From the NCBI GenBank assembly GCA_964434475.1, contig CAYSVS010000001.1, positions 22,820 through 86,819 on the forward strand: 64,000 nt of DNA. The letters are read 5' to 3'. This document shows, piece by piece, positions 1-64,000 of the stretch (position 1 is its first letter; the number at the start of each line of letters is the position of its first letter). The position numbers were made by a program, and so were the translations under genes. The DNA comes from an uncultured Methanosarcinales archaeon. GTDB taxonomy: Archaea > Nanobdellota > Nanobdellia > Woesearchaeales > CAYSVS01. The notes below the pieces were generated by a model, which did no database searches, was not told the DNA's origin, and saw only the letters and a program-made list of their open reading frames with translations.

Positions 1-372
1 ACGCAAAAGGATAATTCTTATCTTTTAGGGGATGCTGCTTGCCAGGTTAAGGCAACAACAGGAGGAGGCATCTTACAAGGATTAACTGCTGCAAGATGTT
101 TGTCTAAAGCTATATCTAAAGAAAAGGATTATCAAACGTTATGGAAAAAGGATTTAGGTTTTGAGCTTGGGCTGCATCTTAAGATAAGAAAAATGCTTAA
201 TTCATTCTATAATAAGGATTATGATCGTCTGATCAGATTGATGTCTCAAAAGAGGATAAGGAAAATATTGTCTGAAACAAGCAGAGATAATGTATTTGCA
301 CTATCTTCTAGATTACTGTTGAATGAGCCAAGATTCGCTTATTTCATAAAAAATTTTATAAAGTCTTTCTGA
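1..372 (+). CDS. Geranylgeranyl reductase-family FAD-dependent oxidoreductase, C-terminal fragment (5' end lies outside the window)
   Basis: Frame 1 is open from base 1 and translates ...LLGDAACQVKATTGGGILQGLTAARCL..., which matches the GDAAG...TGGGI signature of the geranylgeranyl reductase family. The ORF-track ORF 100..372 is the in-frame tail. Confidence 0.5.
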   Translation, partial: TQKDNSYLLGDAACQVKATTGGGILQGLTAARCLSKAISKEKDYQTLWKKDLGFELGLHLKIRKMLNSFYNKDYDRLIRLMSQKRIRKILSETSRDNVFALSSRLLLNEPRFAYFIKNFIKSF

Positions 373-385
373 TATTGTTATAATT

Positions 386-778
386 ATGTCAGAAACAAAG
401 ACTTGGGCTATATTTGTTGTAATATTATGTACTTTCCTGACTTCGGCAGCGCAGATTTTTCTTAAATATGGTTCAAATGTGTTGAGATTTGATATGGTTT
501 CATTATTTACTAATTATAATCTTATTGCAGGCATAGTGCTTTATATGCTTGGTGCTATGCTGCTCATAGTAGCTTTCAGCGGAGGAGAAGTAACAGCTTT
601 GTATCCTATATTCGCGACAAGTTATGTGTGGGTGTTGATTTTATCGTATTTTTTTTTGGGTGAAAGCTTGAATATATTCAAGATATTGGCTATATTTATC
701 ATAATCTCTGGAATCTATCTGGTGACTTATGGAAGCAGAAAAAAAGATAAGACATTGCAATATGTGGATGTGGTATGA
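386..778 (+). CDS. Small 4-TM EamA/DMT-type membrane protein (SMR-like half transporter; ArnE/ArnF- or GtrA-like candidate flippase subunit)
   Basis: 130 aa with four hydrophobic helices and a GGEVTALYPIFATSYVWV motif typical of EamA half-domains. Paired with an overlapping paralog. Confidence 0.5.
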   Translation: MSETKTWAIFVVILCTFLTSAAQIFLKYGSNVLRFDMVSLFTNYNLIAGIVLYMLGAMLLIVAFSGGEVTALYPIFATSYVWVLILSYFFLGESLNIFKILAIFIIISGIYLVTYGSRKKDKTLQYVDVV

Positions 779-1122
779 TGGCTGTAGAATTATGGTCAGT
801 AGGATTGGTATTGGTTTGTGCCTTGATAGGAGCATTAGGTCCAATATTCATCAAAAAAGGTACAGCAGATTTAAAGTTGTCAAATATCCATAAGAACTAT
901 AATCTATTTTTAGGTGTATTCTTTTATGGTTTTTCTCTCCTACTATTTATTATAGCATTAAAAGGGGGAGAAGTATCTATATTGTATCCTTTGGTTTCTA
1001 CTGGTTATGTATGGGTTGCTTTGTTTTCTCAGAAGTATCTTAATGAATCTATGAATAGATATAAATGGTCAGGCATAGCTTTGATAATGTTTGGTGTAAT
1101 CCTTATATCTGTTGCTATGTGA
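775..1122 (+). CDS. Small 4-TM EamA/DMT-type membrane protein, paralog of the upstream gene
   Basis: 115 aa with a GGEVSILYPLVSTGYVWV motif. Start overlaps the upstream stop (ATGA). Paired small EamA proteins resemble ArnE/ArnF heterodimeric lipid-linked sugar flippases. Confidence 0.5.
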   Translation: MMAVELWSVGLVLVCALIGALGPIFIKKGTADLKLSNIHKNYNLFLGVFFYGFSLLLFIIALKGGEVSILYPLVSTGYVWVALFSQKYLNESMNRYKWSGIALIMFGVILISVAM

Positions 1123-1264
1123 TTCTCCTGAATAGTATTTATAGGATATGTATTTTATCGTCAATCAAAAAGTTTATAAATTGCGTGGTTTTTCAGGTTA
1201 AAATAATTGATATATTGATAATAATTTGTTATCATATTATTGGATGATGAGGGGTTGGTTTTTG

Positions 1265-4200
1265 ATGGAAGAAAATGTTAAAAAATCAGATGAAGAGGTT
1301 ATTGATGTAACTAAATATTTTAAAAATATAAAGAACATATTTATTGGAAAGAATAAAGGCTTCAAGCCCTTTTTAAAGGATCATGGATTTTGGTTTATAC
1401 CTTTGTTATGTATATTGATCGCCATGTCTTTTAGTGTTTTTATGAGAATCCAGCCTGCTTATCTTCCTATAACTGATGATTGGGCAGATAATAGTATAGA
1501 AAACTATGTCAAAAGCCAAGTGGAAACAAAGATCAATCAGCAATACCCTAATCTTCCTTCAGAGAACAAGCAATCCCTTATCACAGCTGAGATGCAGAAT
1601 GTTATGAAACAACAGGAAGACCAATTAGTACAGCAAAAAGAAGCACTTAGCCAGCAATATAAAGCAAAGATGCAGGATGAAGATGGAAGAACTTATCTGT
1701 TGGCGATAGATCCTTATTATTGGTATGGTTTGGCAAAGAATAAGATAGAGTATGGTCATTATGGTAATAAGATAAACGAAGAAGGAAAGAGTGTTTATAC
1801 TTTAAGGAATGGCAGGATAGGTAAAAAAGTGACTAGCTTCTTGGTGAATCCTGCTGCCATGGTAATCATATACAGGATTATGCATCTTTTTAACCCTTCT
1901 TTAGATCTTATGGGTGCTGCTTTTTATATGCCTTTGATATTGGTAACATTAACTATAATACCTATTTTTTTTGTAACAAGAAAAGTTGGAGGAAATGTAG
2001 GAGGGTTATTTGCAAGTATAATCTTTGCAGTCAATAGTGCTTTATTAAGCAGGACTCCGGCAGGTTTTGCAGACAGCGATGCATACAATGTATTGTTTCC
2101 AGCTTTTATCGCATGGATGTTGATAGAGGCTTTAGATGCTAAATCTGCAAGAGCTCAAAAAGGATATATCGCTTTAGGCGGCTTGTTCACAGGCTTGTTT
2201 GCTATGGCTTGGTCAGGATGGGGTTTTATGTATGATTTTGTTATAGCTACCATAGGCTTGATGTTTTTGTCGTATATTGTTGTCTATAAGAAAACATTGT
2301 TCGGACCAGAAAAATTATCTGATGGGATAAAGGATTTCTTTAAAAGGTCCAAAGTTAAAAGTATTATTACAATATTGGTAACTTATCTTATATCTGCAGC
2401 ATTGTTTGTCACGCTTTTTGTTGATTTTAACAGCTATACTTCTGCTTTGTTAAAACCTTTAAAGTTCATGAAAATAAAAGATGTTGCTGTAAAAACAGTA
2501 TGGCCTAATGTGATGACTACTGTGGCTGAATTTAATACTGTTGATTTTTCTAAAATAGTCACACAGATGGGCGGCAAACTATTGTTCTATATAGCTATAG
2601 CAGGAATAGTTTTGACAGTATTCAGGAAAGATGAAAGGGATAAGATAGATTTGAAGCATTTCTTTTTGTTGTCCATGTGGTTTGTAGGTACTGCTTATGC
2701 ATTCACTAAAGGAACAAGGTTTGCTTTGCTTATGGTGCCTGCTTTTGCGATAGCGTTCGGTGTTGCTATAGGTTATGTTTTTAAGGTTGTTTCTGAGTGG
2801 TCAAGCAGAGAATTAAAGATAAACATGGAATTATCTAAGATAATGCTTTTCATAGTTCTTGCTTTGCTGCTTGTAAGTCCTGTTAAATCAGGCAACAATG
2901 TTGCTAAACATGAGATCCCGAGTTTCAATGATGCATGGCATGATACTTTGAGAGGGATACATGATGCATCTGATGACTCTATTATAACATCGTGGTGGGA
3001 TTTTGGACATTGGTTTGTAACTATGGGCGAAAGAAGAGTTACTTTTGATGGTGGAGATCAAGGTAAAAGGATACATTGGGTAGGAAGAAGCTTGGTTACA
3101 GATGATGAAGAGGAATCTGCAGCGATACTTAAGATGCTTAATTGCGGACAAGAGGAATCTCATAGAAAATTGAAGGAGTATTTAGAAGATGACTATAAAG
3201 CAGTCATGCTATTGAAAAATATAATCATGATGGATAGGTCAGAAGCTGAACAAATACTGAAAGAAAATGGGTTGAGTGATGCTCAGGTAACTGAAGTTCT
3301 TGACTTATCGCACTGCGATAATCTAATAGATAACTTCTATATCGCTTCTGAAGACATGGTAGGAAAAGCAGGAGTTTGGGGACATTTTGGCAGTTGGGAT
3401 TTTGAGAAAGCTTCAATGTATAATAAGGTAAAGAAAATTAAGTCATACGAAGAAGGCATATCTATACTTAAGGAAGAATTTAATCTAAGTCCTGAGAAGG
3501 CTGACAACTATTATTATGAGATAAAGAACAAGGATGCTGATAAATGGATTTCACCTTGGCCAGGATATTATTCTTCTTTGAGCAATTGTAAGAAAGAAGA
3601 TAATGTTATTTTTTGTAATAATGGCGTAGAGGTAAACTTAAATACAATGGAGCCTTATATCAATTCACAAGGCGGAAGAGTACAGCCTAAAAAGATGGCT
3701 TATCTTGACAGTAATCATGAGTTTAAGGTTAAAGAATTTGAATCAGATATACCTTATGGTATTGCTCTTGTTCTGAACGGAGACAGCTATAGATCTATAT
3801 TGATGAGTCAGGAACAGACAGCTTCCATGTTTACGAGATTGTTCTATTTTGAAGGACACGGCTTAAAATATTTCAAACCTTTTAGTGACAAAACAACATT
3901 CAACGGTCAAAGGATATTAACCTATAGGATGAATTGGGATGCTAATGAGACAAATGAGGTTGAAAAATTCTTGCCTTCTTTGGAGGTAAAGGCGAGCCAT
4001 ATTTTGATTACTATGCAGGAGAATGCTACAGAAGAAGAAAGAAAGCAAAAGTTGTTGAAGATAGAACAGCTGCAGGCAAAAGCATTATCTGGAGATAATT
4101 TTGCGGTTTTGGCAAAAGAAAATTCAGATTGTCCTTCGGGTAAAGAAGGCGGCGATCTAGGATGGTTTGGCAAAGGCAATATGGTAAAGCCTTTTGAAGA

Positions 4201-4384
4201 TGCTGCTTTCAGTCTTGATGTAGGAGAGATGTCTGATGTAGTTGAAACGCGTTTTGGATATCATCTGATATATCTTACAGGAAAAAGAAGGGGCGAATCA
4301 GTAGAAGAGATCAATCTAGAGATTCCTGTTGAAGAAAAACCTGTCAATAAAACAACTGACAAATTTAGGAACGAATACAATTAA
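1265..4384 (+). CDS. aglB: Archaeal oligosaccharyltransferase AglB (STT3 family) with a C-terminal parvulin/PpiC-type peptidyl-prolyl isomerase domain
   Basis: Multi-TM N-terminal half and a WWDFG motif (SWWDFGHWFVTMG) diagnostic of STT3/AglB. The C-terminal ~110 aa (ASHILI...GGDLGWFGKGNMVKPFEDAAFSLDVGEMSDVVETRFGYHLIYL) matches PpiC/parvulin rotamases. The likely start is the ATG at 1265 (MEENVKK) preceded by a GAGGGG SD-like motif; the ORF track opens at 1226. Confidence 0.8.
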   Translation: MEENVKKSDEEVIDVTKYFKNIKNIFIGKNKGFKPFLKDHGFWFIPLLCILIAMSFSVFMRIQPAYLPITDDWADNSIENYVKSQVETKINQQYPNLPSENKQSLITAEMQNVMKQQEDQLVQQKEALSQQYKAKMQDEDGRTYLLAIDPYYWYGLAKNKIEYGHYGNKINEEGKSVYTLRNGRIGKKVTSFLVNPAAMVIIYRIMHLFNPSLDLMGAAFYMPLILVTLTIIPIFFVTRKVGGNVGGLFASIIFAVNSALLSRTPAGFADSDAYNVLFPAFIAWMLIEALDAKSARAQKGYIALGGLFTGLFAMAWSGWGFMYDFVIATIGLMFLSYIVVYKKTLFGPEKLSDGIKDFFKRSKVKSIITILVTYLISAALFVTLFVDFNSYTSALLKPLKFMKIKDVAVKTVWPNVMTTVAEFNTVDFSKIVTQMGGKLLFYIAIAGIVLTVFRKDERDKIDLKHFFLLSMWFVGTAYAFTKGTRFALLMVPAFAIAFGVAIGYVFKVVSEWSSRELKINMELSKIMLFIVLALLLVSPVKSGNNVAKHEIPSFNDAWHDTLRGIHDASDDSIITSWWDFGHWFVTMGERRVTFDGGDQGKRIHWVGRSLVTDDEEESAAILKMLNCGQEESHRKLKEYLEDDYKAVMLLKNIIMMDRSEAEQILKENGLSDAQVTEVLDLSHCDNLIDNFYIASEDMVGKAGVWGHFGSWDFEKASMYNKVKKIKSYEEGISILKEEFNLSPEKADNYYYEIKNKDADKWISPWPGYYSSLSNCKKEDNVIFCNNGVEVNLNTMEPYINSQGGRVQPKKMAYLDSNHEFKVKEFESDIPYGIALVLNGDSYRSILMSQEQTASMFTRLFYFEGHGLKYFKPFSDKTTFNGQRILTYRMNWDANETNEVEKFLPSLEVKASHILITMQENATEEERKQKLLKIEQLQAKALSGDNFAVLAKENSDCPSGKEGGDLGWFGKGNMVKPFEDAAFSLDVGEMSDVVETRFGYHLIYLTGKRRGESVEEINLEIPVEEKPVNKTTDKFRNEYN

Positions 4385-4408
4385 TTTTTTATTTTTATAT
4401 ATCAGAAA

Positions 4409-5074
4409 ATGGACAAAAATAATACATGGGTTGTTATACCAGCCTATAATGAAGCGACCAGAGTAGGCAAAGTAATAGAAAAAGCGAAAAAATATTGTTC
4501 TAATATTGTTGTTGTTGATGACGGCAGTAAAGATAATACCTGTGATGCAGCAAAAAAAGAAAAAGTTACTGTACTGAAGCATATAGTAAATATGGGCAAG
4601 GGATCAGCTTTGAAAACTGGTTGTGATTATGCTGTTCTTAACGGAGCAAAGTATATGGTTGTAATGGATTCAGATGGACAGCATGAAGCAAGTGAAATAC
4701 CTGGTTTTTTAAAGATGCTTGAAAAAGGAAATGATATTGTTTTTGGAAATAGGGTCAAGAGAAAAGATATGCCTTTTGTATTGCGCTTCGGAAATTGGTT
4801 CATCAATTTTATGACTTATATATTATTTGGAATTAAGTTAAGGGATACTCAATCAGGGTATAGGGCTTTCACATCAAAGGCATATAAAAAGATAAGATGG
4901 AATGCTCAGGATTATTCTATGGAATCAGAGATGATAGCTAATGCTGGTAAGAATAAGCTTAAATATAAGGAGATACCTATTGCAACAATATACGGAGATA
5001 AATATAAAGGCACAACAATAATCGATGGTGTAAAGATAGTACTTAGATTATGTTTATGGAGGTTGACAAGATGA
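4409..5074 (+). CDS. GT2-family polyprenyl-phosphate glycosyltransferase (DPM1/ArnC-like)
   Basis: N-terminal VVIPAYNEA...VVVDDGSKDNT GT-A fold signature and DSDGQH motif. 221 aa, typical dolichyl-phosphate sugar synthase size. Confidence 0.75.
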   Translation: MDKNNTWVVIPAYNEATRVGKVIEKAKKYCSNIVVVDDGSKDNTCDAAKKEKVTVLKHIVNMGKGSALKTGCDYAVLNGAKYMVVMDSDGQHEASEIPGFLKMLEKGNDIVFGNRVKRKDMPFVLRFGNWFINFMTYILFGIKLRDTQSGYRAFTSKAYKKIRWNAQDYSMESEMIANAGKNKLKYKEIPIATIYGDKYKGTTIIDGVKIVLRLCLWRLTR

Positions 5075-5400
5075 TATTGGGAATACAGATTATAGGGATA
5101 TTGTTCGGTTTGTTTATGTTATATTATACTTTTATCCATTTCAAAAGAAATGAGATATCAAGACCAGAAGTTATATTGTGGACTTTTGCATGGTTGTTTT
5201 TCATATTTTTGACGATTTTTCCTAATAGCCTGGATTTTGTAGCAAGCTCCTTAAATCTTAGCAGGACAATGGATTTTTTGATAATTATGGGATTTTTGTT
5301 CTTGATAGGTTTGACTTATTATGATTATTTTGTAACAAAAAAGAATCAAAAGAAAGTTGAATTATTAGTAAGGAAAATAGCGATAGAGAAAAAGAGGTAA
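5071..5400 (+). CDS. Small 3-4 TM membrane protein (DUF2304/GtrA-like accessory to the GT2 gene)
   Basis: Likely start is the ATG overlapping the GT2 stop (ATGA). About 109 aa with three hydrophobic helices. Small membrane partners commonly follow polyprenyl-P GT2 genes. Confidence 0.35.
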   Translation: MILGIQIIGILFGLFMLYYTFIHFKRNEISRPEVILWTFAWLFFIFLTIFPNSLDFVASSLNLSRTMDFLIIMGFLFLIGLTYYDYFVTKKNQKKVELLVRKIAIEKKR

Positions 5401-5433
5401 AGTTTATAAAGCCCTTTTTCTATTTTTATTCTT

Positions 5434-5793
5434 ATGATCCGATTTTTGAAAAAAAACTTTGTCAAGTTCAGAAATTATATAATACATAGCAAGATATTCC
5501 TGCAAAGGACAATGTCTTGGGTAAGTATAGCTAACTCAGGCATGATATTGTTTTTGGTATTAAGTAAATTTCAGGAATATGGTTTTAAGATACATATAAC
5601 AAGATGGATAATACCTATATACTTCATATTCCTTTTAATGCTTATCGTGTTTGGCTTTGTTGAAGATAGATTGGGATTTCATAGGGAAGAGAAAAGAGTG
5701 CAGGAGAGAAGAAGTCCTTATATGAAAGAGATGCTTGAAAGGATGGACAAAATCGAGAAGAAATTAAATAGCATACAGAGAAAGATAAAATGA
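5434..5793 (+). CDS. Small membrane protein, unknown function
   Basis: 119 aa with two or three hydrophobic segments. Stop overlaps the start of the downstream GT4 gene. Confidence 0.3.
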   Translation: MIRFLKKNFVKFRNYIIHSKIFLQRTMSWVSIANSGMILFLVLSKFQEYGFKIHITRWIIPIYFIFLLMLIVFGFVEDRLGFHREEKRVQERRSPYMKEMLERMDKIEKKLNSIQRKIK

Positions 5794-6923
5794 AGATACT
5801 TTTTGTGATTGAGAACTATATTCCGCATATAGGCGGGGTGGAGATCGTATTCAAGAACCTTGCAGAAGGCTTGGCTAAGCAAGGGCATGATGTTTCTATT
5901 GTCACACACAGGATAAAAAGCACTAGTAAGTATGAGACGATAAATGGTGTTGATATCTACAGGGTAAATTGTCTAAATTCAAGATATTTCTTTACATTTT
6001 TTTCTGTTCCTTTAGTCATTAAACTTGCAAAAGACTGTGATATTATCCATACGACAACATATAATGGGGCGTTTCCTGCAAAAGTTGCTGCAATGTTTAG
6101 GAGAAAGCCTTCGATAATAACTGTGCATGAAGTGTTAGGTAAATTATGGGCTATAACAGATGTGTCTTGGCTTACAGCGAAGATATTGAAGTTTTTTGAG
6201 TGGCTTATAATCAAGCTAAACTTTGACAAGTATGTTTGTGTGTCTAACTCTACAAAAAAGCAAGTGTTGACACAAAGTATAAAGAAAGATAAAGTGATGA
6301 CAATATATAACGGAGTTGATTATGACTTTTGGAATCCTAATAAATATGATGGTGAGATTATACGTAATAAATTAGGATTGCAGGATAATTTTGTATTCTT
6401 GTTTTACGGCAGACCTGGAGTTAGTAAAGGACTAGAGTATTTGATTAAAGCTATTCCTAAGATTATTGAGAAAGTGCCAAATGCTATGTTTTTTGGAATT
6501 GTGAGTAAAGATAAGGCTTATCAGAAGAGATATGATATGATCTTGGATATGATCAAGAACTTAGGTATTGAGAATAATGTGATTATGCATGATCCTGTTC
6601 CATATAAGGAATTGCCTAATTTCATCAAGATGGCAGATTGCGTGGTTATACCAAGCTTGACAGAAGGCTTTGGTTTTACGACAGCAGAAAGCTGCGCTAT
6701 GGATAAGCCTGTAGTAGTAAGTAATACAACTTCTTTGCCAGAGGTTGTTTCAGGCAGATATAAACTTGTTTCGCCTAAAGATTCTAGTGCAATAGCTGAA
6801 GCTGTAATTAATATTGCAAACAATAAATATGAGCAAAAGCCGAAGAAAATATTTAATCTGCAGGATAATATAGACAATTATGTCAAGCTTTACAAAAGTA
6901 TGTTAAATAAAGAAAAGATTTAA
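5790..6923 (+). CDS. GT4-family glycosyltransferase (Glyco_trans_4 + Glycos_transf_1)
   Basis: N-terminus MKILFVIENYIPHIGGVEIVFKNLAEGLAKQGHDVSIVT and a C-terminal EGFGFTTAESCAMDKPVV E-x7-E motif. Confidence 0.75.
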   Translation: MKILFVIENYIPHIGGVEIVFKNLAEGLAKQGHDVSIVTHRIKSTSKYETINGVDIYRVNCLNSRYFFTFFSVPLVIKLAKDCDIIHTTTYNGAFPAKVAAMFRRKPSIITVHEVLGKLWAITDVSWLTAKILKFFEWLIIKLNFDKYVCVSNSTKKQVLTQSIKKDKVMTIYNGVDYDFWNPNKYDGEIIRNKLGLQDNFVFLFYGRPGVSKGLEYLIKAIPKIIEKVPNAMFFGIVSKDKAYQKRYDMILDMIKNLGIENNVIMHDPVPYKELPNFIKMADCVVIPSLTEGFGFTTAESCAMDKPVVVSNTTSLPEVVSGRYKLVSPKDSSAIAEAVINIANNKYEQKPKKIFNLQDNIDNYVKLYKSMLNKEKI

Positions 6924-6948
6924 AAAACAACTATTTTTCTTATTCAAT

Positions 6949-8709
6949 ATGGTATTAAGAAGTCCAATATGCACAGTAGTAGGTCATGTAGATCATGGAA
7001 AAAGCAGCATATTAGATAGGATTAGGCGTTCAAAGATTGTTGCAGGAGAAGCGGGTAAAATAACTCAACATATAGGTGCTTCAGTTGTTCCTTTGGATAT
7101 TGTTAAGAAAATATGCGGTGATCTGTTGAAGTCTATAGGTTTGACCATCCCAGGTATATTGTTTATAGATACTCCTGGTCATGCTGCTTTTACTCATCTC
7201 CGTAAAAGAGGAGGTAATTTAGCAGATATTGCCATACTTGTTGTTGATATAAATGAAGGTTTTAAACCTCAGACTATCGAAAGTATTGAGATTCTTAGAA
7301 GCTACAAGACTCCTTTTGTAATTGCTGCAAACAAGGTTGATCTTTTGCCAAGATGGAGAAGTGATGCAAAGACTCCTGTTCTTGCAAATTTGCAGAAACA
7401 AACTCCAGAAGTAATAACTGCTTTTGAGACAAAAATGTATGAATTAGTAGGGAAGATGTTTGAGTTTGGTATGGAGAGTGAAAGATTTGACAGGGTAGGA
7501 GATTTTACAAAACAGATTGCCATAGTGCCAGTAAGTGCTGAAACTGGAGAAGGCATACCTGAATTACTTATGGTTATTTCAGGACTAGCTCAAAAGTTTT
7601 TAGAGAATAATCTTAAATGTGAATGTGGCAGCAGCGCAAAAGGTACTATCTTGGAGGTAAAGGAAGAGAAAGGGCTTGGAAAGACTGTTGATGTGATAAT
7701 TTATGATGGAAGTTTACATGTTAATGATACTATTGTTATAGGCGGGATAAATCAGCCTATTGTAACAAAGATAAGAGCTTTGCTTGAGCCTCTTCCTTTG
7801 AAAGAGATGAGGGATAAAAAGACAAAGTTCAAATCTGTAAAGGAAGCAGTTGCTGCTACAGGAGTAAAGATTGCAGCGCCTGAACTTGATGAAGTTGTGC
7901 CTGGGATGCCAATAAGAAGCTGTGCAAAAGAAGATATTGATAAGGTAAGTGAAGATATACAGCGGGAAGTGGATGAGGTAATTGTCGAGACTGAAGAGGA
8001 CGGAATAATAGTAAAAGCAGATACTTTGGGCAGTCTAGAGGCTGTTACAGCATTGATGCGCGAGTATGATTTTAAGGTAAGGAAAGCAAATGTAGGTGCA
8101 ATAAGCAAAAAAGATGTTGCAGAAGCAGAAAGCAATCATGACAGGGATCCTTTTACTTCAGTAATTGTAGGGTTTAATGTTGATGTAAAACCTGATGTTA
8201 AAACACCTGATAATGTGAAAATAATAAATAGCGATGTTATATATAGGCTTGTGGAAGATATGCAGAAATATGTGGAAGAAGAGAAAAAAAGACAGGAGAT
8301 GAAAGCTTTAGAAGGATTGACTTGGCCTTGTAAGATTGAGCTTATGAGAGGTTATGTGTTCAGACAGAATAACCCTGCTGTTGTTGGATGTGATGTTCTT
8401 TCTGGAAAACTGAAAACAGGTATGCAGTTGATGAAAGCAGACGGACAGCCGATCACTTCAGTGAAGAGTATGCAAAAAGAAAAAGAGAGCAAGAGTGATA
8501 TTAAAGTGGGAGAGCAGGCAGCTGTAGCAATGGAAAAAGTTACAGTAGGCAGACAGATAAACGAAGGCGACATATTATACTCTTTTGTTCCTGAGAAAGA
8601 TTTTAGGCAGTTCAAGGATCATAAAAATTTGCTAGAAGGCAAGACAAAAGAATTGCTGAAAGAAATAGCTGAAATCATGCGAAGAAAGAACCCTGTTTGG
8701 GGTGTTTAA
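6949..8709 (+). CDS. infB: Translation initiation factor aIF5B (aIF-2/IF2 homolog)
   Basis: G domain with GHVDHGKSS, DTPGH, NKVD; the domain order is typical of aIF5B. 586 aa. Confidence 0.85.
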   Translation: MVLRSPICTVVGHVDHGKSSILDRIRRSKIVAGEAGKITQHIGASVVPLDIVKKICGDLLKSIGLTIPGILFIDTPGHAAFTHLRKRGGNLADIAILVVDINEGFKPQTIESIEILRSYKTPFVIAANKVDLLPRWRSDAKTPVLANLQKQTPEVITAFETKMYELVGKMFEFGMESERFDRVGDFTKQIAIVPVSAETGEGIPELLMVISGLAQKFLENNLKCECGSSAKGTILEVKEEKGLGKTVDVIIYDGSLHVNDTIVIGGINQPIVTKIRALLEPLPLKEMRDKKTKFKSVKEAVAATGVKIAAPELDEVVPGMPIRSCAKEDIDKVSEDIQREVDEVIVETEEDGIIVKADTLGSLEAVTALMREYDFKVRKANVGAISKKDVAEAESNHDRDPFTSVIVGFNVDVKPDVKTPDNVKIINSDVIYRLVEDMQKYVEEEKKRQEMKALEGLTWPCKIELMRGYVFRQNNPAVVGCDVLSGKLKTGMQLMKADGQPITSVKSMQKEKESKSDIKVGEQAAVAMEKVTVGRQINEGDILYSFVPEKDFRQFKDHKNLLEGKTKELLKEIAEIMRRKNPVWGV

Positions 8710-9770
8710 GAAAAGATTTTTTTTAGATTTTTTATGTGGTTTTTGGGCATATATTTTAATTTTTTCTCAAAAAATTCTTCAAAGCTTTCTGCGTTGTAGC
8801 TTTCTTTTAGTTTTTCTCGAAAAGTTGATTTAGTCATATCTTTAACATCATTCATAATCTTGATAAAATCAAAAAAATGTCTGTGCTTTTCTGCTCTTTT
8901 AACTATAGCTTCGCGTTCTTCTGCATATATCTCTTTGACCCTTTTTAGCGTGAAAATCTTGGGATGTTTTTTGTGATATCTTTTAAGCAATACATCTTGA
9001 ACAGATAATTCTTTTCTTATAGGTCGTTTGTTAAATAGTAGATTAAAATCAAAAAGAATGGTGTCAAAACCAGCAACTATCCTGTTTCTTGGGCTTAATA
9101 CATCTGAGTATACTTCCAAAAAATCAGCATGGCAATTTGCTCTTATTATGCCGTCAATATAATCTTCGTTTTTAAGCAAAAATTCTTCATTAACCTCATC
9201 CACTGTGTGTCCTTTGATTGAGTCTTCTAAAAACACTGTTCTGTTGAACGTATATTCTGGCATTTCATATTCGCAAATAATATCATATAAGAAACGTCCT
9301 AAAATCCTTGCTGTGTCTGGTTTTTTAGCATATACTGGCCATTTTACTTTGTTTCTATTTTTGTTATATTGTATCTTTATAGGGGTTGAACTTGTATGTA
9401 TCATATAATCTCTTTTTCTTATCTTGAATTCTTGTTTTCTTCTCTTGAACAATGAAGCTAAAGCATTGCAGCATATTCTTTCTGCATCTTTTTTTGCAGA
9501 TTTAGTCTTATTTTTCACAGGATATGTGTAGATATCTTCATATTCTCTATCAGTTTCATAACATCTGGGCACATTTTTTGCATCTTTACCTGTTATGTTT
9601 CTATATGTTATCCTTTTCTTTATATTTGTTTTATCGTCTTTTTTTGGAAGATTTACGTATTGTTTGTGTTTTTTAAAGAAATTTATTATATTTTGAGGTA
9701 TTTCTACGAATTCTTGCCTAAGATCTGTTGCATATAGATTTATTGTTGAATATTTTGCCATGATGATCAA
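8706..9770 (-). CDS. Hypothetical protein (ORFan, K-rich)
   Basis: Long 354-aa ORF with coding-like composition and no motif I can recognise. Confidence 0.4.
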   Translation of the reverse strand: MIIMAKYSTINLYATDLRQEFVEIPQNIINFFKKHKQYVNLPKKDDKTNIKKRITYRNITGKDAKNVPRCYETDREYEDIYTYPVKNKTKSAKKDAERICCNALASLFKRRKQEFKIRKRDYMIHTSSTPIKIQYNKNRNKVKWPVYAKKPDTARILGRFLYDIICEYEMPEYTFNRTVFLEDSIKGHTVDEVNEEFLLKNEDYIDGIIRANCHADFLEVYSDVLSPRNRIVAGFDTILFDFNLLFNKRPIRKELSVQDVLLKRYHKKHPKIFTLKRVKEIYAEEREAIVKRAEKHRHFFDFIKIMNDVKDMTKSTFREKLKESYNAESFEEFFEKKLKYMPKNHIKNLKKIFS

Positions 9771-9915
9771 ATATTAATTTTTTAATGTATTGGATAAATC
9801 ATAAAAACTTATAAATCTAACTTCTGGTTTTTAATCTGTCTGTTTTTATGTTGACACTAATTTCTGTAAATTCTTTGCATAATGCTTATAAATACGGCTT
9901 GTTTTTGATAAAATC

Positions 9916-10374
9916 ATGAAAAATTACACTATTCTTAATTCAAAGCAGGTAAAGCGTATAATTAAAGTTTTGGAGCAACAGTTTGGTTTTGGTGGTAAGC
10001 TGGATTATGTTTTCTTACGTACGAATAAAGGCAAAATATACGTTGTTAATCGCGATATAGATAGGATAGATTTGGATATGGTAAGGATAAATTCTATGGG
10101 TCTTTATTTTGGAGAACTGCTTGATTCAGGAGAATTAAGATTAAGCATAGAAGGAAGCCAGATAATAGGTCCAAAAGCAAGCAAGAATGTTTTTGAGTTG
10201 GATGATGATTCCTTGAGATTGTGGTTTAAAGGCATAGATTTTGAACTTGAAGATGACAGGAATGCATTTGTTATCATAAAACATGACGAAGATTACTGCG
10301 GATGCGGAAAGATAAAAAATAAGAAATTGTTGAATTATGTGGGAAAAGTCAGAAGGGCTAATTTGATAGGATGA
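9916..10374 (+). CDS. NIP7-like pre-PUA/PUA domain protein (ribosome biogenesis factor homolog)
   Basis: 152 aa. Segment order (KIYVVNRDI, SMGLYFGEL, C-terminal PUA-like FVIIKHDEDYCGCGKI) parallels NIP7/UPF0113 proteins. Confidence 0.45.
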   Translation: MKNYTILNSKQVKRIIKVLEQQFGFGGKLDYVFLRTNKGKIYVVNRDIDRIDLDMVRINSMGLYFGELLDSGELRLSIEGSQIIGPKASKNVFELDDDSLRLWFKGIDFELEDDRNAFVIIKHDEDYCGCGKIKNKKLLNYVGKVRRANLIG

Positions 10375-11779
10375 TCTTTATTTCTTCTTCAAGTTTTTTA
10401 AGTTCATCTTTATCATCCTGTAACTTATCAAAATCATCTATTAATTTGAAATAAAGTTGTTTGAATCTTGTTTTTTGACCCAGTGTTGTCAGTTTTTTTA
10501 CTTTTTTATTGTCTATTTTTCCTTGTTCATAAGCTTTGTAAAGAGATTCTCCTAAATGGTAACCTAATAAGTGCGCTGTGTCTGATTGTATGTTATTTTT
10601 TTTTGATTTTAATTCTTTTACTAATAATATATTCTGTTCTTCTTTCTTTTCTGTTATTTTGTGCAGAAGTGCGTATATTCTTCCTGGTCCTGTGTCAAAA
10701 GTTTTGATGTTGAATTTCCTGTTAGGATACAATATTTTAGAATTAAGGTATCCTATTGCTTCAATTATCGCTATCTCGTATAATTCTTTTGGATTAGGCT
10801 TAGGATTCGAAGCATTTTGCACAAAGTGTGCAGCTTCTTCAGGTATTAAAGTCAAAATCTCTTGAAGATTTCGGATGTCTCCTAAATATTGTATGTTTTT
10901 TTCAGGATGGTATCCTATCAATCTATTTTCTTCTGCTTGTAGGGCTGTTTGTAATTGAGATCCTATCTCAGATTCTAATTTATCTTTATCGAATATTATT
11001 TTTGGGAAAGGCAATTTTAGATCTTTTATCTTAAGTATGTTGGTAATATGTGCTATGCATTTTTCCATTATATTTTTTTGAGATTCATCAGATGTAATTT
11101 CTGAGCGAAAATCTTTGAATATTTCTTCTGCTTTTCCTTCTGCACAATATGTAAGGAATGCTATTGAACAAGGATCTTTTATGTCTTTATATTTTTCTTT
11201 TATTTTTTTGTCTGCAAATTTTAACAAATAGTTTTTGGCAGCATAAAATCCTTCCTTGTCTGCTCTTTTAACTGCGTTCACCATTATGTTTTCATTTTCA
11301 TGTTTTTTCAGAATATGAAGCATAAGTCCAAATAAGCTGTAATAGTATCCGTCATACGCTAGTTCTGCAGAGTTATCTAATGAGTTGTCAATATATTCTT
11401 TCTCATATGCTCTGTATTCTCTTATTTTTTGATTAAGTGGTATTTTACTATTTTTCCTAGAATATTTTGATGCTCTGTATATTGAGACAGCTTCTGCTGC
11501 ATTTTCTTCAACAACCATTCTTAAATCACTTCTTTTACCTACAAGTTCTTCTAATTGTTGATGAAACTTTTCGTGCTCTTTAGTTATCTTGTCTAATTTA
11601 GAATATGCTTTTATCTTTCCTTCGCTGACTTCTGCAAATCTTTTTGAAGAATATGTGTCCATGCCTGAATTTTGAAGCAGCTTTTCTAGCTTAGCTGCTT
11701 CCTTTTCAGGTGTATCGTATAAGTGCAAAATACTCAAAAGTTCTGGTGTGTTTTTTGCAGATACGAATATGCTATACAT
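10358..11779 (-). CDS. Hypothetical protein (473 aa, predicted helical, ORFan)
   Basis: Long ORF with no recognisable catalytic motif. First gene of a three-gene minus-strand unit. Confidence 0.4.
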   Translation of the reverse strand: MYSIFVSAKNTPELLSILHLYDTPEKEAAKLEKLLQNSGMDTYSSKRFAEVSEGKIKAYSKLDKITKEHEKFHQQLEELVGKRSDLRMVVEENAAEAVSIYRASKYSRKNSKIPLNQKIREYRAYEKEYIDNSLDNSAELAYDGYYYSLFGLMLHILKKHENENIMVNAVKRADKEGFYAAKNYLLKFADKKIKEKYKDIKDPCSIAFLTYCAEGKAEEIFKDFRSEITSDESQKNIMEKCIAHITNILKIKDLKLPFPKIIFDKDKLESEIGSQLQTALQAEENRLIGYHPEKNIQYLGDIRNLQEILTLIPEEAAHFVQNASNPKPNPKELYEIAIIEAIGYLNSKILYPNRKFNIKTFDTGPGRIYALLHKITEKKEEQNILLVKELKSKKNNIQSDTAHLLGYHLGESLYKAYEQGKIDNKKVKKLTTLGQKTRFKQLYFKLIDDFDKLQDDKDELKKLEEEIKIILSN

Positions 11780-11792
11780 TTTTATTTTCTCT

Positions 11793-12068
11793 TTAATGTA
11801 GTGCTTCTTCTAAACCGCTTGCTTCTATGTTTTCGAACTTTCCAAAAAATGCTTTGAATAATGAATTATTGTAATCTTTAGAATTGCTTATTCCTGCTTT
11901 ATATAAAGCTTCTTTATTATATCCTTTTCTCATAATTTCATATGCTGCAATATCTGTGTCGCTTAATATTGTTTCGCCATTGTTTCCTGCTGCGTTATCT
12001 TTTACGCATTGTATGTAAGTTTGTTCTAATTTACTAAGGCTTTCTAGGTTTTCTTTTTCATACTCCAT
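11793..12068 (-). CDS. Hypothetical small protein (91 aa)
   Basis: ORF tightly spaced between two hypothetical genes on the same strand. Confidence 0.3.
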   Translation of the reverse strand: MEYEKENLESLSKLEQTYIQCVKDNAAGNNGETILSDTDIAAYEIMRKGYNKEALYKAGISNSKDYNNSLFKAFFGKFENIEASGLEEALH

Positions 12069-12105
12069 ATTATTCCCTCCTAAGCGGTTTGTTTTTTCTT
12101 ATTTT

Positions 12106-12939
12106 CTATGTGTCTCTAAGACTTTTTTCACAGTATGATGTGTATATATTTTGTACTTTGTTTATTATGGATGTTATCTCTTTTTCTGTTCCGTTCATGT
12201 CTATCCTTATCTTATATGAGCCATTTTTTGAGAATCTTATGTTTAAATTATCTGTATCTATTTTTAGGCATTGGTTTTTTTCTAAAGATTCGTATGCTCC
12301 GTACATTTTTTCAAGAGGCATAGTTTCTTTTTTACCTTTCTTAAACAATTCTATCTTTGCATTATCTGAATAGTTAGATGATCTGAAAAGTTCTTCTATG
12401 AGCGAGTAGGTTATATCATTTTTATTTAATTCTTTTAAGGTTATCATAGATACATATATATTCTCTCCTTTCTTTCCTTCGTTCAAAGCAGTCTCGTTTT
12501 TTTGCCTATATTTTTCATAATCTTTTTCTAATATAGTTTTTATGGATATGTTAGAACTATGTTTTATGTCTTTATTTGTTTTTATGAAAGATTCTTCTGC
12601 TATCTTGACAAGTCCGTCTCTATCTAATATGTGCAATACATTTTTTGCTTTTCTTTCATAATGGTTATGACATTCACAAGTTTTTTCTCCTACTTTTATC
12701 AGTGCTTCTCTTTTAGCTTTAGAACTCACATCTCCAAAATATCTTGTAAATAAAACAGATGGTGCAGATAGTTCCTCTGTTGTTGGGGTAGATCCTTTTA
12801 TTAAATACAGTTCAGTAAGTGTATCTAGAGAATCTACGCCTCTGTGCGCTATTCTTTTCATTAGTCTTTCTTTTCTTTCTTGTTCGCTGTTTATTTCAGC
12901 GTTTTCCCTTTCCATAGCCCTAGCTCTATCTATATTCAT
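12106..12939 (-). CDS. Hypothetical protein (277 aa, ORFan)
   Basis: Long ORF with no recognisable motif. Contains a CECHNH cysteine/histidine patch. Confidence 0.4.
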   Translation of the reverse strand: MNIDRARAMERENAEINSEQERKERLMKRIAHRGVDSLDTLTELYLIKGSTPTTEELSAPSVLFTRYFGDVSSKAKREALIKVGEKTCECHNHYERKAKNVLHILDRDGLVKIAEESFIKTNKDIKHSSNISIKTILEKDYEKYRQKNETALNEGKKGENIYVSMITLKELNKNDITYSLIEELFRSSNYSDNAKIELFKKGKKETMPLEKMYGAYESLEKNQCLKIDTDNLNIRFSKNGSYKIRIDMNGTEKEITSIINKVQNIYTSYCEKSLRDT

Positions 12940-13246
12940 AGTTTTTCACCTTGGCCTTAACATCCGCCTTTGTTTATGGGTGGTGTCAAGGCATTAGAAG
13001 TTTAATGTCTTGATTGTAATCGGAGCAAACACTAGATCTTTCACAAAAACATCATACATAGTCCAAGTTTGTGTTTGCTTGTTCATTGTTTAACCTTGTT
13101 GAAAATACTCTTCAGTGATAATATATATGGTGAAAGTTATATATAAATATTTCGCTTTTTCAGTATATGTTTTAGTACCTTTTACATATATTTTGAGATT
13201 TAGTATACTAAAAAGTATATTTCATTTATAAACTAAAGAATATTTT

Positions 13247-13693
13247 CTATATTCTGTATATGTTATCTCCTATATAGTGGATACACTTTACAGATTTGCT
13301 TTTTTCCTGTTTTTTTATATCTTCTGATGATAATAATGCAATGCCTACTGCCAAAGGTTTTTTATGTGTCTCGTCGATGATTGCTATTGCTGCATCTGTA
13401 TCAAATTCTTCAACATCCACTATTCCTGGACGCATTATATCTGCTCCGTTTATTATGAATTTGACAGCTCCCATATCTACTGTGACTTTGGGCAGAAAAT
13501 TTTTATCTAATAGCAATTTAAGTGTTGGAACAATCTTATTTTTATGGTAAAAAAATAATGCTTTATCATCTTTTATAATTGCGTTGTTATCTATTACAAC
13601 TTTGTCTTTTTTGTCAAAAAATTCTTCAATATTGAAATTATTTTTTATCTCTTCATTCAATTCCTTTATCTCTTTCTTTCTTAATTGCTTCAT
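13247..13693 (-). CDS. PUA-domain protein (Tma20/MCT-1-like, DUF1947+PUA)
   Basis: 148 aa. The C-terminal VKFIINGADIMRPGI...AIAIIDETHKKPLAVGIALLSSEDI is a typical PUA fold signature. Confidence 0.5.
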   Translation of the reverse strand: MKQLRKKEIKELNEEIKNNFNIEEFFDKKDKVVIDNNAIIKDDKALFFYHKNKIVPTLKLLLDKNFLPKVTVDMGAVKFIINGADIMRPGIVDVEEFDTDAAIAIIDETHKKPLAVGIALLSSEDIKKQEKSKSVKCIHYIGDNIYRI

Positions 13694-14082
13694 TTTATCT
13701 TTTTTATTGTAACTTTTAATTTGGTTGAAGGGTTTTTCATCTGCTCTATGATTTTTCTGTCGATATCTTTTGCTGCTTTGTCGCTGTGTATGCCTAGTGT
13801 TCTTTCTGAAATAAAAGCGGTTGTTCTTATCACTATTTCCTCATCATCGCTGAAGTCTTTGTTTACTGTGCATTCGAATTCGTCAGAATAGTCTTCTGTT
13901 TCAAGGATTATTTTTATCTTATTGTATTTTAGTATTTTTTTTAATTCTTCTGGTTTAAAGTTTGCTTCTACGCCTATTATGCAATCTCCCTTCAAGGTTA
14001 GATCCTTATCTTTTGTGAACTCTAAAGTTGTTCTATGCATACTAAGGACGTTTTTATGCCCTTTACAAAAAAAAGAAATCAT
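13690..14082 (-). CDS. DUF371-like archaeal protein
   Basis: 130 aa. The N-terminal GHKNVLSMHRTTLEFTKDKDLTLKGDCIIGV resembles the DUF371 family. Confidence 0.4.
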   Translation of the reverse strand: MISFFCKGHKNVLSMHRTTLEFTKDKDLTLKGDCIIGVEANFKPEELKKILKYNKIKIILETEDYSDEFECTVNKDFSDDEEIVIRTTAFISERTLGIHSDKAAKDIDRKIIEQMKNPSTKLKVTIKKIK

Positions 14083-14336
14083 TTAAGTATATCTTCAATG
14101 GGTTTTTTAGGTTTGTTTGCACTTTTTGCTGGTTTTTTACTAGATTCTTGAGCCATCTTTTCTAGATCAACTCCAAGGTCTTTCAGTGCTTTAATATGCA
14201 TCTGCATCAATTGCTCGACAATTCCTAATATTTTTTGCATCTCTTCCCTTTCTTTTGCTAATGTAGCTAATGCTCCTTTGTGAAATCCTATCTGTTCATC
14301 GTTTGATCCTGATTTTTTTGCTGATTTTTTTGCCAT
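14079..14336 (-). CDS. Hypothetical small protein (85 aa, K-rich termini, helical core)
   Basis: ORF first in a minus-strand three-gene unit; stop overlaps the downstream start. Confidence 0.3.
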   Translation of the reverse strand: MAKKSAKKSGSNDEQIGFHKGALATLAKEREEMQKILGIVEQLMQMHIKALKDLGVDLEKMAQESSKKPAKSANKPKKPIEDILK

Positions 14337-14595
14337 TTTGAAAAACCTCCTGTTTTTGACATCCTATAAATATTTGATTTCTATAGTGAATATCGCTTAA
14401 CTTGGTTGTTTTATTGTTTATTTATATATGTTGTGTTTTTTTTGGTTTGTCTCAATATTAATTTTTCAGTAGATAAATAACTCTTAAAATGTATTTTTGT
14501 TTGCGATGTTGTCTTACGAAATCATGTCTGTTTCACCTGTCAATCTGCGTTTTGAAACAAACCTTTAGTTTTTGGAATATATATTTCTATTACAT

Positions 14596-14612
14596 AAAAG
14601 TTTAATATAGAT
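14596..14612 (+). promoter_or_regulatory. Candidate archaeal TATA box (TTTAATATA) about 26 bp upstream of the HerA-like ATG, possibly a leaderless transcript
   Basis: AAAGTTTAATATAG centred ~26 nt upstream of the ATG at 14631. The AT-rich background makes this weak. Confidence 0.2.
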
Positions 14613-14630
14613 GGATTAATTTAATAAATT

Positions 14631-16634
14631 ATGATACTCGGCAGAATAATCGGAAAAGCGAGCACAACTAAATTTAGTTTTGAGGTTACAGGAGAAGCAA
14701 AAAAATTTCTATATGCGCAAGTGCAGCACAAGGATTATGGATATGTGCTTTGTCAGATAACTGAATTGCTTTCAGATTATGAAAAGACTATTGCTTATTG
14801 TAACATAATAGGATATAAGGAAGATGGCAAGATCAAGCAGATAAGGACTCCCTTTGAAATTGGATCAGAAGTGCTGGTTGCTGAGGACAGTATGATCGAG
14901 GATGTTATCGCTATAAATACTAAGAATTCTGCTTATATAGGTAATCTTGAAGGAAAAGATATAAAGATTAGTTTAGATCTTCAAAAATTATTGACAAAGC
15001 ATATTGCTGTCTTGGCTAAATCAGGAAGCGGCAAAAGCTATACTGTTGCTGTGTTGATAGAAGAGATATTAAAAAAAGGGCTGCCTGTTGTTGTAATAGA
15101 TCAGCATGGTGAATATTATTCTTTGAAATATCCCAATAATAAGGAAAAAGAACAGCTGTCCTTATATGGTCTACAAGCAAAAGGATTTTTTCAGCAGATT
15201 GTTGAGTATGGCAACCAAAATTTTAATGCTAATTTTAAGCAGCTTAAAGTAAGCGATAATTTAAATGCTCAAGAATTGCTGCATATTGTTCCTATGAAGT
15301 TGACCTCGGCTCAGGAAGGATTGCTTTATAGTGTTGTTAAGGATATGGATTCTACGAATTTAGATGATATCATTGTACAGCTGCAGCTTATGGAAAATAA
15401 TGCAAAATTTAATCTTATCAATGTATTAGATTATCTGCAGTCTCTGGATGTATTCTCTTCAAATTCTGTTGATATGAATGAACTTGTAAGGCCTGGAAAA
15501 TGCAGTATATTAAACCTAAAGGGAATTGAGCCTGAAGCGCAGCAGATAATAGTGTATAAGTTACTGAAGGATATGTTCAACGCAAGAAAGACAGGCAAAT
15601 TACCTCCTTTTTTTCTGGTTGTTGAAGAAGCTCATAATTTTGTTCCTGAAAAAACTTTTGGTGATGCAAAAAGCAGCAGCGTACTTATGAACATCGCAAG
15701 CGAGGGAAGAAAATTCGGTTTGGGATTATGTGTTATTTCACAACGGCCTGCTCGTGTACAGAAGTCTGTTTTAAGTCAATGTTCTACACAAATAATATTA
15801 AAGGTAACAAATCCAAATGATCTTAAGGCAATAACAACTTCTGTTGAAGGCATAACATATGATACTGAAAACGAGATTGTTAATTTGCCTGTTGGAACTG
15901 CTATGCTTACAGGCATAGCTGAGATGCCTTTATTTGTTAATATAAGACCAAGGTTGACAAGGCATGGAGGACAAGCAGTAGAACTTTTTGAAGAAAAGGA
16001 AGAAAAGGATTTTGTTGAAGAGGTTAAAGAGTATAGTGAGCAATTGGCATTAGTAAAACCTAAGACTACATTGAAAGATTTAAGATTGATGTATGATGAA
16101 AATATTTGTATTAAAAAGCAGCTTGTTCCTGCTGTGATGTTCAATTGCAAAAGAAAGAATAATGAGTTTAATATTTTGGTTGAGCTAGTGAGTGGAAAGG
16201 TTCTGCCAAATATAGAAGATAAGTTTAAGATTAATATTGTTGACCTTACTGATCTTTCTAAAGAACAGATATTGATAATGGAACATGCTTTGCATCTGCT
16301 TAATTTTACTTCTGGTTCATTGGCTAAAAGCACAAAGATGGATGTATTTCAGGTTGAGAGTTTGGCAAATATGTTTGTCAAGCAAGGATTGTTCAGTTTC
16401 AATGGAAGCAATTATACTATAAATGATCATCTAAGGCTTATATCGCATCCGCAGGATTATTCTTGTTATGAAAAGGTTGTTCATGAAAATGTTGATTTTG
16501 ACAAGAAGTTTGATAATATGTTTGAAGCAGATGAAATAAGGAAAAGGTTGGATGCGTTTGTTGATGTAGTTGATTCTAAAGGTTGTTTTATCTTGGAGTA
16601 TAAGATAGATAAGAAAAAGGGCGAATTACTTTAA
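14631..16634 (+). CDS. HerA/FtsK-like P-loop ATPase (HAS-barrel + DUF87) with a ~230-aa C-terminal extension
   Basis: Walker A LAKSGSGKSYTV, Walker B FFLVVEEAHNF, and an N-terminal HAS-barrel-like segment. No nurA partner adjacent. Confidence 0.7.
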   Translation: MILGRIIGKASTTKFSFEVTGEAKKFLYAQVQHKDYGYVLCQITELLSDYEKTIAYCNIIGYKEDGKIKQIRTPFEIGSEVLVAEDSMIEDVIAINTKNSAYIGNLEGKDIKISLDLQKLLTKHIAVLAKSGSGKSYTVAVLIEEILKKGLPVVVIDQHGEYYSLKYPNNKEKEQLSLYGLQAKGFFQQIVEYGNQNFNANFKQLKVSDNLNAQELLHIVPMKLTSAQEGLLYSVVKDMDSTNLDDIIVQLQLMENNAKFNLINVLDYLQSLDVFSSNSVDMNELVRPGKCSILNLKGIEPEAQQIIVYKLLKDMFNARKTGKLPPFFLVVEEAHNFVPEKTFGDAKSSSVLMNIASEGRKFGLGLCVISQRPARVQKSVLSQCSTQIILKVTNPNDLKAITTSVEGITYDTENEIVNLPVGTAMLTGIAEMPLFVNIRPRLTRHGGQAVELFEEKEEKDFVEEVKEYSEQLALVKPKTTLKDLRLMYDENICIKKQLVPAVMFNCKRKNNEFNILVELVSGKVLPNIEDKFKINIVDLTDLSKEQILIMEHALHLLNFTSGSLAKSTKMDVFQVESLANMFVKQGLFSFNGSNYTINDHLRLISHPQDYSCYEKVVHENVDFDKKFDNMFEADEIRKRLDAFVDVVDSKGCFILEYKIDKKKGELL

Positions 16635-16802
16635 AATTTCAAACATATCTTTTGTAGTTAATCTTGTTTTTAGGTTAGTTTCCAGCTTATTGACGATTAT
16701 GTTTGTATCCATTGTTTTTAGATCAAGTATATTATTTTCTTCTATTTTTATAGAACCTTCAATTGGTTTTATTTCTGATTCTTTAAGTTTGATCTTGTTC
16801 AT
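16626..16802 (-). CDS. Hypothetical small protein (58 aa)
   Basis: The probable start is the ATG at 16802 (MNKIKLKESE...). The track's longer 16850 start runs through an overlapping Zn-ribbon ORF in another frame. Confidence 0.3.
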   Translation of the reverse strand: MNKIKLKESEIKPIEGSIKIEENNILDLKTMDTNIIVNKLETNLKTRLTTKDMFEILK

Positions 16803-16933
16803 TGCATTACACCTCTGCATATTTTTTTTGTCTCTCCGCATGTTGTGCATTCATACACTTCATATTTGACATTAGACATGTTCAGTGTTTCTTTCTTGTA
16901 CATCTCTCCGCCGCATCCGCATTTTATTGACAT
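16799..16933 (-). CDS. Small zinc-ribbon protein (44 aa, absent from the ORF track)
   Basis: Hand translation gives MSIKCGCGGEMYKKETLNMSNVKYEVYECTTCGETKKICRGVMQ with C-x-C...C-x2-C pairs. Its TGA overlaps the downstream ATG (ATGA). Confidence 0.35.
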   Translation of the reverse strand: MSIKCGCGGEMYKKETLNMSNVKYEVYECTTCGETKKICRGVMQ

Positions 16934-17280
16934 GATTATAAGAATGAATAAAGGAGTATATAAATATTGTGGGTCATTGGGATTATCTCTTCTATAAACA
17001 TATTAGATGGATAAGATCTTGTTTTATGTATTTTTCATATGTTTACAGGTATTATCTTTCTCTTTTTTCATTCATATTTGACATTATCTAACTTTTTTAT
17101 AACAGAATTCACTTAAAATATACTTATCATCCACATGAACCTGACTTTGTTCTTCTGTTGTGGCATCAGTATTGCTCTAAAAATTATATTTTTCTGAATT
17201 GCATATTTGTATTGTTTATCCATAGAAGATCATATTTTAGTTTTATTGAAAATCTTGTAGAAATTTGAATGAGGTATAAT

Positions 17281-17435
17281 GCCCTGCACTTTAGTGCGAG
17301 ATATTCAATCTCAAAAAATTGTCTTAATAGTTAGTCCGTAATATCTCTAACTTTAGGTAGGGGATATGCTGACAAATCCTAGGTTTGTGGCATGTTGAAC
17401 AAAGTTCAACAGGACAAACAATCAAAAGACAAATT
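17281..17435. repeat. Copy A of a ~150-bp noncoding element repeated in this window (candidate ncRNA or MITE-like)
   Basis: Shares TTTAGTGCGA...AAAAAATTG...GTAATA...GGATATGCTGACAAATC...GCATGTTGAA...AAAGACAAATT blocks with 51994..52174. Contains the hairpin GTTGAAC-AAA-GTTCAAC. Confidence 0.5.
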
Positions 17436-17479
17436 TTGGTTATTTTAGATATGGTTATATTTTTTAATAAACATTAGCT

Positions 17480-18784
17480 TTATTTCAAATGAATCTCAAC
17501 TATATCTTTATCCTTTAATGTATGGTTAAGATGCAGTATCTGTCCTGGAAACTTTGCACTAGGACCCCATATTTTCGCAAACTTGAACTTATTTACAAAA
17601 TCCTTGTGCAGCCTTTCACAGAAATCTTTTATCTTCGAATTGCGTTTCATTATCATGGGTTCTTTCATGTCTGGTTTCTTGGAAATCTCTTTTGTGTATA
17701 TTCTTATGAAATCAAGTTTTTTGAATATTACATCCTTAAGCTCTTCTGTTCCTAAACTCTGGTTTGCTGCTATGCATATATCTGGCTTAATCTCTTTCTT
17801 AAGCTTTTTTAATGTTTTCTCGTTTACCATATCCATTTTATTGAGGACAGTAATGCCTGGAATGTAGCTTTTGTTTTTTTCTATGATATCTATCAACTGA
17901 TCTGCTGTAATGTTTGTTCTTATAACAACCTGTGCATTGGCTATCTTAAATTCCCTTAATATTGCTTTGATCATCTCTTGATTTAAGTGCGTTAATTTTA
18001 CTGTGCTGCCTATATCTATGCCGCCTTTTTCTACTTTTTTAATGGTTACATCTGGTTTTTTTTGGTTTACCCTTATATGGGTATCATATACTTCTTTTTG
18101 TATTATTTCATAGTGGTGCGGGCGTGTAGCGTCAACCAAAAATAATATCAAATCAGCATTTTGCATTACAGATAAAACTTCTTTACCTCTACCAGTTCCT
18201 ACTGCAGCACCTTGGACAATTCCTGGAACATCTAATATCTGTATCTTTGCGTCTTTGTATTCCATAAGCCCTGGAACAACATCTAAAGTAGTAAACTCAT
18301 AAGATCCTACTTCTGAATTTGCATTTGTCAATTCATTCAATAAAGTGGATTTACCTACAGAAGGAAAACCAATCAAAATAACAGAAGCGTCTCCAGATTT
18401 CCTTACAGTATAACCTTCGCCTTTCTTGCTTTTTGATGTTTTAGCTGCTAATTTTTGTTTTAGTTTTGCTACTTGTGCTTTATACATGCCTATGGCGTGC
18501 TGGGTTTTTTTATTGTATTTTGTAGTTGATATTCTTTTCTCTAATTCTTTGATCTGTTCTAATGTTTTTTCTCTGGAACTTTTGTCTTCAGAAGATTCTA
18601 TCTTGACAGGCTTGACCTTTACTTTTTCTTTTTTTGCGGCTGCTTTTGCTTCCTGTAGTTCTTCTCTTTCTCTTTTTAATCTTTTTATGTCTAGTTCGTC
18701 GTCTTCATCTTGATCAGAGTATTGATTCTGCTTTTTCTTTCTTGCAAGCAGCTTCTTCTTTTTCTTGGTCATCCTTATTTTCAT
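17480..18784 (-). CDS. DRG-family GTPase (Obg-like, C-terminal TGS domain) with a ~110-aa K/E-rich N-terminal extension
   Basis: ILIGFPSVGKSTLLN, DVPGIVQGA and NKMD-type motifs typical of developmentally regulated GTP-binding proteins. C-terminal TGS-like segment. Confidence 0.8.
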   Translation of the reverse strand: MKIRMTKKKKKLLARKKKQNQYSDQDEDDELDIKRLKREREELQEAKAAAKKEKVKVKPVKIESSEDKSSREKTLEQIKELEKRISTTKYNKKTQHAIGMYKAQVAKLKQKLAAKTSKSKKGEGYTVRKSGDASVILIGFPSVGKSTLLNELTNANSEVGSYEFTTLDVVPGLMEYKDAKIQILDVPGIVQGAAVGTGRGKEVLSVMQNADLILFLVDATRPHHYEIIQKEVYDTHIRVNQKKPDVTIKKVEKGGIDIGSTVKLTHLNQEMIKAILREFKIANAQVVIRTNITADQLIDIIEKNKSYIPGITVLNKMDMVNEKTLKKLKKEIKPDICIAANQSLGTEELKDVIFKKLDFIRIYTKEISKKPDMKEPMIMKRNSKIKDFCERLHKDFVNKFKFAKIWGPSAKFPGQILHLNHTLKDKDIVEIHLK

Positions 18785-19018
18785 TCTTTTTATCCAGAAA
18801 AAAATTAGTATATAAACTTTATTGATTTGTGGGCTTTGAAGAAAAATTAGTGAATTTCATCACCTAACGTATTTTTTGATTGTAAAACAATAATTTCAGC
18901 CTATAATACTGGCGAAGCTTATGTGCATGGGCTTTAGTGAGCGAGACTTTTTCTAAAGATCATGAATTGAAACAACACAGAAATATTTATAAATATATCT
19001 CGATATTATACTTATGTT

Positions 19019-19582
19019 ATGACAAATGTATTAATAGAGATGCACGCTTATCTGCAGCAGATGTTTTCGACATTTTTGGGAGATCTTATTGTTGCTGCTA
19101 TTATATTGATAATGGGTTTTGTAGCAGGTAAGATTGCAGAAAGGCTGATATTGAGATTCTTGCATAGTGTTGAATTAGATAATGTGCTTTCAAAAGCAGC
19201 ATCTATCAAATTTTCGCTTGAAACTTTATTATCGCATATAGTTTCGTATTTTATTTATTTTCTAGCTGTAATAATGGCTTTAAACAAACTTGGTCTTACT
19301 ACGACTGTTTTATATATAATAAGTGCAAGTGTTTTAGCTTTGATAGTTTTGGCTACCTTGTTGGCTATGAAAGATTTTCTGCCTAATGCTATAGCAGGAT
19401 TTTTGATATATCAAAAACAGATGTTTAAACAGGATGATTTTGTTCATGTGAAAGATATAGAGGGCACTGTAAAAAAAATAAATCTTATAGAGTCGCAGTT
19501 AGAGACAAAATCAGGCGATATTATCCATATACCTAATTCTACATTTACTAATAATGAATTCTTAATAAAGAAAAAAACTTAA
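19019..19582 (+). CDS. Short MscS-family mechanosensitive channel-like protein
   Basis: Three TM helices followed by a KDIEGTVKKINLIESQLETKSGDIIHIPNSTF segment resembling the MscS beta domain. Shorter than canonical MscS. Confidence 0.45.
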   Translation: MTNVLIEMHAYLQQMFSTFLGDLIVAAIILIMGFVAGKIAERLILRFLHSVELDNVLSKAASIKFSLETLLSHIVSYFIYFLAVIMALNKLGLTTTVLYIISASVLALIVLATLLAMKDFLPNAIAGFLIYQKQMFKQDDFVHVKDIEGTVKKINLIESQLETKSGDIIHIPNSTFTNNEFLIKKKT

Positions 19583-19827
19583 ATTTTCTCTAATATGCTT
19601 ACAATATTCCATATTTGTGTTCTGGCATACTGGTCAAGATTTATGTCATCGCTTATTTCATCCAGTTCGTGTAGTGCTTTATTTATTCTTATAGAAAGTT
19701 CTTTGTCTTCTCTTAAAGCGTCTATTGTGTTTTGCAGCTTATTCTTTATATTTCTTGGAACAGAAGGATCTTCTTGTAGTTCCTGTAATATGGATAAAAC
19801 CTCTTTAATGTGTTCTTCAGATGTCAT
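19579..19827 (-). CDS. UPF0147-family small protein
   Basis: 82 aa. The motif SVPRNIKNKLQNTIDALRED...LDEISDDINLDQYARTQIWNIVSILE matches conserved archaeal UPF0147 proteins. Confidence 0.55.
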   Translation of the reverse strand: MTSEEHIKEVLSILQELQEDPSVPRNIKNKLQNTIDALREDKELSIRINKALHELDEISDDINLDQYARTQIWNIVSILEKI

Positions 19828-19828
19828 T

Positions 19829-20167
19829 TTATTCAGCCTGTAGTTTTTCCATTACTTCTTTCTGCATTGCTTGAGCTTTTTCTTTCATACTTTTTTCTTG
19901 TTTTTCTAATGTTTTTATCCTTATCTCTACTGTCTCTTTTTTTGTTTCCAGATCTTTCTTAAGATCTTCCTTTTTTGAAGAGACCATTATGTTGCCTACT
20001 ATCTTATAGGCTTTTTCTGTTTTATCAAGCTCACCTAATGCGGAGTTTATCTCTAATAATTGTGATTGGAACTGTTGTCTTTGAACTAAAAATTGCTGCA
20101 TAGATTGCTCCAATAATTGCAGCTGTTGTATTTTTTCTTGTGTTTTTTTATCCATATTGTCTGTCAT
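19829..20167 (-). CDS. pfdB: Prefoldin beta subunit
   Basis: 112 aa coiled-coil protein (QQLQLLEQSMQQFLVQRQQFQSQLLEINSALGEL). Sits in the conserved L37ae-RpoP-Pcc1-PfdB arrangement. Confidence 0.75.
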   Translation of the reverse strand: MTDNMDKKTQEKIQQLQLLEQSMQQFLVQRQQFQSQLLEINSALGELDKTEKAYKIVGNIMVSSKKEDLKKDLETKKETVEIRIKTLEKQEKSMKEKAQAMQKEVMEKLQAE

Positions 20168-20385
20168 TTTATATCATCTATTTTTTCATATGCTGTAAGC
20201 AGTTTTGTTATTCCGTTTAATGCTGCTCTTAATGCCACAGAGTCATCTGCATTAACCTGAAATTTCAAGTGATCAGGATGTTTTGTTAGACTTACCTGAC
20301 TTCTACCCATCTGTTCAAGCTCTGGTTTTATGCTTTCAAAAACATCGTGTTTTACTTTTGCTATTATTGTTGTTTGATATTTCAT
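20164..20385 (-). CDS. pcc1: KEOPS complex subunit Pcc1-like
   Basis: 73 aa. The call rests on its position between rpoP and pfdB, as in the archaeal exosome superoperon, plus an ...ALRAALNGITKLLT... segment. Confidence 0.5.
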   Translation of the reverse strand: MKYQTTIIAKVKHDVFESIKPELEQMGRSQVSLTKHPDHLKFQVNADDSVALRAALNGITKLLTAYEKIDDIK

Positions 20386-20519
20386 ATTGCTTTTATTTTT
20401 GTTTTGGTAGATCTTGGCTTGAACAATATTTTACTCCCGCAATAAGGGCATCTTATATTTTTTCTCAGATAGTCTTTACTGACTGTTTTGTCGCATTTAA
20501 AGCATTTGTAGGTTGCCAT
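20382..20519 (-). CDS. rpoP: RNA polymerase subunit Rpo12/RpoP (45 aa, absent from the ORF track)
   Basis: Hand translation gives MATYKCFKCDKTVSKDYLRKNIRCPYCGSKILFKPRSTKTKIKAI, a C-x2-C...C-x2-C zinc ribbon with the conserved RCPYCGSKIL motif. Its TGA overlaps the pcc1 ATG. Confidence 0.75.
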   Translation of the reverse strand: MATYKCFKCDKTVSKDYLRKNIRCPYCGSKILFKPRSTKTKIKAI

Positions 20520-20523
20520 TTTA

Positions 20524-20805
20524 TTATTTTTCCTCTTCTTGAGTTTTTTCTTCTATATCTTCAGTCTCTTCTTTTTTAACTTTCTTTTTAGCAATTGTAT
20601 AAGCTTTTCCTGTGAATTTTTTATTGCACTTAGTACAGTTCCATATTCCTGCAGATATTCTTCTTACTCTTACTGCATTGCAATATGGGCATTTGTGCTT
20701 TTTTCTTTGTTCTGCTTCGATAGCGCCCATTTTATCTCTTAATGCTTTACCGTATCTAGTACCAAAACGTTTTGTTGAATTTGTTTTTTTTACTTTTAAT
20801 GCCAT
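20524..20805 (-). CDS. rpl37ae: Ribosomal protein L37ae
   Basis: 93 aa. RFGTRYGKALRDK...CPYCNAVRVRRISAGIWNCTKCNKKFTGKAY is a canonical L37ae zinc ribbon. Confidence 0.85.
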   Translation of the reverse strand: MALKVKKTNSTKRFGTRYGKALRDKMGAIEAEQRKKHKCPYCNAVRVRRISAGIWNCTKCNKKFTGKAYTIAKKKVKKEETEDIEEKTQEEEK

Positions 20806-20828
20806 AATTATTTCACCTTAAATAAATA

Positions 20829-20903
20829 TGGGGCTACCCAGATTTGAACTGGGGTCTTCTGGTCCCAAACCAGAAAGGATGAACCAAGCTACCCAATAGC
20901 CCC
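20829..20903 (-). tRNA. tRNA-Pro (anticodon UGG), 75 nt, no encoded CCA
   Basis: Hand-folded cloverleaf: acceptor GGGGCUA/UAGCCCC, anticodon stem UCUGG/CCAGA with loop UUUGGGA (U33, UGG, G37), T-arm CCCAG-UUCAAAU-CUGGG, discriminator A. Confidence 0.8.
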
Positions 20904-20990
20904 ATATAGTATACTGTGAAATTTTTGAAGTATATTTAAAGGTTACGGTATTTACGAAGTTTTATAAATAATTGTATTTTTTGTTATATT

Positions 20991-22088
20991 ATGGCAATAA
21001 CAGCACAACAAAAATATAAATTGAAGAAATTAGTGAAGAAATTATCTCAATATAGGGGCAGACATACTGAATTGGTCAGTGTCTATATTCCAAATGGTTA
21101 TGATATGAATAAGATAATCAACCATTTATCACAGGAGCAGGGCACTGCTACAAATATAAAATCTACATCTACAAGAAAGAATGTAATAGATGCTTTAGAG
21201 AAGATGATTCAGCATCTTAAGCTATATCCTCAGACACCGCCTAACGGGTTGGCTGTTTTTTCAGGTAATGTAGCGGAAAGAGAAGGTCAAAGTGATGTTA
21301 AAGTATGGAGTATTGAGCCACCAGTACCTTTGAATGTGCGTATATATAGATGCGACAAGGCGTTTGTTTTAGAGCATATAGAGGATATGCTGGAAGTTAA
21401 GGAGATGTATGGCTTGGTTGTTATGGACAGAAGAGATGCTACCATAGCTGTATTAAAAGGAAAAACTATTGTTCCTTTGGTAAAAACACATTCCGAAGTT
21501 CCAGGAAAGTTTAAAACAGGCGGTCAATCAGCTTATAGGTTTGCACAGAATCGTGAGCTTGCAGCTAAGGCGCATTACAAAAAAGTCGGTGATTATATGA
21601 AAGAGCAATGGCTTGGTAACACTGATCTTAAAGCGATTTTGGTAGGAGGACCAGGTCCTACAAAAAATGATTTTGTAAATGGTAGTTTTATCGCGACAGA
21701 ACTTAAGCAAAAGATAATTGCAATCAAGGATCTGAGCTATACTGATGAATTCGGATTACAGGAGCTGCTTGAAAAAAGCCAAGATGTTCTTGCTTCAGAA
21801 GAGGTTGTAGAAGAGAAAAAGGCCATGGCAGAGTTTTTTGATCTTTTGAATAAACAGCCAGGTATAGTAAACTATGGTGAAGCTCAAGTTATGGCAAATC
21901 TTGAGATGGGTGCTGTCGATACATTGTTGCTTTCTGAAGATCTTGATGATGATTCTGTCGAGAAGTTTGAAGAAAAAGCTCAAGAACTTGGTACAACTGT
22001 TAAGATAATCTCTACTGAAACCAGAGAAGGTGTACAGTTAAGAGATATAGGCAAGGTAGCTGCTATTCTACGTTATGAAGTGCAGTAA
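20991..22088 (+). CDS. prf1: Peptide chain release factor aRF1
   Basis: NIKS motif (TNIKSTSTRKNV) and GGQ motif (KFKTGGQSAYRF). 365 aa. Confidence 0.85.
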   Translation: MAITAQQKYKLKKLVKKLSQYRGRHTELVSVYIPNGYDMNKIINHLSQEQGTATNIKSTSTRKNVIDALEKMIQHLKLYPQTPPNGLAVFSGNVAEREGQSDVKVWSIEPPVPLNVRIYRCDKAFVLEHIEDMLEVKEMYGLVVMDRRDATIAVLKGKTIVPLVKTHSEVPGKFKTGGQSAYRFAQNRELAAKAHYKKVGDYMKEQWLGNTDLKAILVGGPGPTKNDFVNGSFIATELKQKIIAIKDLSYTDEFGLQELLEKSQDVLASEEVVEEKKAMAEFFDLLNKQPGIVNYGEAQVMANLEMGAVDTLLLSEDLDDDSVEKFEEKAQELGTTVKIISTETREGVQLRDIGKVAAILRYEVQ

Positions 22089-22453
22089 ATTAAAAGGTTT
22101 ATATGTTTAGTAAGATTAATCTTACTCAGGTGAAGATGAAGGATTTTGCTATTGCAAAAATGAGTTCTAAAGCCCAGATGGTTATACCTGCCGAGATAAT
22201 GCGTCCTGTCTTTTACGAATAAATCTATTGATATTATTGGATTTTACATTCTTTTTTTTATCTAGGTGTTTTAGCTTTTATTACAAACTGGGTTTTATAC
22301 TTCATAGCTTTGCTATGACGGGTAGTTAGATTTTAGGAATTTTTATTGATTTATATTAAAATGTTACTGATAAATGATTACTTTAAGTGTCTATAATCTT
22401 AATTTAGTCAAAACCAATAATCTATATATATTATTGAATAAATTCTTATTTTT

Positions 22454-23146
22454 ATGTCAGAAGAACTTGTAAGGGAAGCGTTCGTATTATTGTATTCTAC
22501 CTGTAATGTAAATAGCTACAAATTCTCTCTTACTTATTCAGGAAGGTTCAAGGATTACGGAGCTAATGTAAAGTATTGCATGAACAAGGTTGATTTTTCA
22601 TTGTCCAAAAAATGGAAGAATGTGAACAAGAATATAGTTATTGGACTATTACATGAATTGTTTGTCAAAGTATTCAAGGCCAAAAATCCAAGCACCTATT
22701 TTTATATTGACCTATACAATGCATTCATAAGGAATGCGCATATAGCAGCACCCAAAACAAAATTTGAGCCTTTATTGGAAGAATCTTTTGATAGGGTAAA
22801 TGAAAAATACTTCCATAATTCTATAGAAAAGCCAAATCTTATATGGGGTAAAAACAATAGAAGAAAATTAGGATGTTATGATTTTAATACAGATACTATT
22901 ACTATAAGCAGGATATTTAAGAATAAAGACTTTGTTTTTCTTGATTATGTGATGTATCATGAGATGCTGCATAAGGATATAAAGTTTGATTCTAAAAAAG
23001 GAAAAAGCAGATTTCACAGTAAAGAATTTAGAAGACGAGAAAAAGAGTTTGAAAACGCTGAATTGATAGAAAAAGCGATAAATAATGGTTTTAGAACCCA
23101 AAAACGCTTAAATCTCTTCCAAAAGCTGTTATTTAAGCAGGATTAG
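22454..23146 (+). CDS. YgjP/DUF45-like HExxH metal-dependent hydrolase
   Basis: 230 aa with a C-terminal YHEMLHKDIKFDSKKGKSRFHSKEF (HExxH...H...F) motif, as in the DUF45/SprT-like families. Confidence 0.45.
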   Translation: MSEELVREAFVLLYSTCNVNSYKFSLTYSGRFKDYGANVKYCMNKVDFSLSKKWKNVNKNIVIGLLHELFVKVFKAKNPSTYFYIDLYNAFIRNAHIAAPKTKFEPLLEESFDRVNEKYFHNSIEKPNLIWGKNNRRKLGCYDFNTDTITISRIFKNKDFVFLDYVMYHEMLHKDIKFDSKKGKSRFHSKEFRRREKEFENAELIEKAINNGFRTQKRLNLFQKLLFKQD

Positions 23147-23211
23147 CCTTTTTATGCGTAAAGTTTAAATATTCCCTGATTTTTAAGATTGAAAACAGTG
23201 GAGGATTTTAA

Positions 23212-23424
23212 ATGGCACAATCACAAAAATTACTGCCTTTGGCTGCAATGGAAAAGATCCTTAAAAAATCAGGGGCTGAAAGAGTTTCTGATAAAGCAAA
23301 AGAGGCTTTGAAAATGGTAATAGAGGATATTGCAGAGGAGATAGCTTCTCAAGCGGTTAGATTAGCTTTGCATGCTGGCAGAAAAACAATAAAAGCTAGA
23401 GATATTAAATTAGCAGCTAAATAA
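23212..23424 (+). CDS. Archaeal histone (HMf family)
   Basis: 70 aa. [58 protein letters not shown] is a classic histone fold. Confidence 0.8.
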
Positions 23425-23540
23425 CATTTCTTGAACAAATCAAGACATACGAAATGTAAGAAATAAGCTATTTTATCAAAACTTTTATAAATAAACTATT
23501 TTTTCGTTAGTTTAAAAGAAAGGTATTAGGTGAGTAAATT

Positions 23541-23939
23541 ATGGCTGGAACACAACCAAAAAGTATAGGATCATTACAAAAAGGAAATTTTGTTATTATT
23601 GATGATGTAGCTTGCAAGGTTACAGATACACAAACTTCAAGACCTGGAAAACATGGTCACGCGAAAGTAAGGCTTACTGGTGCAGGCTTGATAGATGATA
23701 AGAAAAGGGTCATTGTTATGCCAGGGCATGATAATATTGATGTTCCTATTATAGATAAAAAGACCGCTCAAGTGTTAAGTATAACAGGCGATAAAGCAAA
23801 TGTTATGGATGCGGAATCCTACGAGACATTTGATATTGATATACCTCCTGAACTTAAGGATCAGGTTGTTGAAGGATGTAATGTGTTGTACTGGGAAATA
23901 CTTGATGATAAAGTGATGAAACAAGTAAAGAGTGAATAA
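23541..23939 (+). CDS. eif5a: Translation initiation factor 5A (aIF5A)
   Basis: SRPGKHGHAKVRLTGAGLIDDKK hypusination loop (GKHGHAK). 132 aa. Confidence 0.85.
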   Translation: MAGTQPKSIGSLQKGNFVIIDDVACKVTDTQTSRPGKHGHAKVRLTGAGLIDDKKRVIVMPGHDNIDVPIIDKKTAQVLSITGDKANVMDAESYETFDIDIPPELKDQVVEGCNVLYWEILDDKVMKQVKSE

Positions 23940-23986
23940 ATTATGAAAATTAAAAACATTTTCAAAATTAAAACGAGGATTTAACC

Positions 23987-24148
23987 ATGGCAAAATTCGC
24001 AGAAGCTACAAAAAGGCTGTTTTCAAATATATTTGTGTGCAGGAAATGCAAGACTAAGATGCGTGCACCTAACTTGAAAGTATTAGCTGGCAAAGTAAAG
24101 TGCAGAAACTGTAATAGCAGAATACTTAGACCTGTCAGAAAAAAATGA
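23987..24148 (+). CDS. rpl40e: Ribosomal protein L40e (53 aa, absent from the ORF track)
   Basis: Hand translation gives MAKFAEATKRLFSNIFVCRKCKTKMRAPNLKVLAGKVKCRNCNSRILRPVRKK, an L40e-type C4 zinc ribbon. Its TGA overlaps the downstream ATG. Confidence 0.7.
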   Translation: MAKFAEATKRLFSNIFVCRKCKTKMRAPNLKVLAGKVKCRNCNSRILRPVRKK

Positions 24149-25299
24149 ATCTTAATCTAGTATTTGCTCTTATTTTTTATTCTTTAGTTATTGTTTTGAT
24201 TTATAAATATAAGCATAAGTTTGATTTCCATGCAAAGATTATTGCCTTGTATAGGACTAAGATAGGATTAAAGGCAATGGACAAGATAGCTAAATTTAGT
24301 CCTAAGATTTGGAAAATTTGGGGTTATTTAGGTATTGTCGCGGGTTATTTGGGTTTGTTTTTTATAAGCTATATATTAGTAAAAGGTGCTTTTGATCTTA
24401 TACTTTTTCCAGAAGCTCCTGCTGCAGTCACTCCTGTACTTCCTGGAATAAAGATACCAGGAAGTCCTGTATTTATTCCTTTCTGGAGTGGAATAATATC
24501 TATATTTATTGTTGCATTTGTGCATGAATTTGCACATGGAATAATGGCGAGATTATATGGTATGAAGGTCAAAAGTTCAGGTATATTCTTTTTAGGGCCT
24601 ATAATAGGCGCTTTTGTCGAACCTGATGAAGAGAAACTAAAAAGTTCTACCAAGATACAGCAATTGTCTGTTTTTGCAGCAGGTCCTTTTGCAAACATAT
24701 GTTTAGGTATCATAGTATTGATGCTTATGGTTTTTTTTGTAGTCCCTATAGCAAGCTCTATGGTAAATCCTGATGGAGTAATATTTACAGAGACAGTTGA
24801 AGGATATCCTGCACAAAAGGCAGGTATAGGTAGTGGTGCTTTGATCAAATATGCAGACGATACAAGAATAATGAATAAAGAAAATCTTACACATATATTA
24901 TCAAATAAAAGACCTGGTGATGAGCTAGTATTAGGAGATGGAGATAATAATTATACACTTACTTTAGCTTCTAATCCTGATAATGATTCTAAAGCTTATA
25001 TGGGTGCTTTTCTTGAGCAAAAGTATGATATTAAGAAAGGTCATAGTAAGATTTTTTCAAATATTATGTTTTATTTTATAGATTTTTTAAGAATATTGTT
25101 TATGCTTACGATGGGTATAGGTTTTGCTAACTTATTGCCTTTAGGGCCAGTAGACGGAGGAAGGATGCTGCAGGTAACTTTGTATAAGTGGTTCGACAAG
25201 ACAAAAGCTAATAAAATATGGGCTAAGTTGAGTACATTAATGCTTTTCATACTTCTGTTTAATCTGTTTTATCCTATGTTGAGGAGTATCATTTTTTAA
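24145..25299 (+). CDS. Site-2 protease (M50 family, RseP-like) with PDZ domain
   Basis: HEFAHGIMARLYGMKV HExxH inside a TM helix. Multi-TM with a central soluble PDZ-like segment. Confidence 0.75.
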   Translation: MNLNLVFALIFYSLVIVLIYKYKHKFDFHAKIIALYRTKIGLKAMDKIAKFSPKIWKIWGYLGIVAGYLGLFFISYILVKGAFDLILFPEAPAAVTPVLPGIKIPGSPVFIPFWSGIISIFIVAFVHEFAHGIMARLYGMKVKSSGIFFLGPIIGAFVEPDEEKLKSSTKIQQLSVFAAGPFANICLGIIVLMLMVFFVVPIASSMVNPDGVIFTETVEGYPAQKAGIGSGALIKYADDTRIMNKENLTHILSNKRPGDELVLGDGDNNYTLTLASNPDNDSKAYMGAFLEQKYDIKKGHSKIFSNIMFYFIDFLRILFMLTMGIGFANLLPLGPVDGGRMLQVTLYKWFDKTKANKIWAKLSTLMLFILLFNLFYPMLRSIIF

Positions 25300-25301
25300 A
25301 G

Positions 25302-25988
25302 ATGATTTCTATCATTTTACTTGAACCAGAACATCCTGGTAATATTGGAGCAATTGCAAGGGTGATGGCTAATTTTGATTTTGATAAATTGGTCATAGTC
25401 AATCCTAAATGCGATCCAAGATGTGAAGAAGCTATAAACAGAAGTAAACATGGAAAGCATGTTCTTGAAAAAGCCAAGGTATTGAAAAGAATACCTAAAC
25501 AGGATTATCTTATTGCAACGACAGCTAAACTCGGAACAGATTACAATTTAAGAAGAACTCCTCTTACTCCTGAACAATCTGCTGATAAACTGGCAATAGT
25601 TAAGAATAGAAAAGTAGGTGTGCTTATAGGAAGAGAAAGCTACGGATTATTTAACGAAGAGATAGAAAAATGCGATTTTGTCGTAACAATACCTGCTAGT
25701 AAGAAATATTCAACATTAAACATAAGCCATAGTGTTGCTGTTATAGTTTATGAATTGCATAAGAAACTTGGCAAAAGAAAATCAAATGCAAAAATAACTC
25801 CAATATCTTATGCAGAAAAAAAACAGATAAATAAGATGTTTAATCATATTTTTAAAAAACTAGATTGGAAGACAAAAGAAAAGAAACAAACACAACAAAC
25901 ATTGTGGAAAAGGATAATGGGCAAGGCAATGCTAAGCAAAAGGGAAGCATACGCTGTTATGGGTTTTCTAAGAAAGTTAATTAAATGA
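25302..25988 (+). CDS. SPOUT (SpoU/TrmH-class) RNA 2'-O-methyltransferase
   Basis: ISIILLEPEHPGNIGAIARVMANFDFDKLVIVNP and ...NISHSVAVIVYEL motifs of SpoU methyltransferases. K-rich C-terminal tail. Confidence 0.65.
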   Translation: MISIILLEPEHPGNIGAIARVMANFDFDKLVIVNPKCDPRCEEAINRSKHGKHVLEKAKVLKRIPKQDYLIATTAKLGTDYNLRRTPLTPEQSADKLAIVKNRKVGVLIGRESYGLFNEEIEKCDFVVTIPASKKYSTLNISHSVAVIVYELHKKLGKRKSNAKITPISYAEKKQINKMFNHIFKKLDWKTKEKKQTQQTLWKRIMGKAMLSKREAYAVMGFLRKLIK

Positions 25989-25995
25989 TTTTAAT

Positions 25996-26991
25996 TTACA
26001 GATGATGTCCTTTTTCGTATATTTCTAATAATGTTATAAATACTATAAGTATTAAAGGTCCTATAAACAAGCCTACTATTCCCATATAAATCAATCCGCC
26101 TAATGCACCTAAAAGTATAATTAATGGATTTATTTTTGTAGCTTCTCCTACGATGTTTGGTTTAAGTATATTATCTATAGTTCCTATAATGAAGATTCCT
26201 ATCATCATTATGCTGGTTCCTATTATATATTCACCTATCATAAAATGGTAGATAGCTACAGGCAGCCAGACTAAAGGAGCTCCTATCAAAGGCAGTAAAG
26301 AGAGTACAAACATCACGAATCCCCAGAATACTGGTGAAGGCACCCCGAACATATAGAACATGAATCCTCCTATAAAACCTTGAATCATAGCTACTATTAT
26401 TGTTCCATATAATGTTGCAAAGATTAATTTATGTAATTTATCCATTATTTTAGATTTCTTCTTTGTTTTCATCGGAAATATCTTTTCAGTTTTTTTCACT
26501 ATTTCTGGTCCGAACATCAAGAAATAATATAATGCGAAAAACAATATCAATAGGTTGAGCATAGTTGTTGATATGACGCCTAAAATGTTCCGTGTATTTT
26601 TTATGATAGTTTCTGATGCGCTTTGCAATCCAGAAGCCAGATATTCTGATATGTCTATCTCATGTCCTTTTATTTCTAAATCAGTTCTGAATATCTTGTC
26701 TTTTTCTAGCTTTGAATAAACTTGTGTAGTTTCTTTGACCAATGAGTTTAGTAATATTGCTGAAGGTATTATAACTACCAGGATAATTATGATGACTGAT
26801 AAGAATGCAGATATTTTTTTATTTTTTATTTTTTTATTTATCAGCAGATACATAGGTCTAAAGATAAGTGCTAATATGGCTGAAAAAAGCAACGCAACAA
26901 AGAATGGTTTTAATATGTGGAAACTTAAGAATGCGACTAGCATGAATATGAATACAAACATATATTTACTGATTATATCTTTTTTTGGCAT
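25996..26991 (-). CDS. AI-2E family transporter (PerM/UPF0118)
   Basis: 331 aa, ~8 TM, with the C-terminal GLIYMGIVGLFIGPLILIV signature region. Confidence 0.6.
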   Translation of the reverse strand: MPKKDIISKYMFVFIFMLVAFLSFHILKPFFVALLFSAILALIFRPMYLLINKKIKNKKISAFLSVIIIILVVIIPSAILLNSLVKETTQVYSKLEKDKIFRTDLEIKGHEIDISEYLASGLQSASETIIKNTRNILGVISTTMLNLLILFFALYYFLMFGPEIVKKTEKIFPMKTKKKSKIMDKLHKLIFATLYGTIIVAMIQGFIGGFMFYMFGVPSPVFWGFVMFVLSLLPLIGAPLVWLPVAIYHFMIGEYIIGTSIMMIGIFIIGTIDNILKPNIVGEATKINPLIILLGALGGLIYMGIVGLFIGPLILIVFITLLEIYEKGHHL

Positions 26992-27030
26992 TAGCCATTA
27001 CCTCTTTTTTATTGTAGATAAAATTAATTC

Positions 27031-27366
27031 TTATTTATTAAGTTTTTCTTTTATTTTTTCTAGATGGACTTTTACTCTTTTATCTCCTTTTGGATGAGCT
27101 TTAGGACCTAAACCATAGTATGTTTTTTTCGCGCTTGGACCCCATGAATAATTTCCGCTTACATCTTTTATTTCTGAAATGATGAACTCTTCTGTTTCAA
27201 TACCTTTTTTCAGATGATAGTATATAGAACGCATAGTTGCTGCAGGATAAATTTCTCTGTATATCTTGTATACATCATAGCCCGTGCCTTTGCCAATAAC
27301 ATTTAGGATTTCTACGATTGCCTGTCTTATCTCGCTGCCTAAAGGTCTTCCTTTGAGTTTTATCAT
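27031..27366 (-). CDS. Small winged-helix-like putative DNA-binding protein
   Basis: 111 aa with an RQAIVEILNVIGKGTGYDVYKIYREIY helix-turn-helix-like segment. Weak call. Confidence 0.3.
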   Translation of the reverse strand: MIKLKGRPLGSEIRQAIVEILNVIGKGTGYDVYKIYREIYPAATMRSIYYHLKKGIETEEFIISEIKDVSGNYSWGPSAKKTYYGLGPKAHPKGDKRVKVHLEKIKEKLNK

Positions 27367-27422
27367 ATGCTATTATGTTGGTGTTAACATTTATATACTT
27401 TTTGTTTATATTGAAAATAAAT

Positions 27423-28394
27423 ATGAAATATTTATTTGTATTATCTAAAGAAGATATTGGTATTGCAAAAGAAGAAGTGCTTGCTTTGGTTAGTTGTATA
27501 GACAATAAGTTGATAGATAATTATCTTATATTAAATAGGAAAATAAAGATAAGCAATAATATTCTGAAAAGATTAGCGTATACGAAAAAAGTATATAGGG
27601 TCTTGTTTATTCCTAAATCAAAAAAGGATTACGACAATTTTGACTGGCAGAGATATTATAAGAATAGTTTTTCTGTCAGAGCTTATGGAGAATTAAGAAA
27701 AAAAGAGCAAGATTTTGCGAATTTAATATACTACAGATTATCTGATCCTTTAGTAGATCTAAAAGATGCAAAAACAAAGTTTGGTTTCTATAAAATAAAG
27801 AATAAAATATACGTGTGTAAATTGTTGAATGAGAATGATGAAGATTTCCAGTCAAGAAGAAGCCATCTAAGGCCTAAATCATCTGGAACAAGTATGCATC
27901 CTAAATTAGCAAGAGCCTGTGTTAATCTGACAGGCATCAAAAGAGGATATCTTGTAGATTGTTTCTGTGGAAACGGAGGTATATTGATAGAAGCAGGCTT
28001 GATGTGTTTAAGTCCTATAGGATATGATATTGATGATACAAGCATAAAAAAGGCAAAGATAAATCTTGATCATTATAAGATAAGATTTTATAAGCTTTTA
28101 AAGAAAGATGCTGTTGAACTAAAAAGAACAATAAGATATTTAGCTACTGATATGCCTTATGGAAAAAGCAGCAAAATGAGTGATGAATTGGATAAGTTAT
28201 ATTCTGGTTTTTTTAATAATTTGAGACATATCTTGCAAAAAAAAGCAGTAGTCATATTTCCTCATTATGTTGATCATAAAAAATATTTGAAGGATTTTAA
28301 TATAGTTGATGTCTTCAGGAAATATATTCATAAGAGTTTAACTAAAGTTATTGTTATTATAGAGCCAAAAAGAAAGAGGACTATTTTCAAATAA
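27423..28394 (+). CDS. tRNA (guanine-N2) methyltransferase (Trm-G10/Trm11-like, THUMP-type N-terminus)
   Basis: LVDCFCGNGGILIEAG SAM motif and a DMPYG (D/NPPY-type) motif. Start is probably the ATG at 27423 (MKYLFVLSKE); the track opens at 27375. Confidence 0.6.
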   Translation: MKYLFVLSKEDIGIAKEEVLALVSCIDNKLIDNYLILNRKIKISNNILKRLAYTKKVYRVLFIPKSKKDYDNFDWQRYYKNSFSVRAYGELRKKEQDFANLIYYRLSDPLVDLKDAKTKFGFYKIKNKIYVCKLLNENDEDFQSRRSHLRPKSSGTSMHPKLARACVNLTGIKRGYLVDCFCGNGGILIEAGLMCLSPIGYDIDDTSIKKAKINLDHYKIRFYKLLKKDAVELKRTIRYLATDMPYGKSSKMSDELDKLYSGFFNNLRHILQKKAVVIFPHYVDHKKYLKDFNIVDVFRKYIHKSLTKVIVIIEPKRKRTIFK

Positions 28395-28441
28395 TAACAA
28401 AATATTTTAAAGCAAGTGATATTTTATGTTCTAAAAACGGG

Positions 28442-28786
28442 GTGATTTTAATGTTAGTGAATTTATTGAATGCGATTTTTGCAATAATGGGAGGATATAT
28501 TGCAATAACTTATTTGTTTCCTATGCTGAAAGATTTTTTGGCAGGAGCGATAAAGGACAAGGTAAGCTTAGAAGGATTGATGGGTGTACTTAATCTATAT
28601 GTTATAGTGTTTGTTCTTGCTGCAGTTGTTAAGGAATTGGTAGCTATTAATAACCAATATCTTAATTATGTGAATGTATTATCTCCTGCATTGATTGTGA
28701 TGGTTGATCTGATACCTTATCTTAAATATCTAGTATTAGGTGTTTTAGTAATAATAGGTATTAACTCATTCAAGAAGAAAAGATAA
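28442..28786 (+). CDS. Small membrane protein (3 TM)
   Basis: Hydrophobic 114-aa ORF. Confidence 0.3.
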   Translation: MILMLVNLLNAIFAIMGGYIAITYLFPMLKDFLAGAIKDKVSLEGLMGVLNLYVIVFVLAAVVKELVAINNQYLNYVNVLSPALIVMVDLIPYLKYLVLGVLVIIGINSFKKKR

Positions 28787-28789
28787 TTG

Positions 28790-29134
28790 TTAAAAGACAA
28801 TCTTGTCTTTTATTTTTGTTTTACTTTTTTTTATTTTTCCTTGAGGAAGTTCAATAACATATTTAGCTTTTATTTTTGGATTTATAGTGGTAAAAGGTTT
28901 GAAGTTCTCTTTTAGAAAAATTATTTCTTTATCTTTATTCAGCCATAATACGTCTATAGGATAAAAGACAAAGAACATATGTAAAGGAATATTCTGTTCT
29001 TTATTGAATCTGAAAATATATCCTGTGTCTTTGATCTTTTTTGAAAACATCAAGCCTATAGTTTTGGAGAATGCACTGTTAAGCATTATTTTTTTCTTTG
29101 TTAATGTGGTATTTTTAAAACTGTTTTTTATCAT
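28790..29134 (-). CDS. DUF192-family protein
   Basis: 114 aa. GLMF...MFFVFYPIDVLWLNKDKEII...AKYVIELPQGKIKK resembles the DUF192/COG1430 family. Confidence 0.5.
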   Translation of the reverse strand: MIKNSFKNTTLTKKKIMLNSAFSKTIGLMFSKKIKDTGYIFRFNKEQNIPLHMFFVFYPIDVLWLNKDKEIIFLKENFKPFTTINPKIKAKYVIELPQGKIKKSKTKIKDKIVF

Positions 29135-29287
29135 TAAATAAAAAATAAAAGGAAAAGTATTTAAATTAGTTTATTTTCTAATGTTAGAAAGTAATGTGGA
29201 TTCATTGCTATGACTAGGGGTGGGAGTAGCTTGAGGGAGCTATTAGCATCGTAGTGAATTCTTGAAATTAAAAGAGGGAGAGAATAT

Positions 29288-32200
29288 TTGAGGGGAAAGA
29301 GAGGATTTAGTAGAGTAAGATTATTGTTGTTAGTTTTTGTTATTTTAGCTATGTCTTCTTATGCTTTGCCTTCTTTTATATCTATCTGGGATGATACTGA
29401 TCTAGGTAAAGTTATGTATCCTTATAATATGACTTATTTCTATGCTAATTATACTAATTCAACTGGGGACGTAATAACGGGCATGACTCCAGTTTGTAAC
29501 ATAACCATTATAAATACAGAAGGTCCAGGTATAGCGGGTCCTATCCCTATGCAGTATAATGCTGTATCTTTTTTATATGAATACAATAACACTTTTGATG
29601 ATGAAGGTTTGATGTTTGGACCAGGCATACATGATTGGAACGTTAGTTGTGCTTATGATCTTTATGATTATAATTCTAGCTCAGATACTGTAAATATTTC
29701 AGGAGATATGGATGAGATTTTCATAGAAAAATACGCCTTAAATGGAACGGTGTATGAAGATGAGATTGTTACATTCATCCTGAATGTAACGAATTTTGGC
29801 ATGGAAAATTATACAGACTTGTTTTTGGTTGATGAGTTCAACATCAGTTATCTAAATTTTAGTGCATCTACAACTTACCCTGTAAATATTATTCCTGAAG
29901 TTAACTATACTTCTGGAGAAGTTGAATGGATGCTTAATTTAAGCGTAGGCCATTCTTTTGTTGCATTAGTGAATTTCACAGCACTTCAAACAGGCAACAC
30001 AACAAACTATGTTTATGTTAAAAACGATACAGAATATTTTGGAGGAGATTTTGAGGAGATTGAAATCTTGTGGGAAGAAGAGCTTTGTAATCTTGATTTT
30101 AGCAATGTTTCATGCATTTCAAGAGAACCTTGGTGTTCCTGGAATGAAGACTATTGGAATCCTTTTACCCAAGAAGATGGATATTGTATGCCTAATTGTT
30201 CTTTGTTGACAGTAGAGGATTGTCAAGATTATCCTTATGAATGCAATTGGAACGGAAGCAGTTGTAATGATCTAGATTGTTATAGTATAGGCATTGAATC
30301 AGAATGTGGCCAGTATGATCAATGTTATTGGGATTTTGAAGAAAGTGATTGCGATCCTAATTGCACCTACTTTAACTATGATAATCCTGAGTTTAATGAG
30401 TCAAGCGACAATATATTTGAGAATGCAAGTATTTGGTGTATGAAAGCTGATTGCGATTGGAATGGAAGCTATTGTATTGAAGATGAAGAAGAGATAAATA
30501 TTTCTGTAAATAAAATTTTGTTGGACTCCAACATCTATCCTGGAGATACTGTTCAGTTTATGATAAACATAACCAATGTTGGAGATAGTGGCTTGGTTAA
30601 TATCTGGGGTTATGATGACTATAATGATACTTTTATGAATTTTACAGGCATAAGCTGCGGATATATGGCTCATGGTTCAAGATGGGTGCAGATTAATTTT
30701 ACTCAATGTGTTGGTGGTGGTTTGCCACCAGGAGAATCTGTTGCTGCATATATTAACTTTACTGCATTAGAATCAGGCAGTACTTTTAACAATGTCAGCG
30801 TTAATGCAACAGATTTTGATATGAATAATATACTTGAATCTGACCAGATAGATTTCGGGATCTTGGGCGGAGAAGAAGGAAGCGAAGCACCTTGTAATAT
30901 TGAGAATGAAACACAGTGTTTTATGAGAAGCGAGTGTATCTGGGATGACATGATGCATAATCCTTTAACTGATAGCAATGGTTATTGTCAGACCAATTGT
31001 TCTTTGTTGACAGTAGAGGATTGTCAAGATTATCCTTATGAATGCAATTGGAACGGAAGCAGTTGTAATGATCTAGATTGTTATAGTATAGGCATTGAAT
31101 CAGAATGTGGCCAGTATGATCAATGTTATTGGGATTTTGAAGAAAGTGATTGCGATCCTAATTGCACCTACTTTAACTATGATAATCCTGAGTTTAATGA
31201 GTCAAGCGACAATATATTTGAGAATGCAAGTATTTGGTGTATGAAAGCTGATTGCGATTGGAATGGAAGCTATTGTATTGAAGATGAAGAAGAGATAAAT
31301 ATTTCTGTAAATAAAATTTTGTTGGACTCCAACATCTATCCTGGAGATACTGTTCAGTTTATGATAAACATAACCAATGTTGGAGATAGTGGCTTGGTTA
31401 ATATCTGGGGTTATGATGACTATAATGATACTTTTATGAATTTTACAGGCATAAGCTGCGGATATATGGCTCATGGTTCAAGATGGGTGCAGATTAATTT
31501 TACTCAATGTGTTGGTGGTGGTTTGCCACCAGGAGAATCTGTTGCTGCATATATTAACTTTACTGCATTAGAATCAGGCAGTACTTTTAACAATGTCAGC
31601 GTTAATGCAACAGATTTTGATATGAATAATATACTTGAATCTGACCAGATAGATTTCGCAATCTTGGGTGGAGAAGAAGATGAAGATAATGTAACTATAA
31701 ACAAGACAGTTATAACCCCGAGTGTTGAAGACGGAAGTATAGCATCATTTATGATAACAGTTAATAACAACGAACCATATAATATTACAAATTATGAAGT
31801 ATATGATTTCTTCAATACTAGTATGATCAATTATACTGCTGCAAGTTATACGCCCGAGGATATTAATTATACTATGGGTAGAGTTATCTGGGTAATCAAT
31901 AATCTTGAGAATTACAGCTCTTTTTCATTCAATGTGAATTTTTCAACATTTATAGAAGGAAATACTACAAATTATGTTGTCCTGAAGAACAGCACAGGAA
32001 ATCATGTTGCGGATGATAACGCAAGTTTAGAGATAACCTTATTTGAGGAAGAAGATGAAGGAATGTATGATTTTGGAGATGCGCCTGACTCTTGCAACCA
32101 TTTCGGAACAGATATGGAGACAGATCCTAGTATGTTTACCAGCGATATAATTGCAAATTATCCTACAGTACATAACATAACCTTAAAAGATAATTGCGGA

Positions 32201-35200
32201 AAAACTTATGGTCCTTGTCATGATAACTATTTTTTGACTTTAGGAAGTAATATAACCTTAGAACAAGAAGCTGATAAAGGAACTGATGAAGATGCTCCTG
32301 ATAATAATATTCAGCCATCAATAAACCAATCTGATTTTGATTCGATCGGAACAAGTTTTGGAATGGATGATGGGCTAGATGCAGCAGGTATTGATTCTAC
32401 AAGTTTAAACCAATTTAATTGGTCACATTGTGAGAATGTCACAATACCTGTAAATATTACTGTAATTGGCGGTCCTTATGCAAGCGATTGGAATGCGACA
32501 TTGAACATTTGGATTGATTATAGTAGGAATGGACAATGGGGCAGTCCCGGAGGGACAGAGGATTATGTCATGTGCGGTATGGATTCTATATCTGAATGGG
32601 TTGTGCAGAATGAAGTTGTAGCTCAGTTAAGTGGTGGCGGATTTGGTCCAGGTTCTTTTCTACACAATGTAACTTTTATGGCACTCTCTAATTTTTCAAA
32701 CTATACTTGGATGAGATTACAGGTGACTCCTACAGAAGTCGATATAATAGATTATGCTGATGGTTCAGGTCCTGCTGTGTGTTATGAAGATGGAGAAACA
32801 GAGGATTATTATGTTAAAATTATGCCTTTGGAAGAAGAGGAAGAAGAGTTTGAGGAGAATGTTACTATAGAAAAAACCGCTTTGTATTCTGAAGTAGAAA
32901 ATGGAAGTATAGCAACATTCATGATAAACGTAACCAATTATAATGATTTTAATATCACTGATTATGTAATATATGATTTCTTCAACACAAGCATGCTGAA
33001 TTATACTGCTGCAAGTTATACGCAAGAGGATGTCAATTATACTGAAGGAAGAGTTGTTTGGGTTATCAATAATCTTCCTGCTTATGAATCATTTGAGTTT
33101 AGTGTAAACTTTACAACATTGATGATAGGAAACACGACCAATGAAGTTATCTTGAAAAATAGTACAGGAGATTATGTTGATGAAGATGAAGCAAGTTTAG
33201 ATATTATTATGGCTGCAGAAATGCCTGTATTCAATTTTAATGGAACAGTGTATGATGATATGGGTAATACTCTTAGCGGAGCGAATGTCAGTGTAGATGT
33301 ATGGAATAATACAGAAGAACCTATCAGGATTTCAGTTGAATCCACTTTAACCGATGGTTCTGGAGAATTTAATATAGCTCTGCCTGAATATGATCTTGTT
33401 GATAATTATATTTACAAGACAAAAGTGTATTTCGATAATGGTACGCATATATTTGTAAGCAAAGCACCTATGTCTTTATTAAAATCACAATTGGTTGGTG
33501 TTTCTCCTGCACAATTCCATATGACAGAAGGCACCAAATTAAATATTAGTTTGATGGAGATTCCTGGCGAATCAAGATGTTTTATGGATACACTTAAGGA
33601 TGGATTAACAGGAGTCAGAGTAGGTGGGATAGAAGGTACAGTTGGAGATGAAAACGAGAACACTTCGATAAATTTCAGTATAATATATGTGCCTACTGGT
33701 AGAGATTATTCTTTAAGGCTTCAGCCTTGCGCAGCCGATCCTTTTTCAAGAGATATTTCTGCTTCTGAATTAAATCCTAATACTGTCACTAATTTACAAT
33801 ATAACTATTCCCAATCTTTTACCTTTGTTAGTGGCTATGTTAATGGAGATAATTTTGATACTTTCCATATAAACAATTTCGCGTTTGAAGCTGATGCTAT
33901 GATAAAGATACTTGGACCTAATCCAAGCAATAGTGCTTCTGAATCAACAGGAAATGGATTAAATACAAATGATACTTATGATGCATCAACTGGCTTCTTT
34001 AACATTAGCCTACCTGGAAAAGTTTCTCCTGGTGCAAATGTATTCTTGTTTTTTGTAGCTGAAAACAGTTCAGGAAGATACGCTGCTTTTAGGAATTATA
34101 CTATAAATTATAATCAGCCAACTTTTGATATAGGGATTATTGATTTGTATAAGATGCAAGGGTATGCTGCAGATAGGCAGATAAAATATAGTTATAGGGA
34201 AAGCAACGGAAACATTACACAAAAACAAACAAACATCACTGAAGTAAATATTTCATTAGTTGATGAAAGCGGATTACCTGTAACAGACACTTTGTTTATC
34301 GAAGCTTCATTTGAATATGATACTTCAGAATTAACTGATTTTTTTATACCTGTAGAGATTCCGGGATATGATTATCAGGGTGAAAGAATATTTTATAATG
34401 GCAAATTTACTGTTCCTGTTTTAGAAGGGGGAAATATTAAGATAAAAGTATATTCTCCTAAATATTCTATCAAGGAATATGATATTTCAAGCGAAGAGAT
34501 AGCTGCATTAAATCCCGGCGACTCTATAGAGTTAAACTTAACCAATTATACTTCAGGAGATATTGCTGGAAGCTTAAGCACAGATGATATATTTATAGAA
34601 TTTTTAGAGGATTCTCCTGAGTGCAGCAAGCCTGATTATGATGCAGATGCATGTGCCAGGATACCAAGACAAACATTGACAGATTTTAATTATATAGATA
34701 GTGCTTTGGGACTTAGCGAGGCTAATATTGTCGTAGGGAGGAATAGTACAGGCTTGTCTGTAATGTATGTTGAAGCTGATCTTTTTACTTCTGGTGCTTT
34801 AGAAGCTTTATTTGATTCTGATGCTGTTGCTTCAGGTTCAGGTGATTCTTTAGAAGAAGCATGGAGATTCGGAAGTATGGGTCCTGATATATATGAACAC
34901 ATCTTGATATCTATGCCTTATAATGACACTTTCAATGAAAGCGAGTTGGGTTTTAATCTAGATTATCTTTATGATGATAATTGGAATATTATCTGGAATG
35001 TTTCTGCTAATGGTACAAATGTTAACATTGATGATTACTTGGATTATTCTTCTGATTATTTTGAAGGGATAGAATGTACAGATGTTAACAAGAGTGCAAA
35101 GTGTTATATCAATACTAGCTTAAATATGGCTTGGATAAGAGTTCCTCATTTTTCGGGAGTTGGACCTGTATTTGGTATTTTGGATGAAGGCGAGGATATA

Positions 35201-38200
35201 GAAAACGCAACAATAACAAAAACTGCAGTTTTATCGCAAGTAGATAATGGTTCAATCGCTCAATTTATAATAAATATTACTAATACTGGCACAGCTAATA
35301 TTACCAATGCAGAACTTGGTGATGAATATAATATTTCTTATATGAACTTTACAGGCTATTCAACTTTAGACTTAGGTATATCTTTGCCAAATGTTATGGG
35401 CAATAGGGTTGAATGGGATGTTAATATTAGTGTTGGAGAAAGCGTATCTTTGATTGTAAACTTTACAACCTATGCAGTAGGCAACACAACCAACGAGGTT
35501 GAGTTTGAGAAAAACGAAACATATGATTTTGATTCTGATGAAGCTAATCTGGAGATTCTTGTTGGTGTTCCTCATTTCATAGAGAACGCTTCTTTGACAA
35601 AGACTGCTTTGAATAGTCCTGTTGATGTGGGTAGTATTGCGCAGTTTATGATTAATGTTACCAATACAGGTAATGTTAATCTTACTGGATATGAATTGAC
35701 TGATAGATTTAATATAAGCTATATGAATTTCACTTGGGCAAGTCAACCACCAAATGATGTGAGGTTTAGTGAAGGCGAAGTTGAATGGGTATTGAACGTA
35801 AGTGTTGGTGAATCTGAAATAATTCATGTGAATTTTACAACCTATAAAACAGGCACAACATTTAATGAGGTAGATTTTGAAAATAGTACTGGTTTTGGAA
35901 TAACTGAGAGTAATGTGGGTATTGAAATTATAGAACCTGCTTCAGATGTATTGCTTGTCAATACTACAGGATATATTAATCAGACAGGATATTTTATACT
36001 TAATTTAACAAATCCTATCCAGGCAGCAATAGATTCTGCAAATATAGGAGATTTGATTAACATATCCGAAGGAGTATATTTAGCAAATATAAGGGTAGAT
36101 AAAAAAATAGAAATTCATGGAGTTAATAAGACAGGTACAATAATAAGTGCTGCGTCTTCTGGAACAGATATCTTTTATGTTCAAGAAGATAAGGTAAATA
36201 TAAGTCAAATGACATTGACGCGTGCAAATACTGGTTCTGTTGCAGGTATACATTTGCATAATGCAAGCAGGTGCGTGGTGGAAAATGTTTTTTCATTTAA
36301 CAATAGTTATGGTGTTTTAATAACAGGAACATCAGATCATCATATTTGTAATGAGAATATAATAAAAAACAATAATCTTAGCCTGAATATTATAAGAAAT
36401 ATAGGTATAGGTTATTCAAATGGGTATTGCGATGATAACGAAATAATCGATAACCATATATCCTTTTCAATACAGGATGGAATTGCAGTATCAAATTCTG
36501 CAAATACAATAATACGTGATAATAAGATATACAATAATACTAATTCTGGTGGCTATGCTATATCTTTGTCAAGTACCACAAACACTTCAATATACGATAA
36601 TGAAATCCTAAATAATTATTATGGGATGAGGATAACTAATCCTTATGTGGGTAATCAGTATCATAATTATATATATGAAAACATCTTAACAGATAATAGG
36701 ATTAATTTCTATATATTGCATAAGGATAATATTATCTTTAACAATACTATAGTTTCTTTTGCAGATTGGGGTTCGTCAAATTATGGTTTTTGGATGGATC
36801 TTGATGCAGCGAACAATACAATATATAACAATATTATAAATATTTCAGGTGTAACAAGTTTGTTTTCTGTAGTGAAACCAAATAATTGGAATACTACAAG
36901 TAGTGCAGATACCAATATTATAGGAAAAAGTGCTTTTGGAGGCAATTTTTGGGCGAACGAATCAGGAGGTTTTTCTGTAACTTGTTCGGACAATGATTTT
37001 GACGGATATTGTGATGCTAATTATGTTTTAGATACTGGCAATATAGATTATTTTCCTTTAGCAGCAGAAATGGGACAGAATCCTACTGTTTTTATAGAAA
37101 ATGCTACATTAACAAAGACAGTTTTGAATAGTACTGTAGCTAACGGCAGTATTGCGCAGTTTATGATTAATGTTACCAATACAGGTAATGTTAATCTTAC
37201 TGGATATGAATTGACTGATAGATTTAATATAAGTTATATGAATTTCACTTGGGCAAGTCAACCACCACATGATGTGAGGTTTAGTGAAGGCGAAGTTGAA
37301 TGGATGTTTAATCTTAGTGTTGGCAGCACCAAAGTAATTTTTGTCAATTTCACCACCTATAAGGTTGGCAATACGACTAATGGAGTTGATCTTGTAAATT
37401 CATCTGATGATGATATAGCTTATGATGATGCTGATCTTGTTATAACTCTTCCTCTTGTTCCATCTAACATCACAACAGTAGGCTTAGGCAGTCCTTGCTT
37501 AAACCATAACGATTATTTTGAAGGTGCAGCAACATCGCCTTTTGAAGGTCCTGTTAATCCTGATTTAAACAAAATGCCTGATTATTTTTCAGCTGATGGA
37601 GATGTTGTGTATATGTTGGCTAATTTCACATATAACGCTACGCATGGTAACTGTTCTAATATGACTGTTACAGCTGATTTCTCTTTAGCGGGTGGAGAAA
37701 GCAATATTCCAGCAGATTTATTTTCATTTACAAATACTAGCGAATCTTATTATTGTATTTTCAATGCATCTGGAACAGTAAATATGAGCAATGATGTTTC
37801 TTTGGATGGCATGTTAATTGCGCCAGTAAACGTAAGCTTTACAGCAACTGACGGAATAAATAATGTTACAGGAAAAGGAAGGAATGCTGTTATAGTTAAT
37901 ACAACTTATGCTCCATCATGTGGAGTTAATCAACCTGATAATTGCACTATTGCAGATTTGGGTGGGTTTACTGGAGATTCAACAGATTTCATCGACTTGG
38001 CGCATAATGGTAATTTCTTTGATTTCGATAATTTAACTTTTGATATTCCAGGACATAGCAAGATAGTGTTTACAGATAATGTTTCAATTCCAAGACCGAG
38101 TGCTATGCAGGGTTTGATGGATTTTGCTGTAGATAATATGTTGATTAACGGAACTATCGGGGTTAATGATTCTAAATATGATGGCAGCTATGATGATAAA

Positions 38201-41200
38201 CCTAACTTAACAGGAATACATGCAGAGCTTACATTCTATAATATCACTGGATTATATGGCATCAATACTCCGCAAGTTATCAAACAGGCGTTTGGTGGAG
38301 GAGCAGTACAACAAGTGTATGTTTCTGGTCAATTTAGTTTTGATCCTGGAACTGGAAATCTTATATTGCCGATAACTTCCTTTTCACAATATACTGTTCA
38401 GGAAGCACCAGAAGAATTGATTGAAAACGCAACAATAACAAAAACTTTGCTTAATGGTCCTTTAACTGTTGGAGATACAGCGGTGTTTATGATAAATGTA
38501 ACCAACACAGGCACAGTTAACTTTACTGAATTTGAGATAAGAGACTCTTGGAATTCTTCTCATATCAATTACACAGCTTCTGCAAGTCCGGACTATTGCG
38601 TATTTGATGAAGTTAATTATACTGACAGTGAAGCATTCTGGCTGCTTAACCTTAGTGTTGGAGATAGCGCATTGCTTTACGTAAACTTTACAACACTTGC
38701 AACTGGAAATACAACAAACGAGATTGACATAGAGAATTCAACAGGCGGTGATATGGCATATGACGATGAAGATATTGAGATTACTTCTGGACAGCAGCCT
38801 ATAAATGTAACTTTGATATATCCGACAAATGGTTTGATTTTGAATGAAAGTTCATTTAATTTAAATTATAGCGTTAACATAGAATCTAATTGCACTTTGT
38901 ATATTAATAATTCAGGAAATTGGACTCCTTACGAAAGTAATGTACACTTGGGAAATTGGAGTGTTGATATGAACTTAGTTGATGGAAATTATATGTGGAA
39001 TGTATACTGCTTTGATGTCAACAATATCTCAAACAATGCTTGGGCTGAAACAAGTAATTTTACTTTTGTTGTTAATGCATATTCTAGAGATTTTTATGAA
39101 ATTGATGATAACTACACTTTAGCTAATTGGATAACAACAGACAATGTTCCGCAACATCATACTTTTAATCCAGTAAATGACAGCGATTGGTTTAAGTTCA
39201 ATACGACTGCACATAATGAATATACAATTGAAACATATAATCTAAGCGGAGGAGCAGATACAATGTTGTTATTGTATGATTCTGATGGGCAGACATATCT
39301 GACTTATGATGACGATTCTGGACCAGGGTATGGTTCTATTTTAAGATTTAAGGAAGAGGAGAATAAGACATATTATGTTTTGGTTGATGATTATTGGTCA
39401 TCAGGAAACTCTTATAATAATGCAACCTATTCAGTTAAGGTGAATTCATCAGCCATATCTAATGTAGGTAGTTATGATAGTTATGAATATGATGATTATG
39501 CTTGGCAGGCGAATGTTTTAGTACCAAATGGCACAGCGCAAAGCCATAACTTTTATCCTGCTGGTGATGAAGATTGGGTTGAGATTAATATGAGTGCGGG
39601 AGCTAGTTATGTGATTGAGACTGGTAATTTAGCTAATGGTGCTGATACTTATATGTTCTTGTATGGTCCTAATGGAAACTTGTTTGCATATAATGATGAT
39701 GTTGATTCAGGTATCATAATAAGTTCAAAAATAGAATGGACTGCAAACGAATCAGGATTGCATTATCTTAAAGTAAGGGATTATGATACTGGAGCTTCAG
39801 GAGGAACTTATGATATATCTGCAACCTATGGACCTAGTATAAATAATATGTTGTGTCATAATGGGACTGGCTGGACATCATGCAGTAATATTTTATATGG
39901 GACTAACTTTTCAAGCGTAAAAGCTAATTGTACATATCCTGCTGGAATCAAGAATGTGACTTTTAGTCTATTAAATGTTGATGATAATAATTATTTCTTT
40001 ACAGAAGAGCAATACACATCAAACACAACAGACTTTTATGAGTATGACATGGGTGATATAGATGTTGATGATTCGGGAGAATGGAATATTATAGTGGAGT
40101 GTACTGCTTCTGATGGTACTTCAACAAATTATACTGAATCTTGGGGGATTGAATGGGGTAAATTATCTACTTATCTTATTGAACCAACAGATAGTATTAA
40201 TATGTTGAAATATAACCTTACAAATATTTCAACAGGTGTAACTTGTACTGGAGGAGAATGTCAAGACATAACTGCGACATTGGATCCTAAGCCAGTGTAT
40301 GTTGATCCTGTGGTTGAAAGTCTAGTTCAAGAATCAGAGCAATATTCTTTGTTTGTTGATCAAAATAAAAAACAAAGTAAAGTGGATAAAATAGAATCGG
40401 ATGCTGTAATTTCAAAACAAAAAAATACATACGCGCCAGAAGAAAAAAGCGTAGAAGAGATGCTTGACGAACAGGGAGAAGTTCCTGTGATAGTTGTATT
40501 GAAAGATGAGGATATTGAGACTGTTGAATCAAAAGGTCAATTATCTTCTTTAGATATTAAAGGACAGTCATGGGAGAATAAAAAAGAGATGATAAAACAG
40601 CAGCAGGATAAAGTGCTTTCAACATTGTCAACAGAGGATAAGAAAACTAAATTCTTGTTCTGGACCATTAAATCAGAAGAGAAAGAGTTTAATCTTAAGA
40701 GAAAGTATGGATTGACAAATGCATTCTCTGGTAAAGTAACTAAATCAGCTTATGAAAAACTAAAGAATAATCCTGATGTTAAATCAGTGCATTATGATAA
40801 GATTGAAAAAATATTGCTTCATGAGTCTGTTCCGCTGATTGAAGCAGACGAGGTTTGGAACTTGCAGTATAATGGAAACAACATAACTGGCAGTGGTGAA
40901 ACAGTTTGTGTGATAGATACTGGAGTTGATTATAATCATGCTGATCTAGGCGGATGCTTTGGAGCAGGATGTAAAGTATTGGGAGGATATGATTTTTATA
41001 ATGATGATGCTAATCCTATGGATGATCATAATGACATAGTAACTGGTCAAGGTCATGGAACTCATTGCGCTGGAATAGTTGCAAGCACCAATTCAGTATA
41101 TACTGGTGTAGCACCTGGTGCAAATATTATTGCTATGAAAGCATGCGATTCAGGTGGTTCTTGCTCGTCATCAGATATATTATCTGGAATTGAATGGTGT

Positions 41201-44200
41201 GTTGCAAATGCTACTAAATATAATATTTCTGTTATTAGCATGAGTTTAGGAGGAGGAAAGTATAATTCTTATTGCGACAGCGATCCAAGAACTAGTATAA
41301 TCAATACTGCAGTTGGTCAAGGAATAATGGTTGTGGCTGCAAGTGGAAATGATGGATATCATGATGGAATAAGTGCTCCTGCTTGTGTGCAGAATGCGAC
41401 TGCTGTAGGTTCAACAACAAAAGCTGATGCAATATCTTCATTTAGTAATGTTGGTATGCCTTTGGATATATATGCGCCTGGGTCAAGTATTACTTCAACA
41501 AAGTATCCTGGTGGCGGTTTTACAAGTAAATCAGGAACATCTATGGCAACACCGCATGTTGCTGGAGCTGCTGCATTGTTGCATCAATACTACAGGGAGA
41601 GTGAAGGAATTAATATTACTCCTCAAGAGATTGAAGATAAATTTAAGATTACTGGTGTAGATGTATACGATGCAACAAGCGGAATAACAAGGAAAAGGAT
41701 AGATGTGCTTGAAGCTGTCCAAGACAGCAAGGGAGATGTTTCTATGACTCCTGGAGCAACACCGTTCTATTCTTTGACGCAGAATCCTGTATATAGTGCA
41801 AATTTAAGTTGTTTGACTGAACTTAAAGCAGGTGAAAGCTGCAATCAATCATGGACTATAAATGCAACAGGCACAAGAGGACAAACTTATGTGTTCTTTA
41901 CAAGATACAAGCACGACAACGAGGTAAACATAACGCCTAAGTTTAATATAACTATTTTGAACAATGCACCTGTATTGGCAATTCCTGAAAAGGTAATTGC
42001 TGAAGATAGTTATTCTGAGTTTGATGCAGTTCAATATACTACAGATACTGATGATGAGAATTTTACATATTCTATACTGACTGAAAATGTCAGTGAAGTG
42101 GATTGTGGTATTAATAATGATAATATTACTTTAATGCCTGCAGCAAATTGGAGCGGACAAGCAAGCTGTACAGTTAAAGTAACTGATGAGTTTGGCGGAT
42201 ATTCAAACGATACGTTTTTGATCAATGTAACTCCTGTAAATGATGCTCCTTATATTGCAAATGCAATCGATGACATGAGCATGGATGAAGATTCAGTTAA
42301 TTCAAGTGTAGTTGATCTGACAAATGTATTTGATGATGTAGATAATGTAAGTTTAGTTTATAGCTTTGCAACCGATAATGGAAATGTTGGTGCAGATCAG
42401 AATGGCAATTATTTGAGGTTGACTGCTTCAGGCAATTATAGTGGTGTTGTTACAGTAACTGTAAATGCGAGCGATGGCGAGTATAGCGTTACGGATGAGT
42501 TTAATATTACTGTTGTTGCTGTTAATGATGCTCCTTATGTTGCGAATGCAATCTCTGATATGGCTTTGGCAGAAGATACTATTAATAATAGTGCTGCTAA
42601 CTTAACCTTAGTTTTTGGTGACGTCGATAATGCGACTTTGGTTTATAGCTTTGCAGATAATGAAACAGATGTTGTTGCAGATCAAAACAATGATCAATTG
42701 AGATTGACTGCTTCAAATAATTTTACTGGAGATGTTGAAGTTAATGTAACTGCATCAGACGGTGAGTATAGCGTAACAGACACTTTTGTTTTAACAGTTA
42801 CTCCTGTCAATGATGCTCCTTATATTGCGAATCCTATAGATGACATGAGTATGGATGAAGATTCAGTTAATTCAAGTGTTGTTGATTTGACAACTGTATT
42901 TGATGATGTTGATAATGTAAGTTTAGTATATAATTTTGCAACCGATAATGGAAATGTTGGTGCAGATCAAAATGGCAATTATTTGAGGTTGACTGCTTCA
43001 GGCAATTATAGTGGTGTTGTTTTAGTTAATGTTACTGCATCTGATGGCCAATATACCGTGATAGATAAATTTAATGTTACTATTGTTGCTGTCAATGATG
43101 CTCCTTATGTTGCAAGCAATGTTCCTGATGTAACTTTTGCAGAAGATACATATAACGATACTCTTGACTTAGATAATTATTTCAATGATATTGATGATAT
43201 AAATTTGATATATAATTATACGTCTTCTGATACTGATGTTTCAGTTGAGTTCAATAGTGGAATGATCAATATAACTGCAGCAGCAAATTGGAATGGTGTT
43301 GTTACTTTGAATTTCTCTGCTTATGATGGGGAATACTATGTATATGATGATATCAATGTTACAATAACTCCTGTAGATGATGTACCTCAAATAGATGTTG
43401 TGTATCCAAACGGAGGAAATACTTTGTTTGGTGCAGGAAACAACATACGTGCTGATGTTACTGATGTTGATGGAGATGTGCAGTATGTAACATTCTATAA
43501 CTCTAATAATTCTGGAGTAAACTGGTATATTATAGACAATGGCACAACAAGCAATAATGTAACTTATTCATATAGCTGGAACGTATCAAGCTTAGCAAAC
43601 ATCACAACATATAGAATAAATGCGACAGTATATGACGGAACAAGTTTAGTAAGCGATGCTTCTGATGCTGACTTTGAGGTTAATAATAGTATTTTTGAAA
43701 TAAACCCTATATCTAATCTGACTATAAGTTTGGATGAGAATAATTCAGTTGTATTGGATTGGAACCCTTCAAATTCAAGTATTCAAGAATATAGGATATT
43801 TGTTTCTACAGATCCGGAGAGCTTTGATTTTAATGATGTTTATGATACGACTGCTTCTTCCTCCACAATGTGGGTTGATACAAACGCAATAAACTATACA
43901 AAAAGGTATTATGTTGTAAGAGCTGCTTCAGGAAGTCTTGATGATAAGAATAATATGACTGTAGGTAAATATGAGAAAACTTTCAGCAGCGGATGGCAAA
44001 TGGTGTCATTCCCTCTTAATATGAGCAATTGGCAGCTGCCTAGATGGAACACTGAGGATACATTGGAGAATCCAGTCAATGTTGAGCCAGAAGATTCTAT
44101 AAAGTGGATAAACGACAGATATGGAAATAATGCTCAGAGGATAATAGAGAATGCAACCAAGAAATATTGGTCAGACGGAGGAGGACTAAGTAACCTTAAT

Positions 44201-44566
44201 CCTGTACAAGGTTACTGGATGCAGTTCAACCAAAGCGCTACGATGACCTTTATAGGTGAAGTGAATTCTGTAAACTACAGCAGGTCTTTCAACAGCGGAT
44301 GGGATATGATAGGAGTATTCAGTGTCAAGTCAGCTAGTTTGCCTAGATGGAACACAGGGGATACTGTTACAAACCCTGTTGTTGTAAATCCTTCTGATAG
44401 TCAGCAATGGATTAATGATAGATACGGCAACAACGCACAATGGATAATAGAGAATGCAACCAAGAAATACTGGTCAGATGGCGGAGGATTGTCAACAATA
44501 ACTCCGGGTAACGCTTATTGGATGCAGGCTAATCAAAGTTATAGTTTTTACTATTATCCTGGTTAA
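29288..44566 (+). CDS. Giant secreted, heavily N-glycosylatable multidomain surface protein (5092 aa)
   Basis: Single uninterrupted 15.3 kb ORF with an apparent TTG start 9 nt after an AGAGGGAG SD-like motif. Signal peptide (RGKRGFSRVRLLLLVFVILAMSSYA). N-x-S/T sequons are extremely dense. Domains recognised by eye: Cys-rich modules, DUF11-like beta-sandwich repeats, a parallel beta-helix, 2x PPC domains, an internal I9 propeptide plus S8 subtilase, 5x ~96-aa VNDAP repeats and two C-terminal ~100-aa repeats. Confidence 0.85.
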   Translation: MRGKRGFSRVRLLLLVFVILAMSSYALPSFISIWDDTDLGKVMYPYNMTYFYANYTNSTGDVITGMTPVCNITIINTEGPGIAGPIPMQYNAVSFLYEYNNTFDDEGLMFGPGIHDWNVSCAYDLYDYNSSSDTVNISGDMDEIFIEKYALNGTVYEDEIVTFILNVTNFGMENYTDLFLVDEFNISYLNFSASTTYPVNIIPEVNYTSGEVEWMLNLSVGHSFVALVNFTALQTGNTTNYVYVKNDTEYFGGDFEEIEILWEEELCNLDFSNVSCISREPWCSWNEDYWNPFTQEDGYCMPNCSLLTVEDCQDYPYECNWNGSSCNDLDCYSIGIESECGQYDQCYWDFEESDCDPNCTYFNYDNPEFNESSDNIFENASIWCMKADCDWNGSYCIEDEEEINISVNKILLDSNIYPGDTVQFMINITNVGDSGLVNIWGYDDYNDTFMNFTGISCGYMAHGSRWVQINFTQCVGGGLPPGESVAAYINFTALESGSTFNNVSVNATDFDMNNILESDQIDFGILGGEEGSEAPCNIENETQCFMRSECIWDDMMHNPLTDSNGYCQTNCSLLTVEDCQDYPYECNWNGSSCNDLDCYSIGIESECGQYDQCYWDFEESDCDPNCTYFNYDNPEFNESSDNIFENASIWCMKADCDWNGSYCIEDEEEINISVNKILLDSNIYPGDTVQFMINITNVGDSGLVNIWGYDDYNDTFMNFTGISCGYMAHGSRWVQINFTQCVGGGLPPGESVAAYINFTALESGSTFNNVSVNATDFDMNNILESDQIDFAILGGEEDEDNVTINKTVITPSVEDGSIASFMITVNNNEPYNITNYEVYDFFNTSMINYTAASYTPEDINYTMGRVIWVINNLENYSSFSFNVNFSTFIEGNTTNYVVLKNSTGNHVADDNASLEITLFEEEDEGMYDFGDAPDSCNHFGTDMETDPSMFTSDIIANYPTVHNITLKDNCGKTYGPCHDNYFLTLGSNITLEQEADKGTDEDAPDNNIQPSINQSDFDSIGTSFGMDDGLDAAGIDSTSLNQFNWSHCENVTIPVNITVIGGPYASDWNATLNIWIDYSRNGQWGSPGGTEDYVMCGMDSISEWVVQNEVVAQLSGGGFGPGSFLHNVTFMALSNFSNYTWMRLQVTPTEVDIIDYADGSGPAVCYEDGETEDYYVKIMPLEEEEEEFEENVTIEKTALYSEVENGSIATFMINVTNYNDFNITDYVIYDFFNTSMLNYTAASYTQEDVNYTEGRVVWVINNLPAYESFEFSVNFTTLMIGNTTNEVILKNSTGDYVDEDEASLDIIMAAEMPVFNFNGTVYDDMGNTLSGANVSVDVWNNTEEPIRISVESTLTDGSGEFNIALPEYDLVDNYIYKTKVYFDNGTHIFVSKAPMSLLKSQLVGVSPAQFHMTEGTKLNISLMEIPGESRCFMDTLKDGLTGVRVGGIEGTVGDENENTSINFSIIYVPTGRDYSLRLQPCAADPFSRDISASELNPNTVTNLQYNYSQSFTFVSGYVNGDNFDTFHINNFAFEADAMIKILGPNPSNSASESTGNGLNTNDTYDASTGFFNISLPGKVSPGANVFLFFVAENSSGRYAAFRNYTINYNQPTFDIGIIDLYKMQGYAADRQIKYSYRESNGNITQKQTNITEVNISLVDESGLPVTDTLFIEASFEYDTSELTDFFIPVEIPGYDYQGERIFYNGKFTVPVLEGGNIKIKVYSPKYSIKEYDISSEEIAALNPGDSIELNLTNYTSGDIAGSLSTDDIFIEFLEDSPECSKPDYDADACARIPRQTLTDFNYIDSALGLSEANIVVGRNSTGLSVMYVEADLFTSGALEALFDSDAVASGSGDSLEEAWRFGSMGPDIYEHILISMPYNDTFNESELGFNLDYLYDDNWNIIWNVSANGTNVNIDDYLDYSSDYFEGIECTDVNKSAKCYINTSLNMAWIRVPHFSGVGPVFGILDEGEDIENATITKTAVLSQVDNGSIAQFIINITNTGTANITNAELGDEYNISYMNFTGYSTLDLGISLPNVMGNRVEWDVNISVGESVSLIVNFTTYAVGNTTNEVEFEKNETYDFDSDEANLEILVGVPHFIENASLTKTALNSPVDVGSIAQFMINVTNTGNVNLTGYELTDRFNISYMNFTWASQPPNDVRFSEGEVEWVLNVSVGESEIIHVNFTTYKTGTTFNEVDFENSTGFGITESNVGIEIIEPASDVLLVNTTGYINQTGYFILNLTNPIQAAIDSANIGDLINISEGVYLANIRVDKKIEIHGVNKTGTIISAASSGTDIFYVQEDKVNISQMTLTRANTGSVAGIHLHNASRCVVENVFSFNNSYGVLITGTSDHHICNENIIKNNNLSLNIIRNIGIGYSNGYCDDNEIIDNHISFSIQDGIAVSNSANTIIRDNKIYNNTNSGGYAISLSSTTNTSIYDNEILNNYYGMRITNPYVGNQYHNYIYENILTDNRINFYILHKDNIIFNNTIVSFADWGSSNYGFWMDLDAANNTIYNNIINISGVTSLFSVVKPNNWNTTSSADTNIIGKSAFGGNFWANESGGFSVTCSDNDFDGYCDANYVLDTGNIDYFPLAAEMGQNPTVFIENATLTKTVLNSTVANGSIAQFMINVTNTGNVNLTGYELTDRFNISYMNFTWASQPPHDVRFSEGEVEWMFNLSVGSTKVIFVNFTTYKVGNTTNGVDLVNSSDDDIAYDDADLVITLPLVPSNITTVGLGSPCLNHNDYFEGAATSPFEGPVNPDLNKMPDYFSADGDVVYMLANFTYNATHGNCSNMTVTADFSLAGGESNIPADLFSFTNTSESYYCIFNASGTVNMSNDVSLDGMLIAPVNVSFTATDGINNVTGKGRNAVIVNTTYAPSCGVNQPDNCTIADLGGFTGDSTDFIDLAHNGNFFDFDNLTFDIPGHSKIVFTDNVSIPRPSAMQGLMDFAVDNMLINGTIGVNDSKYDGSYDDKPNLTGIHAELTFYNITGLYGINTPQVIKQAFGGGAVQQVYVSGQFSFDPGTGNLILPITSFSQYTVQEAPEELIENATITKTLLNGPLTVGDTAVFMINVTNTGTVNFTEFEIRDSWNSSHINYTASASPDYCVFDEVNYTDSEAFWLLNLSVGDSALLYVNFTTLATGNTTNEIDIENSTGGDMAYDDEDIEITSGQQPINVTLIYPTNGLILNESSFNLNYSVNIESNCTLYINNSGNWTPYESNVHLGNWSVDMNLVDGNYMWNVYCFDVNNISNNAWAETSNFTFVVNAYSRDFYEIDDNYTLANWITTDNVPQHHTFNPVNDSDWFKFNTTAHNEYTIETYNLSGGADTMLLLYDSDGQTYLTYDDDSGPGYGSILRFKEEENKTYYVLVDDYWSSGNSYNNATYSVKVNSSAISNVGSYDSYEYDDYAWQANVLVPNGTAQSHNFYPAGDEDWVEINMSAGASYVIETGNLANGADTYMFLYGPNGNLFAYNDDVDSGIIISSKIEWTANESGLHYLKVRDYDTGASGGTYDISATYGPSINNMLCHNGTGWTSCSNILYGTNFSSVKANCTYPAGIKNVTFSLLNVDDNNYFFTEEQYTSNTTDFYEYDMGDIDVDDSGEWNIIVECTASDGTSTNYTESWGIEWGKLSTYLIEPTDSINMLKYNLTNISTGVTCTGGECQDITATLDPKPVYVDPVVESLVQESEQYSLFVDQNKKQSKVDKIESDAVISKQKNTYAPEEKSVEEMLDEQGEVPVIVVLKDEDIETVESKGQLSSLDIKGQSWENKKEMIKQQQDKVLSTLSTEDKKTKFLFWTIKSEEKEFNLKRKYGLTNAFSGKVTKSAYEKLKNNPDVKSVHYDKIEKILLHESVPLIEADEVWNLQYNGNNITGSGETVCVIDTGVDYNHADLGGCFGAGCKVLGGYDFYNDDANPMDDHNDIVTGQGHGTHCAGIVASTNSVYTGVAPGANIIAMKACDSGGSCSSSDILSGIEWCVANATKYNISVISMSLGGGKYNSYCDSDPRTSIINTAVGQGIMVVAASGNDGYHDGISAPACVQNATAVGSTTKADAISSFSNVGMPLDIYAPGSSITSTKYPGGGFTSKSGTSMATPHVAGAAALLHQYYRESEGINITPQEIEDKFKITGVDVYDATSGITRKRIDVLEAVQDSKGDVSMTPGATPFYSLTQNPVYSANLSCLTELKAGESCNQSWTINATGTRGQTYVFFTRYKHDNEVNITPKFNITILNNAPVLAIPEKVIAEDSYSEFDAVQYTTDTDDENFTYSILTENVSEVDCGINNDNITLMPAANWSGQASCTVKVTDEFGGYSNDTFLINVTPVNDAPYIANAIDDMSMDEDSVNSSVVDLTNVFDDVDNVSLVYSFATDNGNVGADQNGNYLRLTASGNYSGVVTVTVNASDGEYSVTDEFNITVVAVNDAPYVANAISDMALAEDTINNSAANLTLVFGDVDNATLVYSFADNETDVVADQNNDQLRLTASNNFTGDVEVNVTASDGEYSVTDTFVLTVTPVNDAPYIANPIDDMSMDEDSVNSSVVDLTTVFDDVDNVSLVYNFATDNGNVGADQNGNYLRLTASGNYSGVVLVNVTASDGQYTVIDKFNVTIVAVNDAPYVASNVPDVTFAEDTYNDTLDLDNYFNDIDDINLIYNYTSSDTDVSVEFNSGMINITAAANWNGVVTLNFSAYDGEYYVYDDINVTITPVDDVPQIDVVYPNGGNTLFGAGNNIRADVTDVDGDVQYVTFYNSNNSGVNWYIIDNGTTSNNVTYSYSWNVSSLANITTYRINATVYDGTSLVSDASDADFEVNNSIFEINPISNLTISLDENNSVVLDWNPSNSSIQEYRIFVSTDPESFDFNDVYDTTASSSTMWVDTNAINYTKRYYVVRAASGSLDDKNNMTVGKYEKTFSSGWQMVSFPLNMSNWQLPRWNTEDTLENPVNVEPEDSIKWINDRYGNNAQRIIENATKKYWSDGGGLSNLNPVQGYWMQFNQSATMTFIGEVNSVNYSRSFNSGWDMIGVFSVKSASLPRWNTGDTVTNPVVVNPSDSQQWINDRYGNNAQWIIENATKKYWSDGGGLSTITPGNAYWMQANQSYSFYYYPG
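30186..31657 (+). repeat. Exact internal tandem duplication (~670 identical nt at 801-bp offset) within the giant gene
   Basis: Protein segment NCSLLTVEDCQDYPYECNWNG...ESDQIDF occurs twice with 100% identity. Antisense ORFs 30401..30673 and 31202..31474 in the track are identical 90-mers. The N-terminal ~40 aa of each unit are diverged. Confidence 0.7.
40290..41700 (+). other. Internal I9-type propeptide plus S8 subtilisin-like serine protease domain embedded in the giant protein
   Basis: Catalytic triad in subtilase order: VCVIDTGVDYNHADLGG (Asp codon 40916..40918), GQGHGTHCAGIVAS (His codon 41054..41056), SGTSMATPHVAGAAALL (Ser codon 41540..41542). It is preceded by an I9-like segment (PVIVVLKD...KSVHYDKIEKILLHESVPLIEADEVW). 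Confidence 0.7.
42226..43400 (+). repeat. Five tandem ~96-aa (288-nt) VNDAP-motif repeats (cadherin-like / tandem-95-type) in the giant protein
   Basis: Units begin VTPVNDAPYIANAIDDM, VVAVNDAPYVANAISDM, VTPVNDAPYIANPIDDM, VVAVNDAPYVASNVPDV, ITPVDDVPQIDV at ~288-nt spacing. Confidence 0.6.
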
Positions 44567-44571
44567 GGAAG

Positions 44572-45219
44572 ATGAGAATAAGATCTATTTTTTGTTTGAT
44601 ATTAATTTTTTTTATTTCTGTACTGCCTTGTTTAGCTGAACCTTTGGGTGTTTTTGGATATGTTAAGGATATAGAGGGCAATCCTGTTGGCTGTATAGAT
44701 ATGGCTTTCACTGATCTGTCTGAAGATTATACAGGTCATCCTATATCTGGAAAAACTAATTGCGGCGGAATGTATGTTGGAAAATACGCAGTATTTTTTT
44801 ATGAGATAGATGGAGCCAAGGGAAATGATGTGATAGAGATAAAGTTAGATTATGCAGGCAACATCTTCATAGAAAAATTTAATCTTGACGGAAATGAACA
44901 CAATATTACTCTGGATCTTGTTGGTGTTGTTAAAGAATCTGATGGTGAGATTGTTGATTTGATTCCTGTTCCTGCACTTTTTTTGGATGATAAAGATATT
45001 TTACAGGATAAAGATGAAAAAGAATCTATGAAAAAAAATATAAAAGATGCTGTTATTTCAGTTACTGAAAATAAGACAGATAATAATTTAGAAATATCTA
45101 ATAATTATGAAAATATAAATAAAGAACAAGATGTAGGTTATTGTTTAAATATAAAATATTTTATTTTGTTTGGATTTATTTTTTTGATATTATTTTTTTC
45201 TTATAGAAAATTATCTTAG
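44572..45219 (+). CDS. Small secreted protein with C-terminal TM anchor (carboxypeptidase-regulatory-like beta-sandwich motif)
   Basis: Signal peptide MRIRSIFCLILIFFISVLPCLA, GYVKDIEGNPVGCIDMAF (CarboxypepD_reg-like), and a C-terminal hydrophobic YFILFGFIFLILFFSYRKLS. AAGGAAG SD before the ATG. Confidence 0.5.
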   Translation: MRIRSIFCLILIFFISVLPCLAEPLGVFGYVKDIEGNPVGCIDMAFTDLSEDYTGHPISGKTNCGGMYVGKYAVFFYEIDGAKGNDVIEIKLDYAGNIFIEKFNLDGNEHNITLDLVGVVKESDGEIVDLIPVPALFLDDKDILQDKDEKESMKKNIKDAVISVTENKTDNNLEISNNYENINKEQDVGYCLNIKYFILFGFIFLILFFSYRKLS

Positions 45220-45343
45220 TTACTTATATCGGGCTGATATATTATCGATAAAAAGACATACAACAAATAACAACATTTATAAATGGTACGCGATTTAATC
45301 TTTATTTAATAATGTTAAAACATTATAAAGGGAGGGTTTGAAT

Positions 45344-48300
45344 ATGAGGAAAGCAATATTATTATTTACTATGTTAATTTTAAGTTCTGTTTTAGTTTCA
45401 GCAGTACCTATCAACTATGATGGATATGTCAAAAGTCCGATAGGAATAGGAATACCGACAATGAATGTTTCTGTATATAATACTGCTGCAGGATATTCTG
45501 GTACAAGACAGCAATGGAAAGTTACAAGTGCGAATCCTGCATCATTAGGTAGATTTACTGGTTCGTATATGACCGATGATGGTGCAACAAATGCAGATAT
45601 TATAAGAATTTATTCATATAATGAATCTAATCTTGCTTTGGGTTATGCTTTCCTTTTAACAAACTTAGCTAATGTGACTTCATCAAATCATGGAAATCTT
45701 ACAATAAACAGATCCTTTTACCCTCTATTCACTAATGTAGCTTCTCCTCAGAATGATACAGAATATGCGACACAAAATATAAATTTTACATTTACAGTAC
45801 AAGACGATGTTACAGAAGATTTTGAAGAAGATATGTCTTGCGCATTTTATCTTGGTTATGGTACTTCTCCTTCCTTAAACACAACAAATACGACTGTTGA
45901 TTCTGGCGATACTGTGACTTTTGTAAAAACAGCCCTTTTGGATGGAGGATACAATTGGTATATTAACTGTACTAACAATAGATCTGTATCAAATGTAACT
46001 TCAGTCTATGAGTTTGATATAGATACAAAAGCGCCAAGATATGACCAGATACAGGTAAGTGGTTCAATCGTAAATATTTCCGACAACGTAAATATCTGGG
46101 CAAATTGGACAGATACATTCCTCGATTCAGCAGTATTGATAGTTAATGATACAGATAATGAGACTAAGGATATTTCTATGTCAGATATGAATTGGAACCT
46201 GACAAATTTTACATTTACACCTGCTTCAAGCTTTGTCAAACAAAACATTACTTTCAATATAAGGGCAAATGATACTTTAGGTAATTTAAATACTACAACA
46301 AACGCTTATGTCTATTTTAGAGATGATGTTAAGCCTGATGTTGTTCTCATAAATCCTGCAAATCAAAGCTCTAAATCAAGCACGAGTATAACTTTCAACT
46401 ATAGCTATTCAGATAATGTCGCAGGTAATCTAAATTGCTCCTTATACTTAGATATGGGATATAATGAATCTCAAACAGTTGCTGCAACTACTACAATGCA
46501 ATATGGTGCATTTGCAAAAACAGTAGAAGATAATGACGATCACGAATGGTATGTTGTCTGTGTTGATAGTGATGGAAATTCGAATATAACACCAACCAAT
46601 GAATTCACTGTTGACAGCAGCGCTCCTATAGTGAATCTAAACGAGACACAATCATCAACTGTTAACCAAGGTGATAAAATCCATTACTGGGCAAACTGGA
46701 CATATGGAATAAATCAGATTGATGTTGCAATTTTATATGTTAATGGTCAAATGGCGAATATGACCTATTCAGTAGGTTCAAATAATTTAGTCAATCTATC
46801 ATATACAACTAATAATAACCAGGCAGGTTCAACCTTATCATTGTATATGTGGGTGAATGATACTGCTGGATTAGAAGCAAATTCAGGAATCATCACTGTT
46901 GGCGTTAATGACACTATTGCGCCGAGTGTTGTTCCAAATCTACCTATAGATAATTACAATACTTCTTCATTGACAATGAATTGGTCAGCGATAGTTACAG
47001 ACAACAATGTCGCGCCCAATATTAGTTGTAATATAAGTGTAGCAGGAAATATTAATCATATAGGTTCAGGTTTTACAAACGGTTCGATTGTATCCACAGG
47101 TGATCAAACTGTTCCGACAGGAGTTAATCTTTGGAACTTTACATGCTGGGATCAAGCAGGCAATACTGCAACATCAGCTACAAGAACATTGAATGTTGAT
47201 AGACAAGCGTCGCTTGTATTTGCTCAAGGTTATAATGATTCAACAGTTGGATTAACTAAATCTATATTGGTTTATGCGAATGTAACTGATAATTTTTTAG
47301 GTATAAAGAACGTAAGCATAAAATATGGTTCAAATGCACCTGTTGCGATGACTCCAACAGGAGATACTTATAGCGTTGCAACAACTGCTGGTGCTTTGGG
47401 TATAAGTACAACAGACAACCATTCTGTTACAATAATAGCATATGATACTGTTAATAATGTAAATAATACAGAAGTTATCTATATCGATGTTGATGCAAGC
47501 ATGCCTATAGTACATACAGTTTTAGCAAATGAAACTTATGTAAAAAGCACAGACCTTATCAATTTTTCAGCATTTGTCAATGATACGTCTTTGGTAAGCG
47601 TCACCTTGAACGGAACAAATATGACTGGTGATATGGTAAACGGTGGAATATTTTATACGATAAACTCAACATCTGATTTCGGATGTGAAGATATTGAAGG
47701 AACATGCACATTCTTTGTTTCAGCATCAGATACAGTAGGAAATGTAAATGATACAGAGAGTGTTACTGTAACTGTTGATGATATAGCACCAAGAGTTACA
47801 AGTTTTTCAGTTGTTGATGCTGATAATATGGTTATGAACACCACTTCAGTAGTTGTAAGAGCCAACATAACAGATGCAAGTGTTGCTAGTGTTACAGTAA
47901 ACGGAACAGCGATGAGCCAATCAGGAGATTATTATCAAGTTACAACGACTATGGCGGCTTTAGGCTGCGCTCCAGACGGAGAATGTACTCTAGGCATCAC
48001 GGCAACTGATGCAGCTGGAAACATTAATTCAACAGAAACTACTACTATAACAGTTGATACAACAGCTCCAACAATGAATTTAACATATCCAGGAAATAAT
48101 ACTTGGAGAAAGGTGACAACACCAAAATTGAATTACTCATTTGTTGATGCATATAGTGATAATGCAAGCTGTACTTTATCCATAAACTCAGTAGATTTCA
48201 CTAGTACAGTTAACAATGATACTCAAAAACAAGTATATGTAACAGGTGCTAGCTTATCAAGCGGTTCAACATATACTTGGACAGTGGCTTGTACAGATTT

Positions 48301-50602
48301 AGCAGGAAATGTTGGAACCAGCTCAAGAGTAATCAAGATAGATACAGTAAAGCCAAGCACAACATTGACATATAATAATACTGATGCAGAAACAACTTGG
48401 GTTAATACTCCTGTAAATATCACTATAACAGCAACAGATGTAAATTCAGGTGTCAATTATACACAATGGAGAAATTCAACATCCGGCTCATGGATAACTG
48501 TTGAAGGAAGCTTTGTATTGTCAAACAATTTGACTGACAATATTATATATTATAGGTCAGTTGACAATGCGACAAACACTGAGACAATCAAACAGAAAGA
48601 TTTCTACTATGATGGAACAGCTCCTGTTGCGCCTTCGATAACATTAAGCTCAGATACTGTGGGATTGGGCGGAAGTGTTGTAGTTGATGTAACTAGTTCA
48701 GATCTTTTGTCAGGATTAGCTTCAACAGCTGATTATGAGATAAATGGTTCAACTGGAACTTTAGATTATTCGAACGGAAAATATTCTGGAACAGTAACAG
48801 CTCCAGCAATAGCAGGAACATATAATTTGACAATCACAGTAAGTGATGAAGCAGGAAATACTGTAAGTGATGCAAATTCTCAGATAACTACAAACGGTAC
48901 AGTAGCTTCAATCAGTGTAAATAAGGCTAATGGAACTGTTGTAGAAAGCGGAAGCACAGTTACGATTACTATCGATGGCGATAATGCAACCGGTTGGTAT
49001 AATTATACTGGTGGATCAGAAACGAATATTTCTGGAACTTCAGCATCAGTTACAATATCTGGCACAGGATTGTTTAATCTGTATGTGTATGCGAACAATA
49101 CAGCAGGATTGGTAAATCAAAACTATACTTATGTTATTGATGCAGATGCGCCTTTAACAACTGTTACAGCTCCTACAGCAGGTTCAGAGATTAACGCAAC
49201 AGATACAATAACAGCAACAGCAGACGATCAAACTGGAATTGGTGTTGAAAATGTTGTTTTCACTGTAACTAAAGTAGGAAGCACAACTGCTTATAAAACA
49301 TTTACAGATACAACATCGCCATATACATTTACATTAGATACTTTTGCAGCAAAAGACGGTAATTATAGTATAGAAGCTGTAGCAACAGACTACTTTAGCA
49401 ATAGCAATACATCAACAATCTATGTGGTGATAAATAACACAGGAGTATCGACTACAACAAATGCAGACGCATCTGGTGAGGTTGATTTTTCAGCAACAGA
49501 TTTTGCTACAGTATTGGATGTGATTACAGGATTGAATGATAGTGTTAATGTAGTGGTTTCAGTTCCACAAAGTGTTGCTAATGCTCCAAGTACAACGACG
49601 CAATTAGAGGAAACAATACACACTTTAAATATCACAACAGATACGCCAGCAACATCAAGAGTTTATTTTACTATTTTGACAACTACATTGGATGATTTGA
49701 GCATAACTTCTCCATACTCTAATCTGTATGTTTATGTAGATCATGGAAGTGGAGTAGAAGAAATAGGTGCAGCAACATTTGTTGATACAGTAACAAAGAA
49801 CGGTAATGAGTATAAGAGATTCTATTTTGAAACCGATGAATACAGTACATTTTTCATAGGTAAGAAAGCTGTAGTGGTACAAGAAGATGATGAAGAAACT
49901 TCAACCACTGGCGGAACAACAGGCGGGTTAAGCACACTATCAACAGCAAAAGGAATATCTGTGACTCATATGTGGAATGTTATCAAGCCTTCTATTCCAA
50001 GTTCGATGAGTATAACAAACGATGATATAGCATTCAGGAAAGTTGTATTCACTGTAACTGAAGAATCTCAAAATGTAAGGATGGAGATAACATCTTTGGC
50101 AGAAAAGCCAGAAACAACTGTTGAGATTATTGAACCTGTATTCCAGTATCTTGAAGTTGATACTACTAACCTTGATGATGTCAATATCAAATCAGCAAAG
50201 ATAAGCTTTGAGATCAAGAAATCGTGGTTGAACGGTAACAATAAAGAAAGCGTAAGGCTTTTAAGGTTCAGTGATGGCAAGTGGAATGAACTGACTACAG
50301 AATTGACCAATGAAGATGGCACTTATGTTTATTATGAAGCAACTACGCCTGGTTTCAGCTATTTTGCGATAGTGTCTAAAAAGATAGCAGAAGAGCCTGT
50401 AGAGACTGTGCCAACAGAAGAAGTTGAAGAAGAGGTTGAGGTTGAAGAGGAAGAAGAAGCTGCTCCTGAAACCAAGCCAATCGAAGCTCCTGTAACAGAA
50501 GAAGGAATGAAAGGCTGGTTTATAGTGATTGTGTTGGTTGTAATCGGTGTAGCAGCTTATTATTGGTACAACAAGCCAAAGAAAAGGAAGAATAAAAAAT
50601 AG
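45344..50602 (+). CDS. Large T/N-rich secreted surface protein (about 1752 aa) with C-terminal TM anchor and basic tail
   Basis: The probable start is the ATG at 45344, 8 nt after an AGGGAGGG SD; the track opens at 45338. Signal peptide MRKAILLFTMLILSSVLVSAVP. Many Ig/fibronectin-like T-rich repeats with dense sequons. Acidic linker, then GWFIVIVLVVIGVAAYYWYNKPKKRKNKK at the C-terminus. A PGFSYFAIV motif lies ~60 aa before the TM. Confidence 0.8.
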   Translation: MRKAILLFTMLILSSVLVSAVPINYDGYVKSPIGIGIPTMNVSVYNTAAGYSGTRQQWKVTSANPASLGRFTGSYMTDDGATNADIIRIYSYNESNLALGYAFLLTNLANVTSSNHGNLTINRSFYPLFTNVASPQNDTEYATQNINFTFTVQDDVTEDFEEDMSCAFYLGYGTSPSLNTTNTTVDSGDTVTFVKTALLDGGYNWYINCTNNRSVSNVTSVYEFDIDTKAPRYDQIQVSGSIVNISDNVNIWANWTDTFLDSAVLIVNDTDNETKDISMSDMNWNLTNFTFTPASSFVKQNITFNIRANDTLGNLNTTTNAYVYFRDDVKPDVVLINPANQSSKSSTSITFNYSYSDNVAGNLNCSLYLDMGYNESQTVAATTTMQYGAFAKTVEDNDDHEWYVVCVDSDGNSNITPTNEFTVDSSAPIVNLNETQSSTVNQGDKIHYWANWTYGINQIDVAILYVNGQMANMTYSVGSNNLVNLSYTTNNNQAGSTLSLYMWVNDTAGLEANSGIITVGVNDTIAPSVVPNLPIDNYNTSSLTMNWSAIVTDNNVAPNISCNISVAGNINHIGSGFTNGSIVSTGDQTVPTGVNLWNFTCWDQAGNTATSATRTLNVDRQASLVFAQGYNDSTVGLTKSILVYANVTDNFLGIKNVSIKYGSNAPVAMTPTGDTYSVATTAGALGISTTDNHSVTIIAYDTVNNVNNTEVIYIDVDASMPIVHTVLANETYVKSTDLINFSAFVNDTSLVSVTLNGTNMTGDMVNGGIFYTINSTSDFGCEDIEGTCTFFVSASDTVGNVNDTESVTVTVDDIAPRVTSFSVVDADNMVMNTTSVVVRANITDASVASVTVNGTAMSQSGDYYQVTTTMAALGCAPDGECTLGITATDAAGNINSTETTTITVDTTAPTMNLTYPGNNTWRKVTTPKLNYSFVDAYSDNASCTLSINSVDFTSTVNNDTQKQVYVTGASLSSGSTYTWTVACTDLAGNVGTSSRVIKIDTVKPSTTLTYNNTDAETTWVNTPVNITITATDVNSGVNYTQWRNSTSGSWITVEGSFVLSNNLTDNIIYYRSVDNATNTETIKQKDFYYDGTAPVAPSITLSSDTVGLGGSVVVDVTSSDLLSGLASTADYEINGSTGTLDYSNGKYSGTVTAPAIAGTYNLTITVSDEAGNTVSDANSQITTNGTVASISVNKANGTVVESGSTVTITIDGDNATGWYNYTGGSETNISGTSASVTISGTGLFNLYVYANNTAGLVNQNYTYVIDADAPLTTVTAPTAGSEINATDTITATADDQTGIGVENVVFTVTKVGSTTAYKTFTDTTSPYTFTLDTFAAKDGNYSIEAVATDYFSNSNTSTIYVVINNTGVSTTTNADASGEVDFSATDFATVLDVITGLNDSVNVVVSVPQSVANAPSTTTQLEETIHTLNITTDTPATSRVYFTILTTTLDDLSITSPYSNLYVYVDHGSGVEEIGAATFVDTVTKNGNEYKRFYFETDEYSTFFIGKKAVVVQEDDEETSTTGGTTGGLSTLSTAKGISVTHMWNVIKPSIPSSMSITNDDIAFRKVVFTVTEESQNVRMEITSLAEKPETTVEIIEPVFQYLEVDTTNLDDVNIKSAKISFEIKKSWLNGNNKESVRLLRFSDGKWNELTTELTNEDGTYVYYEATTPGFSYFAIVSKKIAEEPVETVPTEEVEEEVEVEEEEEAAPETKPIEAPVTEEGMKGWFIVIVLVVIGVAAYYWYNKPKKRKNKK

Positions 50603-50687
50603 ACTTCTTTTTTTATTTTATTTTTTTAATGTTTTTATATTAATTTTAATGTTTTATTTTTAAGAAGTATATTTTAATTGTTTGATT

Positions 50688-51551
50688 TTATATTATTTTT
50701 AAACTAGCATAACCCACAGCGTTCTTATAATCTTTTGTGATGTCTCCTGATGTATAATAGTTCAAAAGTTTAGCTTTTTCAGCGCCTATTCTTTTTGCTG
50801 TAGCCAATAGCGCAGCAATAGCTTTACTGCCGCAGATTGTCGCTTGTTTATCTTTGACATATTTAAGAAAATTCTTGTCATCAAGCTTGTTGATAAAGCT
50901 TATGGCTTCTCTATCTAGATTATATAAGTGTTCTTTTATATCTTTATTAAATGGTATATATCCATAATTAGGTCCATAATGGGTGAAATCAGATGATGCG
51001 ATTAATGCTGCATCATATTTTGTTTTTTTCAAAGCTTTTGTTAAAGAAAAAGCCAGATCTTTATGAGGACAGTCATGGCTTACGCTTATCGGAACAATCC
51101 TTATTTTACTTTGTTTATCCTTGCAGGCAAACTGCAGGAATGGTAGCTGAACTTCTATACTGTGCTCTTCTTGATGCGCCATAGGTCTATCTTCGAGTAT
51201 AGAATTATTTGTTAGATAATTGACAAACTTCTTATGACATTTTACTGTGCCTAAAGGTGTTTTCCAGTCTTCTGTCAATGTTGCTGTATTGCCTAATCCG
51301 GTATGGTTGGTGCCAAGTATTATGAAAACATCAGGCATTTTAGATTCTGCAATCTCTTTGTATGCATATGCTTGGCATATTCCTGAATAAGCATAACCAG
51401 CATGAGGAGCTATGATGCCCAATGTTTTTTTTTGTGATCTTTTGCCAGGCATCCCAGGACCTTTTTCAAAACACTCTTCTATCTGTCTATTTAATGATTT
51501 TTGAGTATCTTCATAGAACATTCCTGAAACAATAGGTTGTCTTGTCATCAT
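50688..51551 (-). CDS. MEMO1-family protein (AmmeMemoRadiSam system protein B)
   Basis: TLGIIAPHAGYAYSG and HSIE...DFTHYG motifs of the Memo-like family. 287 aa. Confidence 0.7.
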   Translation of the reverse strand: MMTRQPIVSGMFYEDTQKSLNRQIEECFEKGPGMPGKRSQKKTLGIIAPHAGYAYSGICQAYAYKEIAESKMPDVFIILGTNHTGLGNTATLTEDWKTPLGTVKCHKKFVNYLTNNSILEDRPMAHQEEHSIEVQLPFLQFACKDKQSKIRIVPISVSHDCPHKDLAFSLTKALKKTKYDAALIASSDFTHYGPNYGYIPFNKDIKEHLYNLDREAISFINKLDDKNFLKYVKDKQATICGSKAIAALLATAKRIGAEKAKLLNYYTSGDITKDYKNAVGYASLKII

Positions 51552-51651
51552 TTTATTTTTGAGTTTTCTGATATATAAAGGTTTTTATTTATTTTTTTAT
51601 CTATTCTACTTGCTAAATATTTTTAAACCTGTGCTTTGTTCTTGTTTTTTT

Positions 51652-51936
51652 ATGACAGAATTTAAAGATTCGAATATTGATGATAAGGTTGTTTGTGAAT
51701 TAGCAAAATATGTGGGTAAGGAAATTCATGTGGAGTATATTAATCAAGACATCGATAAGCACAGGAAAGCTGTTTTGATGTTTCCTCCTAACAAAAGATC
51801 TTTTCATATAGGAAAGGATGATCATTATTCTATTGTTTATTGGAATTTATCTGATAACGGAAAGTTAAATGCAGTTAAATCAATAAAAGATTCTTACGGT
51901 AAGCAAATATATATGAATGATACATTCTATGATTGA
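51652..51936 (+). CDS. Hypothetical small protein (about 94 aa)
   Basis: Probable start at 51652 (MTEFKDSNIDDK). The track's N-terminal 31 aa (from 51559) read like translated AT-rich intergenic sequence. Confidence 0.3.
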   Translation: MTEFKDSNIDDKVVCELAKYVGKEIHVEYINQDIDKHRKAVLMFPPNKRSFHIGKDDHYSIVYWNLSDNGKLNAVKSIKDSYGKQIYMNDTFYD

Positions 51937-51993
51937 CTTTTATTCTTATTATTGACAATCTCGCTCGCTGTATTTTCTGTGATATTCAAATAT

Positions 51994-52174
51994 CCTGCAT
52001 TTTAGTGCGAAAATTTCAACGCTAAAAAATTGCTTTGTTACTTTTGGCGTGCCAAAAATATGTCTTAATGACAATTCTGTAATACTTCAACCTTTATGTG
52101 GAGGATATGCTGACAAATCATAGATTTGCTGCATGTTGAAATTTGTTAAATAGAATTAACAATAAAGACAAATT
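51994..52174. repeat. Copy B of the ~150-bp repeated noncoding element (carries a ~30-bp insertion relative to copy A)
   Basis: Aligns block by block with 17281..17435 (TTTAGTGCGA, AAAAAATTG, GTAATAC, GGATATGCTGACAAATC, GCATGTTGAA, AAAGACAAATT). Lies in the convergent gap between two gene ends. Confidence 0.5.
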
Positions 52175-52212
52175 AATGTTATTTTTATTATGATGGTTTA
52201 TTTATATCTACC

Positions 52213-53142
52213 TTATTCAGTCAATCCTTCGCAATCATAGATAGATATATGTTCTTGGTCAAGTCTGAACCATATAGGTAATCCTTGTATATTGTAGTAT
52301 TTAGGGTTTAGATCAGAGAAATATATGTAATCTACCACTGACTTTTCTTCAATATTTATGTTATTATTTACAAGATTCTCAATATTCACTAGGCTTTCTA
52401 TCCCCTTATCATTTGCAGTTGTTTTTCCTTCTAACCTGTCAAGATAGCTTGGCCCTAAATCTGATGCTATGTAGTGTTGGCTTAGTGTATGATTCAATAG
52501 TTTTTCTGTTTTGTTATTTTCAATAAAATTGGAGTATGGGCTTTTTTTGATTATATTTGGAACTTTGCCTAACGTATTAATAGAGTATAAAGGATCTTCT
52601 AATCCTTTTATGCTTATTTTGCTTTTGATTGTTTTATTGTATCTGAATTCTGCAATATCACTTTTGTCTTTTAATTCTATATCTGCTTTTAATCTTATTT
52701 CAACGAACCAAGGATCGGTTTGATATATATCTATAGAGATTATGCTTATATTTGAGATAATATTCATATAATCTGCTTTTTCTTTTACTTTGTTAAGCCA
52801 TAGTGCTAGATTGGTATTGTTCATCATCCGAGATTCTTGCCCGTCTAATGTGCTGTTTATGAACAGTTCTTTAAAATCTTTATTGACATTGTCACTGAAT
52901 TCTCTTTTTTCTACTATGTTATCTGTTATTGATGTTAATGCTCTTGAACCTATTATTTCAGATGCTCTTTCTATGTCTCTTTCGAAATCTTCAATAAAGT
53001 AGTTCATTGTATTGACTCTTTTTTTGATAAGATCTCTATCTTTATCTTTTTCTTCGTTTAATGTAAAAGCTGTTAGCAGGAGTGAAACCAGTAAAATTGT
53101 GCTTACTGTAAAAAACATTGCTTTTTTATTTTTTAATGCCAT
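52213..53142 (-). CDS. Pilin-like protein (309 aa) with type IV pilin-type N-terminus
   Basis: N-terminus MALKNKKAMFFTVSTILLVSLLLTAF (basic residues then a hydrophobic helix). Last gene of the minus-strand pilin operon. Confidence 0.5.
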   Translation of the reverse strand: MALKNKKAMFFTVSTILLVSLLLTAFTLNEEKDKDRDLIKKRVNTMNYFIEDFERDIERASEIIGSRALTSITDNIVEKREFSDNVNKDFKELFINSTLDGQESRMMNNTNLALWLNKVKEKADYMNIISNISIISIDIYQTDPWFVEIRLKADIELKDKSDIAEFRYNKTIKSKISIKGLEDPLYSINTLGKVPNIIKKSPYSNFIENNKTEKLLNHTLSQHYIASDLGPSYLDRLEGKTTANDKGIESLVNIENLVNNNINIEEKSVVDYIYFSDLNPKYYNIQGLPIWFRLDQEHISIYDCEGLTE

Positions 53143-55742
53143 ATTCTAACCTCTGCTTTAGTAGGGCCTATCAGATAAGGTATGTTGCCTATATCTATCT
53201 GGTTTACGTTTATGTTCAAGTTTTGTATATTAAGATATAGCAATCCGTCATCATCAAAATCTAATGTTTTGAAAAATTCATATGTTGCAACATCTGTTGC
53301 ATCTTTTCTGTCATAAGATTTTTCCTTGAAATAGCAGTCTTTATCTCCTTTGTAATCATTAGGTATTTTTATTTCTGTTTCTTCACCATCTTCAAATTCC
53401 AGATGCCATCTACATCCTTCGCTTTTTGGCAGAACTTCAGTATATCTTATCTGCGGATAATATATTAAGTCATAGATTAATCTGCTTTTTTCCGGAATCT
53501 TGTTTTTTGATGATGTGCCTATATTAAGTGTAATCTGGTTATCTTCTTCTTTTTCTATATATTTTGTAGGTATGTTTATATGGAATGGATCGCCTAGTTC
53601 TGAATAAGGTAAATTATATGTGTCAATGTCATAAGTATCTATGTCATAGTTTGAGTTTTTTATGTTAGCAGTTTTTGTCCAATAGTCTTTTGAATATGAT
53701 GTTAAAGTTAGCTGTGTTATATCCATTTCTTCGGGTATGTATATACTGGAATTAGAGCTGAAAGGAGGCGTTTCTATGTTGAATAGTATTCCTTCTGGAT
53801 TTTTTTCTTCTTGATTTATTATCTCTATGTATGAATCAGGATATAATGCTGTTGGTTCATAACTGAAGTTTGTCTGGATTGTTTGTTTATTATAACTGAT
53901 ATTTGCTATGCTTTCTGCTATAGACTCATATATTTCGCTTAATTGTGAAGCATTGCTCGCGTCAAAATACTTGCCTTCATTACATGCCATCTGGCTTAAT
54001 GTAGATGCGTCTGCACTTTCTCCAAATCCTACTGTGTAGACGCTTATGTCTTCATCGCATGCTTCTTGTGCAGCTCTTATCGCATCTGTCTTTCCGTTTC
54101 CGCTTCCTCCATAGCATCTTATGTTTGCTTCTCCATCACTCATAACGACAATAAACCTTTTGTTTGTGCTTGATCCTATATTTTCCATGGCTCTTATTAT
54201 TCCGCAGCATATACAAGTTCCGTACCAAGAGTCCATATTATTTATGTGTTCTTTTAGTGTATTTATGTTATTGGTAAGATGAATCTCTCCTACTATTCCT
54301 TCAGGAAATTCTACGATATCCTGGCCACAAGGTTGTTCTACATAGCTTGAATAGTAAGGATATTCTGCGCTATATTCTACCAATCCTATGTTGTTGTTTT
54401 CATTTTCGAGTATGTTATCTATAAAATCAGTGGAAGCTTTTTTAGCAACGTCTATCCTTCTCTCTGCTTCATCTCTGCATTTTCCTGTCCTTATCCATTT
54501 ATATCCGCATGCATCTTGTCCTGCTTTATCAGGATAATTGAAATGCTGCTGCCATCTCCAATTTGTCATATAATCGTCTGGTTCGTTTATACAATATTCC
54601 ATACTGCCTGAGAGGTCGCTTGCCAGGATAACATCAGCAAATTCCTGATCTTGTGTTGTGATGTTCTTTATGCTTAATCTTATAGGCAATGTAGTGTAGC
54701 TGATATCTTCATAGTTAAATATGGTTTGCAGTTCGTTATCATCTATTATTATTGTTTTTTCTCCTTTTGGATTATCTTCATATACTGTCTTATTTCCTAT
54801 TCTCAGATATGTGTCATATGTGCTGTTTATATGGAGTTTGATATTCATCCCTTTGATATCTTTTGTATTTATGCCTGAATAATAATTTATGAAGCCTTTG
54901 ATGCCTTTGAAATATTGTTTTGTCTCAGTATCTGGTTTGAAAAATATGTCTGAAACATTGTAGCTTATCTGGAAAAACCCTCCTGCGATGTATCCTTTAT
55001 TCTGGAATTTAATTTCTATGGTGTTGTTTCCTTTTGTTATTAAATCTAGTTTGTCTTCTGGAACCTGGTAGTAAAAATCTTCTTTTTCACACTCTTTGGC
55101 AAGATATTTGTTTATGTACAGTTCAAAATCTTGATCAGTATCAAATTCAAAATCTGCTGATTTTATAGTATCTGCATTCATAGGAATTCTTATATTGAAT
55201 GTTATGTTTCCATTGCCTATGTATCCTCCAAAATATTCTCTCTTGTTTTGTGTATAATCCTTTATCTCTGTCATAGAAGATCTTGCGATATAACCTTTTA
55301 TGCTTTTGTTTTTCATTATTCCGGTTATATGTCTTGTTCCTGAGATAAGTTGTTTTGGGGTTTTTTCAGATGTAGAATATATCTTTTCCTCTTCTAAAAA
55401 AAATCCATAATCCATCTGCGGAGGTATGATGTTTTTTGAGATGTTCTTAAAAATGTTTTTCGCGATATTTTCTCTATTTGTAGACCAAAATATTACTGTC
55501 TGTTCCAATACAGAATTATCTGTTTCGGTAATTATCTTATCCTCTATAAGTTTGTTTATATACTCATTGTTTGTCTCGTTTATTTTCATCATAGACAAGC
55601 TGTTTATCATATCCTGTGAGTAGAATTCAAGTTGAGATTTTGGATTCTCATGTATATTGAAGCTTGTTAATGCTGTTATACTTATCATTATCAATGTAAG
55701 TGCAAAGATTCCGTCTGCTGTGAAAAACTGGGCTTTTTTCAT
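53133..55742 (-). CDS. Large pilin-like protein with von Willebrand factor A domain (candidate pilus-tip adhesin)
   Basis: N-terminus MKKAQFFTADGIFALTLIMISITAL. vWA MIDAS motifs ILASDLSGSMEY, FIVVMSDGEANI, VYTVGFGESAD at roughly 53970..54620. 869 aa. Confidence 0.65.
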   Translation of the reverse strand: MKKAQFFTADGIFALTLIMISITALTSFNIHENPKSQLEFYSQDMINSLSMMKINETNNEYINKLIEDKIITETDNSVLEQTVIFWSTNRENIAKNIFKNISKNIIPPQMDYGFFLEEEKIYSTSEKTPKQLISGTRHITGIMKNKSIKGYIARSSMTEIKDYTQNKREYFGGYIGNGNITFNIRIPMNADTIKSADFEFDTDQDFELYINKYLAKECEKEDFYYQVPEDKLDLITKGNNTIEIKFQNKGYIAGGFFQISYNVSDIFFKPDTETKQYFKGIKGFINYYSGINTKDIKGMNIKLHINSTYDTYLRIGNKTVYEDNPKGEKTIIIDDNELQTIFNYEDISYTTLPIRLSIKNITTQDQEFADVILASDLSGSMEYCINEPDDYMTNWRWQQHFNYPDKAGQDACGYKWIRTGKCRDEAERRIDVAKKASTDFIDNILENENNNIGLVEYSAEYPYYSSYVEQPCGQDIVEFPEGIVGEIHLTNNINTLKEHINNMDSWYGTCICCGIIRAMENIGSSTNKRFIVVMSDGEANIRCYGGSGNGKTDAIRAAQEACDEDISVYTVGFGESADASTLSQMACNEGKYFDASNASQLSEIYESIAESIANISYNKQTIQTNFSYEPTALYPDSYIEIINQEEKNPEGILFNIETPPFSSNSSIYIPEEMDITQLTLTSYSKDYWTKTANIKNSNYDIDTYDIDTYNLPYSELGDPFHINIPTKYIEKEEDNQITLNIGTSSKNKIPEKSRLIYDLIYYPQIRYTEVLPKSEGCRWHLEFEDGEETEIKIPNDYKGDKDCYFKEKSYDRKDATDVATYEFFKTLDFDDDGLLYLNIQNLNINVNQIDIGNIPYLIGPTKAEVRIWH

Positions 55743-56203
55743 TTCCAGACATACACCCCTATGTTGATCAGATCCTTATCTAATATGCCTATCCTTTCAA
55801 TCTTAACCAGCTCTGTGGTTTCATCATAATCCTCTATTCCATTTATCTTTTCAGTTTCATTATCTTTTGATAGATATATGTAGAAATCAAATTTCATGTT
55901 AGTGATGTTTTTTAATCTGTTGTATTTAATATTTTTTAAGTACTTTAATTTTGTTTTGTTAATCTCATTATCCAGTATTCCTATCTGTTCTATGTTTTCT
56001 GTATTCCAATGTTCAGGATAACCTGTATCCATCAACATTTCAGATAGTCTTATTGCTTCGTTCTCAATTATGTTTACTGATTTCAGGCCTGAATCATAAT
56101 TATAGAAAAATATTGCTGCAACTAATGTAAAGAGCATCAATCCTATCATGAAATCGATGTAAAAAACCTGTGCTTTCTTATTGATTAATGATGACTTTTC
56201 CAT
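55739..56203 (-). CDS. Pilin-like protein (154 aa)
   Basis: N-terminus NKKAQVFYIDFMIGLMLFTLVAAIFF, a class III signal peptide-like sequence. Confidence 0.5.
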   Translation of the reverse strand: MEKSSLINKKAQVFYIDFMIGLMLFTLVAAIFFYNYDSGLKSVNIIENEAIRLSEMLMDTGYPEHWNTENIEQIGILDNEINKTKLKYLKNIKYNRLKNITNMKFDFYIYLSKDNETEKINGIEDYDETTELVKIERIGILDKDLINIGVYVWK

Positions 56204-56576
56204 TTTTTTTCTCTATCTTGTTTATCCCTTTTTCTAGCTCTCCTGTGAATCCTGCCAGTTTGATTTCCTGTTCAAGATTATTATCTAGGGTAACTATCAA
56301 ATATTCTGAGATTACTATAAAATTATATTCGTGATTGTCTATCTTTTCAGGTATTCTAAAATATCTTGTATATCCTTGTTTTGAATTTCTTGCTATATTT
56401 ATCTCCTGGTAAATATTATATGAAAAATCCTGTAATGCTTTATATTGCTTTTTTTGTTCTATGTCTTTGAACTGGCTATAGGTGAATGTTGAGAAAGTTA
56501 TAAGAATTAAGAATCCTACCGCTATCAACATCATGAATTCCATAGAGATCTGAGCTTTTTTTAACCGCTTATCCAT
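56178..56576 (-). CDS. Archaeal type IV pilin-like protein (DUF361-type class III signal peptide)
   Basis: N-terminus LKKAQISMEFMMLIAVGFLIL fits the QxSxExxxL motif of EppA/PibD-processed pilins. 132 aa. Confidence 0.6.
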   Translation of the reverse strand: MDKRLKKAQISMEFMMLIAVGFLILITFSTFTYSQFKDIEQKKQYKALQDFSYNIYQEINIARNSKQGYTRYFRIPEKIDNHEYNFIVISEYLIVTLDNNLEQEIKLAGFTGELEKGINKIEKKNGKVIINQ

Positions 56577-56968
56577 ACATAGTCTCCTCTAGATTCTATG
56601 CTGATTATATGCATACCTTCTTTTTCGTCGATGCTGCCCTGGAGATTGGCTTCAGAAAAGAATTCCATGTCGCTGATTCCTGCGTCTGTTTTTATCCTAA
56701 AGTTTATCTCGTTCTTCGATATTATTATATTATCTATGTTTTTAGGAAAGTTTATCTCTAATGTTGTTTTTGAAGGTTTTCCGTGGTAGTAAACTTCTTG
56801 TGCTGAGTTCACTATTGTAGTACCTATCTTATTTATGTGTTCTGAAATAATAGTATCTTCTGCTGTGGCAGAATACGATATGTATATGATGGTCAATGGT
56901 ATTATCAGTGCCATCGCTATCCCTACTAATAACAGATATTCCATGCTTGACTGAGACTTTTTCAACAT
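56561..56968 (-). CDS. Archaeal type IV pilin-like protein (DUF361-type class III signal peptide)
   Basis: N-terminus MLKKSQSSMEYLLLVGIAMALII is a perfect QxSxExxxL motif. First gene of the five-gene minus-strand pilin operon. Confidence 0.65.
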   Translation of the reverse strand: MLKKSQSSMEYLLLVGIAMALIIPLTIIYISYSATAEDTIISEHINKIGTTIVNSAQEVYYHGKPSKTTLEINFPKNIDNIIISKNEINFRIKTDAGISDMEFFSEANLQGSIDEKEGMHIISIESRGDYVWISG

Positions 56969-57058
56969 ATATTATAAATCTTATAGATTAGTATAAAAAG
57001 AATTGTAACCATTTTAAAATTAAAACACACATTTAAAAAGCTTAGTTGTTTAGTATTT

Positions 57059-57664
57059 TTGAATAGAGGGATAGTAATGAAAAAAAGGGGTGCAACTAAA
57101 AGTAGAAAGCATAATGCTAGTCATAAAAAGAAAGATAATATGCGAAAATCAAAAAAACCTACAAAAGTTTCTCTAAAAAGAAAACCTAAACCAAGTTCTA
57201 AAAAATCAATTACTAAATCAAGAAAGGAAACTAAAAAGCTAATAAATAAATCCCGGAAAAAGGTCAAAAAAAGTTTTAACAAGAACAAGGGAAAAAAATC
57301 AAAAGCTTCTGAAAAAGAGACAAAAAAACGTTCTGGGAAACGTTTATCTAATCGCAAAAGCAAAAAATCATCTAAACCATCTAAAAATTTCAACAGTCAA
57401 TACAAAAAACCTAAACACGCAAAAAAAAAGAGATCTAAGGTTATTAAGATAGATCTTTCTCATCTTGGAGCATATGAAACTGAACTCGATAAATTATTGG
57501 AGGAAGTGAACGAAAGAGAGAAAATAAGTGTAAGGCAGGTTGCAAAAGCTTTTGAAGTGCCTAAATCATTGGTAGAATATTGGGCAAGAATTTTAGAGCA
57601 GAAAGGATTGATCACTTTGCATTATCCATTGATAGGAAGTCCTAAATTGAGGAAGAAAAGATGA
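57059..57664 (+). CDS. Highly lysine-rich basic protein with C-terminal HTH-like domain (putative DNA-binding regulator)
   Basis: ~150 aa of K/S/R-rich low-complexity sequence, then SVRQVAKAFEVPKSLVEYWARILEQKGLITLHY. First gene of the plus-strand pilus assembly operon; its stop overlaps the ATPase start. Confidence 0.4.
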   Translation: MNRGIVMKKRGATKSRKHNASHKKKDNMRKSKKPTKVSLKRKPKPSSKKSITKSRKETKKLINKSRKKVKKSFNKNKGKKSKASEKETKKRSGKRLSNRKSKKSSKPSKNFNSQYKKPKHAKKKRSKVIKIDLSHLGAYETELDKLLEEVNEREKISVRQVAKAFEVPKSLVEYWARILEQKGLITLHYPLIGSPKLRKKR

Positions 57665-59157
57665 ATGTTGTCGAAGAGTATAAGGTTAATATTGATGATG
57701 TTGATGTGAAGGTAAAGATATTAGGCGGAAAAGGACACGCATTAAATTATAATCTTCAGTTAAAGGAGTTTAAGCCAGCAACAAAAGCTTTTATCGACGA
57801 GATAAGGGACGAGCTTGTACATCATGTAAAACTGAGCAGTTTTGAGATACTTGATTCTAAGGCGATAGCTGTTATCAAGAATAGGTTCAGGCAGAAAGCG
57901 AACGAATTAATTGAAAAAAAGCTTCCCCATGTTTCAATCAAAACTAGAAAGTATATAGTAGGATATCTTATACACGAGATGCTTGGGCTTGGTAAACTCG
58001 AGTTGTTGTTGGGAGATGAACATCTTGAAGAGATTGTAGTTAATTCATCTAAAGAGCCTTTGTATGTTTATCATAAGAAATACAAATGGCTTCAGACCAA
58101 TGTGAATATACCTCAAGAATCAAGTATACTTAATTTTTCAAATATAATTGCAAGAAGGGTAGGAAGACAGATAAATACTATGAATCCTTTGCTTGATGCT
58201 CATTTGGTATCAGGAGACAGGGCTAATGCTGTATTGTATCCTGTATCAAACAAAGGCAACCTTATAACTATAAGAAAATTTGCAAGAGACCCGTGGACTG
58301 TTGTTGAGTTTGTCAAGAATGGGACATGCAGCCCTTATATATTTGCATTACTCTGGACTGCTATCCAGTATGAAATGAATATACTTATCAGTGGAGGAAC
58401 AGCAGCAGGAAAGACCTCTATGCTCAATGTTCTTAGCGCTTTTTTTCCTCCTGCACAACGTATCATAAGTATAGAAGATACAAGGGAGATACAACTCCCT
58501 GAATTCTTGCATTGGGTTCCTTTGACCGCAAGGATAGAGAACACAGAAGGAAAAGGTTCTGTGTCTATGCTTGATCTGTTGATAAACTCTTTACGTATGC
58601 GTCCGGATAGGCTGATAGTGGGAGAAATGAGAAGAAAAAGGGAAGCTGAGGTCCTGTTCGAGGGTATGAATACAGGACATAGTGTTTATGCTACAATACA
58701 TGCAGACTCTGTTCAGCAGACAGTAAGAAGGCTTATCAATCCTCCAATAGAGTTGCCTGAACTTTTGCTTGAATCTTTGAACCTTAACGTTGTAATGTTC
58801 AGGGACAGGAAGACAGGTAAAAGGGTTATGCACCAGATAGGAGAGTTTATGGTAAAAGGAGGAAATGATGCTTATATAGAGCCGAACATACTTTACGAGT
58901 GGGATCCAAAGACAAAGAAACAAAGATTGATGCATAAAAGCTCAAGGTTATTCAAGGAATTGTCAAAACATACAGGGATGACTGTAAAAAGGCTTGAAAA
59001 AGAGATAAAGGATAAACAGAAGATAATAAAATGGATGGTCAATAAAAATGTAAAGGGCGTTAACGAGGTAGGAAAGATAGTCAAGGAGTATTATCTTAAT
59101 CATGATGCTCTTATGAAATTTGTCAACGCAAACAAAGATCCGAATACACTAAAATGA
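57661..59157 (+). CDS. Type IV pilus/archaellum-type assembly ATPase (FlaI/TadA/VirB11 superfamily)
   Basis: Walker A ISGGTAAGKTSML, Asp box IISIEDTREIQL, Walker B RPDRLIVGEMRRKREA, His box NTGHSVYATIHADS. Confidence 0.8.
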   Translation: MNVVEEYKVNIDDVDVKVKILGGKGHALNYNLQLKEFKPATKAFIDEIRDELVHHVKLSSFEILDSKAIAVIKNRFRQKANELIEKKLPHVSIKTRKYIVGYLIHEMLGLGKLELLLGDEHLEEIVVNSSKEPLYVYHKKYKWLQTNVNIPQESSILNFSNIIARRVGRQINTMNPLLDAHLVSGDRANAVLYPVSNKGNLITIRKFARDPWTVVEFVKNGTCSPYIFALLWTAIQYEMNILISGGTAAGKTSMLNVLSAFFPPAQRIISIEDTREIQLPEFLHWVPLTARIENTEGKGSVSMLDLLINSLRMRPDRLIVGEMRRKREAEVLFEGMNTGHSVYATIHADSVQQTVRRLINPPIELPELLLESLNLNVVMFRDRKTGKRVMHQIGEFMVKGGNDAYIEPNILYEWDPKTKKQRLMHKSSRLFKELSKHTGMTVKRLEKEIKDKQKIIKWMVNKNVKGVNEVGKIVKEYYLNHDALMKFVNANKDPNTLK

Positions 59158-60053
59158 ACAGATTAAATTTTTTTCTTTTGCCTGAAAGGATATTGAAAAG
59201 GTTTAGTCATTTATTTTTAGGCATAAGTGAAAAGATAGAAGGAAGCTTCAATTCTCTTGAACTGGACCTTAAACAATCAGAAATAAGGATAAATAAGATA
59301 GATTATATCTCTTATTCTCTTGCTTCGTCTTTTATCTTGTTTATCTTGTTGTTTTTGCTTTTTGCAGGATTGTTTGAATATTTTGGGCATAAGAATTATA
59401 TCTTTCTTTCTGTATTATCTTCCTTTTTTCTGATATTTCTTAATTTTTTAAGGATATTGAACTATCCTAGATTCATCACAAACAGAAGAGTGAAAAATAT
59501 TGAAAAGGATTTGTTGATAGTGTTGAGAAATATGTATGTGCAGGTAAAGTCCAACATACCTTTGTTCACTGTGATGGTAAATGTGGCGGGACAGGATTTT
59601 GGAGAGGTAAGCAAGGAATTCAAACGTATGGTAAAACAGATAAACTCAGGCATTTCTGAAGTAAAAGCTTTAGAGGAATCAGCTACAAACACACCTTCTG
59701 CTTTTTTCAGGACAGTATTATGGCAGATAATAAATGGGGTAAAGACAGGGGCAGATATATCTGTTGTTTTGAAAGATCTTATAGAGATGCTTTCAGGAGA
59801 ACAGGTTGATCAGATACAGGAATATGGAGCTTCGCTTAATTCACTTGCTTTATTTTATATGCTTTTAGTGATAATAATGCCTTCTTTAGCGATAACCTTT
59901 TTGATAGCTTCATCAGTATTTTTTTCAAAAGCGATTGTCACGACAAAAGCCTTGTTTTGGCTCTTGTATGTTCTGGTTGTTCTGTTCCAGATAATATTTT
60001 TAGGTATAATAAAATCAAAAAGACCTAGTTTGTTGAGGGATGAAAATGTATGA
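59154..60053 (+). CDS. TadB/GspF-like pilus platform membrane protein (single T2SSF-like domain)
   Basis: 299 aa polytopic membrane protein with a soluble helical insert between TM segments. Translationally coupled to the ATPase and to the next gene. Confidence 0.5.
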   Translation: MNRLNFFLLPERILKRFSHLFLGISEKIEGSFNSLELDLKQSEIRINKIDYISYSLASSFILFILLFLLFAGLFEYFGHKNYIFLSVLSSFFLIFLNFLRILNYPRFITNRRVKNIEKDLLIVLRNMYVQVKSNIPLFTVMVNVAGQDFGEVSKEFKRMVKQINSGISEVKALEESATNTPSAFFRTVLWQIINGVKTGADISVVLKDLIEMLSGEQVDQIQEYGASLNSLALFYMLLVIIMPSLAITFLIASSVFFSKAIVTTKALFWLLYVLVVLFQIIFLGIIKSKRPSLLRDENV

Positions 60054-61005
60054 TTTCATAGGGAGACTGTTTCCTGTATCTGTAAGGAAGAATATAGGTC
60101 AATTGTTGATGTATTCTGATATTGATATAGATACAGAGAGATATATAGGTTTTACTTTTTTGTTTGATATAGCTTTAAGTATTGTAATTACATTATTTCT
60201 AGGACTGTTTTTCAAATTCAATATGCTTATTGTATCTTTATTGTTTTTTGTATTGTTCGATATGATAAGCTATTTTACGCTCCATTTCAAAGCACAGTCA
60301 AAGTCGAAGTTTATTGAATCTATACTTCCTGATGCTTTAAGGCTTACAGCAGGCAACCTTAAGGCAGGAATAACTACAGATAAAGCTTTGCTTTTAAGCG
60401 CCAGACCTGAGTTTGGGCCTTTTAAAAAAGAGTTAATAAGGGCTGGAAAAGAGATAGCTACAGGAAAAGAGATAACCAAGTCTTTGATGGATATAACACA
60501 AAGAGTGAGGTCAGTGAAACTGAAACATGTTATTGAGCTTATTGTTTCTGGATTAAAGACAGGAGGTCAATTAAGCGATCTGCTGCAGCAAACAGCAGAA
60601 GATCTTACAAGGCAGAAACTTATCGAAAGAAAGATAAGGACAAACGTAAAGCTTTATGTCATATTTATATCTATAGCTATAGCTTTTGCGTCTCCTGTTT
60701 TATATGCTTTAAGCACTTTCCTATTGGAAGTTATGGCTGCAAAATTAGCTGCTATAGATCCTAGCGTTTTTTCTTTGATACAGTTTAGCACAGGTAAGAT
60801 GCTGGAGATAAGCTTTGTTACACGATATATAGTTATATCTATAGCGACTACTGTCGTACTGGGTTCTCTTGTGCTTGGACAGATAAGTAAAGGAGATGAA
60901 AAACAAGGAATAAAGAAGATACCTTTCTTGATACTTATTTCTTATGTACTTTTTTTCGTTGTGCTCTTATTTTTGAGAAGAATATTCGGTATGTTCTTGA
61001 TATAA
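60040..61005 (+). CDS. TadC/GspF-like pilus platform membrane protein (second half of a split FlaJ/TadC)
   Basis: 321 aa polytopic membrane protein. Position and topology are consistent with the second T2SSF domain. Confidence 0.5.
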   Translation: MKMYDFIGRLFPVSVRKNIGQLLMYSDIDIDTERYIGFTFLFDIALSIVITLFLGLFFKFNMLIVSLLFFVLFDMISYFTLHFKAQSKSKFIESILPDALRLTAGNLKAGITTDKALLLSARPEFGPFKKELIRAGKEIATGKEITKSLMDITQRVRSVKLKHVIELIVSGLKTGGQLSDLLQQTAEDLTRQKLIERKIRTNVKLYVIFISIAIAFASPVLYALSTFLLEVMAAKLAAIDPSVFSLIQFSTGKMLEISFVTRYIVISIATTVVLGSLVLGQISKGDEKQGIKKIPFLILISYVLFFVVLLFLRRIFGMFLI

Positions 61006-61166
61006 TCTTGATCATTAAAAATTTCGTAGAGTTTGAATGGTTTTTTTGAAAGTTATGGAATTTGTAAGCAGGGAATAAGTGCGCTTTTTTTATATTTTTA
61101 ATACCCAGTCTCATAAAAATCAGAGATTTTTAGGACACAAAAAATATTTTAATATTTTTTAGTATA

Positions 61167-61420
61167 TTGATTGATGGTCACGAACTGTTGACATAAATAG
61201 ATTGTATGTTGGTTGATGGTTACGAACTGTTCATAAATAGATTGTATGTTGGCTGGTGGTCATGAACTGTTGACATAAATAGATTGTATGTTGGTTGATG
61301 GTTACGAACTGTTGACATAAATAGATTGTATATTGATTGATGGTCACGAACTGTTGACATAAATAGATTGTATATTGGCTGGTGGTCACGAACTGTTGAC
61401 ATAAATAGATTGTATATGCT
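61167..61420. repeat. Six tandem direct copies of a ~42-bp unit (TTGATGGTCACGAACTGTTGACATAAATAGATTGTATGTTGG) upstream of the PurF-like gene
   Basis: Read directly: copies at ~61171, 61212, 61252, 61294, 61336, 61378 with few substitutions and one 2-bp deletion. No unique spacers. Confidence 0.85.
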
Positions 61421-61471
61421 ATGTGTTGAACAATAAGAATATATTTAAACAGGTTTTATGTTTTTTTAATC

Positions 61472-62989
61472 ATGTGCGGGATAATAGGGGTAATTTCTAA
61501 AAATAATAGAGAAGATTTGGGATTTCTTATAGCAGAAGGATTGTCGCAGATACAAAACAGAGGAGATGATTCAGCAGGAATAGCTGCGATAAAAAAGTTA
61601 CCCTTATCTCGAAGAGAGTTTGAGATGTATAAGCGGATTGCTGTAGAACATGTTGCAGATGATTTTAATCCTATGACTATTGTTAGGGATAAAGGAAGAG
61701 TAAGAAAAGTTTTTAAGGTAAAATCAGATCTAGAAAGTTTGGCAGGATTTATGGGCATTGGCCAGGTAAGATATCCTACAACAGGATATATAAATGAAAA
61801 TAAATGTGAAAGTTATCAGCCCTTGCATCTTGGAAACAAGAAGATTGCAATCGTACATAATGGAGATGTTCATAATTATGATAAGATAATGTCTGGATTT
61901 CATGGTCTTAGAAGGGCATCAACGAATGATCTAGAAGCTATATTGAACATATTCGCTAAAGAATTTTTTACGACAGCTGATTTTCTTAAGAGAGAAGATA
62001 GGATAACTAAGTCAGTAAAGGCAACAATGGAAACTATAGAGGGTACTTATTGCGTCGCTTCAGTTGTCAATAACTATGGCATTGTTGTTTTTAGGGATTC
62101 TGAAGGAAGAAGACCTTTATTTTATGGTGTGAGGACAAAAGGAAAAGAGATTACTGATTATGCTTTTGCGTCTGAAACTGTTGCACTAGAAAAAATGCTT
62201 TTTAAAGGAACATCTTCTAAAGAATTAAATGGGAGGGCTATGTATGAAGAAGTAAATCCTGGAGAGATGATATTCATATCAAAAGATTTTGAAGTGTTTA
62301 GAAAACAGATCAAAGAACCTGAGACCAAATTTTGTCCATTTGAAGCTGTTTATTTTCAACGTGCTGCATCTTTTGTAAACGATAAACGAGTTAAACAGAT
62401 AAGGAAAGATATCATTAAGTATATGTGGGACAGGTTTAAGACAAAATCTTCAAAAAAATATGATTCTATTTTTAATGATAAAGAAGATTATGTTATTGTT
62501 CCTGTACCAAGGACAGCTGAATGTGCGGCTGTTGAACTTTCCTCTTACGCAGGAATAAAATATTCTACAGCAATCGAAAAGAATCCTTTCTCTGGAAGGA
62601 TATTTCAACAGCCAACAAAGGAGCATAGAGAGATTGGAACAATAAGCGACCATTTTATCTATGAAGAAGAGGTTAGAGGGAAAAATATAATACTTATAGA
62701 TGATTCTATTGTGCGAGGAACTACTATGATAAACGATATAAAATATCTTCGTGATCTGGGTGCAGATACAATAAACGTATTTATTACATTTCCTGCAATC
62801 AAACATCCATGCTACCATGCAATCGATTTTCATACTGAGCAAGAACTGTTGGCCCATGGAAACAGCATACATAAGATTAAAAATATTCTTGGATTAAGCA
62901 GTACTGACTCTTTGACATATGCGACACAGAATGAACTTGAAAAAGCAATTGGTACCAAATATTTATGTAATCAATGCTATAAAGTATAG
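61472..62989 (+). CDS. purF: Amidophosphoribosyltransferase-like protein (class II glutamine amidotransferase + PRTase; PurF family)
   Basis: N-terminal MCGIIGV nucleophile Cys and a PRPP-binding ILIDDSIVRGTTM motif. 505 aa with a divergent middle region. Confidence 0.65.
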   Translation: MCGIIGVISKNNREDLGFLIAEGLSQIQNRGDDSAGIAAIKKLPLSRREFEMYKRIAVEHVADDFNPMTIVRDKGRVRKVFKVKSDLESLAGFMGIGQVRYPTTGYINENKCESYQPLHLGNKKIAIVHNGDVHNYDKIMSGFHGLRRASTNDLEAILNIFAKEFFTTADFLKREDRITKSVKATMETIEGTYCVASVVNNYGIVVFRDSEGRRPLFYGVRTKGKEITDYAFASETVALEKMLFKGTSSKELNGRAMYEEVNPGEMIFISKDFEVFRKQIKEPETKFCPFEAVYFQRAASFVNDKRVKQIRKDIIKYMWDRFKTKSSKKYDSIFNDKEDYVIVPVPRTAECAAVELSSYAGIKYSTAIEKNPFSGRIFQQPTKEHREIGTISDHFIYEEEVRGKNIILIDDSIVRGTTMINDIKYLRDLGADTINVFITFPAIKHPCYHAIDFHTEQELLAHGNSIHKIKNILGLSSTDSLTYATQNELEKAIGTKYLCNQCYKV

Positions 62990-63119
62990 TTTAAATATAA
63001 GAATATATATCTAATTCTTGAGAGAAAATTATATGTTGGTTCCTGAAGAGATAGGAATTATTGTTTTAGCGTATGATTAAAAACAAAATATTAAATAGTT
63101 GTATTTATTTTTTTAATCT

Positions 63120-63878
63120 ATGCTTAGCGTGAATATAGATCCTATACTTGTAGAAATAGGTTTTATACAGATAAGGTATTATGGGTTGGTTTATGTTTTG
63201 AGCTTTTTTTTGCTTTATTATCTTCTTAAGAAACAAAGAGTAAAACTTCAGCTTAAGGTAGAAAAACTTGATGCATTTATACTTTGGCTTATGATAGGAC
63301 TGCTAATAGGCGGAAGAATGATGCATTTTTTAGTTAATGATCCAAGTATGTTTATACAGCGTCCTTTGGATATTTTAAAGATATGGAATGGCGGAATGTC
63401 TTTTTTTGGTGCAGTGATAGGAGGAGGATTGGCTGGATTTCTTTTCTGCAAAAAGCATAAGCTTAATTTTTTGAAGATTGCAGATGTTGTGTCTATAGTC
63501 GGTACAATAGGCATAATTTTCGGAAGATTGGCTAATTTCATAAATCAAGAATTAGTAGGAACTATAACTGATGTTCAATGGTGTTTTAATTTTTCAGGAT
63601 ATACTGGCTGTAGGCATCCTTATCAATTATATGCTTGTTTAAGCCACATTATCTTGTTATTCATTGTTCTTTATATTGCAAGAATAAAAGATGAGAAAGA
63701 GCTTAAGGACGGTATTGTTCTTTTAAGTTTTGTATTTTTTTATACCTTATTCAGGTTCATAACAGATTTTTTTAGGTATGATCCTAGATTTTTTGGATTG
63801 ACTTCATGGCAGTATATAAGCATGGTCGTATTTTTCATAAGTTTGTTCTCATTATATATATATAGAAAAAAAGAATAA
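63120..63878 (+). CDS. lgt: Prolipoprotein diacylglyceryl transferase (Lgt)
   Basis: Lgt signatures: IRYYGLVYVLSF N-terminus, GGMSFFGAVIGGGLAG, FGRLANFINQELVG, RHPYQLYA. 252 aa, 7 TM. Confidence 0.8.
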   Translation: MLSVNIDPILVEIGFIQIRYYGLVYVLSFFLLYYLLKKQRVKLQLKVEKLDAFILWLMIGLLIGGRMMHFLVNDPSMFIQRPLDILKIWNGGMSFFGAVIGGGLAGFLFCKKHKLNFLKIADVVSIVGTIGIIFGRLANFINQELVGTITDVQWCFNFSGYTGCRHPYQLYACLSHIILLFIVLYIARIKDEKELKDGIVLLSFVFFYTLFRFITDFFRYDPRFFGLTSWQYISMVVFFISLFSLYIYRKKE

Positions 63879-64000
63879 AAATTAATTGTCTGATGCCTGG
63901 CTAAGTAATGAACTAGCATCTCTTTTATCTTGTTCTATCCTATCGTCTCTTCCGCAGTAAGGACATCTAAGTACTTTATTGGTGTCAGGTTTGAACGTAA

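What the first reader, a model, noticed from the sequence alone, without database searches (positions are those of the whole stretch)
1265..4384. AglB oligosaccharyltransferase fused to a parvulin/PpiC peptidyl-prolyl isomerase domain
The WWDFG-containing STT3 catalytic region is followed, in one ORF, by ~110 aa with the clear PpiC rotamase signature (ASHILI...GGDLGWF...FGYHLIYL). An OST carrying its own extracytoplasmic prolyl isomerase would couple N-glycosylation to folding of secreted substrates. In this window those substrates would include the sequon-saturated giant proteins. I am not aware of this fusion being described.
Basis: partly seen in the sequence, partly recalled or inferred. 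Interest (0 to 1): 0.7.

Follow-up and report, generated by a model that had tools for sequence, protein, structure and literature searches.

The report
Glycosylation enzyme fused to prolyl isomerase
One archaeal membrane protein joins the enzyme that attaches sugars to exported proteins with an outward-facing protein-folding enzyme; the fusion recurs in many related uncultured archaea, sometimes with a different folding enzyme at the same spot, and I found no paper describing it.

Summary
Window 1265-4384 (+) is one uninterrupted 1039-aa ORF. It has an STT3/AglB oligosaccharyltransferase part (Pfam STT3 E=5.5e-40; all catalytic motifs present), a 14-aa linker, and a Par10/PrsA-type parvulin domain (Pfam Rotamase E~1e-28; canonical active site H912, C956, H1000). 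A second assembly of the locus is identical. No hydrophobic segment follows the last membrane helix, so the parvulin lies on the same outer face as the WWDFG catalytic domain.

It is not a one-off. Of the 120 closest public homologues, all Woesearchaeota/Nanoarchaeota (DPANN) metagenome genomes, 52 carry the same fusion, 20 carry an FKBP-type isomerase at the same C-terminal position, and 48 carry nothing. Among the 80 nearest GTDB species representatives the counts are 28, 6 and 41, in a conserved glycosylation locus.

Two unrelated isomerase folds at one site, both with conserved active sites, point to selection for isomerase or chaperone activity tethered to the transferase. Coupling of the two activities is inferred, not shown.

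The window's two giant exported proteins are strongly sequon-enriched and are plausible substrates. Eight literature searches found no description of the fusion. The nearest analogues are PrsA, human FKBP11 at the Sec61/OST-A translocon, and Ost3/6.

The parts
1265..4384 (+). Complete aglB-parvulin fusion gene (1039 aa plus stop)
   Evidence: Single ORF. It equals database protein P0001 and is identical in a second assembly.
1265..1459 (+). Cytoplasmic N-terminal tail and first transmembrane helix (aa 1-65; TM1 about aa 40-65)
   Evidence: Hydropathy. AF2 helix 33-61.
1460..1897 (+). External loop 1 (aa 66-211). It carries a lineage-specific three-helix insertion (aa 69-134, near-invariant YPNLP motif at 94-98) and the catalytic Asp149 (nt 1709-1711).
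   Evidence: D149 is invariant in 118 homologues and aligns with human STT3A D49. The helices have pLDDT about 97.
1673..2866 (+). STT3 (GT-C) membrane domain, aa 137-534. Includes the second DXD motif D270-S-D272 (nt 2072-2080) and the TIXE-type motif T419-V-A-E422 (nt 2519-2530).
   Evidence: Pfam PF02516 E=5.5e-40. The motif residues are invariant. DSD aligns with the STT3A DNE.
2903..3934 (+). External C-terminal globular domain of AglB (aa 547-890). Contains WWDFG (nt 2993-3007), DGG..K (aa 595-601, nt 3047-3067), the DK/MI-position motif D697-M-x-x-K701-x-x-x-W705, and four invariant Cys (627, 684, 775, 784).
   Evidence: Weak Pfam STT3-PglB_core hit at aa 571-666. Foldseek matches to PglB, AglB and STT3.
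3935..3976 (+). Short linker (aa 891-904) between the AglB core and the parvulin domain
   Evidence: The tether is 13-32 aa (median 16) in 52 fused homologues. pLDDT is 93 or higher in the AF2 model, so it is modelled as ordered.
3977..4285 (+). Parvulin/PpiC-type peptidyl-prolyl isomerase domain (aa 905-1007). Active-site residues: H912 (nt 3998-4000), C956 (nt 4130-4132), L965, M973, F977, F997, H1000 (nt 4262-4264).
   Evidence: Pfam Rotamase_3 and Rotamase, E=2.6e-28 and 2.3e-27. PDB sequence hits to PrsA, Ess1, SurA and Par10. Active-site conservation. Fold match to 3gpk with TM 0.89 and rmsd 1.7 A.
4286..4381 (+). C-terminal tail (aa 1008-1039). One extra strand, then a disordered acidic/basic tail.
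   Evidence: pLDDT below 50 for aa 1021-1039. Tail length varies from 0 to 73 aa among homologues.
4409..6923 (+). Downstream glycosylation genes: GT2 (4409-5074), DUF2304 membrane protein (5050-5400), a small unassigned ORF (5434-5793) and GT4 (5790-6923). This is context that defines the locus as an N-glycosylation cluster.
   Evidence: Pfam. GT2 and DUF2304 flank AglB in 24 of 28 parvulin-fused, 6 of 6 FKBP-fused and 37 of 41 unfused species.
386..1122 (+). Two overlapping half-size EamA/SMR-like membrane proteins (130 and 115 aa) directly upstream. They are a candidate lipid-linked-sugar flippase pair (context).
   Evidence: Pfam EamA E=1e-7 and 7e-10. Rare next to AglB elsewhere: 2 of 75 loci.
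29288..50602 (+). Two giant exported proteins (29288-44566, 5092 aa; 45338-50602, 1754 aa). These are the putative substrates.
   Evidence: Sequons 258 against 88.6+-8.0 and 80 against 40+-5.1 in composition-preserving shuffles, while every other ORF is near expectation. Signal-like N-termini, and a C-terminal TM anchor on the second.

Best explanation
The gene encodes a real bifunctional surface-maturation enzyme of a Woesearchaeota-type (DPANN) archaeon.

The N-terminal 890 residues are a single-subunit oligosaccharyltransferase (AglB, STT3 family). It transfers a lipid-linked glycan to Asn in N-x-S/T sequons of proteins emerging on the outside of the cytoplasmic membrane. A 14-residue tether joins its external C-terminal domain to a Par10/PrsA-type parvulin prolyl isomerase, which therefore also sits outside the cell, held close to the membrane and to the OST's peptide-binding site.

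Proposed mechanism (inferred). Exported chains leave the Sec channel unfolded. AglB glycosylates their sequons while they are still flexible. The tethered isomerase/chaperone domain binds the same chain. It either keeps it glycosylation-competent for longer or catalyses the slow Xaa-Pro isomerisations needed to fold it afterwards. A cell with no periplasm cannot retain a soluble foldase, so it must be anchored. Fusion to AglB supplies both the anchor and proximity to the substrate. The heavily sequon-loaded giant surface proteins in the same window are the most obvious clients.

Shown: the fusion, the intact catalytic motifs of both halves, the absence of an intervening membrane segment, recurrence across species, and replacement by FKBP at the same site.

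Inferred: external location (from the family's topology), PPIase activity, and coupling to glycosylation.
For: Both domains are significant on one ORF, and a second assembly is identical.

OST motifs are present and invariant across 118 homologues: D149, D270/D272, T419-V-A-E422, W577-W-D579, D595-G596.

The parvulin pocket is conserved in 52 fused homologues: H912 52/52, H1000 52/52, L965 52/52, M973 51/52, F977 52/52, F997 49/52. The query has Cys at the Pin1-C113/Par10 position.

No hydrophobic segment follows aa 546.

The AF2 model has mean pLDDT 93.4 and pTM 0.87, with an ordered linker. Foldseek finds PglB (TM 0.70), AglB and STT3 for the core, and parvulin domains (TM up to 0.89) for the end.

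Recurrence:
- 52 of the 120 nearest proteins carry parvulin, 20 carry FKBP_C and 48 carry neither.
- Among the 80 nearest GTDB species representatives the counts are 28, 6 and 41.
- The PPIase always starts directly after the core, about 320-340 aa after WWDFG.

FKBP-fused proteins keep the FKBP pocket: Y26, D37 and Y82 in 20/20, F36 and H87 in 19/20. An FKBP-fused homologue also models confidently, with pLDDT 90.9 and pTM 0.84.

The locus is orthologous whatever the architecture.

The giant ORFs are sequon-enriched and exported.

Against: - No experiment bears on it, and PPIase activity and coupling are untested.
- 48 of 120 close orthologues lack any PPIase domain and have no PPIase gene nearby, so the domain is dispensable for AglB function.
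- In 21 of 52 fused homologues the Cys/Asp catalytic position is Gly. Full isomerase chemistry may therefore not be what is selected everywhere.
- Proline is not enriched around sequons in the giant proteins. This argues against a sequon-proximal isomerisation model.
- For human FKBP11 the authors argue for an adaptor role rather than an isomerase role, because its catalytic site is buried.
- Model coordinates and PAE were not available, so the relative placement of the two active sites is unknown.
Confidence: 0.65

Rival explanations
1. Anchor only. The parvulin (or FKBP) is a general PrsA-like extracellular foldase. It uses AglB simply as a convenient, abundant membrane anchor near the Sec translocon. 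The two activities act independently, on overlapping but not coordinated substrates.
For: - The domain is gained, lost or swapped freely among orthologues with no change to the OST motifs.
- It is attached at the extreme C-terminus, the easiest place for a fusion.
- Gram-positive bacteria solve the same retention problem with a lipid anchor on PrsA, which is the best PDB sequence match.
- No proline-sequon association is seen.
Against: - Two unrelated PPIase folds are found on this same protein, at the same position, in many species. A random choice of anchor would be expected to scatter them over many membrane proteins.
- The tether is short and uniform, and both AF2 models treat the junction as ordered.
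- The 120 nearest relatives of the parvulin domain listed were all free-standing and included no other membrane-protein fusions. That search scored only 244 candidates.
Confidence: 0.22
2. Non-catalytic module. The PPIase fold serves as a peptide-binding or adaptor domain, or as an intramolecular regulator of AglB. It might recruit unfolded chains or partner proteins, or gate the peptide site. Prolyl isomerisation itself would be irrelevant, as proposed for human FKBP11.
For: - Gly replaces the Cys/Asp catalytic residue in 21 of 52 fused homologues.
- The FKBP11 precedent, where the catalytic site is buried by CCDC134.
- Confident, apparently rigid docking in the AF2 models.
Against: - Both catalytic His and the whole hydrophobic proline pocket are essentially invariant, and the FKBP pocket is likewise conserved. 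That is the pattern expected for a domain that still binds Xaa-Pro substrates.
- The window's own copy has the complete canonical Par10/Pin1 set, including Cys956.
Confidence: 0.1
3. Artefact. Two adjacent genes (aglB and a parvulin gene) were merged by an assembly or sequencing error that removed a stop codon or a frameshift.
For: Raw reads could not be examined. The window comes from a metagenome-assembled genome.
Against: - The sequence is identical in an independent assembler's contig.
- The same in-frame architecture occurs in at least 52 divergent proteins and 28 species-level genomes.
- Linker length is conserved.
- No unfused locus has a separate PPIase gene downstream.
Confidence: 0.01

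Closest known systems
Single-subunit oligosaccharyltransferases AglB / PglB / STT3 (e.g. Archaeoglobus fulgidus AglB-L 7E9S, Campylobacter lari PglB 5OGL/6GXC)
   Same: The GT-C membrane domain plus external globular domain. The first catalytic Asp, second DXD, TIXE, WWDYG-type and DGGK-type motifs are all present. Best structural neighbours are PglB at TM 0.70, then AglB and STT3A.
   Different: - None of the characterised enzymes carries a PPIase or any other enzymatic domain after the C-terminal globular domain.
- The tyrosine of WWDYG is Phe.
- The first 'DXD' is A-I-D.
- There is an extra ~85-aa three-helix insertion in EL1.
- It scores far below the NCBIfam cut-offs for archaeo_STT3 (64 against 450 bits) and PglB (51 against 1300 bits).
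PrsA (Gram-positive lipoprotein foldase) and other extracytoplasmic parvulins (SurA, PpiD, PEB4)
   Same: A parvulin domain of the non-phospho-specific Par10 type, held at the outer face of the cytoplasmic membrane to assist exported proteins. PrsA is the top PDB sequence hit (6vj6, E=2.2e-18), and structural rmsd is 1.6-2.0 A.
   Different: PrsA is anchored by a lipid and owes much of its foldase activity to its dimeric N/C chaperone domain. Here only the ~100-aa parvulin core is present, with no SurA_N/PrsA NC domain detected, and the anchor is a 13-TM-type glycosyltransferase.
Human FKBP11 at the ribosome-Sec61-OST-A translocon (PDB 9N9J; Nature 2025, PMC12804085; DiGuilio et al. 2024 as cited there)
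   Same: A PPIase-fold protein on the exoplasmic/lumenal side, physically associated with the STT3-containing OST and recruited for clients with long translocated segments. The FKBP-fused Woesearchaeal AglBs are the covalent counterpart.
   Different: FKBP11 is a separate single-pass protein that binds non-covalently and dynamically. Its catalytic site is buried by CCDC134, and the authors favour an adaptor role. There is no evidence of common descent with the archaeal fusions.
Ost3/Ost6 (TUSC3/MagT1) thioredoxin-like subunits of eukaryotic OST (from established knowledge, not tested here)
   Same: A protein-folding catalyst attached to the OST on the substrate side. It is thought to hold substrates in a glycosylation-competent state and so raise site occupancy.
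   Different: They use oxidoreductase rather than prolyl-isomerase chemistry. They are separate subunits, not a fusion, and are found only in eukaryotes.
FKBP_C-fused AglB of other Woesearchaeota
   Same: An orthologous AglB at 41-50% identity in the same locus, with a PPIase domain of ~100 aa starting at the same point after the core.
   Different: The PPIase fold is unrelated (FKBP, Pfam PF00254, E=1e-14 to 1e-22), with a ~17-aa insertion after the FDSS motif.

Membership tests
STT3/AglB/PglB oligosaccharyltransferase (GT-C, CAZy GT66) | Significant match to the STT3 family profile | tested here: met
   Pfam PF02516, 138.6 bits against a gathering cut-off of 24.5, aa 137-534.
STT3/AglB/PglB oligosaccharyltransferase (GT-C, CAZy GT66) | Catalytic Asp of the first DXD motif in external loop 1 | tested here: met
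   D149 is invariant in 118 homologues and aligns with human STT3A D49. The first acidic residue of the motif is absent (A-I-D).
STT3/AglB/PglB oligosaccharyltransferase (GT-C, CAZy GT66) | Second DXD motif | tested here: met
   D270-S-D272 is invariant and aligns with the STT3A D-N-E.
STT3/AglB/PglB oligosaccharyltransferase (GT-C, CAZy GT66) | TIXE/SVSE motif in external loop 5 | tested here: met
   T418-T419-V420-A421-E422 is invariant. The motif definition comes from PMC8342417.
STT3/AglB/PglB oligosaccharyltransferase (GT-C, CAZy GT66) | [quoted passage not shown] | tested here: met
   WWDFG at aa 577-581. W577, W578, D579 and G581 are invariant, and Y is replaced by F in 116 of 118.
STT3/AglB/PglB oligosaccharyltransferase (GT-C, CAZy GT66) | DGGK (bacterial/euryarchaeal) or DNxTxN (eukaryotic/TACK/Asgard) motif after WWDYG | tested here: met
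   F-D595-G-G-D-Q-G-K601. D595 and G596 are invariant, so this is the DGGK type with a 3-residue spacer.
STT3/AglB/PglB oligosaccharyltransferase (GT-C, CAZy GT66) | DK (DxxKxxxM/I) or MI (MxxIxxxI/V/W) motif forming the Ser/Thr pocket | tested here: inconclusive
   The invariant D697-M698-V-G-K701-A-G-V704-W705 sits where the motif is expected but fits neither consensus exactly (M-x-x-K-x-x-x-W). It was assigned by sequence position only, with no structural superposition.
STT3/AglB/PglB oligosaccharyltransferase (GT-C, CAZy GT66) | Overall fold: multi-pass GT-C membrane domain plus external mixed alpha/beta domain | tested here: met
   AF2 pLDDT 93.4. Foldseek: PglB 6gxc E=8e-20 with TM(target) 0.70, AfAglB 7e9s E=7e-14, STT3A E about 1e-13.
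STT3/AglB/PglB oligosaccharyltransferase (GT-C, CAZy GT66) | Oligosaccharyl transfer activity to Asn-x-Ser/Thr | not testable with these tools
   Needs an in vitro assay or complementation.
NCBIfam TIGR04154 archaeo_STT3 (archaeosortase A-associated) and NF050801 PglB equivalog | Score above the curated cut-off | tested here: not met
   64.4 bits against 450, and 51.4 bits against 1300. It belongs to neither curated subfamily.
Parvulin (PpiC-type) peptidyl-prolyl isomerase | Significant match to the Rotamase profiles | tested here: met
   PF13616 at 99.4 bits (cut-off 22.5), PF00639 at 96.3 bits (cut-off 21.7), PF13145 at 33.5 bits (cut-off 27).
Parvulin (PpiC-type) peptidyl-prolyl isomerase | Active-site His pair, Cys/Asp, and the hydrophobic proline pocket (Pin1 H59, C113, L122, M130, F134, S154, H157; CsPinA H9, D41, M59, F63, F83, H86) | tested here: met
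   H912, C956, L965, M973, F977, F997 and H1000 in the query. The residue list comes from PMC8530231. Among 52 fused homologues the Cys/Asp position is D in 25, G in 21 and C in 6.
Parvulin (PpiC-type) peptidyl-prolyl isomerase | Parvulin fold (beta-alpha3-beta-alpha-beta2) | tested here: met
   AF2 elements E906-916, H923-941, H946-953, H957-961, E964-969, H975-983, E993-995, E998-1009. Foldseek: 3gpk TM 0.89 and rmsd 1.7 A; 4g2p TM 0.86.
Parvulin (PpiC-type) peptidyl-prolyl isomerase | Phospho-Ser/Thr-Pro specificity loop (Pin1 K63/R68/R69). This defines the Pin1 subtype only. | tested here: not met
   There is no basic loop between beta1 and alpha1, and F997 replaces Pin1 S154 as in Par10/PrsA. 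It is therefore Par10/PrsA type, not Pin1 type.
Parvulin (PpiC-type) peptidyl-prolyl isomerase | Catalysis of cis/trans isomerisation | not testable with these tools
   Needs an enzyme assay.
PrsA/SurA-type foldases | N-/C-terminal chaperone (NC or SurA_N) domain flanking the parvulin domain | tested here: not met
   No SurA_N or PrsA NC-domain hit. PDB alignments cover only the parvulin segment of PrsA (116-212) and SurA (258-367). It works like a PrsA but is not a member.

The most novel reading that the evidence does not exclude
The AglB-PPIase fusions would be a minimal, single-polypeptide 'glycosylate-and-fold' machine. The isomerase cleft would be docked so that it receives, or holds, the same nascent chain that occupies the OST peptide site, raising sequon occupancy and folding yield of giant surface glycoproteins. 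Parvulin and FKBP would have been recruited convergently for this job in DPANN archaea. This would be an independent, covalent counterpart of the accessory folding factors (FKBP11, Ost3/6) that eukaryotic OST complexes recruit non-covalently, and a natural Rosetta-stone argument that OST-PPIase coupling is a general principle.
Probability: 0.35. Interest if true: 0.8.

Novelty: new variant of a known kind. Interest (0 to 1): 0.62.

Why it matters
How N-glycosylation is coordinated with protein folding is a central question in glycobiology. OST needs unfolded sequons, and folding competes with it.

In eukaryotes the answer involves accessory subunits and recently discovered translocon partners, including the prolyl isomerase FKBP11 seen next to OST-A in 2025, whose catalytic role is disputed. 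Archaeal and bacterial OSTs have been treated as stand-alone enzymes.

A widespread natural fusion of AglB to an external prolyl isomerase is comparative-genomic evidence that isomerase or chaperone activity beside the OST is selectively useful. Two unrelated isomerase folds are interchangeable at the same site, which strengthens that evidence. The fusion also offers a one-gene system in which coupling can be tested by domain deletion and point mutation.

It further points to a possible extracellular protein-folding catalyst in archaea, where such factors are poorly known. It may matter for engineering single-subunit OSTs for glycoprotein production. Finally, it is relevant to how genome-reduced DPANN archaea build the huge, heavily glycosylated surface proteins thought to mediate their host interactions.

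Tried and rejected
**Artefact hypothesis.** Rejected. The independent contig is identical and the architecture recurs.

**Gene fission or adjacent PPIase gene in unfused relatives.** I searched 6-kb flanks of 80 loci with parvulin and FKBP HMMs. The only hit outside an AglB ORF was one unrelated FKBP ORF, in a locus whose AglB is already parvulin-fused. The unfused B3_Woes locus has the same neighbours and no PPIase.

**Sequon-proximal proline model.** Proline frequency at positions -6 to +8 around 258 and 80 sequons shows no enrichment and is depleted at +3 to +6. I dropped this as a specific mechanism.

**Single origin versus repeated capture.**
- An NJ tree of the AglB core intersperses the three architectures.
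- An NJ tree of parvulin domains puts 51 of 52 fused domains in one pure clade, with the query's own domain outside it, next to free-standing PpiC proteins from bacterial-looking contigs.
- Column resampling gave no support (0 of 30).
- Core and domain distances correlate only weakly (Spearman 0.31).
- The free-standing set was also chosen by similarity to the query, which biases the result.
- The history is left unresolved.

**Parvulin-domain-only database search.** It returned only short free-standing parvulins from 244 candidates. It gave no information on other fusions.

**AlphaFold DB fold search.** The library was unavailable.

**DiGuilio 2024 FKBP11 paper.** Not held. It is cited only through PMC12804085.

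**Unused tools.** The exhaustive protein-representative search was not run, because no query design would have counted fusions outside this family cleanly.

Full report
**1. The observation**

The ORF listing shows one open frame from 1226 (TTG) or 1265 (ATG) to the stop at 4384 on the + strand. The ATG at 1265 gives a 1039-aa protein. That protein is identical to a database entry (P0001), and its N-terminus matches the consensus of its homologues.

Pfam finds both domains on this one polypeptide, each far above its curated cut-off:
- STT3, aa 137-534, E=5.5e-40.
- PpiC-type rotamase, aa 905-1007, E=2.6e-28 (Rotamase_3) and 2.3e-27 (Rotamase).

NCBIfam and a PDB sequence search agree. The C-terminal ~100 aa match PrsA, Ess1, SurA and Par10 at E=1e-18 to 1e-13. 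The first 890 aa match STT3A and archaeal AglB C-terminal domains.

A contig assembled independently by the Logan project from run SRR7048224 is identical to the window over 9,594 nt.

**2. Anatomy**

Transferase half. Every catalytic element listed for the family in PMC8342417 is present, and each is invariant in a 118-sequence alignment:
- D149 in external loop 1, aligned to human STT3A D49.
- The second DXD, D270-S-D272.
- The TIXE-type T419-V-A-E422.
- W577-W-D579.
- The DGGK-type D595-G-G-D-Q-G-K.

The DK/MI position holds an invariant hybrid, D697-M-x-x-K701-x-x-x-W705, which I could not assign with confidence.

Isomerase half. The parvulin domain has the complete canonical active site: H912, C956, L965, M973, F977, F997 and H1000. 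It lacks the Pin1 phosphate-binding loop, so it is Par10/PrsA-like.

Structure prediction. An AlphaFold2 model built on the family alignment has mean pLDDT 93.4 and pTM 0.87. The 14-residue linker is modelled as ordered (pLDDT 93 or higher). Only the first 13 and last 19 residues are disordered.

Foldseek against the PDB returns the following:
- For the core: PglB (TM 0.70), A. fulgidus AglB and STT3A/B.
- For the end: isolated parvulin domains (3gpk TM 0.89, rmsd 1.7 A; PrsA rmsd 1.6-2.0 A).

**3. Topology**

Hydrophobic segments occupy aa 40-546. After aa 546 no 19-residue window exceeds a Kyte-Doolittle mean of 0.77. The parvulin domain is therefore on the same side of the membrane as the WWDFG domain.

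In all solved members of the family that side is extracytoplasmic, because the WWDYG domain forms one active site with external loops 1 and 5. This is an inference from family knowledge and the fold match, not a direct test.

**4. Is it a one-off?**

No. The search of 5.8 billion proteins lists 120 close homologues at 39-59% identity. Wherever a source names them, it labels them Woesearchaeota, Nanoarchaeota or Nanoarchaeia (DPANN) MAGs.

| Set | Parvulin-fused | FKBP-fused | No extra domain | Incomplete |
|---|---|---|---|---|
| 120 nearest proteins | 52 | 20 | 48 | - |
| 80 nearest GTDB species representatives | 28 | 6 | 41 | 5 |

- The FKBP_C domains (PF00254, an unrelated PPIase fold) sit at the same C-terminal position. 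They were confirmed by fresh Pfam scans at E=1e-14 to 1e-22.
- The PPIase always begins immediately after the globular domain. The tether is 13-32 aa (median 16) for parvulin, and FKBP proteins carry about 117-127 extra residues. Unfused proteins simply end 2-100 residues after the core.
- The scan of GTDB species representatives found at least 560 genomes with a relative. The table shows my classification of the 80 best loci.
- Many of these MAGs carry an 'uncultured Methanosarcinales' label. Given the sequence relationships, I take that to be a placeholder.
- The neighbouring GT2 and DUF2304 genes are present whatever the architecture: 24 of 28, 6 of 6 and 37 of 41 loci. These are therefore orthologues at one locus, and the PPIase is a polymorphic appendage.
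- No unfused locus has a separate PPIase gene nearby.

**5. Are the appended domains maintained as enzymes?**

In the 52 parvulin-fused proteins, both His, the Leu/Met/Phe proline pocket and the FGxH motif are 94-100% conserved. The Cys/Asp position is Asp in 25, Gly in 21 and Cys in 6, the query among the six.

In the 20 FKBP-fused proteins, Y26, D37 and Y82 are 20/20 and F36 and H87 are 19/20. An FKBP-fused homologue also models confidently through the junction, with pLDDT 90.9 and pTM 0.84.

Both appendages look like functional Xaa-Pro-binding domains under purifying selection. The frequent Gly leaves room for a binding rather than a catalytic role in some lineages.

**6. History**

Neighbour-joining trees are poorly resolved.
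- The three architectures are interspersed on the core tree.
- 51 of 52 fused parvulin domains form one pure clade. The window's own domain is the exception, nearest to free-standing PpiC proteins on bacterial-looking contigs.
- Resampling support for that pattern is nil, and the comparison set was chosen by similarity to the query.

I conclude only that the C-terminal module has been gained, lost or exchanged repeatedly.

**7. Context and likely clients**

The gene sits in a glycosylation cluster. From upstream to downstream it contains:
- a geranylgeranyl-reductase-like gene on the longer contig, upstream of the window start;
- two half-size EamA proteins;
- aglB;
- GT2;
- DUF2304;
- GT4.

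The window also encodes two giant exported proteins:
- The 5092-aa ORF has 258 sequons against 88.6+-8.0 in composition-preserving shuffles.
- The 1754-aa ORF has 80 against 40+-5.1.
- All other ORFs are near expectation.
- Both have signal-like N-termini, and the second has a C-terminal membrane anchor.

They are plausible major AglB substrates. Proline is not enriched near their sequons.

**8. Mechanism**

Best-supported reading: this is a bifunctional, outward-facing maturation enzyme. AglB glycosylates flexible sequons of chains leaving the Sec channel. The tethered PPIase/chaperone domain acts on the same chains, either prolonging glycosylation competence or accelerating proline-limited folding afterwards. 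Fusion also solves the retention problem of an extracellular foldase in a cell without a periplasm.

The strongest argument for selection on PPIase-type function at this location is the use of two unrelated PPIase folds at the same site across many species.

Rivals:
- Anchor only, a PrsA-like general foldase with no coordination (0.22).
- A non-catalytic adaptor or regulator, as argued for human FKBP11 (0.10).
- Artefact (0.01).

**9. Comparison with what is known**

It is a member of the STT3/AglB family and of the parvulin family; the membership table lists the tested features. It is not a member of the PrsA/SurA foldases, because it has no NC or SurA_N domain, although it probably works like PrsA.

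The most striking parallel is human FKBP11. [quoted passage not shown] The Ost3/Ost6 thioredoxin subunits are a further analogue, from established knowledge.

**10. Novelty**

Eight full-text searches found no description of an STT3/AglB-PPIase fusion.
- A 2021 survey of archaeal PPIases reports parvulins as rare in Archaea and absent from Nanoarchaeota. It does not mention STT3, DPANN or Woesearchaeota.
- A 2024 review of archaeal N-glycosylation does not mention it either.

The sequences are public but only auto-annotated, for example as 'peptidylprolyl isomerase' for a 1026-aa protein.

The library covers open-access papers and bioRxiv only, so a mention elsewhere cannot be excluded.

I classify this as a new variant of a known kind: known domains, and an undescribed, recurrent and functionally suggestive architecture.

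**11. Verdict**

- Observation: confirmed.
- Structural interpretation: supported.
- Functional coupling: plausible but untested.
- Interest: 0.62.

Noticed in passing
window 1460-1708 (aa 66-148 of the fusion protein): Between TM1 and the catalytic Asp149 the AglB has an ~85-aa insertion, predicted as three long external helices (pLDDT about 97). It carries a near-invariant Y94-P-N-L-P98..N101 motif. In human STT3A the catalytic Asp follows TM1 directly. The insertion is family-wide and independent of the PPIase. The N-terminal region varies greatly in length among homologues, with WWDFG at aa 498-819.
   Followed up: partly
window 3143-3145, 3314-3316, 3587-3589, 3614-3616 (Cys627, Cys684, Cys775, Cys784): Four cysteines in the external C-terminal domain are invariant across 118 homologues. 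This suggests two structural disulfides on the outer face. Distances in the model could not be checked.
   Followed up: no
window 3347-3381 (aa 695-705): The position expected for the DK/MI Ser/Thr-pocket motif holds an invariant hybrid, S-E-D-M-V-G-K-A-G-V-W (M-x-x-K-x-x-x-W). It fits neither published consensus.
   Followed up: partly
window 29288-44566 and 45338-50602: Two giant ORFs (5092 and 1754 aa) have signal-like N-termini. Their N-x-S/T sequon counts are about 3-fold and 2-fold above composition-matched shuffles (z about 21 and 8). The second ends in a TM helix plus a KPKKRKNKK tail. Proline is not enriched near the sequons.
   Followed up: partly
window 386-778 and 775-1122: Two overlapping half-size EamA/SMR-like membrane proteins (130 and 115 aa) lie immediately upstream of aglB. 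They resemble the ArnE/ArnF type of heterodimeric lipid-linked-sugar flippase. A comparable pair is found next to AglB in only 2 of 75 related loci.
   Followed up: partly
window 3977-4285 (parvulin domain): The window's own parvulin domain is atypical among the fused ones. It keeps Cys at the Pin1-C113 position (6 of 52 do). In a distance tree it is the only fused domain outside the fused clade, nearest to free-standing PpiC proteins on bacterial-looking contigs (GreA and ZnuABC neighbours). This could reflect a separate capture or a domain replacement, but the tree has no resampling support.
   Followed up: partly
L003, L009, L012, L015, L020 and other loci: Many GTDB representative MAGs that carry this Woesearchaeota-type AglB are titled 'uncultured Methanosarcinales archaeon' (TPA assemblies). 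One is titled 'Candidatus Aminicenantes bacterium' (L078). These are probably placeholder or mis-binned labels.
   Followed up: no
L001 122-4488 (upstream of the window start on the longer Logan contig): Upstream of the EamA pair lie a 1091-aa ORF with no Pfam hit and a FAD-binding geranylgeranyl-reductase-like gene. The reductase-like gene also precedes aglB in the unfused B3_Woes genome (L002). It could be the polyprenol reductase that makes the dolichol carrier.
   Followed up: no
window 3944-3952, 4022-4030, 4346-4354 (N894, N920, N1028): Three of the protein's four own sequons lie in the linker, the parvulin domain and the C-terminal tail. If they were found glycosylated in proteomic data, that would directly prove external exposure of the PPIase domain.
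   Followed up: no

What the first reader, a model, noticed from the sequence alone, without database searches (positions are those of the whole stretch)
17281..17435. Repeated ~150-bp noncoding element (copy A) containing a perfect hairpin: candidate ncRNA or miniature mobile element
Copy A and copy B (51994..52174) share long conserved blocks in the same order, but B has a ~30-bp insertion. Both lie downstream of unrelated minus-strand genes (the DRG GTPase and a pilin). Copy A contains GTTGAAC-AAA-GTTCAAC (7-bp stem) and GCAC-TTTA-GTGC. A third partial TTTAGTGAGCGAG motif occurs at ~18935. This is not explained by any protein-coding feature.
Basis: seen in the sequence. Interest (0 to 1): 0.55.

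Follow-up and report, generated by a model that had tools for sequence, protein, structure and literature searches.

The report
Two-copy hairpin-rich intergenic repeat, archaeal
A roughly 170-200 base non-coding sequence occurs twice in this DPANN (Woesearchaeota-like) archaeal contig, each time just behind the stop codon of an unrelated gene. It is real but has no relatives in any database searched, and it is most likely a duplicated 3'-end/terminator module or a small RNA gene of modest interest.

Summary
The repeat is real. Copy A (17283-17447) and copy B (51994-52186) are 77% identical (blastn E 1e-21), collinear, and non-coding in all six frames. B carries a 30-nt self-contained hairpin insertion. 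The claimed third partial copy near 18935 is a chance 8-mer.

No relative was found in Rfam, GTDB genomes, JGI metagenomes, IMG/VR, phage or plasmid collections, or the syntenic loci of the nearest relatives. In those relatives the flanking genes sit 38-83 bp apart, so both copies lie in lineage-specific spacers.

Neither strand has a TATA box of the strength seen at 20 promoters of this genome. GC content equals background. Each copy starts 5-33 nt after the stop codon of a minus-strand gene. An A-tract, a long-range inverted repeat (TGTCTT/AAGACA) and T-tracts give U-tract terminator signals in both directions.

Structure conservation between the copies is weak. B does not keep A's predicted pairs, although it folds better than random mutants (p about 0.03).

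Best reading (about 0.4): a low-copy dispersed intergenic repeat acting as a structured 3'-end/bidirectional terminator module. The main rival (about 0.3) is an independent plus-strand small RNA gene pair. Interest is low to moderate.

The parts
17283..17447 (+). Copy A, core homology block (165 nt, GC 34%)
   Evidence: Aligns with B at 77% identity, E 1e-21. All six frames have stops. RNA fold z = -4.3 to -4.8 on the + strand and -2.8 on the - strand.
51994..52186 (+). Copy B, core homology block (193 nt, GC 29%)
   Evidence: Fold z = -2.1 (+) and -3.0 (-). Carries more A/T at the differing sites (34 of 44 against 22 of 44 in A), so it looks like the more decayed copy.
17243..17255 (+). Upstream conserved motif TTATTGAAAATCT, 27 nt before the core of A. 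The B counterpart is 51949-51961, TTATTGACAATCT, 32 nt before the core of B.
   Evidence: 12 of 13 identical, with a non-conserved spacer after it. It scores only 0.5 bits against this genome's TATA matrix, so a promoter role is not supported.
17285..17298 (+). Hairpin P1, UGCAC-UUUA-GUGCG. The B counterpart is 51996-52009, UGCAU-UUUA-GUGCG.
   Evidence: Five pairs are kept in both copies, with one C-G to U-G change.
17313..17318 (.). A6 tract, which is T6 on the - strand. It is conserved in B at 52024-52029.
   Evidence: It is the first T5+ run on the - strand after the DRG stop codon, at +162.
17320..17325 (.). 5' arm TGTCTT of the long-range inverted repeat P2. In B it is 52061-52066.
   Evidence: Pairs with AAGACA. 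Invariant in both copies (I1).
17426..17431 (.). 3' arm AAGACA of the long-range inverted repeat P2. In B it is 52165-52170.
   Evidence: A T/U-tract follows within 1-2 nt on either strand in A.
17362..17378 (+). Invariant 17-nt block GGATATGCTGACAAATC. In B it is 52103-52119.
   Evidence: Exactly two matches in the window. All exact matches in public collections are chance hits with no flanking similarity.
17373..17387 (+). Hairpin P5, CAAAUC-CUA-GGUUUG. In B it is 52114-52128, CAAAUC-AUA-GAUUUG.
   Evidence: Six pairs are kept, with one U-G to U-A change.
17394..17410 (+). Perfect 7-bp hairpin GTTGAAC-AAA-GTTCAAC. It is perfect in copy A only; B at 52135-52151 keeps 5 of 7 pairs.
17434..17446 (+). 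Two T4 tracts (TTTTGGTTATTTT) at the 3' edge of A. B has GTTATTTTT (T5) at 52178-52186.
   Evidence: Archaeal terminators are U4-U7 tracts and need no hairpin (PMC8716108).
52031..52060 (+). 30-nt insertion present only in B, with hairpin TTTTGGC-GT-GCCAAAA (52042-52057). It is flanked by the short direct repeats AAAAATTTG / AAAAATATG.
   Evidence: (I14).
16934..17479 (.). Lineage-specific 546-bp spacer between the DRG stop codon and the start of the Zn-ribbon gene. It holds copy A.
   Evidence: In relatives with 71%-identical DRG this gap is 38 bp (L126/L128) and contains nothing similar.
51552..52212 (.). Lineage-specific 660-bp spacer between the stop of the pilin-like gene and the start of Memo. 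It holds copy B and an orphan 94-aa ORF (51652-51936, + strand).
   Evidence: In the nearest relative (L135, Memo 63% identical) the gap is 82 bp. The ORF has only a self-hit among 5.8 billion proteins.

Best explanation
The element is a low-copy, lineage-restricted, hairpin-rich intergenic repeat. It was placed, by duplication or some form of mobilisation, between pairs of co-directional minus-strand genes that are adjacent in relatives. It is most likely not an independent gene. It is probably transcribed as the 3' untranslated tail of flanking transcripts: the DRG and pilin-operon mRNAs on the - strand, and whatever reads in on the + strand, such as the orphan ORF upstream of B.

Proposed action: a branched stem closed by the invariant TGTCTT/AAGACA helix forms in the RNA. 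It is bordered by an A6 tract on one side and T4-T5 tracts on the other, so transcripts from either direction meet a U-tract right after the closing stem and stop there. This would make it a bidirectional terminator/insulator and possibly a 3'-end stabiliser.

Shown here: repetition, non-coding nature, position, sequence signals and absence from relatives.
Inferred, not shown: transcription, termination and the folding itself.
For: - Both copies begin 5-33 nt after the stop codon of a - strand gene, in the same orientation relative to that gene.
- The first T5+ run on the - strand after those stop codons lies inside the element, at +162 (DRG) and +155 (pilin-like gene). About a dozen genes in this window have one within 40 nt.
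- The conserved A6 tract, the invariant inverted repeat TGTCTT/AAGACA and the T-tracts form a 19-nt, 79%-complementary extended inverted repeat around about 100 nt (I1).
- A U4-U6 tract starts 1-2 nt after the closing helix in three of the four strand/copy combinations.
- Archaeal termination uses U4-U7 tracts, and efficiency rises with two tracts (PMC8716108).
- There is no TATA box of genome-typical strength on either strand. The best candidates score 3.1-5.0 bits, against 6.6-11.6 bits for 20 promoters of this genome including tRNA-Pro.
- GC content is 29-34%, the same as background (about 32%) and well below tRNA-Pro at 53%.
- Relatives have the flanking genes 38 bp and 82 bp apart with no such element.
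- Both strands fold better than shuffles.
- B folds better than random mutants of A on both strands (p about 0.03), as expected for a DNA-level palindromic module.
Against: - With only two copies, the shared position and orientation could be coincidence.
- About 100 nt of branched structure is far more than an archaeal terminator needs, and hairpins are not required for archaeal termination.
- Many genes in the window also lack a nearby T5+ run, so the 'first terminator' argument is soft.
- Hairpin P1 (16 of 17 nt conserved) lies beyond the - strand T6 tract, so termination of the - strand genes does not explain it.
- Four of five one-sided stem substitutions are G-U-compatible only on the + strand. 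Copy A also folds much better on the + strand (-47.7 against -38.5 kcal/mol). Both hint at a + strand RNA under selection.
- No transcript data exist.
Confidence: 0.4

Rival explanations
1. The two copies are paralogous genes for an undescribed small structured RNA of about 165-200 nt, transcribed from the + strand. The RNA would have a 5' hairpin P1, an A-rich linker, a multi-stem domain closed by UGUCUU/AAGACA, and a 3' U-tract terminator. It would act in trans on an unknown target or partner.
For: - Conserved blocks alternate with variable stems, and the B-specific insertion is a self-contained hairpin.
- P1, P4 and P5 change by C-G to U-G or U-G to U-A, which keeps pairing only on the + strand.
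- The consensus fold is -19.95 kcal/mol on the + strand against -14.3 on the - strand.
- Copy A has z -4.3 to -4.8 on the + strand.
- The pattern of a conserved upstream motif, a non-conserved 27-32-nt spacer and a conserved body looks like promoter plus transcript.
- The + strand ends in U4-U4 (A) or U5 (B) tracts.
Against: - The upstream motif scores 0.5 bits as a TATA box. No + strand TATA reaches the weakest real promoter; the best are 3.1 bits (A) and 4.9 bits (B).
- No Rfam match even at E = 10.
- GC content is at background level.
- B breaks 21 of A's 61 predicted pairs, no better than random mutants (mean 19.5, p = 0.8).
- The consensus energy is under half of the mean single-sequence energy.
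- Strand evidence from wobble pairs is 4 to 1, which is not significant.
- There are no homologues in relatives or any collection.
Confidence: 0.3
2. The element is a functionless relic. A non-coding segment, possibly the end of a defunct mobile element or MITE-like sequence, was copied to a second site long ago, and both copies are now decaying neutrally. The hairpins would be inherited palindromes with no present role.
For: - A longest identical run of 17 nt is within expectation for 77% identity over 163 nt (own calculation, P about 0.36).
- B is enriched in A/T at the differing sites: 21 GC-to-AT differences against 9 AT-to-GC differences relative to A. B has also lost the perfect hairpin. 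Both are signs of decay under AT mutation pressure.
- Both copies lie in spacers absent from relatives.
- No structure is conserved beyond short hairpins.
Against: - Two 165-nt non-coding relics surviving at 77% identity is unexpected in a small, gene-dense DPANN genome with a presumed deletion bias.
- The homology boundaries are sharp while the flanks are random.
- There are no terminal inverted repeats, no target-site duplication and no transposase.
- B folds better than random mutants of A (p about 0.03).
Confidence: 0.2
3. The element is a DNA-level protein-binding or recombination site. The nested palindromes GCAC-N4-GTGC and ATATGC...CAAATC-N3-GATTTG...GCATGT would bind a dimeric regulator or recombinase. 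The two direct copies might then be att-like borders of the 34.7-kb interval between them.
For: - The nested inverted repeats are conserved in both copies.
- The two copies are in direct orientation.
Against: - The interval between the copies holds housekeeping genes (eRF1, L37ae, prefoldin, aIF5A, tRNA-Pro, MscS, DRG). Their order is conserved in relatives that lack the repeat.
- No integrase or recombinase is present in the window.
- Identity is spread over 165 nt at 77%, rather than concentrated in an identical core as in att sites.
Confidence: 0.05

Closest known systems
Small dispersed intergenic repeats of bacteria (ERIC/IRU elements of enterobacteria; Correia/NEMIS elements of Neisseria; RUP/BOX of pneumococci). 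Comparison from my own knowledge of the literature, not tested here.
   Same: - 100-250 bp, non-coding and imperfectly palindromic.
- Located in intergenic regions next to gene ends, where they are co-transcribed.
- Variants differ by discrete internal insertions or deletions.
- They can provide terminator, processing or stability signals.
   Different: - Those families have tens to hundreds of copies and are conserved across species. Here there are two copies in about 69 kb and none found elsewhere.
- Correia elements have terminal inverted repeats and TA duplications, which are absent here.
- The host here is a DPANN archaeon, and there is no sequence similarity to any of them.
Archaeal U-tract transcription terminators (PMC8716108)
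   Same: - U4-U6 tracts at both edges, on both strands.
- Two U4 tracts on the + strand of A, the arrangement that gives high termination efficacy in Methanococcus.
   Different: - Ordinary archaeal terminators are short U-rich stretches without a required hairpin and are not homologous between loci.
- This is a 165-200-nt homologous module with a branched inverted-repeat core.
Multicopy small RNA paralogues (for example bacterial Qrr, PrrF, OmrA/B; archaeal sRNAs of Methanosarcina or Haloferax). From my own knowledge.
   Same: Two intergenic paralogues at about 77% identity, with conserved single-stranded blocks, variable stems and a U-tract end.
   Different: - No recognisable promoter.
- No conserved fold between the copies.
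- No homologues in related genomes.
- No target complementarity found in the window (searched both strands).
MITEs and IS200/IS605-derived palindrome-associated elements
   Same: - Short and non-coding.
- Found in spacers that relatives lack.
- Contains hairpins near both ends in copy A.
   Different: - No terminal inverted repeats or target-site duplication at the homology boundaries.
- The two subterminal hairpins are unrelated in sequence, and the right one is not kept in B.
- No TnpA, TnpB or other transposase in the window.

Membership tests
Any Rfam 15 RNA family | Covariance-model score at or above the gathering threshold | tested here: not met
   The whole window at gathering threshold gives only tRNA-Pro. 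Permissive scans of both copies give best hits of 13-20 bits against thresholds of 37-158, with E about 0.6-10.
Box C/D sRNA | C box RUGAUGA near the 5' end, D box CUGA near the 3' end, joined by a terminal stem or K-turn | tested here: not met
   There is no exact RUGAUGA on either strand. The conserved AUGCUGA and AUGUUGA differ at the essential A4. The single CUGA lies 5' of the only near-C boxes, which occur in B only.
Box H/ACA sRNA | Hairpin with a pseudouridylation pocket, a K-turn or K-loop in the upper stem, and ACA immediately 3' of the lower stem | tested here: inconclusive
   ACA occurs inside the AAGACA arm, not after a stem. No tandem G-A K-turn could be drawn in the conserved hairpin (inspection). 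No rRNA from this organism was available to test guide complementarity.
MITE | Terminal inverted repeats at the element boundaries | tested here: not met
   The inverted-repeat search finds only an internal repeat (17307-17325 / 17426-17444). Homology extends at least 25 nt outside it on the left.
MITE | Target-site duplication, many near-identical copies and a partner transposase | tested here: not met
   No flanking direct repeats were found. There are two copies at 77% identity in about 69 kb. No transposase domain was found in the window proteins scanned. The rest of the genome could not be searched.
Diversity-generating retroelement TR/VR pair | Mismatches confined to adenines of one copy, VR inside a coding 3' end, and a reverse transcriptase nearby | tested here: not met
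   Of 44 mismatches, only 11 have A in copy A and 16 have A in copy B, and all substitution classes are present. Both copies are non-coding. No reverse transcriptase is in the window.
attL/attR of an integrated element | Identical core repeats flanking foreign DNA that carries an integrase | tested here: not met
   The interval contains housekeeping genes syntenic with relatives that lack the repeat. Identity is 77% and diffuse. No integrase was found.
Bidirectional transcription terminator | Inverted repeat flanked by an A-tract upstream and a T-tract downstream, so that either strand reads stem then U-tract | tested here: met
   A: AAAAAAT-TGTCTT ... AAGACA-AA-TTTT-GG-TTATTTT. B: the same arms, with T5 and T6 on the - strand and T5 on the + strand. 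This is met at sequence level only.
Bidirectional transcription terminator | Transcript 3' ends map to the U-tracts | not testable with these tools
   No transcriptome data are available for this uncultured organism.
Independent archaeal RNA gene | BRE/TATA promoter about 25-35 nt upstream of the transcript start | tested here: not met
   A position-weight matrix from 20 promoters of this window gives site scores of 6.6-11.6 bits. The best candidates near the copies are 3.1 bits (A+), 4.9 bits (B+), 5.0 bits (A-) and 4.5 bits (B-).

The most novel reading that the evidence does not exclude
The two copies are paralogous genes of a previously undescribed structured small RNA family specific to a Woesearchaeota lineage. 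The RNA would be expressed from a non-canonical promoter (the conserved TTATTGAMAATCT motif), with a conserved 45-nt core hairpin (GGAUAUGC-UGA-CAAAUC...GAUUUG-NN-GCAUGUU) serving as a protein- or RNA-binding platform.
Probability: 0.25. Interest if true: 0.45.

Novelty: new member of a known kind. Interest (0 to 1): 0.27.

Why it matters
If the terminator/insulator reading is right, this would be an example from a reduced DPANN genome of a copied non-coding module breaking up formerly adjacent, co-directional genes (DRG with the Zn-ribbon gene; the pilin operon with Memo) and redefining transcription-unit boundaries. If the small-RNA reading is right, it would add a lineage-specific RNA family to a group of archaea for which I found no described regulatory RNAs in two literature searches. 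Either way the element is confined to one uncultured genome, has only two known copies and has no experimental handle, so its general importance is limited.

Tried and rejected
- Coding potential. All six frames have stops. The longest shared frame (LHFSA...GYADKS) is interrupted in A and has no start codon in B. Mismatches show no periodicity.
- Third copy at 18935. This is a chance 8-mer.
- Homologues elsewhere. Exact-pattern scans were run against GTDB genomes, JGI metagenomes and IMG/VR. All hits lacked flanking similarity when checked with blastn or nhmmer. blastn against phages and plasmids found nothing.
- Synteny route. DRG and Memo homologues of the nearest relatives were fetched. The element is absent from them.
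- Orphan ORF as a partner gene. The 94-aa ORF upstream of B has no homologue and no Pfam domain. A 17-nt match between its start region and the left flank of A is not significant (16 of 300 shuffles reach it).
- Assembly break as evidence of extra copies. The Logan contigs break inside copy A (17386-17413), but a similar break occurs in ordinary sequence at 9571-9594.
- DGR, att sites, C/D box, MITE and IS200/605 derivatives. These were rejected; see the membership tests.
- Covariation statistics. With two sequences there is no power; shuffles equal the observed value.
- Sigma-70 promoter and intrinsic-terminator scan. This is not applicable to archaea and found nothing above background.

Full report
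**Context**

The window is chromosomal DNA of an AT-rich (about 32% GC) DPANN archaeon. The DRG GTPase next to copy A has best named hits in Candidatus Woesearchaeota and Nanoarchaeota MAGs. Its nearest non-self relatives are only 70-71% identical. The same sequence occurs in Logan contigs of run SRR7048224 and in an 87-kb NCBI contig.

The genes are housekeeping ones: aIF2/IF-2, eRF1, L37ae, prefoldin, aIF5A, a HerA-like ATPase, MscS and Memo. There are also two giant surface proteins and a type IV pilus-like locus. No transposase, integrase, reverse transcriptase or Cas/TnpB-like protein was found among the proteins scanned.

**Check of the observation**

The two copies are real.
- MAFFT and blastn align 17283-17447 with 51994-52186 at 125/163 identities, E 1e-21 in the window.
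- The blocks GGATATGCTGACAAATC and CCTGCAYTTTAGTGCGA each occur exactly twice, against about 0.2 expected.
- B has a 30-nt insertion (52031-52060) that is itself a 7-bp hairpin. It is bordered by the short direct repeats AAAAATTTG / AAAAATATG, so the difference may equally be a deletion in A.
- Weaker collinear similarity extends outward to an upstream motif TTATTGAMAATCT (17243-17255 / 51949-51961) and to ATGGTT(T)AT on the right (17451-17460 / 52193-52201).
- All six frames contain stops in both copies. The 38 core mismatches show no codon periodicity.
- The 'third partial copy' at 18935 is not supported. Only CTTTAGTG is shared, an 8-mer present three times in the window. Neither nhmmer nor a covariance model finds anything there.

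**Search for relatives**

- Rfam gives nothing at gathering thresholds or at E up to 10 on either copy.
- Exact-pattern scans were designed around the invariant blocks, including one that lets the central hairpin covary. In GTDB species genomes, JGI metagenomes and IMG/VR they found only chance matches, often inside bacterial coding genes. None had flanking similarity.
- Phage and plasmid collections gave no blastn match.
- The element is therefore an orphan as far as these tools can see. The rest of the source genome could not be searched.

**Synteny**

In relatives with 71%-identical DRG (L126, L128, L130), the DRG stop codon is followed after 38 bp by a small Zn-ribbon ORF and then, convergently, by HerA. 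The window has the same genes, but 546 bp separate DRG from the Zn-ribbon ORF (16934-17479), with copy A at the DRG-proximal end.

In the nearest relative for the other locus (L135, Memo 63% identical), the pilin-like gene is followed after 82 bp by Memo. The window has 660 bp there (51552-52212). This spacer holds copy B at the pilin-proximal end plus an oppositely oriented 94-aa ORF whose only hit among 5.8 billion proteins is itself.

Outside the element the two spacers are not detectably homologous. Both copies thus sit in lineage-specific spacers between co-directional genes. Each starts 5-33 nt after the upstream gene's stop codon, in the same orientation relative to that gene.

**Is it an RNA gene?**

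Evidence in favour:
- Copy A folds well on the + strand (-47.7 to -50.3 kcal/mol, z -4.3 to -4.8) and less well on the - strand (-38.5 kcal/mol, z -2.8).
- The two-sequence consensus fold is better on the + strand (-19.95 against -14.3 kcal/mol).
- Four substitutions in helices P1, P4 and P5 keep pairing through G-U on the + strand only, against one that would do so on the - strand.
- A segment next to GUAAUA pairs with a downstream segment in both copies using different sequences (GUCC/GGAC in A, AAUUCU/AGAAUU in B), though with a one-nucleotide register shift (my reading).

Evidence against:
- I derived a TATA matrix from 20 promoters of this window, including tRNA-Pro. Their TATA boxes sit 29-34 nt before mostly leaderless start codons and score 6.6-11.6 bits. 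The best candidates near the element score 3.1-5.0 bits on either strand, and the conserved upstream motif scores 0.5 bits.
- GC content (34% and 29%) equals background, whereas tRNA-Pro has 53%.
- In a permutation test that re-places the observed substitutions at random on A, real B breaks as many of A's predicted pairs as random mutants do (21 against a mean of 19.5, p = 0.8). B is nonetheless more foldable than the mutants on both strands (p about 0.03).
- Copy B shows no strand preference (z -2.1 on + against -3.0 on -).
- With two sequences, formal covariation has no power.

Overall there is palindromic character that is partly maintained, but no demonstrably conserved RNA fold and no recognisable promoter.

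**What the sequence signals suggest**

The invariant arms TGTCTT and AAGACA close the central 100 nt in both copies. They are embedded in a longer imperfect inverted repeat, AATCTCAAAAAATTGTCTT / AAGACAAATTTTGGTTATT.
- A - strand transcript therefore reads closing stem then U6.
- A + strand transcript reads closing stem then U4-GG-UUAUUUU in A, or U5 in B.
- In B the - strand additionally meets U5 immediately after the stem.

U4-U7 tracts are the archaeal termination signal. Two tracts raise efficiency, and a hairpin is not required (PMC8716108).

On the - strand, the first run of five or more T after the DRG and pilin-like stop codons lies inside the element, at +162 and +155. About a dozen genes in this window have such a run within 40 nt. 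The DRG and pilin-operon mRNAs are therefore expected to run through the core and end at the conserved U6. Transcripts on the other strand, such as that of the orphan ORF whose first T5 is at +246, would end at the opposite edge.

**Preferred explanation**

I favour, at about 0.4, a copied intergenic module that acts in cis as a structured 3' end and two-way terminator/insulator. It is comparable in kind to the small dispersed repeats of bacteria (ERIC, Correia). That comparison is from memory and concerns kind only, since there is no sequence relation.

Weak points of this reading:
- There are only two copies.
- The 100-nt core is superfluous for termination.
- The - strand role leaves the well-conserved P1 hairpin unexplained.
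- The T5+ argument is soft, because many genes here also lack a nearby run.

**Rivals**

- An independent + strand sRNA pair remains plausible (about 0.3). The wobble pattern, the P1 hairpin and the 'conserved motif, free spacer, conserved body' layout support it.
- A functionless decaying relic (about 0.2) fits three observations. The block pattern is statistically unremarkable for 77% identity (own calculation, P about 0.36 for a run of 17 or more). B is biased toward A/T at the differing sites (21 GC-to-AT against 9 AT-to-GC). B has also lost the perfect hairpin.
- A DNA recombination or att role is essentially excluded by the conserved housekeeping synteny between the copies.
- DGR, C/D box, MITE and IS200/605-derivative readings each fail a defining feature.

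**Verdict**

The feature is genuine but small and orphan. It is best filed as a new, unnamed member of the known kind 'dispersed hairpin-rich intergenic repeat or candidate ncRNA'. The decisive data are the copy census in the full genome, covariation from more copies, and transcript ends. None of these is reachable with the tools here. Interest is low to moderate.

Noticed in passing
window 51652-51936 (+): A 94-aa ORF directly upstream of copy B is a complete orphan. Its only hit among 5.8 billion clustered proteins is itself, and it has no Pfam domain. It has a genome-typical TATA box (ATTTTTAAAC, 33 nt before the ATG). It lies in a spacer that the nearest relative lacks.
   Followed up: partly
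window 16799-16933 (-) and L126 11334-11465: A small CxxC...CxxC Zn-ribbon ORF (44 aa) follows DRG in relatives at 38 bp, like an operon partner. In the window it is 546 bp away and has its own canonical TATA box (TTTATATAC, about 32 nt before the ATG).
   Followed up: partly
window 1226-4384 (+): An oligosaccharyltransferase STT3/AglB (Pfam STT3, STT3-PglB core) is fused at its C-terminus to a PpiC-type peptidyl-prolyl isomerase domain (residues 918-1020). This domain combination looks unusual to me.
   Followed up: no
window 29288-44566 (+) and 45338-50602 (+): Two giant ORFs of 5092 and 1754 aa lie here. The 1754-aa one has an N-terminal signal-like helix, repetitive Asn/Thr/Ser-rich domains and a C-terminal transmembrane anchor, which suggests a surface protein; the 5092-aa ORF's sequence was not read. 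Neither was analysed further.
   Followed up: no
window 52213-61005: A type IV pilus-like locus. It has five minus-strand genes with pilin-like N-termini (KKA followed by a hydrophobic helix), one of them an 869-aa VWA-domain protein. They diverge from a T2SSE ATPase and two T2SSF membrane proteins.
   Followed up: partly
window-wide (upstream regions of about 20 genes): TATA boxes (TTTATAWA / TTTAAATA) sit 29-34 nt upstream of the ATG for most genes. This implies largely leaderless mRNAs in this organism.
   Followed up: partly
window 17386-17413 and 9571-9594: Logan contigs from SRR7048224 break with 24-28-nt overlaps at these two places. The first is inside copy A around its perfect hairpin. 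The second is in ordinary coding sequence, so the break is not evidence for extra copies.
   Followed up: yes
window 17093-17109 versus 51646-51662: A 17-nt stretch TTTTTTATRACAGAATT (16 of 17 identical) is shared between the left flank of copy A and the start-codon region of the orphan ORF upstream of copy B. The match is collinear with the repeat but not significant (16 of 300 shuffles reach it).
   Followed up: yes
window 20828-20904 (-): tRNA-Pro(TGG), 53% GC, with a canonical TATA box (CTTTAAATAT) about 37 nt upstream. It lies directly upstream of the L37ae gene.
   Followed up: partly

What the first reader, a model, noticed from the sequence alone, without database searches (positions are those of the whole stretch)
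29288..44566. 5092-aa sequon-saturated giant surface protein with a composite domain architecture
One uninterrupted 15.3-kb ORF encodes a signal peptide followed by a large set of recognisable domains. These are Cys-rich modules, many DUF11-like beta-sandwich repeats (IENATLTKTVLNS...FMINVTNTGNVNLTGYELTDRFNISYMNFT), a parallel beta-helix (about 36000..36950), two PPC domains (about 39160..39800), an internal I9+S8 subtilase, five 96-aa VNDAP repeats and two C-terminal ~100-aa repeats. Almost every few residues contain an N-x-S/T sequon, and an AglB gene lies in the same window. Giant surface proteins of small-genome DPANN archaea are candidates for host-cell attachment. This domain combination, with an embedded protease, is not one I can match to a described family.
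Basis: partly seen in the sequence, partly recalled or inferred. Interest (0 to 1): 0.8.

Follow-up and report, generated by a model that had tools for sequence, protein, structure and literature searches.

The report
Giant archaeal surface adhesin with nested protease
This is an intact 15.3-kb gene of a small-genome (DPANN-type) archaeon that encodes a secreted, probably heavily sugar-coated 5,092-residue mosaic of adhesin-like modules carrying an active-looking subtilisin-type protease; the kind is known, but the protease is unusually inserted inside another domain.

Summary
Window 29288..44566 (+) is one uninterrupted 5,092-codon ORF with a Shine-Dalgarno-like site, a signal peptide and 258 N-x-S/T sequons against 90±8 expected. 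That is about one per 20 residues, not "every few".

Pfam and NCBIfam confirm nine CLIPPER/DUF11 domains, a NosD-type beta-helix, two PPC domains, I9+S8 with an intact Asp/His/Ser triad, and five tandem-95 repeats. They also show duplicated Cys-rich modules and two orphan C-terminal repeats.

Relatives are uncharacterised Woesearchaeota, Nanoarchaeota and Altiarchaeales proteins built from the same modules. A 3,242-aa Woesearchaeota protein is colinear with much of it.

New here: the pro-protease sits in a loop of an Ig-like beta-sandwich. The two sandwich halves flank I9-S8 in 14 of the 149 closest relatives and are absent from 132. A payload-free copy folds as one domain (pLDDT 91). Other Woesearchaeota-type giants carry LamG-type payloads in the same loop.

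Unlike its relatives, the protein has no membrane anchor. It is not a SPEARE protein.

Best reading: a glycosylated fibrillar adhesin-protease for contact with another cell or substrate. Function is inferred only. Contiguity rests on one assembly, and a 664-nt exact tandem duplication leaves copy number uncertain.

The parts
29273..29287 (+). Shine-Dalgarno-like AGGGAG about 7 nt upstream of the TTG start. An A/T-rich, possibly promoter-containing intergenic region lies further upstream (29135-29270).
   Evidence: Read directly from the sequence.
29288..44566 (+). The whole giant ORF: 5,092 aa, pI 4.05, 258 N-x-S/T sequons.
29288..29365 (+). Signal peptide, aa 1-26 (RGKRGFSRVR / LLLLVFVILAM / SSYA|LP). 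It is the only hydrophobic segment of the protein.
   Evidence: The next-best 19-aa Kyte-Doolittle window scores 1.37.
29369..29704 (+). N-terminal ~110-aa module. It recurs internally in other archaeal giants and subtilases.
   Evidence: P0006, P0002, P0048 and others, 30-38% identity.
29705..30073 (+). CLIPPER/DUF11 domain 1.
30074..31675 (+). Two copies of [Cys-rich module with 16 Cys + CLIPPER domain] (aa 263-530 and 531-796). This is an 801-nt tandem duplication; 30194-30857 is identical to 30995-31658.
31676..32047 (+). CLIPPER domain 4.
32060..32827 (+). GEVED-like module (aa 925-1180). It scores below Pfam's threshold but is 70% identical to the same block of the Woesearchaeota protein MBD3249873.1.
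32846..33223 (+). CLIPPER domain 5.
33230..35167 (+). A 646-aa module with no family assignment. It is homologous to stand-alone, C-terminally membrane-anchored glycoproteins of other Woesearchaeota and to blocks of P0003 and P0038.
   Evidence: No solved relative was found.
35186..35932 (+). CLIPPER domains 6 and 7.
36005..37057 (+). Right-handed parallel beta-helix (NosD/Beta_helix, CASH-type).
37085..37447 (+). CLIPPER domain 8.
37448..38407 (+). A 320-aa module with no family assignment. Together with what follows it is colinear with the N-terminus of P0059.
38414..38797 (+). CLIPPER domain 9.
39020..39757 (+). Two PPC (pre-peptidase C-terminal type) domains.
39773..40117 (+). Cys-containing Ig-like domain ('upA'). 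It precedes every payload cassette in related giants.
40118..40282 (+). N-terminal half of the split Ig-like beta-sandwich ('upB', ...C.GGEC..ATLDP).
40283..40489 (+). Sequon-free K/E-rich linker, predicted with low confidence (disordered or helical).
40490..40804 (+). Inhibitor_I9 propeptide. It has no sequons and is K/R-rich.
40889..41692 (+). Peptidase_S8 catalytic domain. Asp3877, His3923, Ser4085 and an SGN oxyanion motif are present.
41693..41953 (+). C-terminal half of the split Ig-like beta-sandwich ('down', KG..PFYS..C..W.INATG).
41954..43378 (+). Five tandem-95 (Cadherin_5/Big_9) repeats, period 285 nt.
43394..43969 (+). About 190 aa of Ig/fn3-like sequence. Only a weak fn3 match was found.
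43970..44563 (+). Two ~100-aa Trp/Tyr-rich C-terminal repeats with no detectable homolog. There is no transmembrane segment and no sorting signal.
44572..45219 (+). A 215-aa gene 6 nt downstream of the giant's stop. It has a signal peptide, a ~100-aa beta domain and a C-terminal transmembrane helix. It is a possible membrane partner; this is speculative.

Best explanation
The ORF is a real, intact gene of a low-GC DPANN-type (Woesearchaeota-like) archaeon. It encodes a Sec-exported, heavily N-glycosylated mosaic protein that combines a fibrillar-adhesin-like stalk with a protease.

Shown by sequence:
- A cleavable-looking signal peptide and no other transmembrane segment.
- Nine CLIPPER (DUF11) Ig-like domains. 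All keep a Lys...Asp...Asn triad at the spacing of the isopeptide bond in the solved CLIPPER domain.
- Putative binding modules between them: a duplicated Cys-rich unit, a GEVED-like block, a 646-aa envelope-glycoprotein-like module, a NosD-type beta-helix, two PPC domains, five tandem-95 cadherin-like repeats and two orphan C-terminal repeats.
- A canonical pro-subtilase (I9 + S8 with an intact catalytic triad).

Shown by comparison and modelling: the pro-subtilase is topologically nested in a loop of an Ig-like beta-sandwich. Related Woesearchaeota-type giants use the same loop to display LamG-type and other payloads.

Inferred:
- After export, AglB glycosylates the many sequons. The linker, propeptide and catalytic domain are almost sequon-free.
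- The CLIPPER domains lock themselves with isopeptide bonds.
- The propeptide folds the S8 domain and is autocleaved. This cuts the chain at about residue 3,840.
- The complemented beta-sandwich then keeps the protease-plus-cadherin fragment attached to the stalk.
- The assembly binds another surface (host cell envelope, glycan or particle) and proteolyses proteins there, for contact or nutrient acquisition.
- Retention on the producing cell must be non-covalent (C-terminal repeats, the envelope-protein-like module, or the adjacent small membrane protein), or else the protein is released.
For: - ORF integrity, start site and signal peptide.
- Sequon enrichment is 2.9-fold with z about 20. It is confined to exported proteins of the window. 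An AglB + GT2 + GT4 cluster is present.
- Domain assignments above curated thresholds.
- CLIPPER copies share invariant K13, D47 and N105, at offsets +34 and +92. The crystal structure described in PMC12617251 has K715, D748 and N806, at +33 and +91.
- The S8 triad is intact. The closest solved sequences are thermitase, subtilisin and Tk-SP. The AF2 model of aa 3608-4232 matches unautoprocessed pro-subtilisin E (3whi, target TM-score 0.81) and ProN-Tk-SP.
- Nested topology. The flanks align with 19 cassettes in six other giants. A payload-free copy models as one beta-sandwich (pLDDT 91.4, pTM 0.84). It matches Ig/MG-like domains over its full length. Among the 149 closest S8 relatives, both halves occur in 14 and neither in 132; the two with only the C-terminal half are N-terminally truncated fragments. 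In the giant's own model the N-terminal half reaches pLDDT about 90.
- Colinear relatives support the domain junctions. One relative was assembled independently by ENA and JGI.
- Linker + I9 carry 0 sequons in 174 aa, against 5-9 per 100 residues elsewhere.
Against: - There is no expression, localisation, glycan or activity data.
- No membrane anchor or sorting signal exists, although relatives (P0002, P0038, the L003 protein and the neighbouring 1,754-aa protein) have C-terminal transmembrane anchors. Surface retention is therefore unexplained.
- Contiguity rests on a single assembly. The cluster has one member on one contig, and no second copy was found.
- Isopeptide bonds, autoprocessing and fragment retention are inferred, not shown.
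- Several modules have no known function: aa 1315-1960, 2721-3040, 4703-5092 and the Cys-rich units.
- DPANN placement rests on the labels of homologues, not on a marker phylogeny.
Confidence: 0.6

Rival explanations
1. It is a released or loosely bound nutritional protease, an archaeal analogue of bacterial cell-envelope proteinases. The non-catalytic modules would bind polymeric substrates, particles or glycans rather than a host cell. The protein would supply peptides to an auxotrophic small-genome organism.
For: - No membrane anchor.
- The nearest I9-S8 relatives are mostly 1.1-1.4-kaa secreted, sequon-rich subtilases with the I9-S8 unit near the N-terminus, most often directly after the signal peptide.
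- PPC domains and a CASH-type beta-helix are common in secreted hydrolases.
Against: - About 4,400 of the 5,092 residues are non-catalytic and adhesin-like (CLIPPER, tandem-95, GEVED-like).
- Relatives with the same modules are membrane-anchored.
- A 15-kb gene is a large investment for a small genome if the product simply diffuses away.
Confidence: 0.25
2. It is a structural envelope or sheath component. The giant glycoprotein would integrate into the organism's own S-layer-like envelope through the aa 1315-1960 module, mainly for protection or matrix formation. The protease would process envelope proteins.
For: - The 646-aa module is homologous to stand-alone proteins with signal peptide, Ser-rich linker and C-terminal transmembrane anchor, an S-layer-glycoprotein-like layout.
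- Sequon load is heavy.
Against: - The stand-alone homologues are themselves uncharacterised.
- No such gene was found elsewhere in this window.
- S-layer proteins are usually far smaller and lack enzymatic or adhesin mosaics.
Confidence: 0.1
3. It is an assembly artefact. The 15.3-kb ORF would be a chimera or mis-joined repeat collapse or expansion from a short-read metagenome, and the true gene or genes would be shorter or differently arranged.
For: - A 664-nt perfectly identical tandem repeat lies inside the ORF.
- Nine CLIPPER copies share up to 84% DNA identity.
- There is only one assembly of this sequence.
Against: - The frame is open across all 15,279 nt in a 33% GC genome, where random stops are frequent.
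- The repeat unit is in frame (801 = 3 x 267).
- Homologues are colinear across most junctions: P0003 592-1481 with giant 1191-2090, P0059 24-1383 with 2717-4248, and P0060 and P0038 with 3397-4230.
- At worst the copy number of one unit is wrong.
Confidence: 0.05

Closest known systems
Fibrillar adhesins with CLIPPER (DUF11) stalks, e.g. Acinetobacter silvestris B9T28_05395 (PMC12617251; PDB 9IFR)
   Same: - Signal peptide.
- Repeated CLIPPER Ig-like domains with the Lys/Asp/Asn triad.
- A GEVED-like module and cadherin-like tandem repeats.
- Predicted cell-surface location. That paper reports CLIPPER in archaeal surface proteins too.
   Different: - The CLIPPER domains are interspersed one or two at a time with other modules rather than forming one tandem stalk.
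- There is no anchoring domain.
- An embedded pro-subtilase is present.
- Sequon load is extreme.
- The protein is about 2.4 times longer.
Uncharacterised DPANN giant or large S8 proteins: Woesearchaeota RLE38902.1 (P0038, 3,242 aa), MBD3249873.1 (P0002, at least 3,999 aa), 'archaeon' MEA3343572.1 (P0059) and MFH0876210.1 (P0060)
   Same: - They use the same module library: CLIPPER, the 646-aa module, PPC, the split Ig sandwich with nested I9-S8, tandem-95 and the GEVED block.
- Identity is 27-70% per block.
- P0038 is colinear over several blocks.
   Different: - Module order and number differ. In P0002 the protease is near the N-terminus.
- P0002 and P0038 end in a transmembrane anchor with a charged tail; the giant does not.
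- The Cys-rich unit and the C-terminal repeats have no counterpart.
- None of these proteins has been studied.
SPEARE and other giant surface proteins of Nanohaloarchaeota (PMC6642349, PMC10266531)
   Same: - DPANN lineage.
- More than 5,000 aa, acidic (pI about 4), with a Sec signal and a huge ectodomain of Ig-like adhesion domains.
- A proposed role in host interaction.
- A serine-protease region was claimed for the SPEARE protein, although PMC10266531 disputes this.
   Different: - The giant has no C-terminal transmembrane segment, no cytoplasmic VirB4/TraG-like ATPase and no adjacent VirB4 gene.
- No LamG domain was detected.
- It has a bona fide I9+S8 with an intact triad.
- The organism is not a halophile.
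- No sequence similarity to these proteins was found in the searches.
Bacterial cell-envelope proteinases and multidomain subtilases (lactocepin PrtP, C5a peptidase), and archaeal Tk-SP (PDB 3afg)
   Same: - An I9-type propeptide plus an S8 catalytic domain, followed by beta-sandwich domains.
- A surface-associated protease concept.
- Tk-SP is among the best sequence and structural matches.
   Different: - In those enzymes the prodomain is N-terminal and extra domains are appended or inserted into the protease (PA domain).
- Here the whole pro-protease is inserted into another domain, 3,700 residues from the N-terminus.
- There is no PA domain and no wall anchor.

Membership tests
Subtilase (MEROPS S8 / Pfam PF00082) with I9 propeptide | HMM match above the curated threshold for both S8 and I9 | tested here: met
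   S8 scores 168.3 bits against a cutoff of 21.8. I9 scores 24.7-28.7 bits against 21.2.
Subtilase (MEROPS S8 / Pfam PF00082) with I9 propeptide | Catalytic Asp-His-Ser in that order, plus an oxyanion Asn | tested here: met
   D3877 (VIDTG), H3923 (HGTHCAG), S4085 (GTSMATP) and an ASGNDG motif are present. They align with thermitase.
Subtilase (MEROPS S8 / Pfam PF00082) with I9 propeptide | Propeptide docked on the catalytic domain as in pro-subtilisins; autoprocessing | tested here: inconclusive
   The AF2 model matches unautoprocessed pro-subtilisin E (3whi, target TM-score 0.81) and pro-Tk-subtilisin. Model confidence is only moderate (pLDDT 72.8). Cleavage itself cannot be tested in silico.
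CLIPPER / DUF11 (PF01345) isopeptide domain | HMM match above threshold, repeated | tested here: met
   125.3 bits against 24.6 for the N-terminal half, and 37.3 bits for the C-terminal half. Nine copies were mapped.
CLIPPER / DUF11 (PF01345) isopeptide domain | Lys (first strand), catalytic Asp and Asn (late strand) able to form the intramolecular isopeptide bond | tested here: met
   K13, D47 and N105 are invariant in the 8 aligned copies; the ninth is a near-duplicate of one of them. Offsets are +34 and +92, against +33 and +91 for K715, D748 and N806 in PMC12617251. This is sequence-level evidence only. No direct alignment to 9IFR was obtained.
CLIPPER / DUF11 (PF01345) isopeptide domain | Isopeptide bond actually formed | not testable with these tools
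   This needs mass spectrometry (-17 Da) or a structure.
Fibrillar adhesin (stalk + adhesive domain + anchor) | Stalk of repeated Ig-like domains | tested here: met
   Nine CLIPPER domains plus five tandem-95 repeats.
Fibrillar adhesin (stalk + adhesive domain + anchor) | Recognisable adhesive or binding domain | tested here: inconclusive
   The GEVED-like block is below threshold. The beta-helix and PPC domains are present but not diagnostic of adhesion.
Fibrillar adhesin (stalk + adhesive domain + anchor) | Cell-surface anchor (transmembrane segment, sortase or archaeosortase signal, OmpA-like domain) | tested here: not met
   There is no hydrophobic segment besides the signal peptide. The C-terminus ends ...SYSFYYYPG. 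No anchor family was found in Pfam or NCBIfam.
SPEARE / nanohaloarchaeal giant surface protein | Transmembrane segment near the C-terminus with a cytoplasmic VirB4/TraG-like (originally 'restriction') ATPase domain | tested here: not met
   No transmembrane segment and no ATPase family hit.
SPEARE / nanohaloarchaeal giant surface protein | Laminin-G domain(s) in the ectodomain | tested here: not met
   No LamG match at E<=0.5. LamG occurs in related Woesearchaeota-type giants but not here.
SPEARE / nanohaloarchaeal giant surface protein | Adjacent VirB4/TraG-family ATPase gene | tested here: not met
   The downstream genes are a 215-aa transmembrane protein and a 1,754-aa Ig-repeat protein. 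A HerA/DUF87 ATPase lies 12.6 kb upstream and is not adjacent.
Tandem-95 repeat protein (NCBIfam NF012211) | HMM above the curated cutoff, ~95-aa period | tested here: met
   101 bits against 90. The period is 285 nt, or 95 aa.
Cell-envelope proteinase (lactocepin / C5a-peptidase type) | PA domain inserted in the S8 domain, and a wall or membrane anchor | tested here: not met
   No PA domain and no anchor were detected.
N-glycosylated archaeal surface protein (AglB substrate) | Export signal, sequons and an AglB gene in the genome | tested here: met
   Actual glycosylation cannot be tested here.

The most novel reading that the evidence does not exclude
The pro-subtilase nested in the loop of an Ig-like beta-sandwich may be a functional device, not just a fusion.

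Autocleavage at the I9/S8 junction would split the 5,092-aa chain into a stalk of about 3,840 aa and a protease-cadherin fragment of about 1,250 aa. The complemented sandwich would keep the two clasped together. The sequon-free linker and propeptide would then be degraded.

The same loop acts as a swappable payload socket in Woesearchaeota-type giant proteins. It carries LamG/DUF2341 lectin-like domains, unknown domains, or the protease. This would be a modular display system by which DPANN archaea diversify what their surface fibres bind or cut.
Probability: 0.3. Interest if true: 0.6.

Novelty: new variant of a known kind. Interest (0 to 1): 0.45.

Why it matters
DPANN archaea depend on contact with other cells, yet outside the Nanohaloarchaeota almost nothing is known about the molecules that make that contact.

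This gene gives a concrete, testable candidate. It is an isopeptide-stabilised, glycan-coated fibre that carries an apparently active protease.

It also exposes a recurrent design in Woesearchaeota-type giant proteins. An Ig-like domain has a loop that hosts interchangeable payloads: a protease here, and lectin-like domains elsewhere. If confirmed, this would explain how these organisms diversify surface specificity.

The design would also be an unusual example of an enzyme inserted into a scaffold domain, the reverse of the usual PA-domain insertion into subtilases.

Proteins above 5,000 aa are rare in archaea (PMC11573180).

Tried and rejected
- SPEARE membership was rejected. There is no transmembrane segment, ATPase, LamG domain or neighbouring VirB4 gene (PMC6642349, PMC10266531).
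- Halophilic origin was rejected. The giant is acidic (pI 4.05), but the cytoplasmic proteins are basic.
- The search for homologous proteins returned nothing for aa 1315-1960 or for the C-terminal repeats. It did not even return the identical database protein, so these negatives say little.
- Metagenome scans gave nothing for the C-terminal repeat alignment. With the whole protein they found only the already known module homologue. The genome-collection scan did not find the source genome. No independent copy of the ORF exists in the collections searched.
- Profile searches of the CLIPPER alignment, the 646-aa module and the C-terminal repeats against PDB sequences found nothing significant.
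It was redone with exact substrings.
- I first read the 'down' domain as simply following S8. BLAST suggested that relatives with an N-terminal protease also have it. Inspection showed they carry a different Ig domain there. HMMs of the two halves then showed near-perfect co-occurrence.
- No conserved gene neighbourhood was found around the relatives P0002 or P0038.
- Rfam and tRNA scans found nothing inside the ORF.
- No paralogous modules occur elsewhere in the window.
Full report
**1. The observation**

Window 29288..44566 (+) is a single ORF of 5,092 codons plus a stop, with no internal stop. The window has 30-36% GC, so random stops are frequent and an open frame of this length is not chance.

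The TTG at 29288 is the first possible start after the upstream stop. It follows an AGGGAG Shine-Dalgarno-like motif by about 7 nt. It gives a textbook signal peptide: MRGKRGFSRVR / LLLLVFVILAM / SSYA|LP. A hydropathy scan finds no other hydrophobic segment. The next-best 19-residue window scores 1.37, against 2.22 for the signal peptide.

The protein is very acidic (pI 4.05). The cytoplasmic proteins of the window are basic, so this is a surface-protein trait and not halophily.

**2. Sequons**

There are 258 N-x-S/T sequons. Five hundred shuffles give 90.0±8.3, with a maximum of 114. That is one sequon per 20 residues, a 2.9-fold excess. It is strong, but it is not "every few residues".

The neighbouring 1,754-aa exported protein shows the same bias (80 against 40 expected). 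Cytoplasmic proteins have 0-1 per 100 residues.

Sequons are unevenly distributed. Ig-like modules have 6-9 per 100 residues and the S8 domain has 1.5. The 174-aa linker plus I9 propeptide has none.

AglB (STT3) is present at 1226..4384, followed by GT2 and GT4 glycosyltransferases. This cluster is 25 kb away and is housekeeping. It shows capacity for glycosylation, not a specific link to the giant.

**3. Domain anatomy**

Pfam and NCBIfam scans of the whole protein and of ten overlapping 600-aa pieces were combined with a self-comparison. They give the following order, in aa:

- Signal peptide, 1-26.
- A recurrent ~110-aa module, 28-139.
- CLIPPER1, 140-262.
- [Cys-rich module + CLIPPER] twice, 263-796.
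- CLIPPER4, 797-920.
- GEVED-like block, 925-1180. It scores below threshold but is 70% identical to the same block of a Woesearchaeota protein.
- CLIPPER5, 1187-1312.
- An unassigned 646-aa module, 1315-1960.
- CLIPPER6 and CLIPPER7, 1967-2215.
- NosD/Beta_helix, about 2240-2590 (64 bits).
- CLIPPER8, 2600-2720.
- An unassigned module, 2721-3040.
- CLIPPER9, 3043-3170.
- A small Ig-like module, 3171-3244.
- Two PPC domains, 3245-3490.
- A Cys-containing Ig domain, 3496-3610.
- Half of a beta-sandwich, 3611-3665.
- A K/E-rich linker, 3666-3734.
- I9, 3735-3839.
- S8, 3868-4135.
- The other half of the sandwich, 4136-4222.
- Five tandem-95 repeats, 4223-4697 (NF012211, 101 bits against a cutoff of 90; period 95 aa).
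- About 190 aa of Ig/fn3-like sequence.
- Two orphan ~100-aa repeats, 4895-5092.

The repeat period is 95 aa rather than 96. GEVED and CarboxypepD_reg are sub-threshold.

The two Cys-rich+CLIPPER units are an 801-nt in-frame tandem duplication, and 664 nt of it are perfectly identical. This is a recent duplication. In a short-read assembly its copy number cannot be trusted.

**4. The CLIPPER domains**

DUF11 was recently renamed CLIPPER. It was shown by crystallography to carry a Lys715-Asn806 isopeptide bond catalysed by Asp748. The bond confers heat and protease resistance, and the domain typically forms the stalks of fibrillar adhesins in bacteria and archaea (PMC12617251).

An alignment of the giant's copies has invariant K13, D47 and N105. 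The offsets are +34 and +92, against +33 and +91 in the crystal structure. The triad is thus conserved in every copy.

This is sequence-level evidence. No direct alignment to 9IFR could be obtained, and bond formation cannot be tested here.

**5. The protease**

The S8 domain has D3877, H3923, S4085 and an SGN oxyanion motif. It aligns best with thermitase, subtilisins and the archaeal Tk-SP.

An exhaustive HMMER search with aa 3716-4145 found 7,428 proteins at E<1e-30. The best 150 are 41-58% identical. Most are 1.1-1.4-kaa secreted, sequon-rich proteins with I9-S8 near the N-terminus, most often directly after the signal peptide. About ten have it deep inside long proteins of up to 6,948 aa. 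Named examples are Altiarchaeales, Woesearchaeota and 'archaeon' MAG proteins.

The AF2 model of aa 3608-4232 has pLDDT 72.8 and pTM 0.65. Its best structural matches are unautoprocessed pro-subtilisin E (target TM-score 0.81), ProN-Tk-SP and pro-Tk-subtilisin. The I9 and S8 parts therefore adopt the canonical zymogen arrangement.

The junction reads ...KSVHYDKIEKILLHE/SVPLIEADEVW. It resembles the subtilisin propeptide/mature boundary; this comparison rests on my own knowledge of subtilisin E, and it is an inference.

**6. The nested topology (new)**

The segments flanking linker-I9-S8 are ...G.L...L..P....V....F.F...V.C.GGEC....ATLDP upstream and KG..P...G..PFY[ST]...NP......CL.....G..C...W.VNATG.... 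downstream. They align with 19 cassettes in six other giants of 4,700-5,700 aa. One of these is labelled Woesearchaeota and the others are unnamed. In those proteins the flanks bracket unrelated inserts of 213-372 aa. Some inserts are Laminin_G_3+DUF2341 or GH114_assoc-like; others are unassigned.

P0006 also holds a copy with no insert. AF2 with a 15-row alignment models it as one compact beta-sandwich (pLDDT 91.4, pTM 0.84). The insertion point lies in the loop between strands at residues 41-47 and 61-63. Foldseek matches Ig/MG-like sandwiches over the full ~130 residues. The hits include complement C3 MG domains, archaeal fusexin and CLIPPER 9IFR.

HMMs of the two halves were run on the 149 closest S8 relatives. 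Both halves occur in 14 proteins, always flanking I9-S8. Neither occurs in 132. Two have only the C-terminal half, and both are N-terminally truncated fragments. One has only the N-terminal half, with a sub-threshold C-terminal half.

In the giant's own model the N-terminal half reaches pLDDT about 90. I could not inspect coordinates, so packing of the halves in the giant is inferred from homology.

The consequence is also inferred. Propeptide autocleavage would cut the polypeptide, but the complemented sandwich could hold the two fragments together.

**7. Relatives and mosaicism**

The identical protein is in NCBI from a single 87-kb contig, unnamed.

The best partial homologue is MBD3249873.1 (Woesearchaeota, at least 3,999 aa). 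It has the same modules in another order. I9-S8 lies at 184-593, and a CLIPPER-GEVED-CLIPPER block is 56% identical. It ends in a transmembrane segment plus a charged tail.

RLE38902.1 (Woesearchaeota, 3,242 aa) is colinear with the giant in this order: CLIPPERs, the 646-aa module, CLIPPER, PPC-I9-S8-sandwich (38% identity over 900 aa), tandem-95, then a C-terminal transmembrane anchor. It was assembled independently by ENA and JGI.

P0059 is colinear with aa 2717-4248. P0003 is colinear with aa 1191-2090. These colinearities argue against a chimeric assembly at most junctions.

The 646-aa module also occurs as a stand-alone protein in other Woesearchaeota MAGs. That protein has a signal peptide, a Ser-rich linker and a C-terminal transmembrane anchor, an S-layer-glycoprotein-like layout.

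The Cys-rich unit and the C-terminal repeats have no homologue in anything retrieved.

**8. What it is not**

It is not a SPEARE-type protein. It has no transmembrane segment, no VirB4/TraG-like ATPase, no LamG domain and no adjacent ATPase gene (PMC6642349, PMC10266531).

It is not a lactocepin-type cell-envelope proteinase, since it has no PA insert and no anchor.

It fits the fibrillar-adhesin concept except for the missing anchor.

**9. Mechanism and confidence**

Shown by sequence: the export signal, sequon enrichment, module identities, intact catalytic and isopeptide motifs, and the nested topology by homology.

Inferred: glycosylation, isopeptide locking, autoprocessing with fragment retention, binding to a foreign surface with local proteolysis, and non-covalent retention on the producer.

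Candidates for retention are the C-terminal repeats, the envelope-protein-like module, or the 215-aa membrane protein encoded 6 nt downstream.

The main rival is a released nutritional protease. An envelope-structural role and an assembly artefact are less likely.

**10. Novelty and score**

Still, proteins above 5,000 aa are rare in archaea (PMC11573180), and this family is uncharacterised. I found no description of a protease nested in an Ig-like payload socket in the literature searched.

I rate it a new variant of a known kind, with interest 0.45.

Noticed in passing
window 1226..6923 (+): AglB (STT3) is fused at its C-terminus to a parvulin-type PPIase (Rotamase, aa 918-1020). GT2 and GT4 glycosyltransferase genes follow. 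An oligosaccharyltransferase fused to a folding catalyst is unusual.
   Followed up: partly
window 52213..56203 (-) and 57661..61005 (+): A type-IV-pilus-like locus. Three genes have prepilin-like N-termini (e.g. MKKAQFFTADG...), including an 869-aa VWA-domain protein. Opposite them lie a PilB/T2SSE ATPase and two T2SSF (PilC/FlaJ-like) genes. This is another candidate cell-contact apparatus close to the giant gene.
   Followed up: partly
window 45338..50602 (+): A second large exported protein of 1,754 aa with Big_13/Big_7 domains. It is also sequon-rich (80 against 40 expected). It has a 'TTPGFSYFAIV' pre-PGF-like motif, an acidic linker, a C-terminal transmembrane segment and a basic tail. 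This is the anchor type that the giant lacks.
   Followed up: partly
window 44572..45219 (+): A 215-aa gene starts 6 nt after the giant's stop. It has a signal peptide, a ~100-aa beta domain and a C-terminal transmembrane helix, and no family match. It may be a co-transcribed membrane partner.
   Followed up: partly
window 63120..63878 (+): A clear prolipoprotein diacylglyceryl transferase (Lgt, 191 bits) in an archaeal context. It is a bacterial-type lipoprotein enzyme.
   Followed up: no
window 30194..30857 and 30995..31658: A 664-nt perfectly identical direct repeat lies inside the ORF, as part of an 801-nt in-frame tandem duplication. It is a recent duplication, and its copy number is not trustworthy in a short-read assembly.
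   Followed up: yes
L003 2081..4741; L004 1158..3965; L002 5050..7077: The giant's 646-aa unassigned module exists as a stand-alone protein of 886-935 aa in other Woesearchaeota or Nanoarchaeota MAGs. That protein is sequon-rich and has a signal peptide, a Ser-rich linker and a C-terminal transmembrane anchor. It is a possible major envelope glycoprotein of these organisms.
   Followed up: partly
proteins P0006, P0009, P0010, P0011, P0014, P0015 (retrieved relatives): These 4.7-5.7-kaa proteins are from JGI, ENA or NCBI; P0010 is labelled Woesearchaeota and the others are unnamed. Each contains 3-4 cassettes of the same split Ig-like sandwich with a different inserted payload (LamG_3+DUF2341, GH114_assoc-like, or unknown). 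P0006 also has one payload-free copy.
   Followed up: yes
window 40283..40804 (aa 3666-3839): The linker and I9 propeptide contain no sequon in 174 residues and are K/R-rich (29 K+R). The rest of the protein has 5-9 sequons per 100 residues and very few K/R. This fits a segment meant to be cleaved and degraded.
   Followed up: partly
window 14631..16634 (+): A HerA/DUF87-type ATPase with weak TrwB/T4SS coupling-protein similarity lies 12.6 kb upstream of the giant. It is not adjacent, so it was not counted as a SPEARE-like partner.
   Followed up: no
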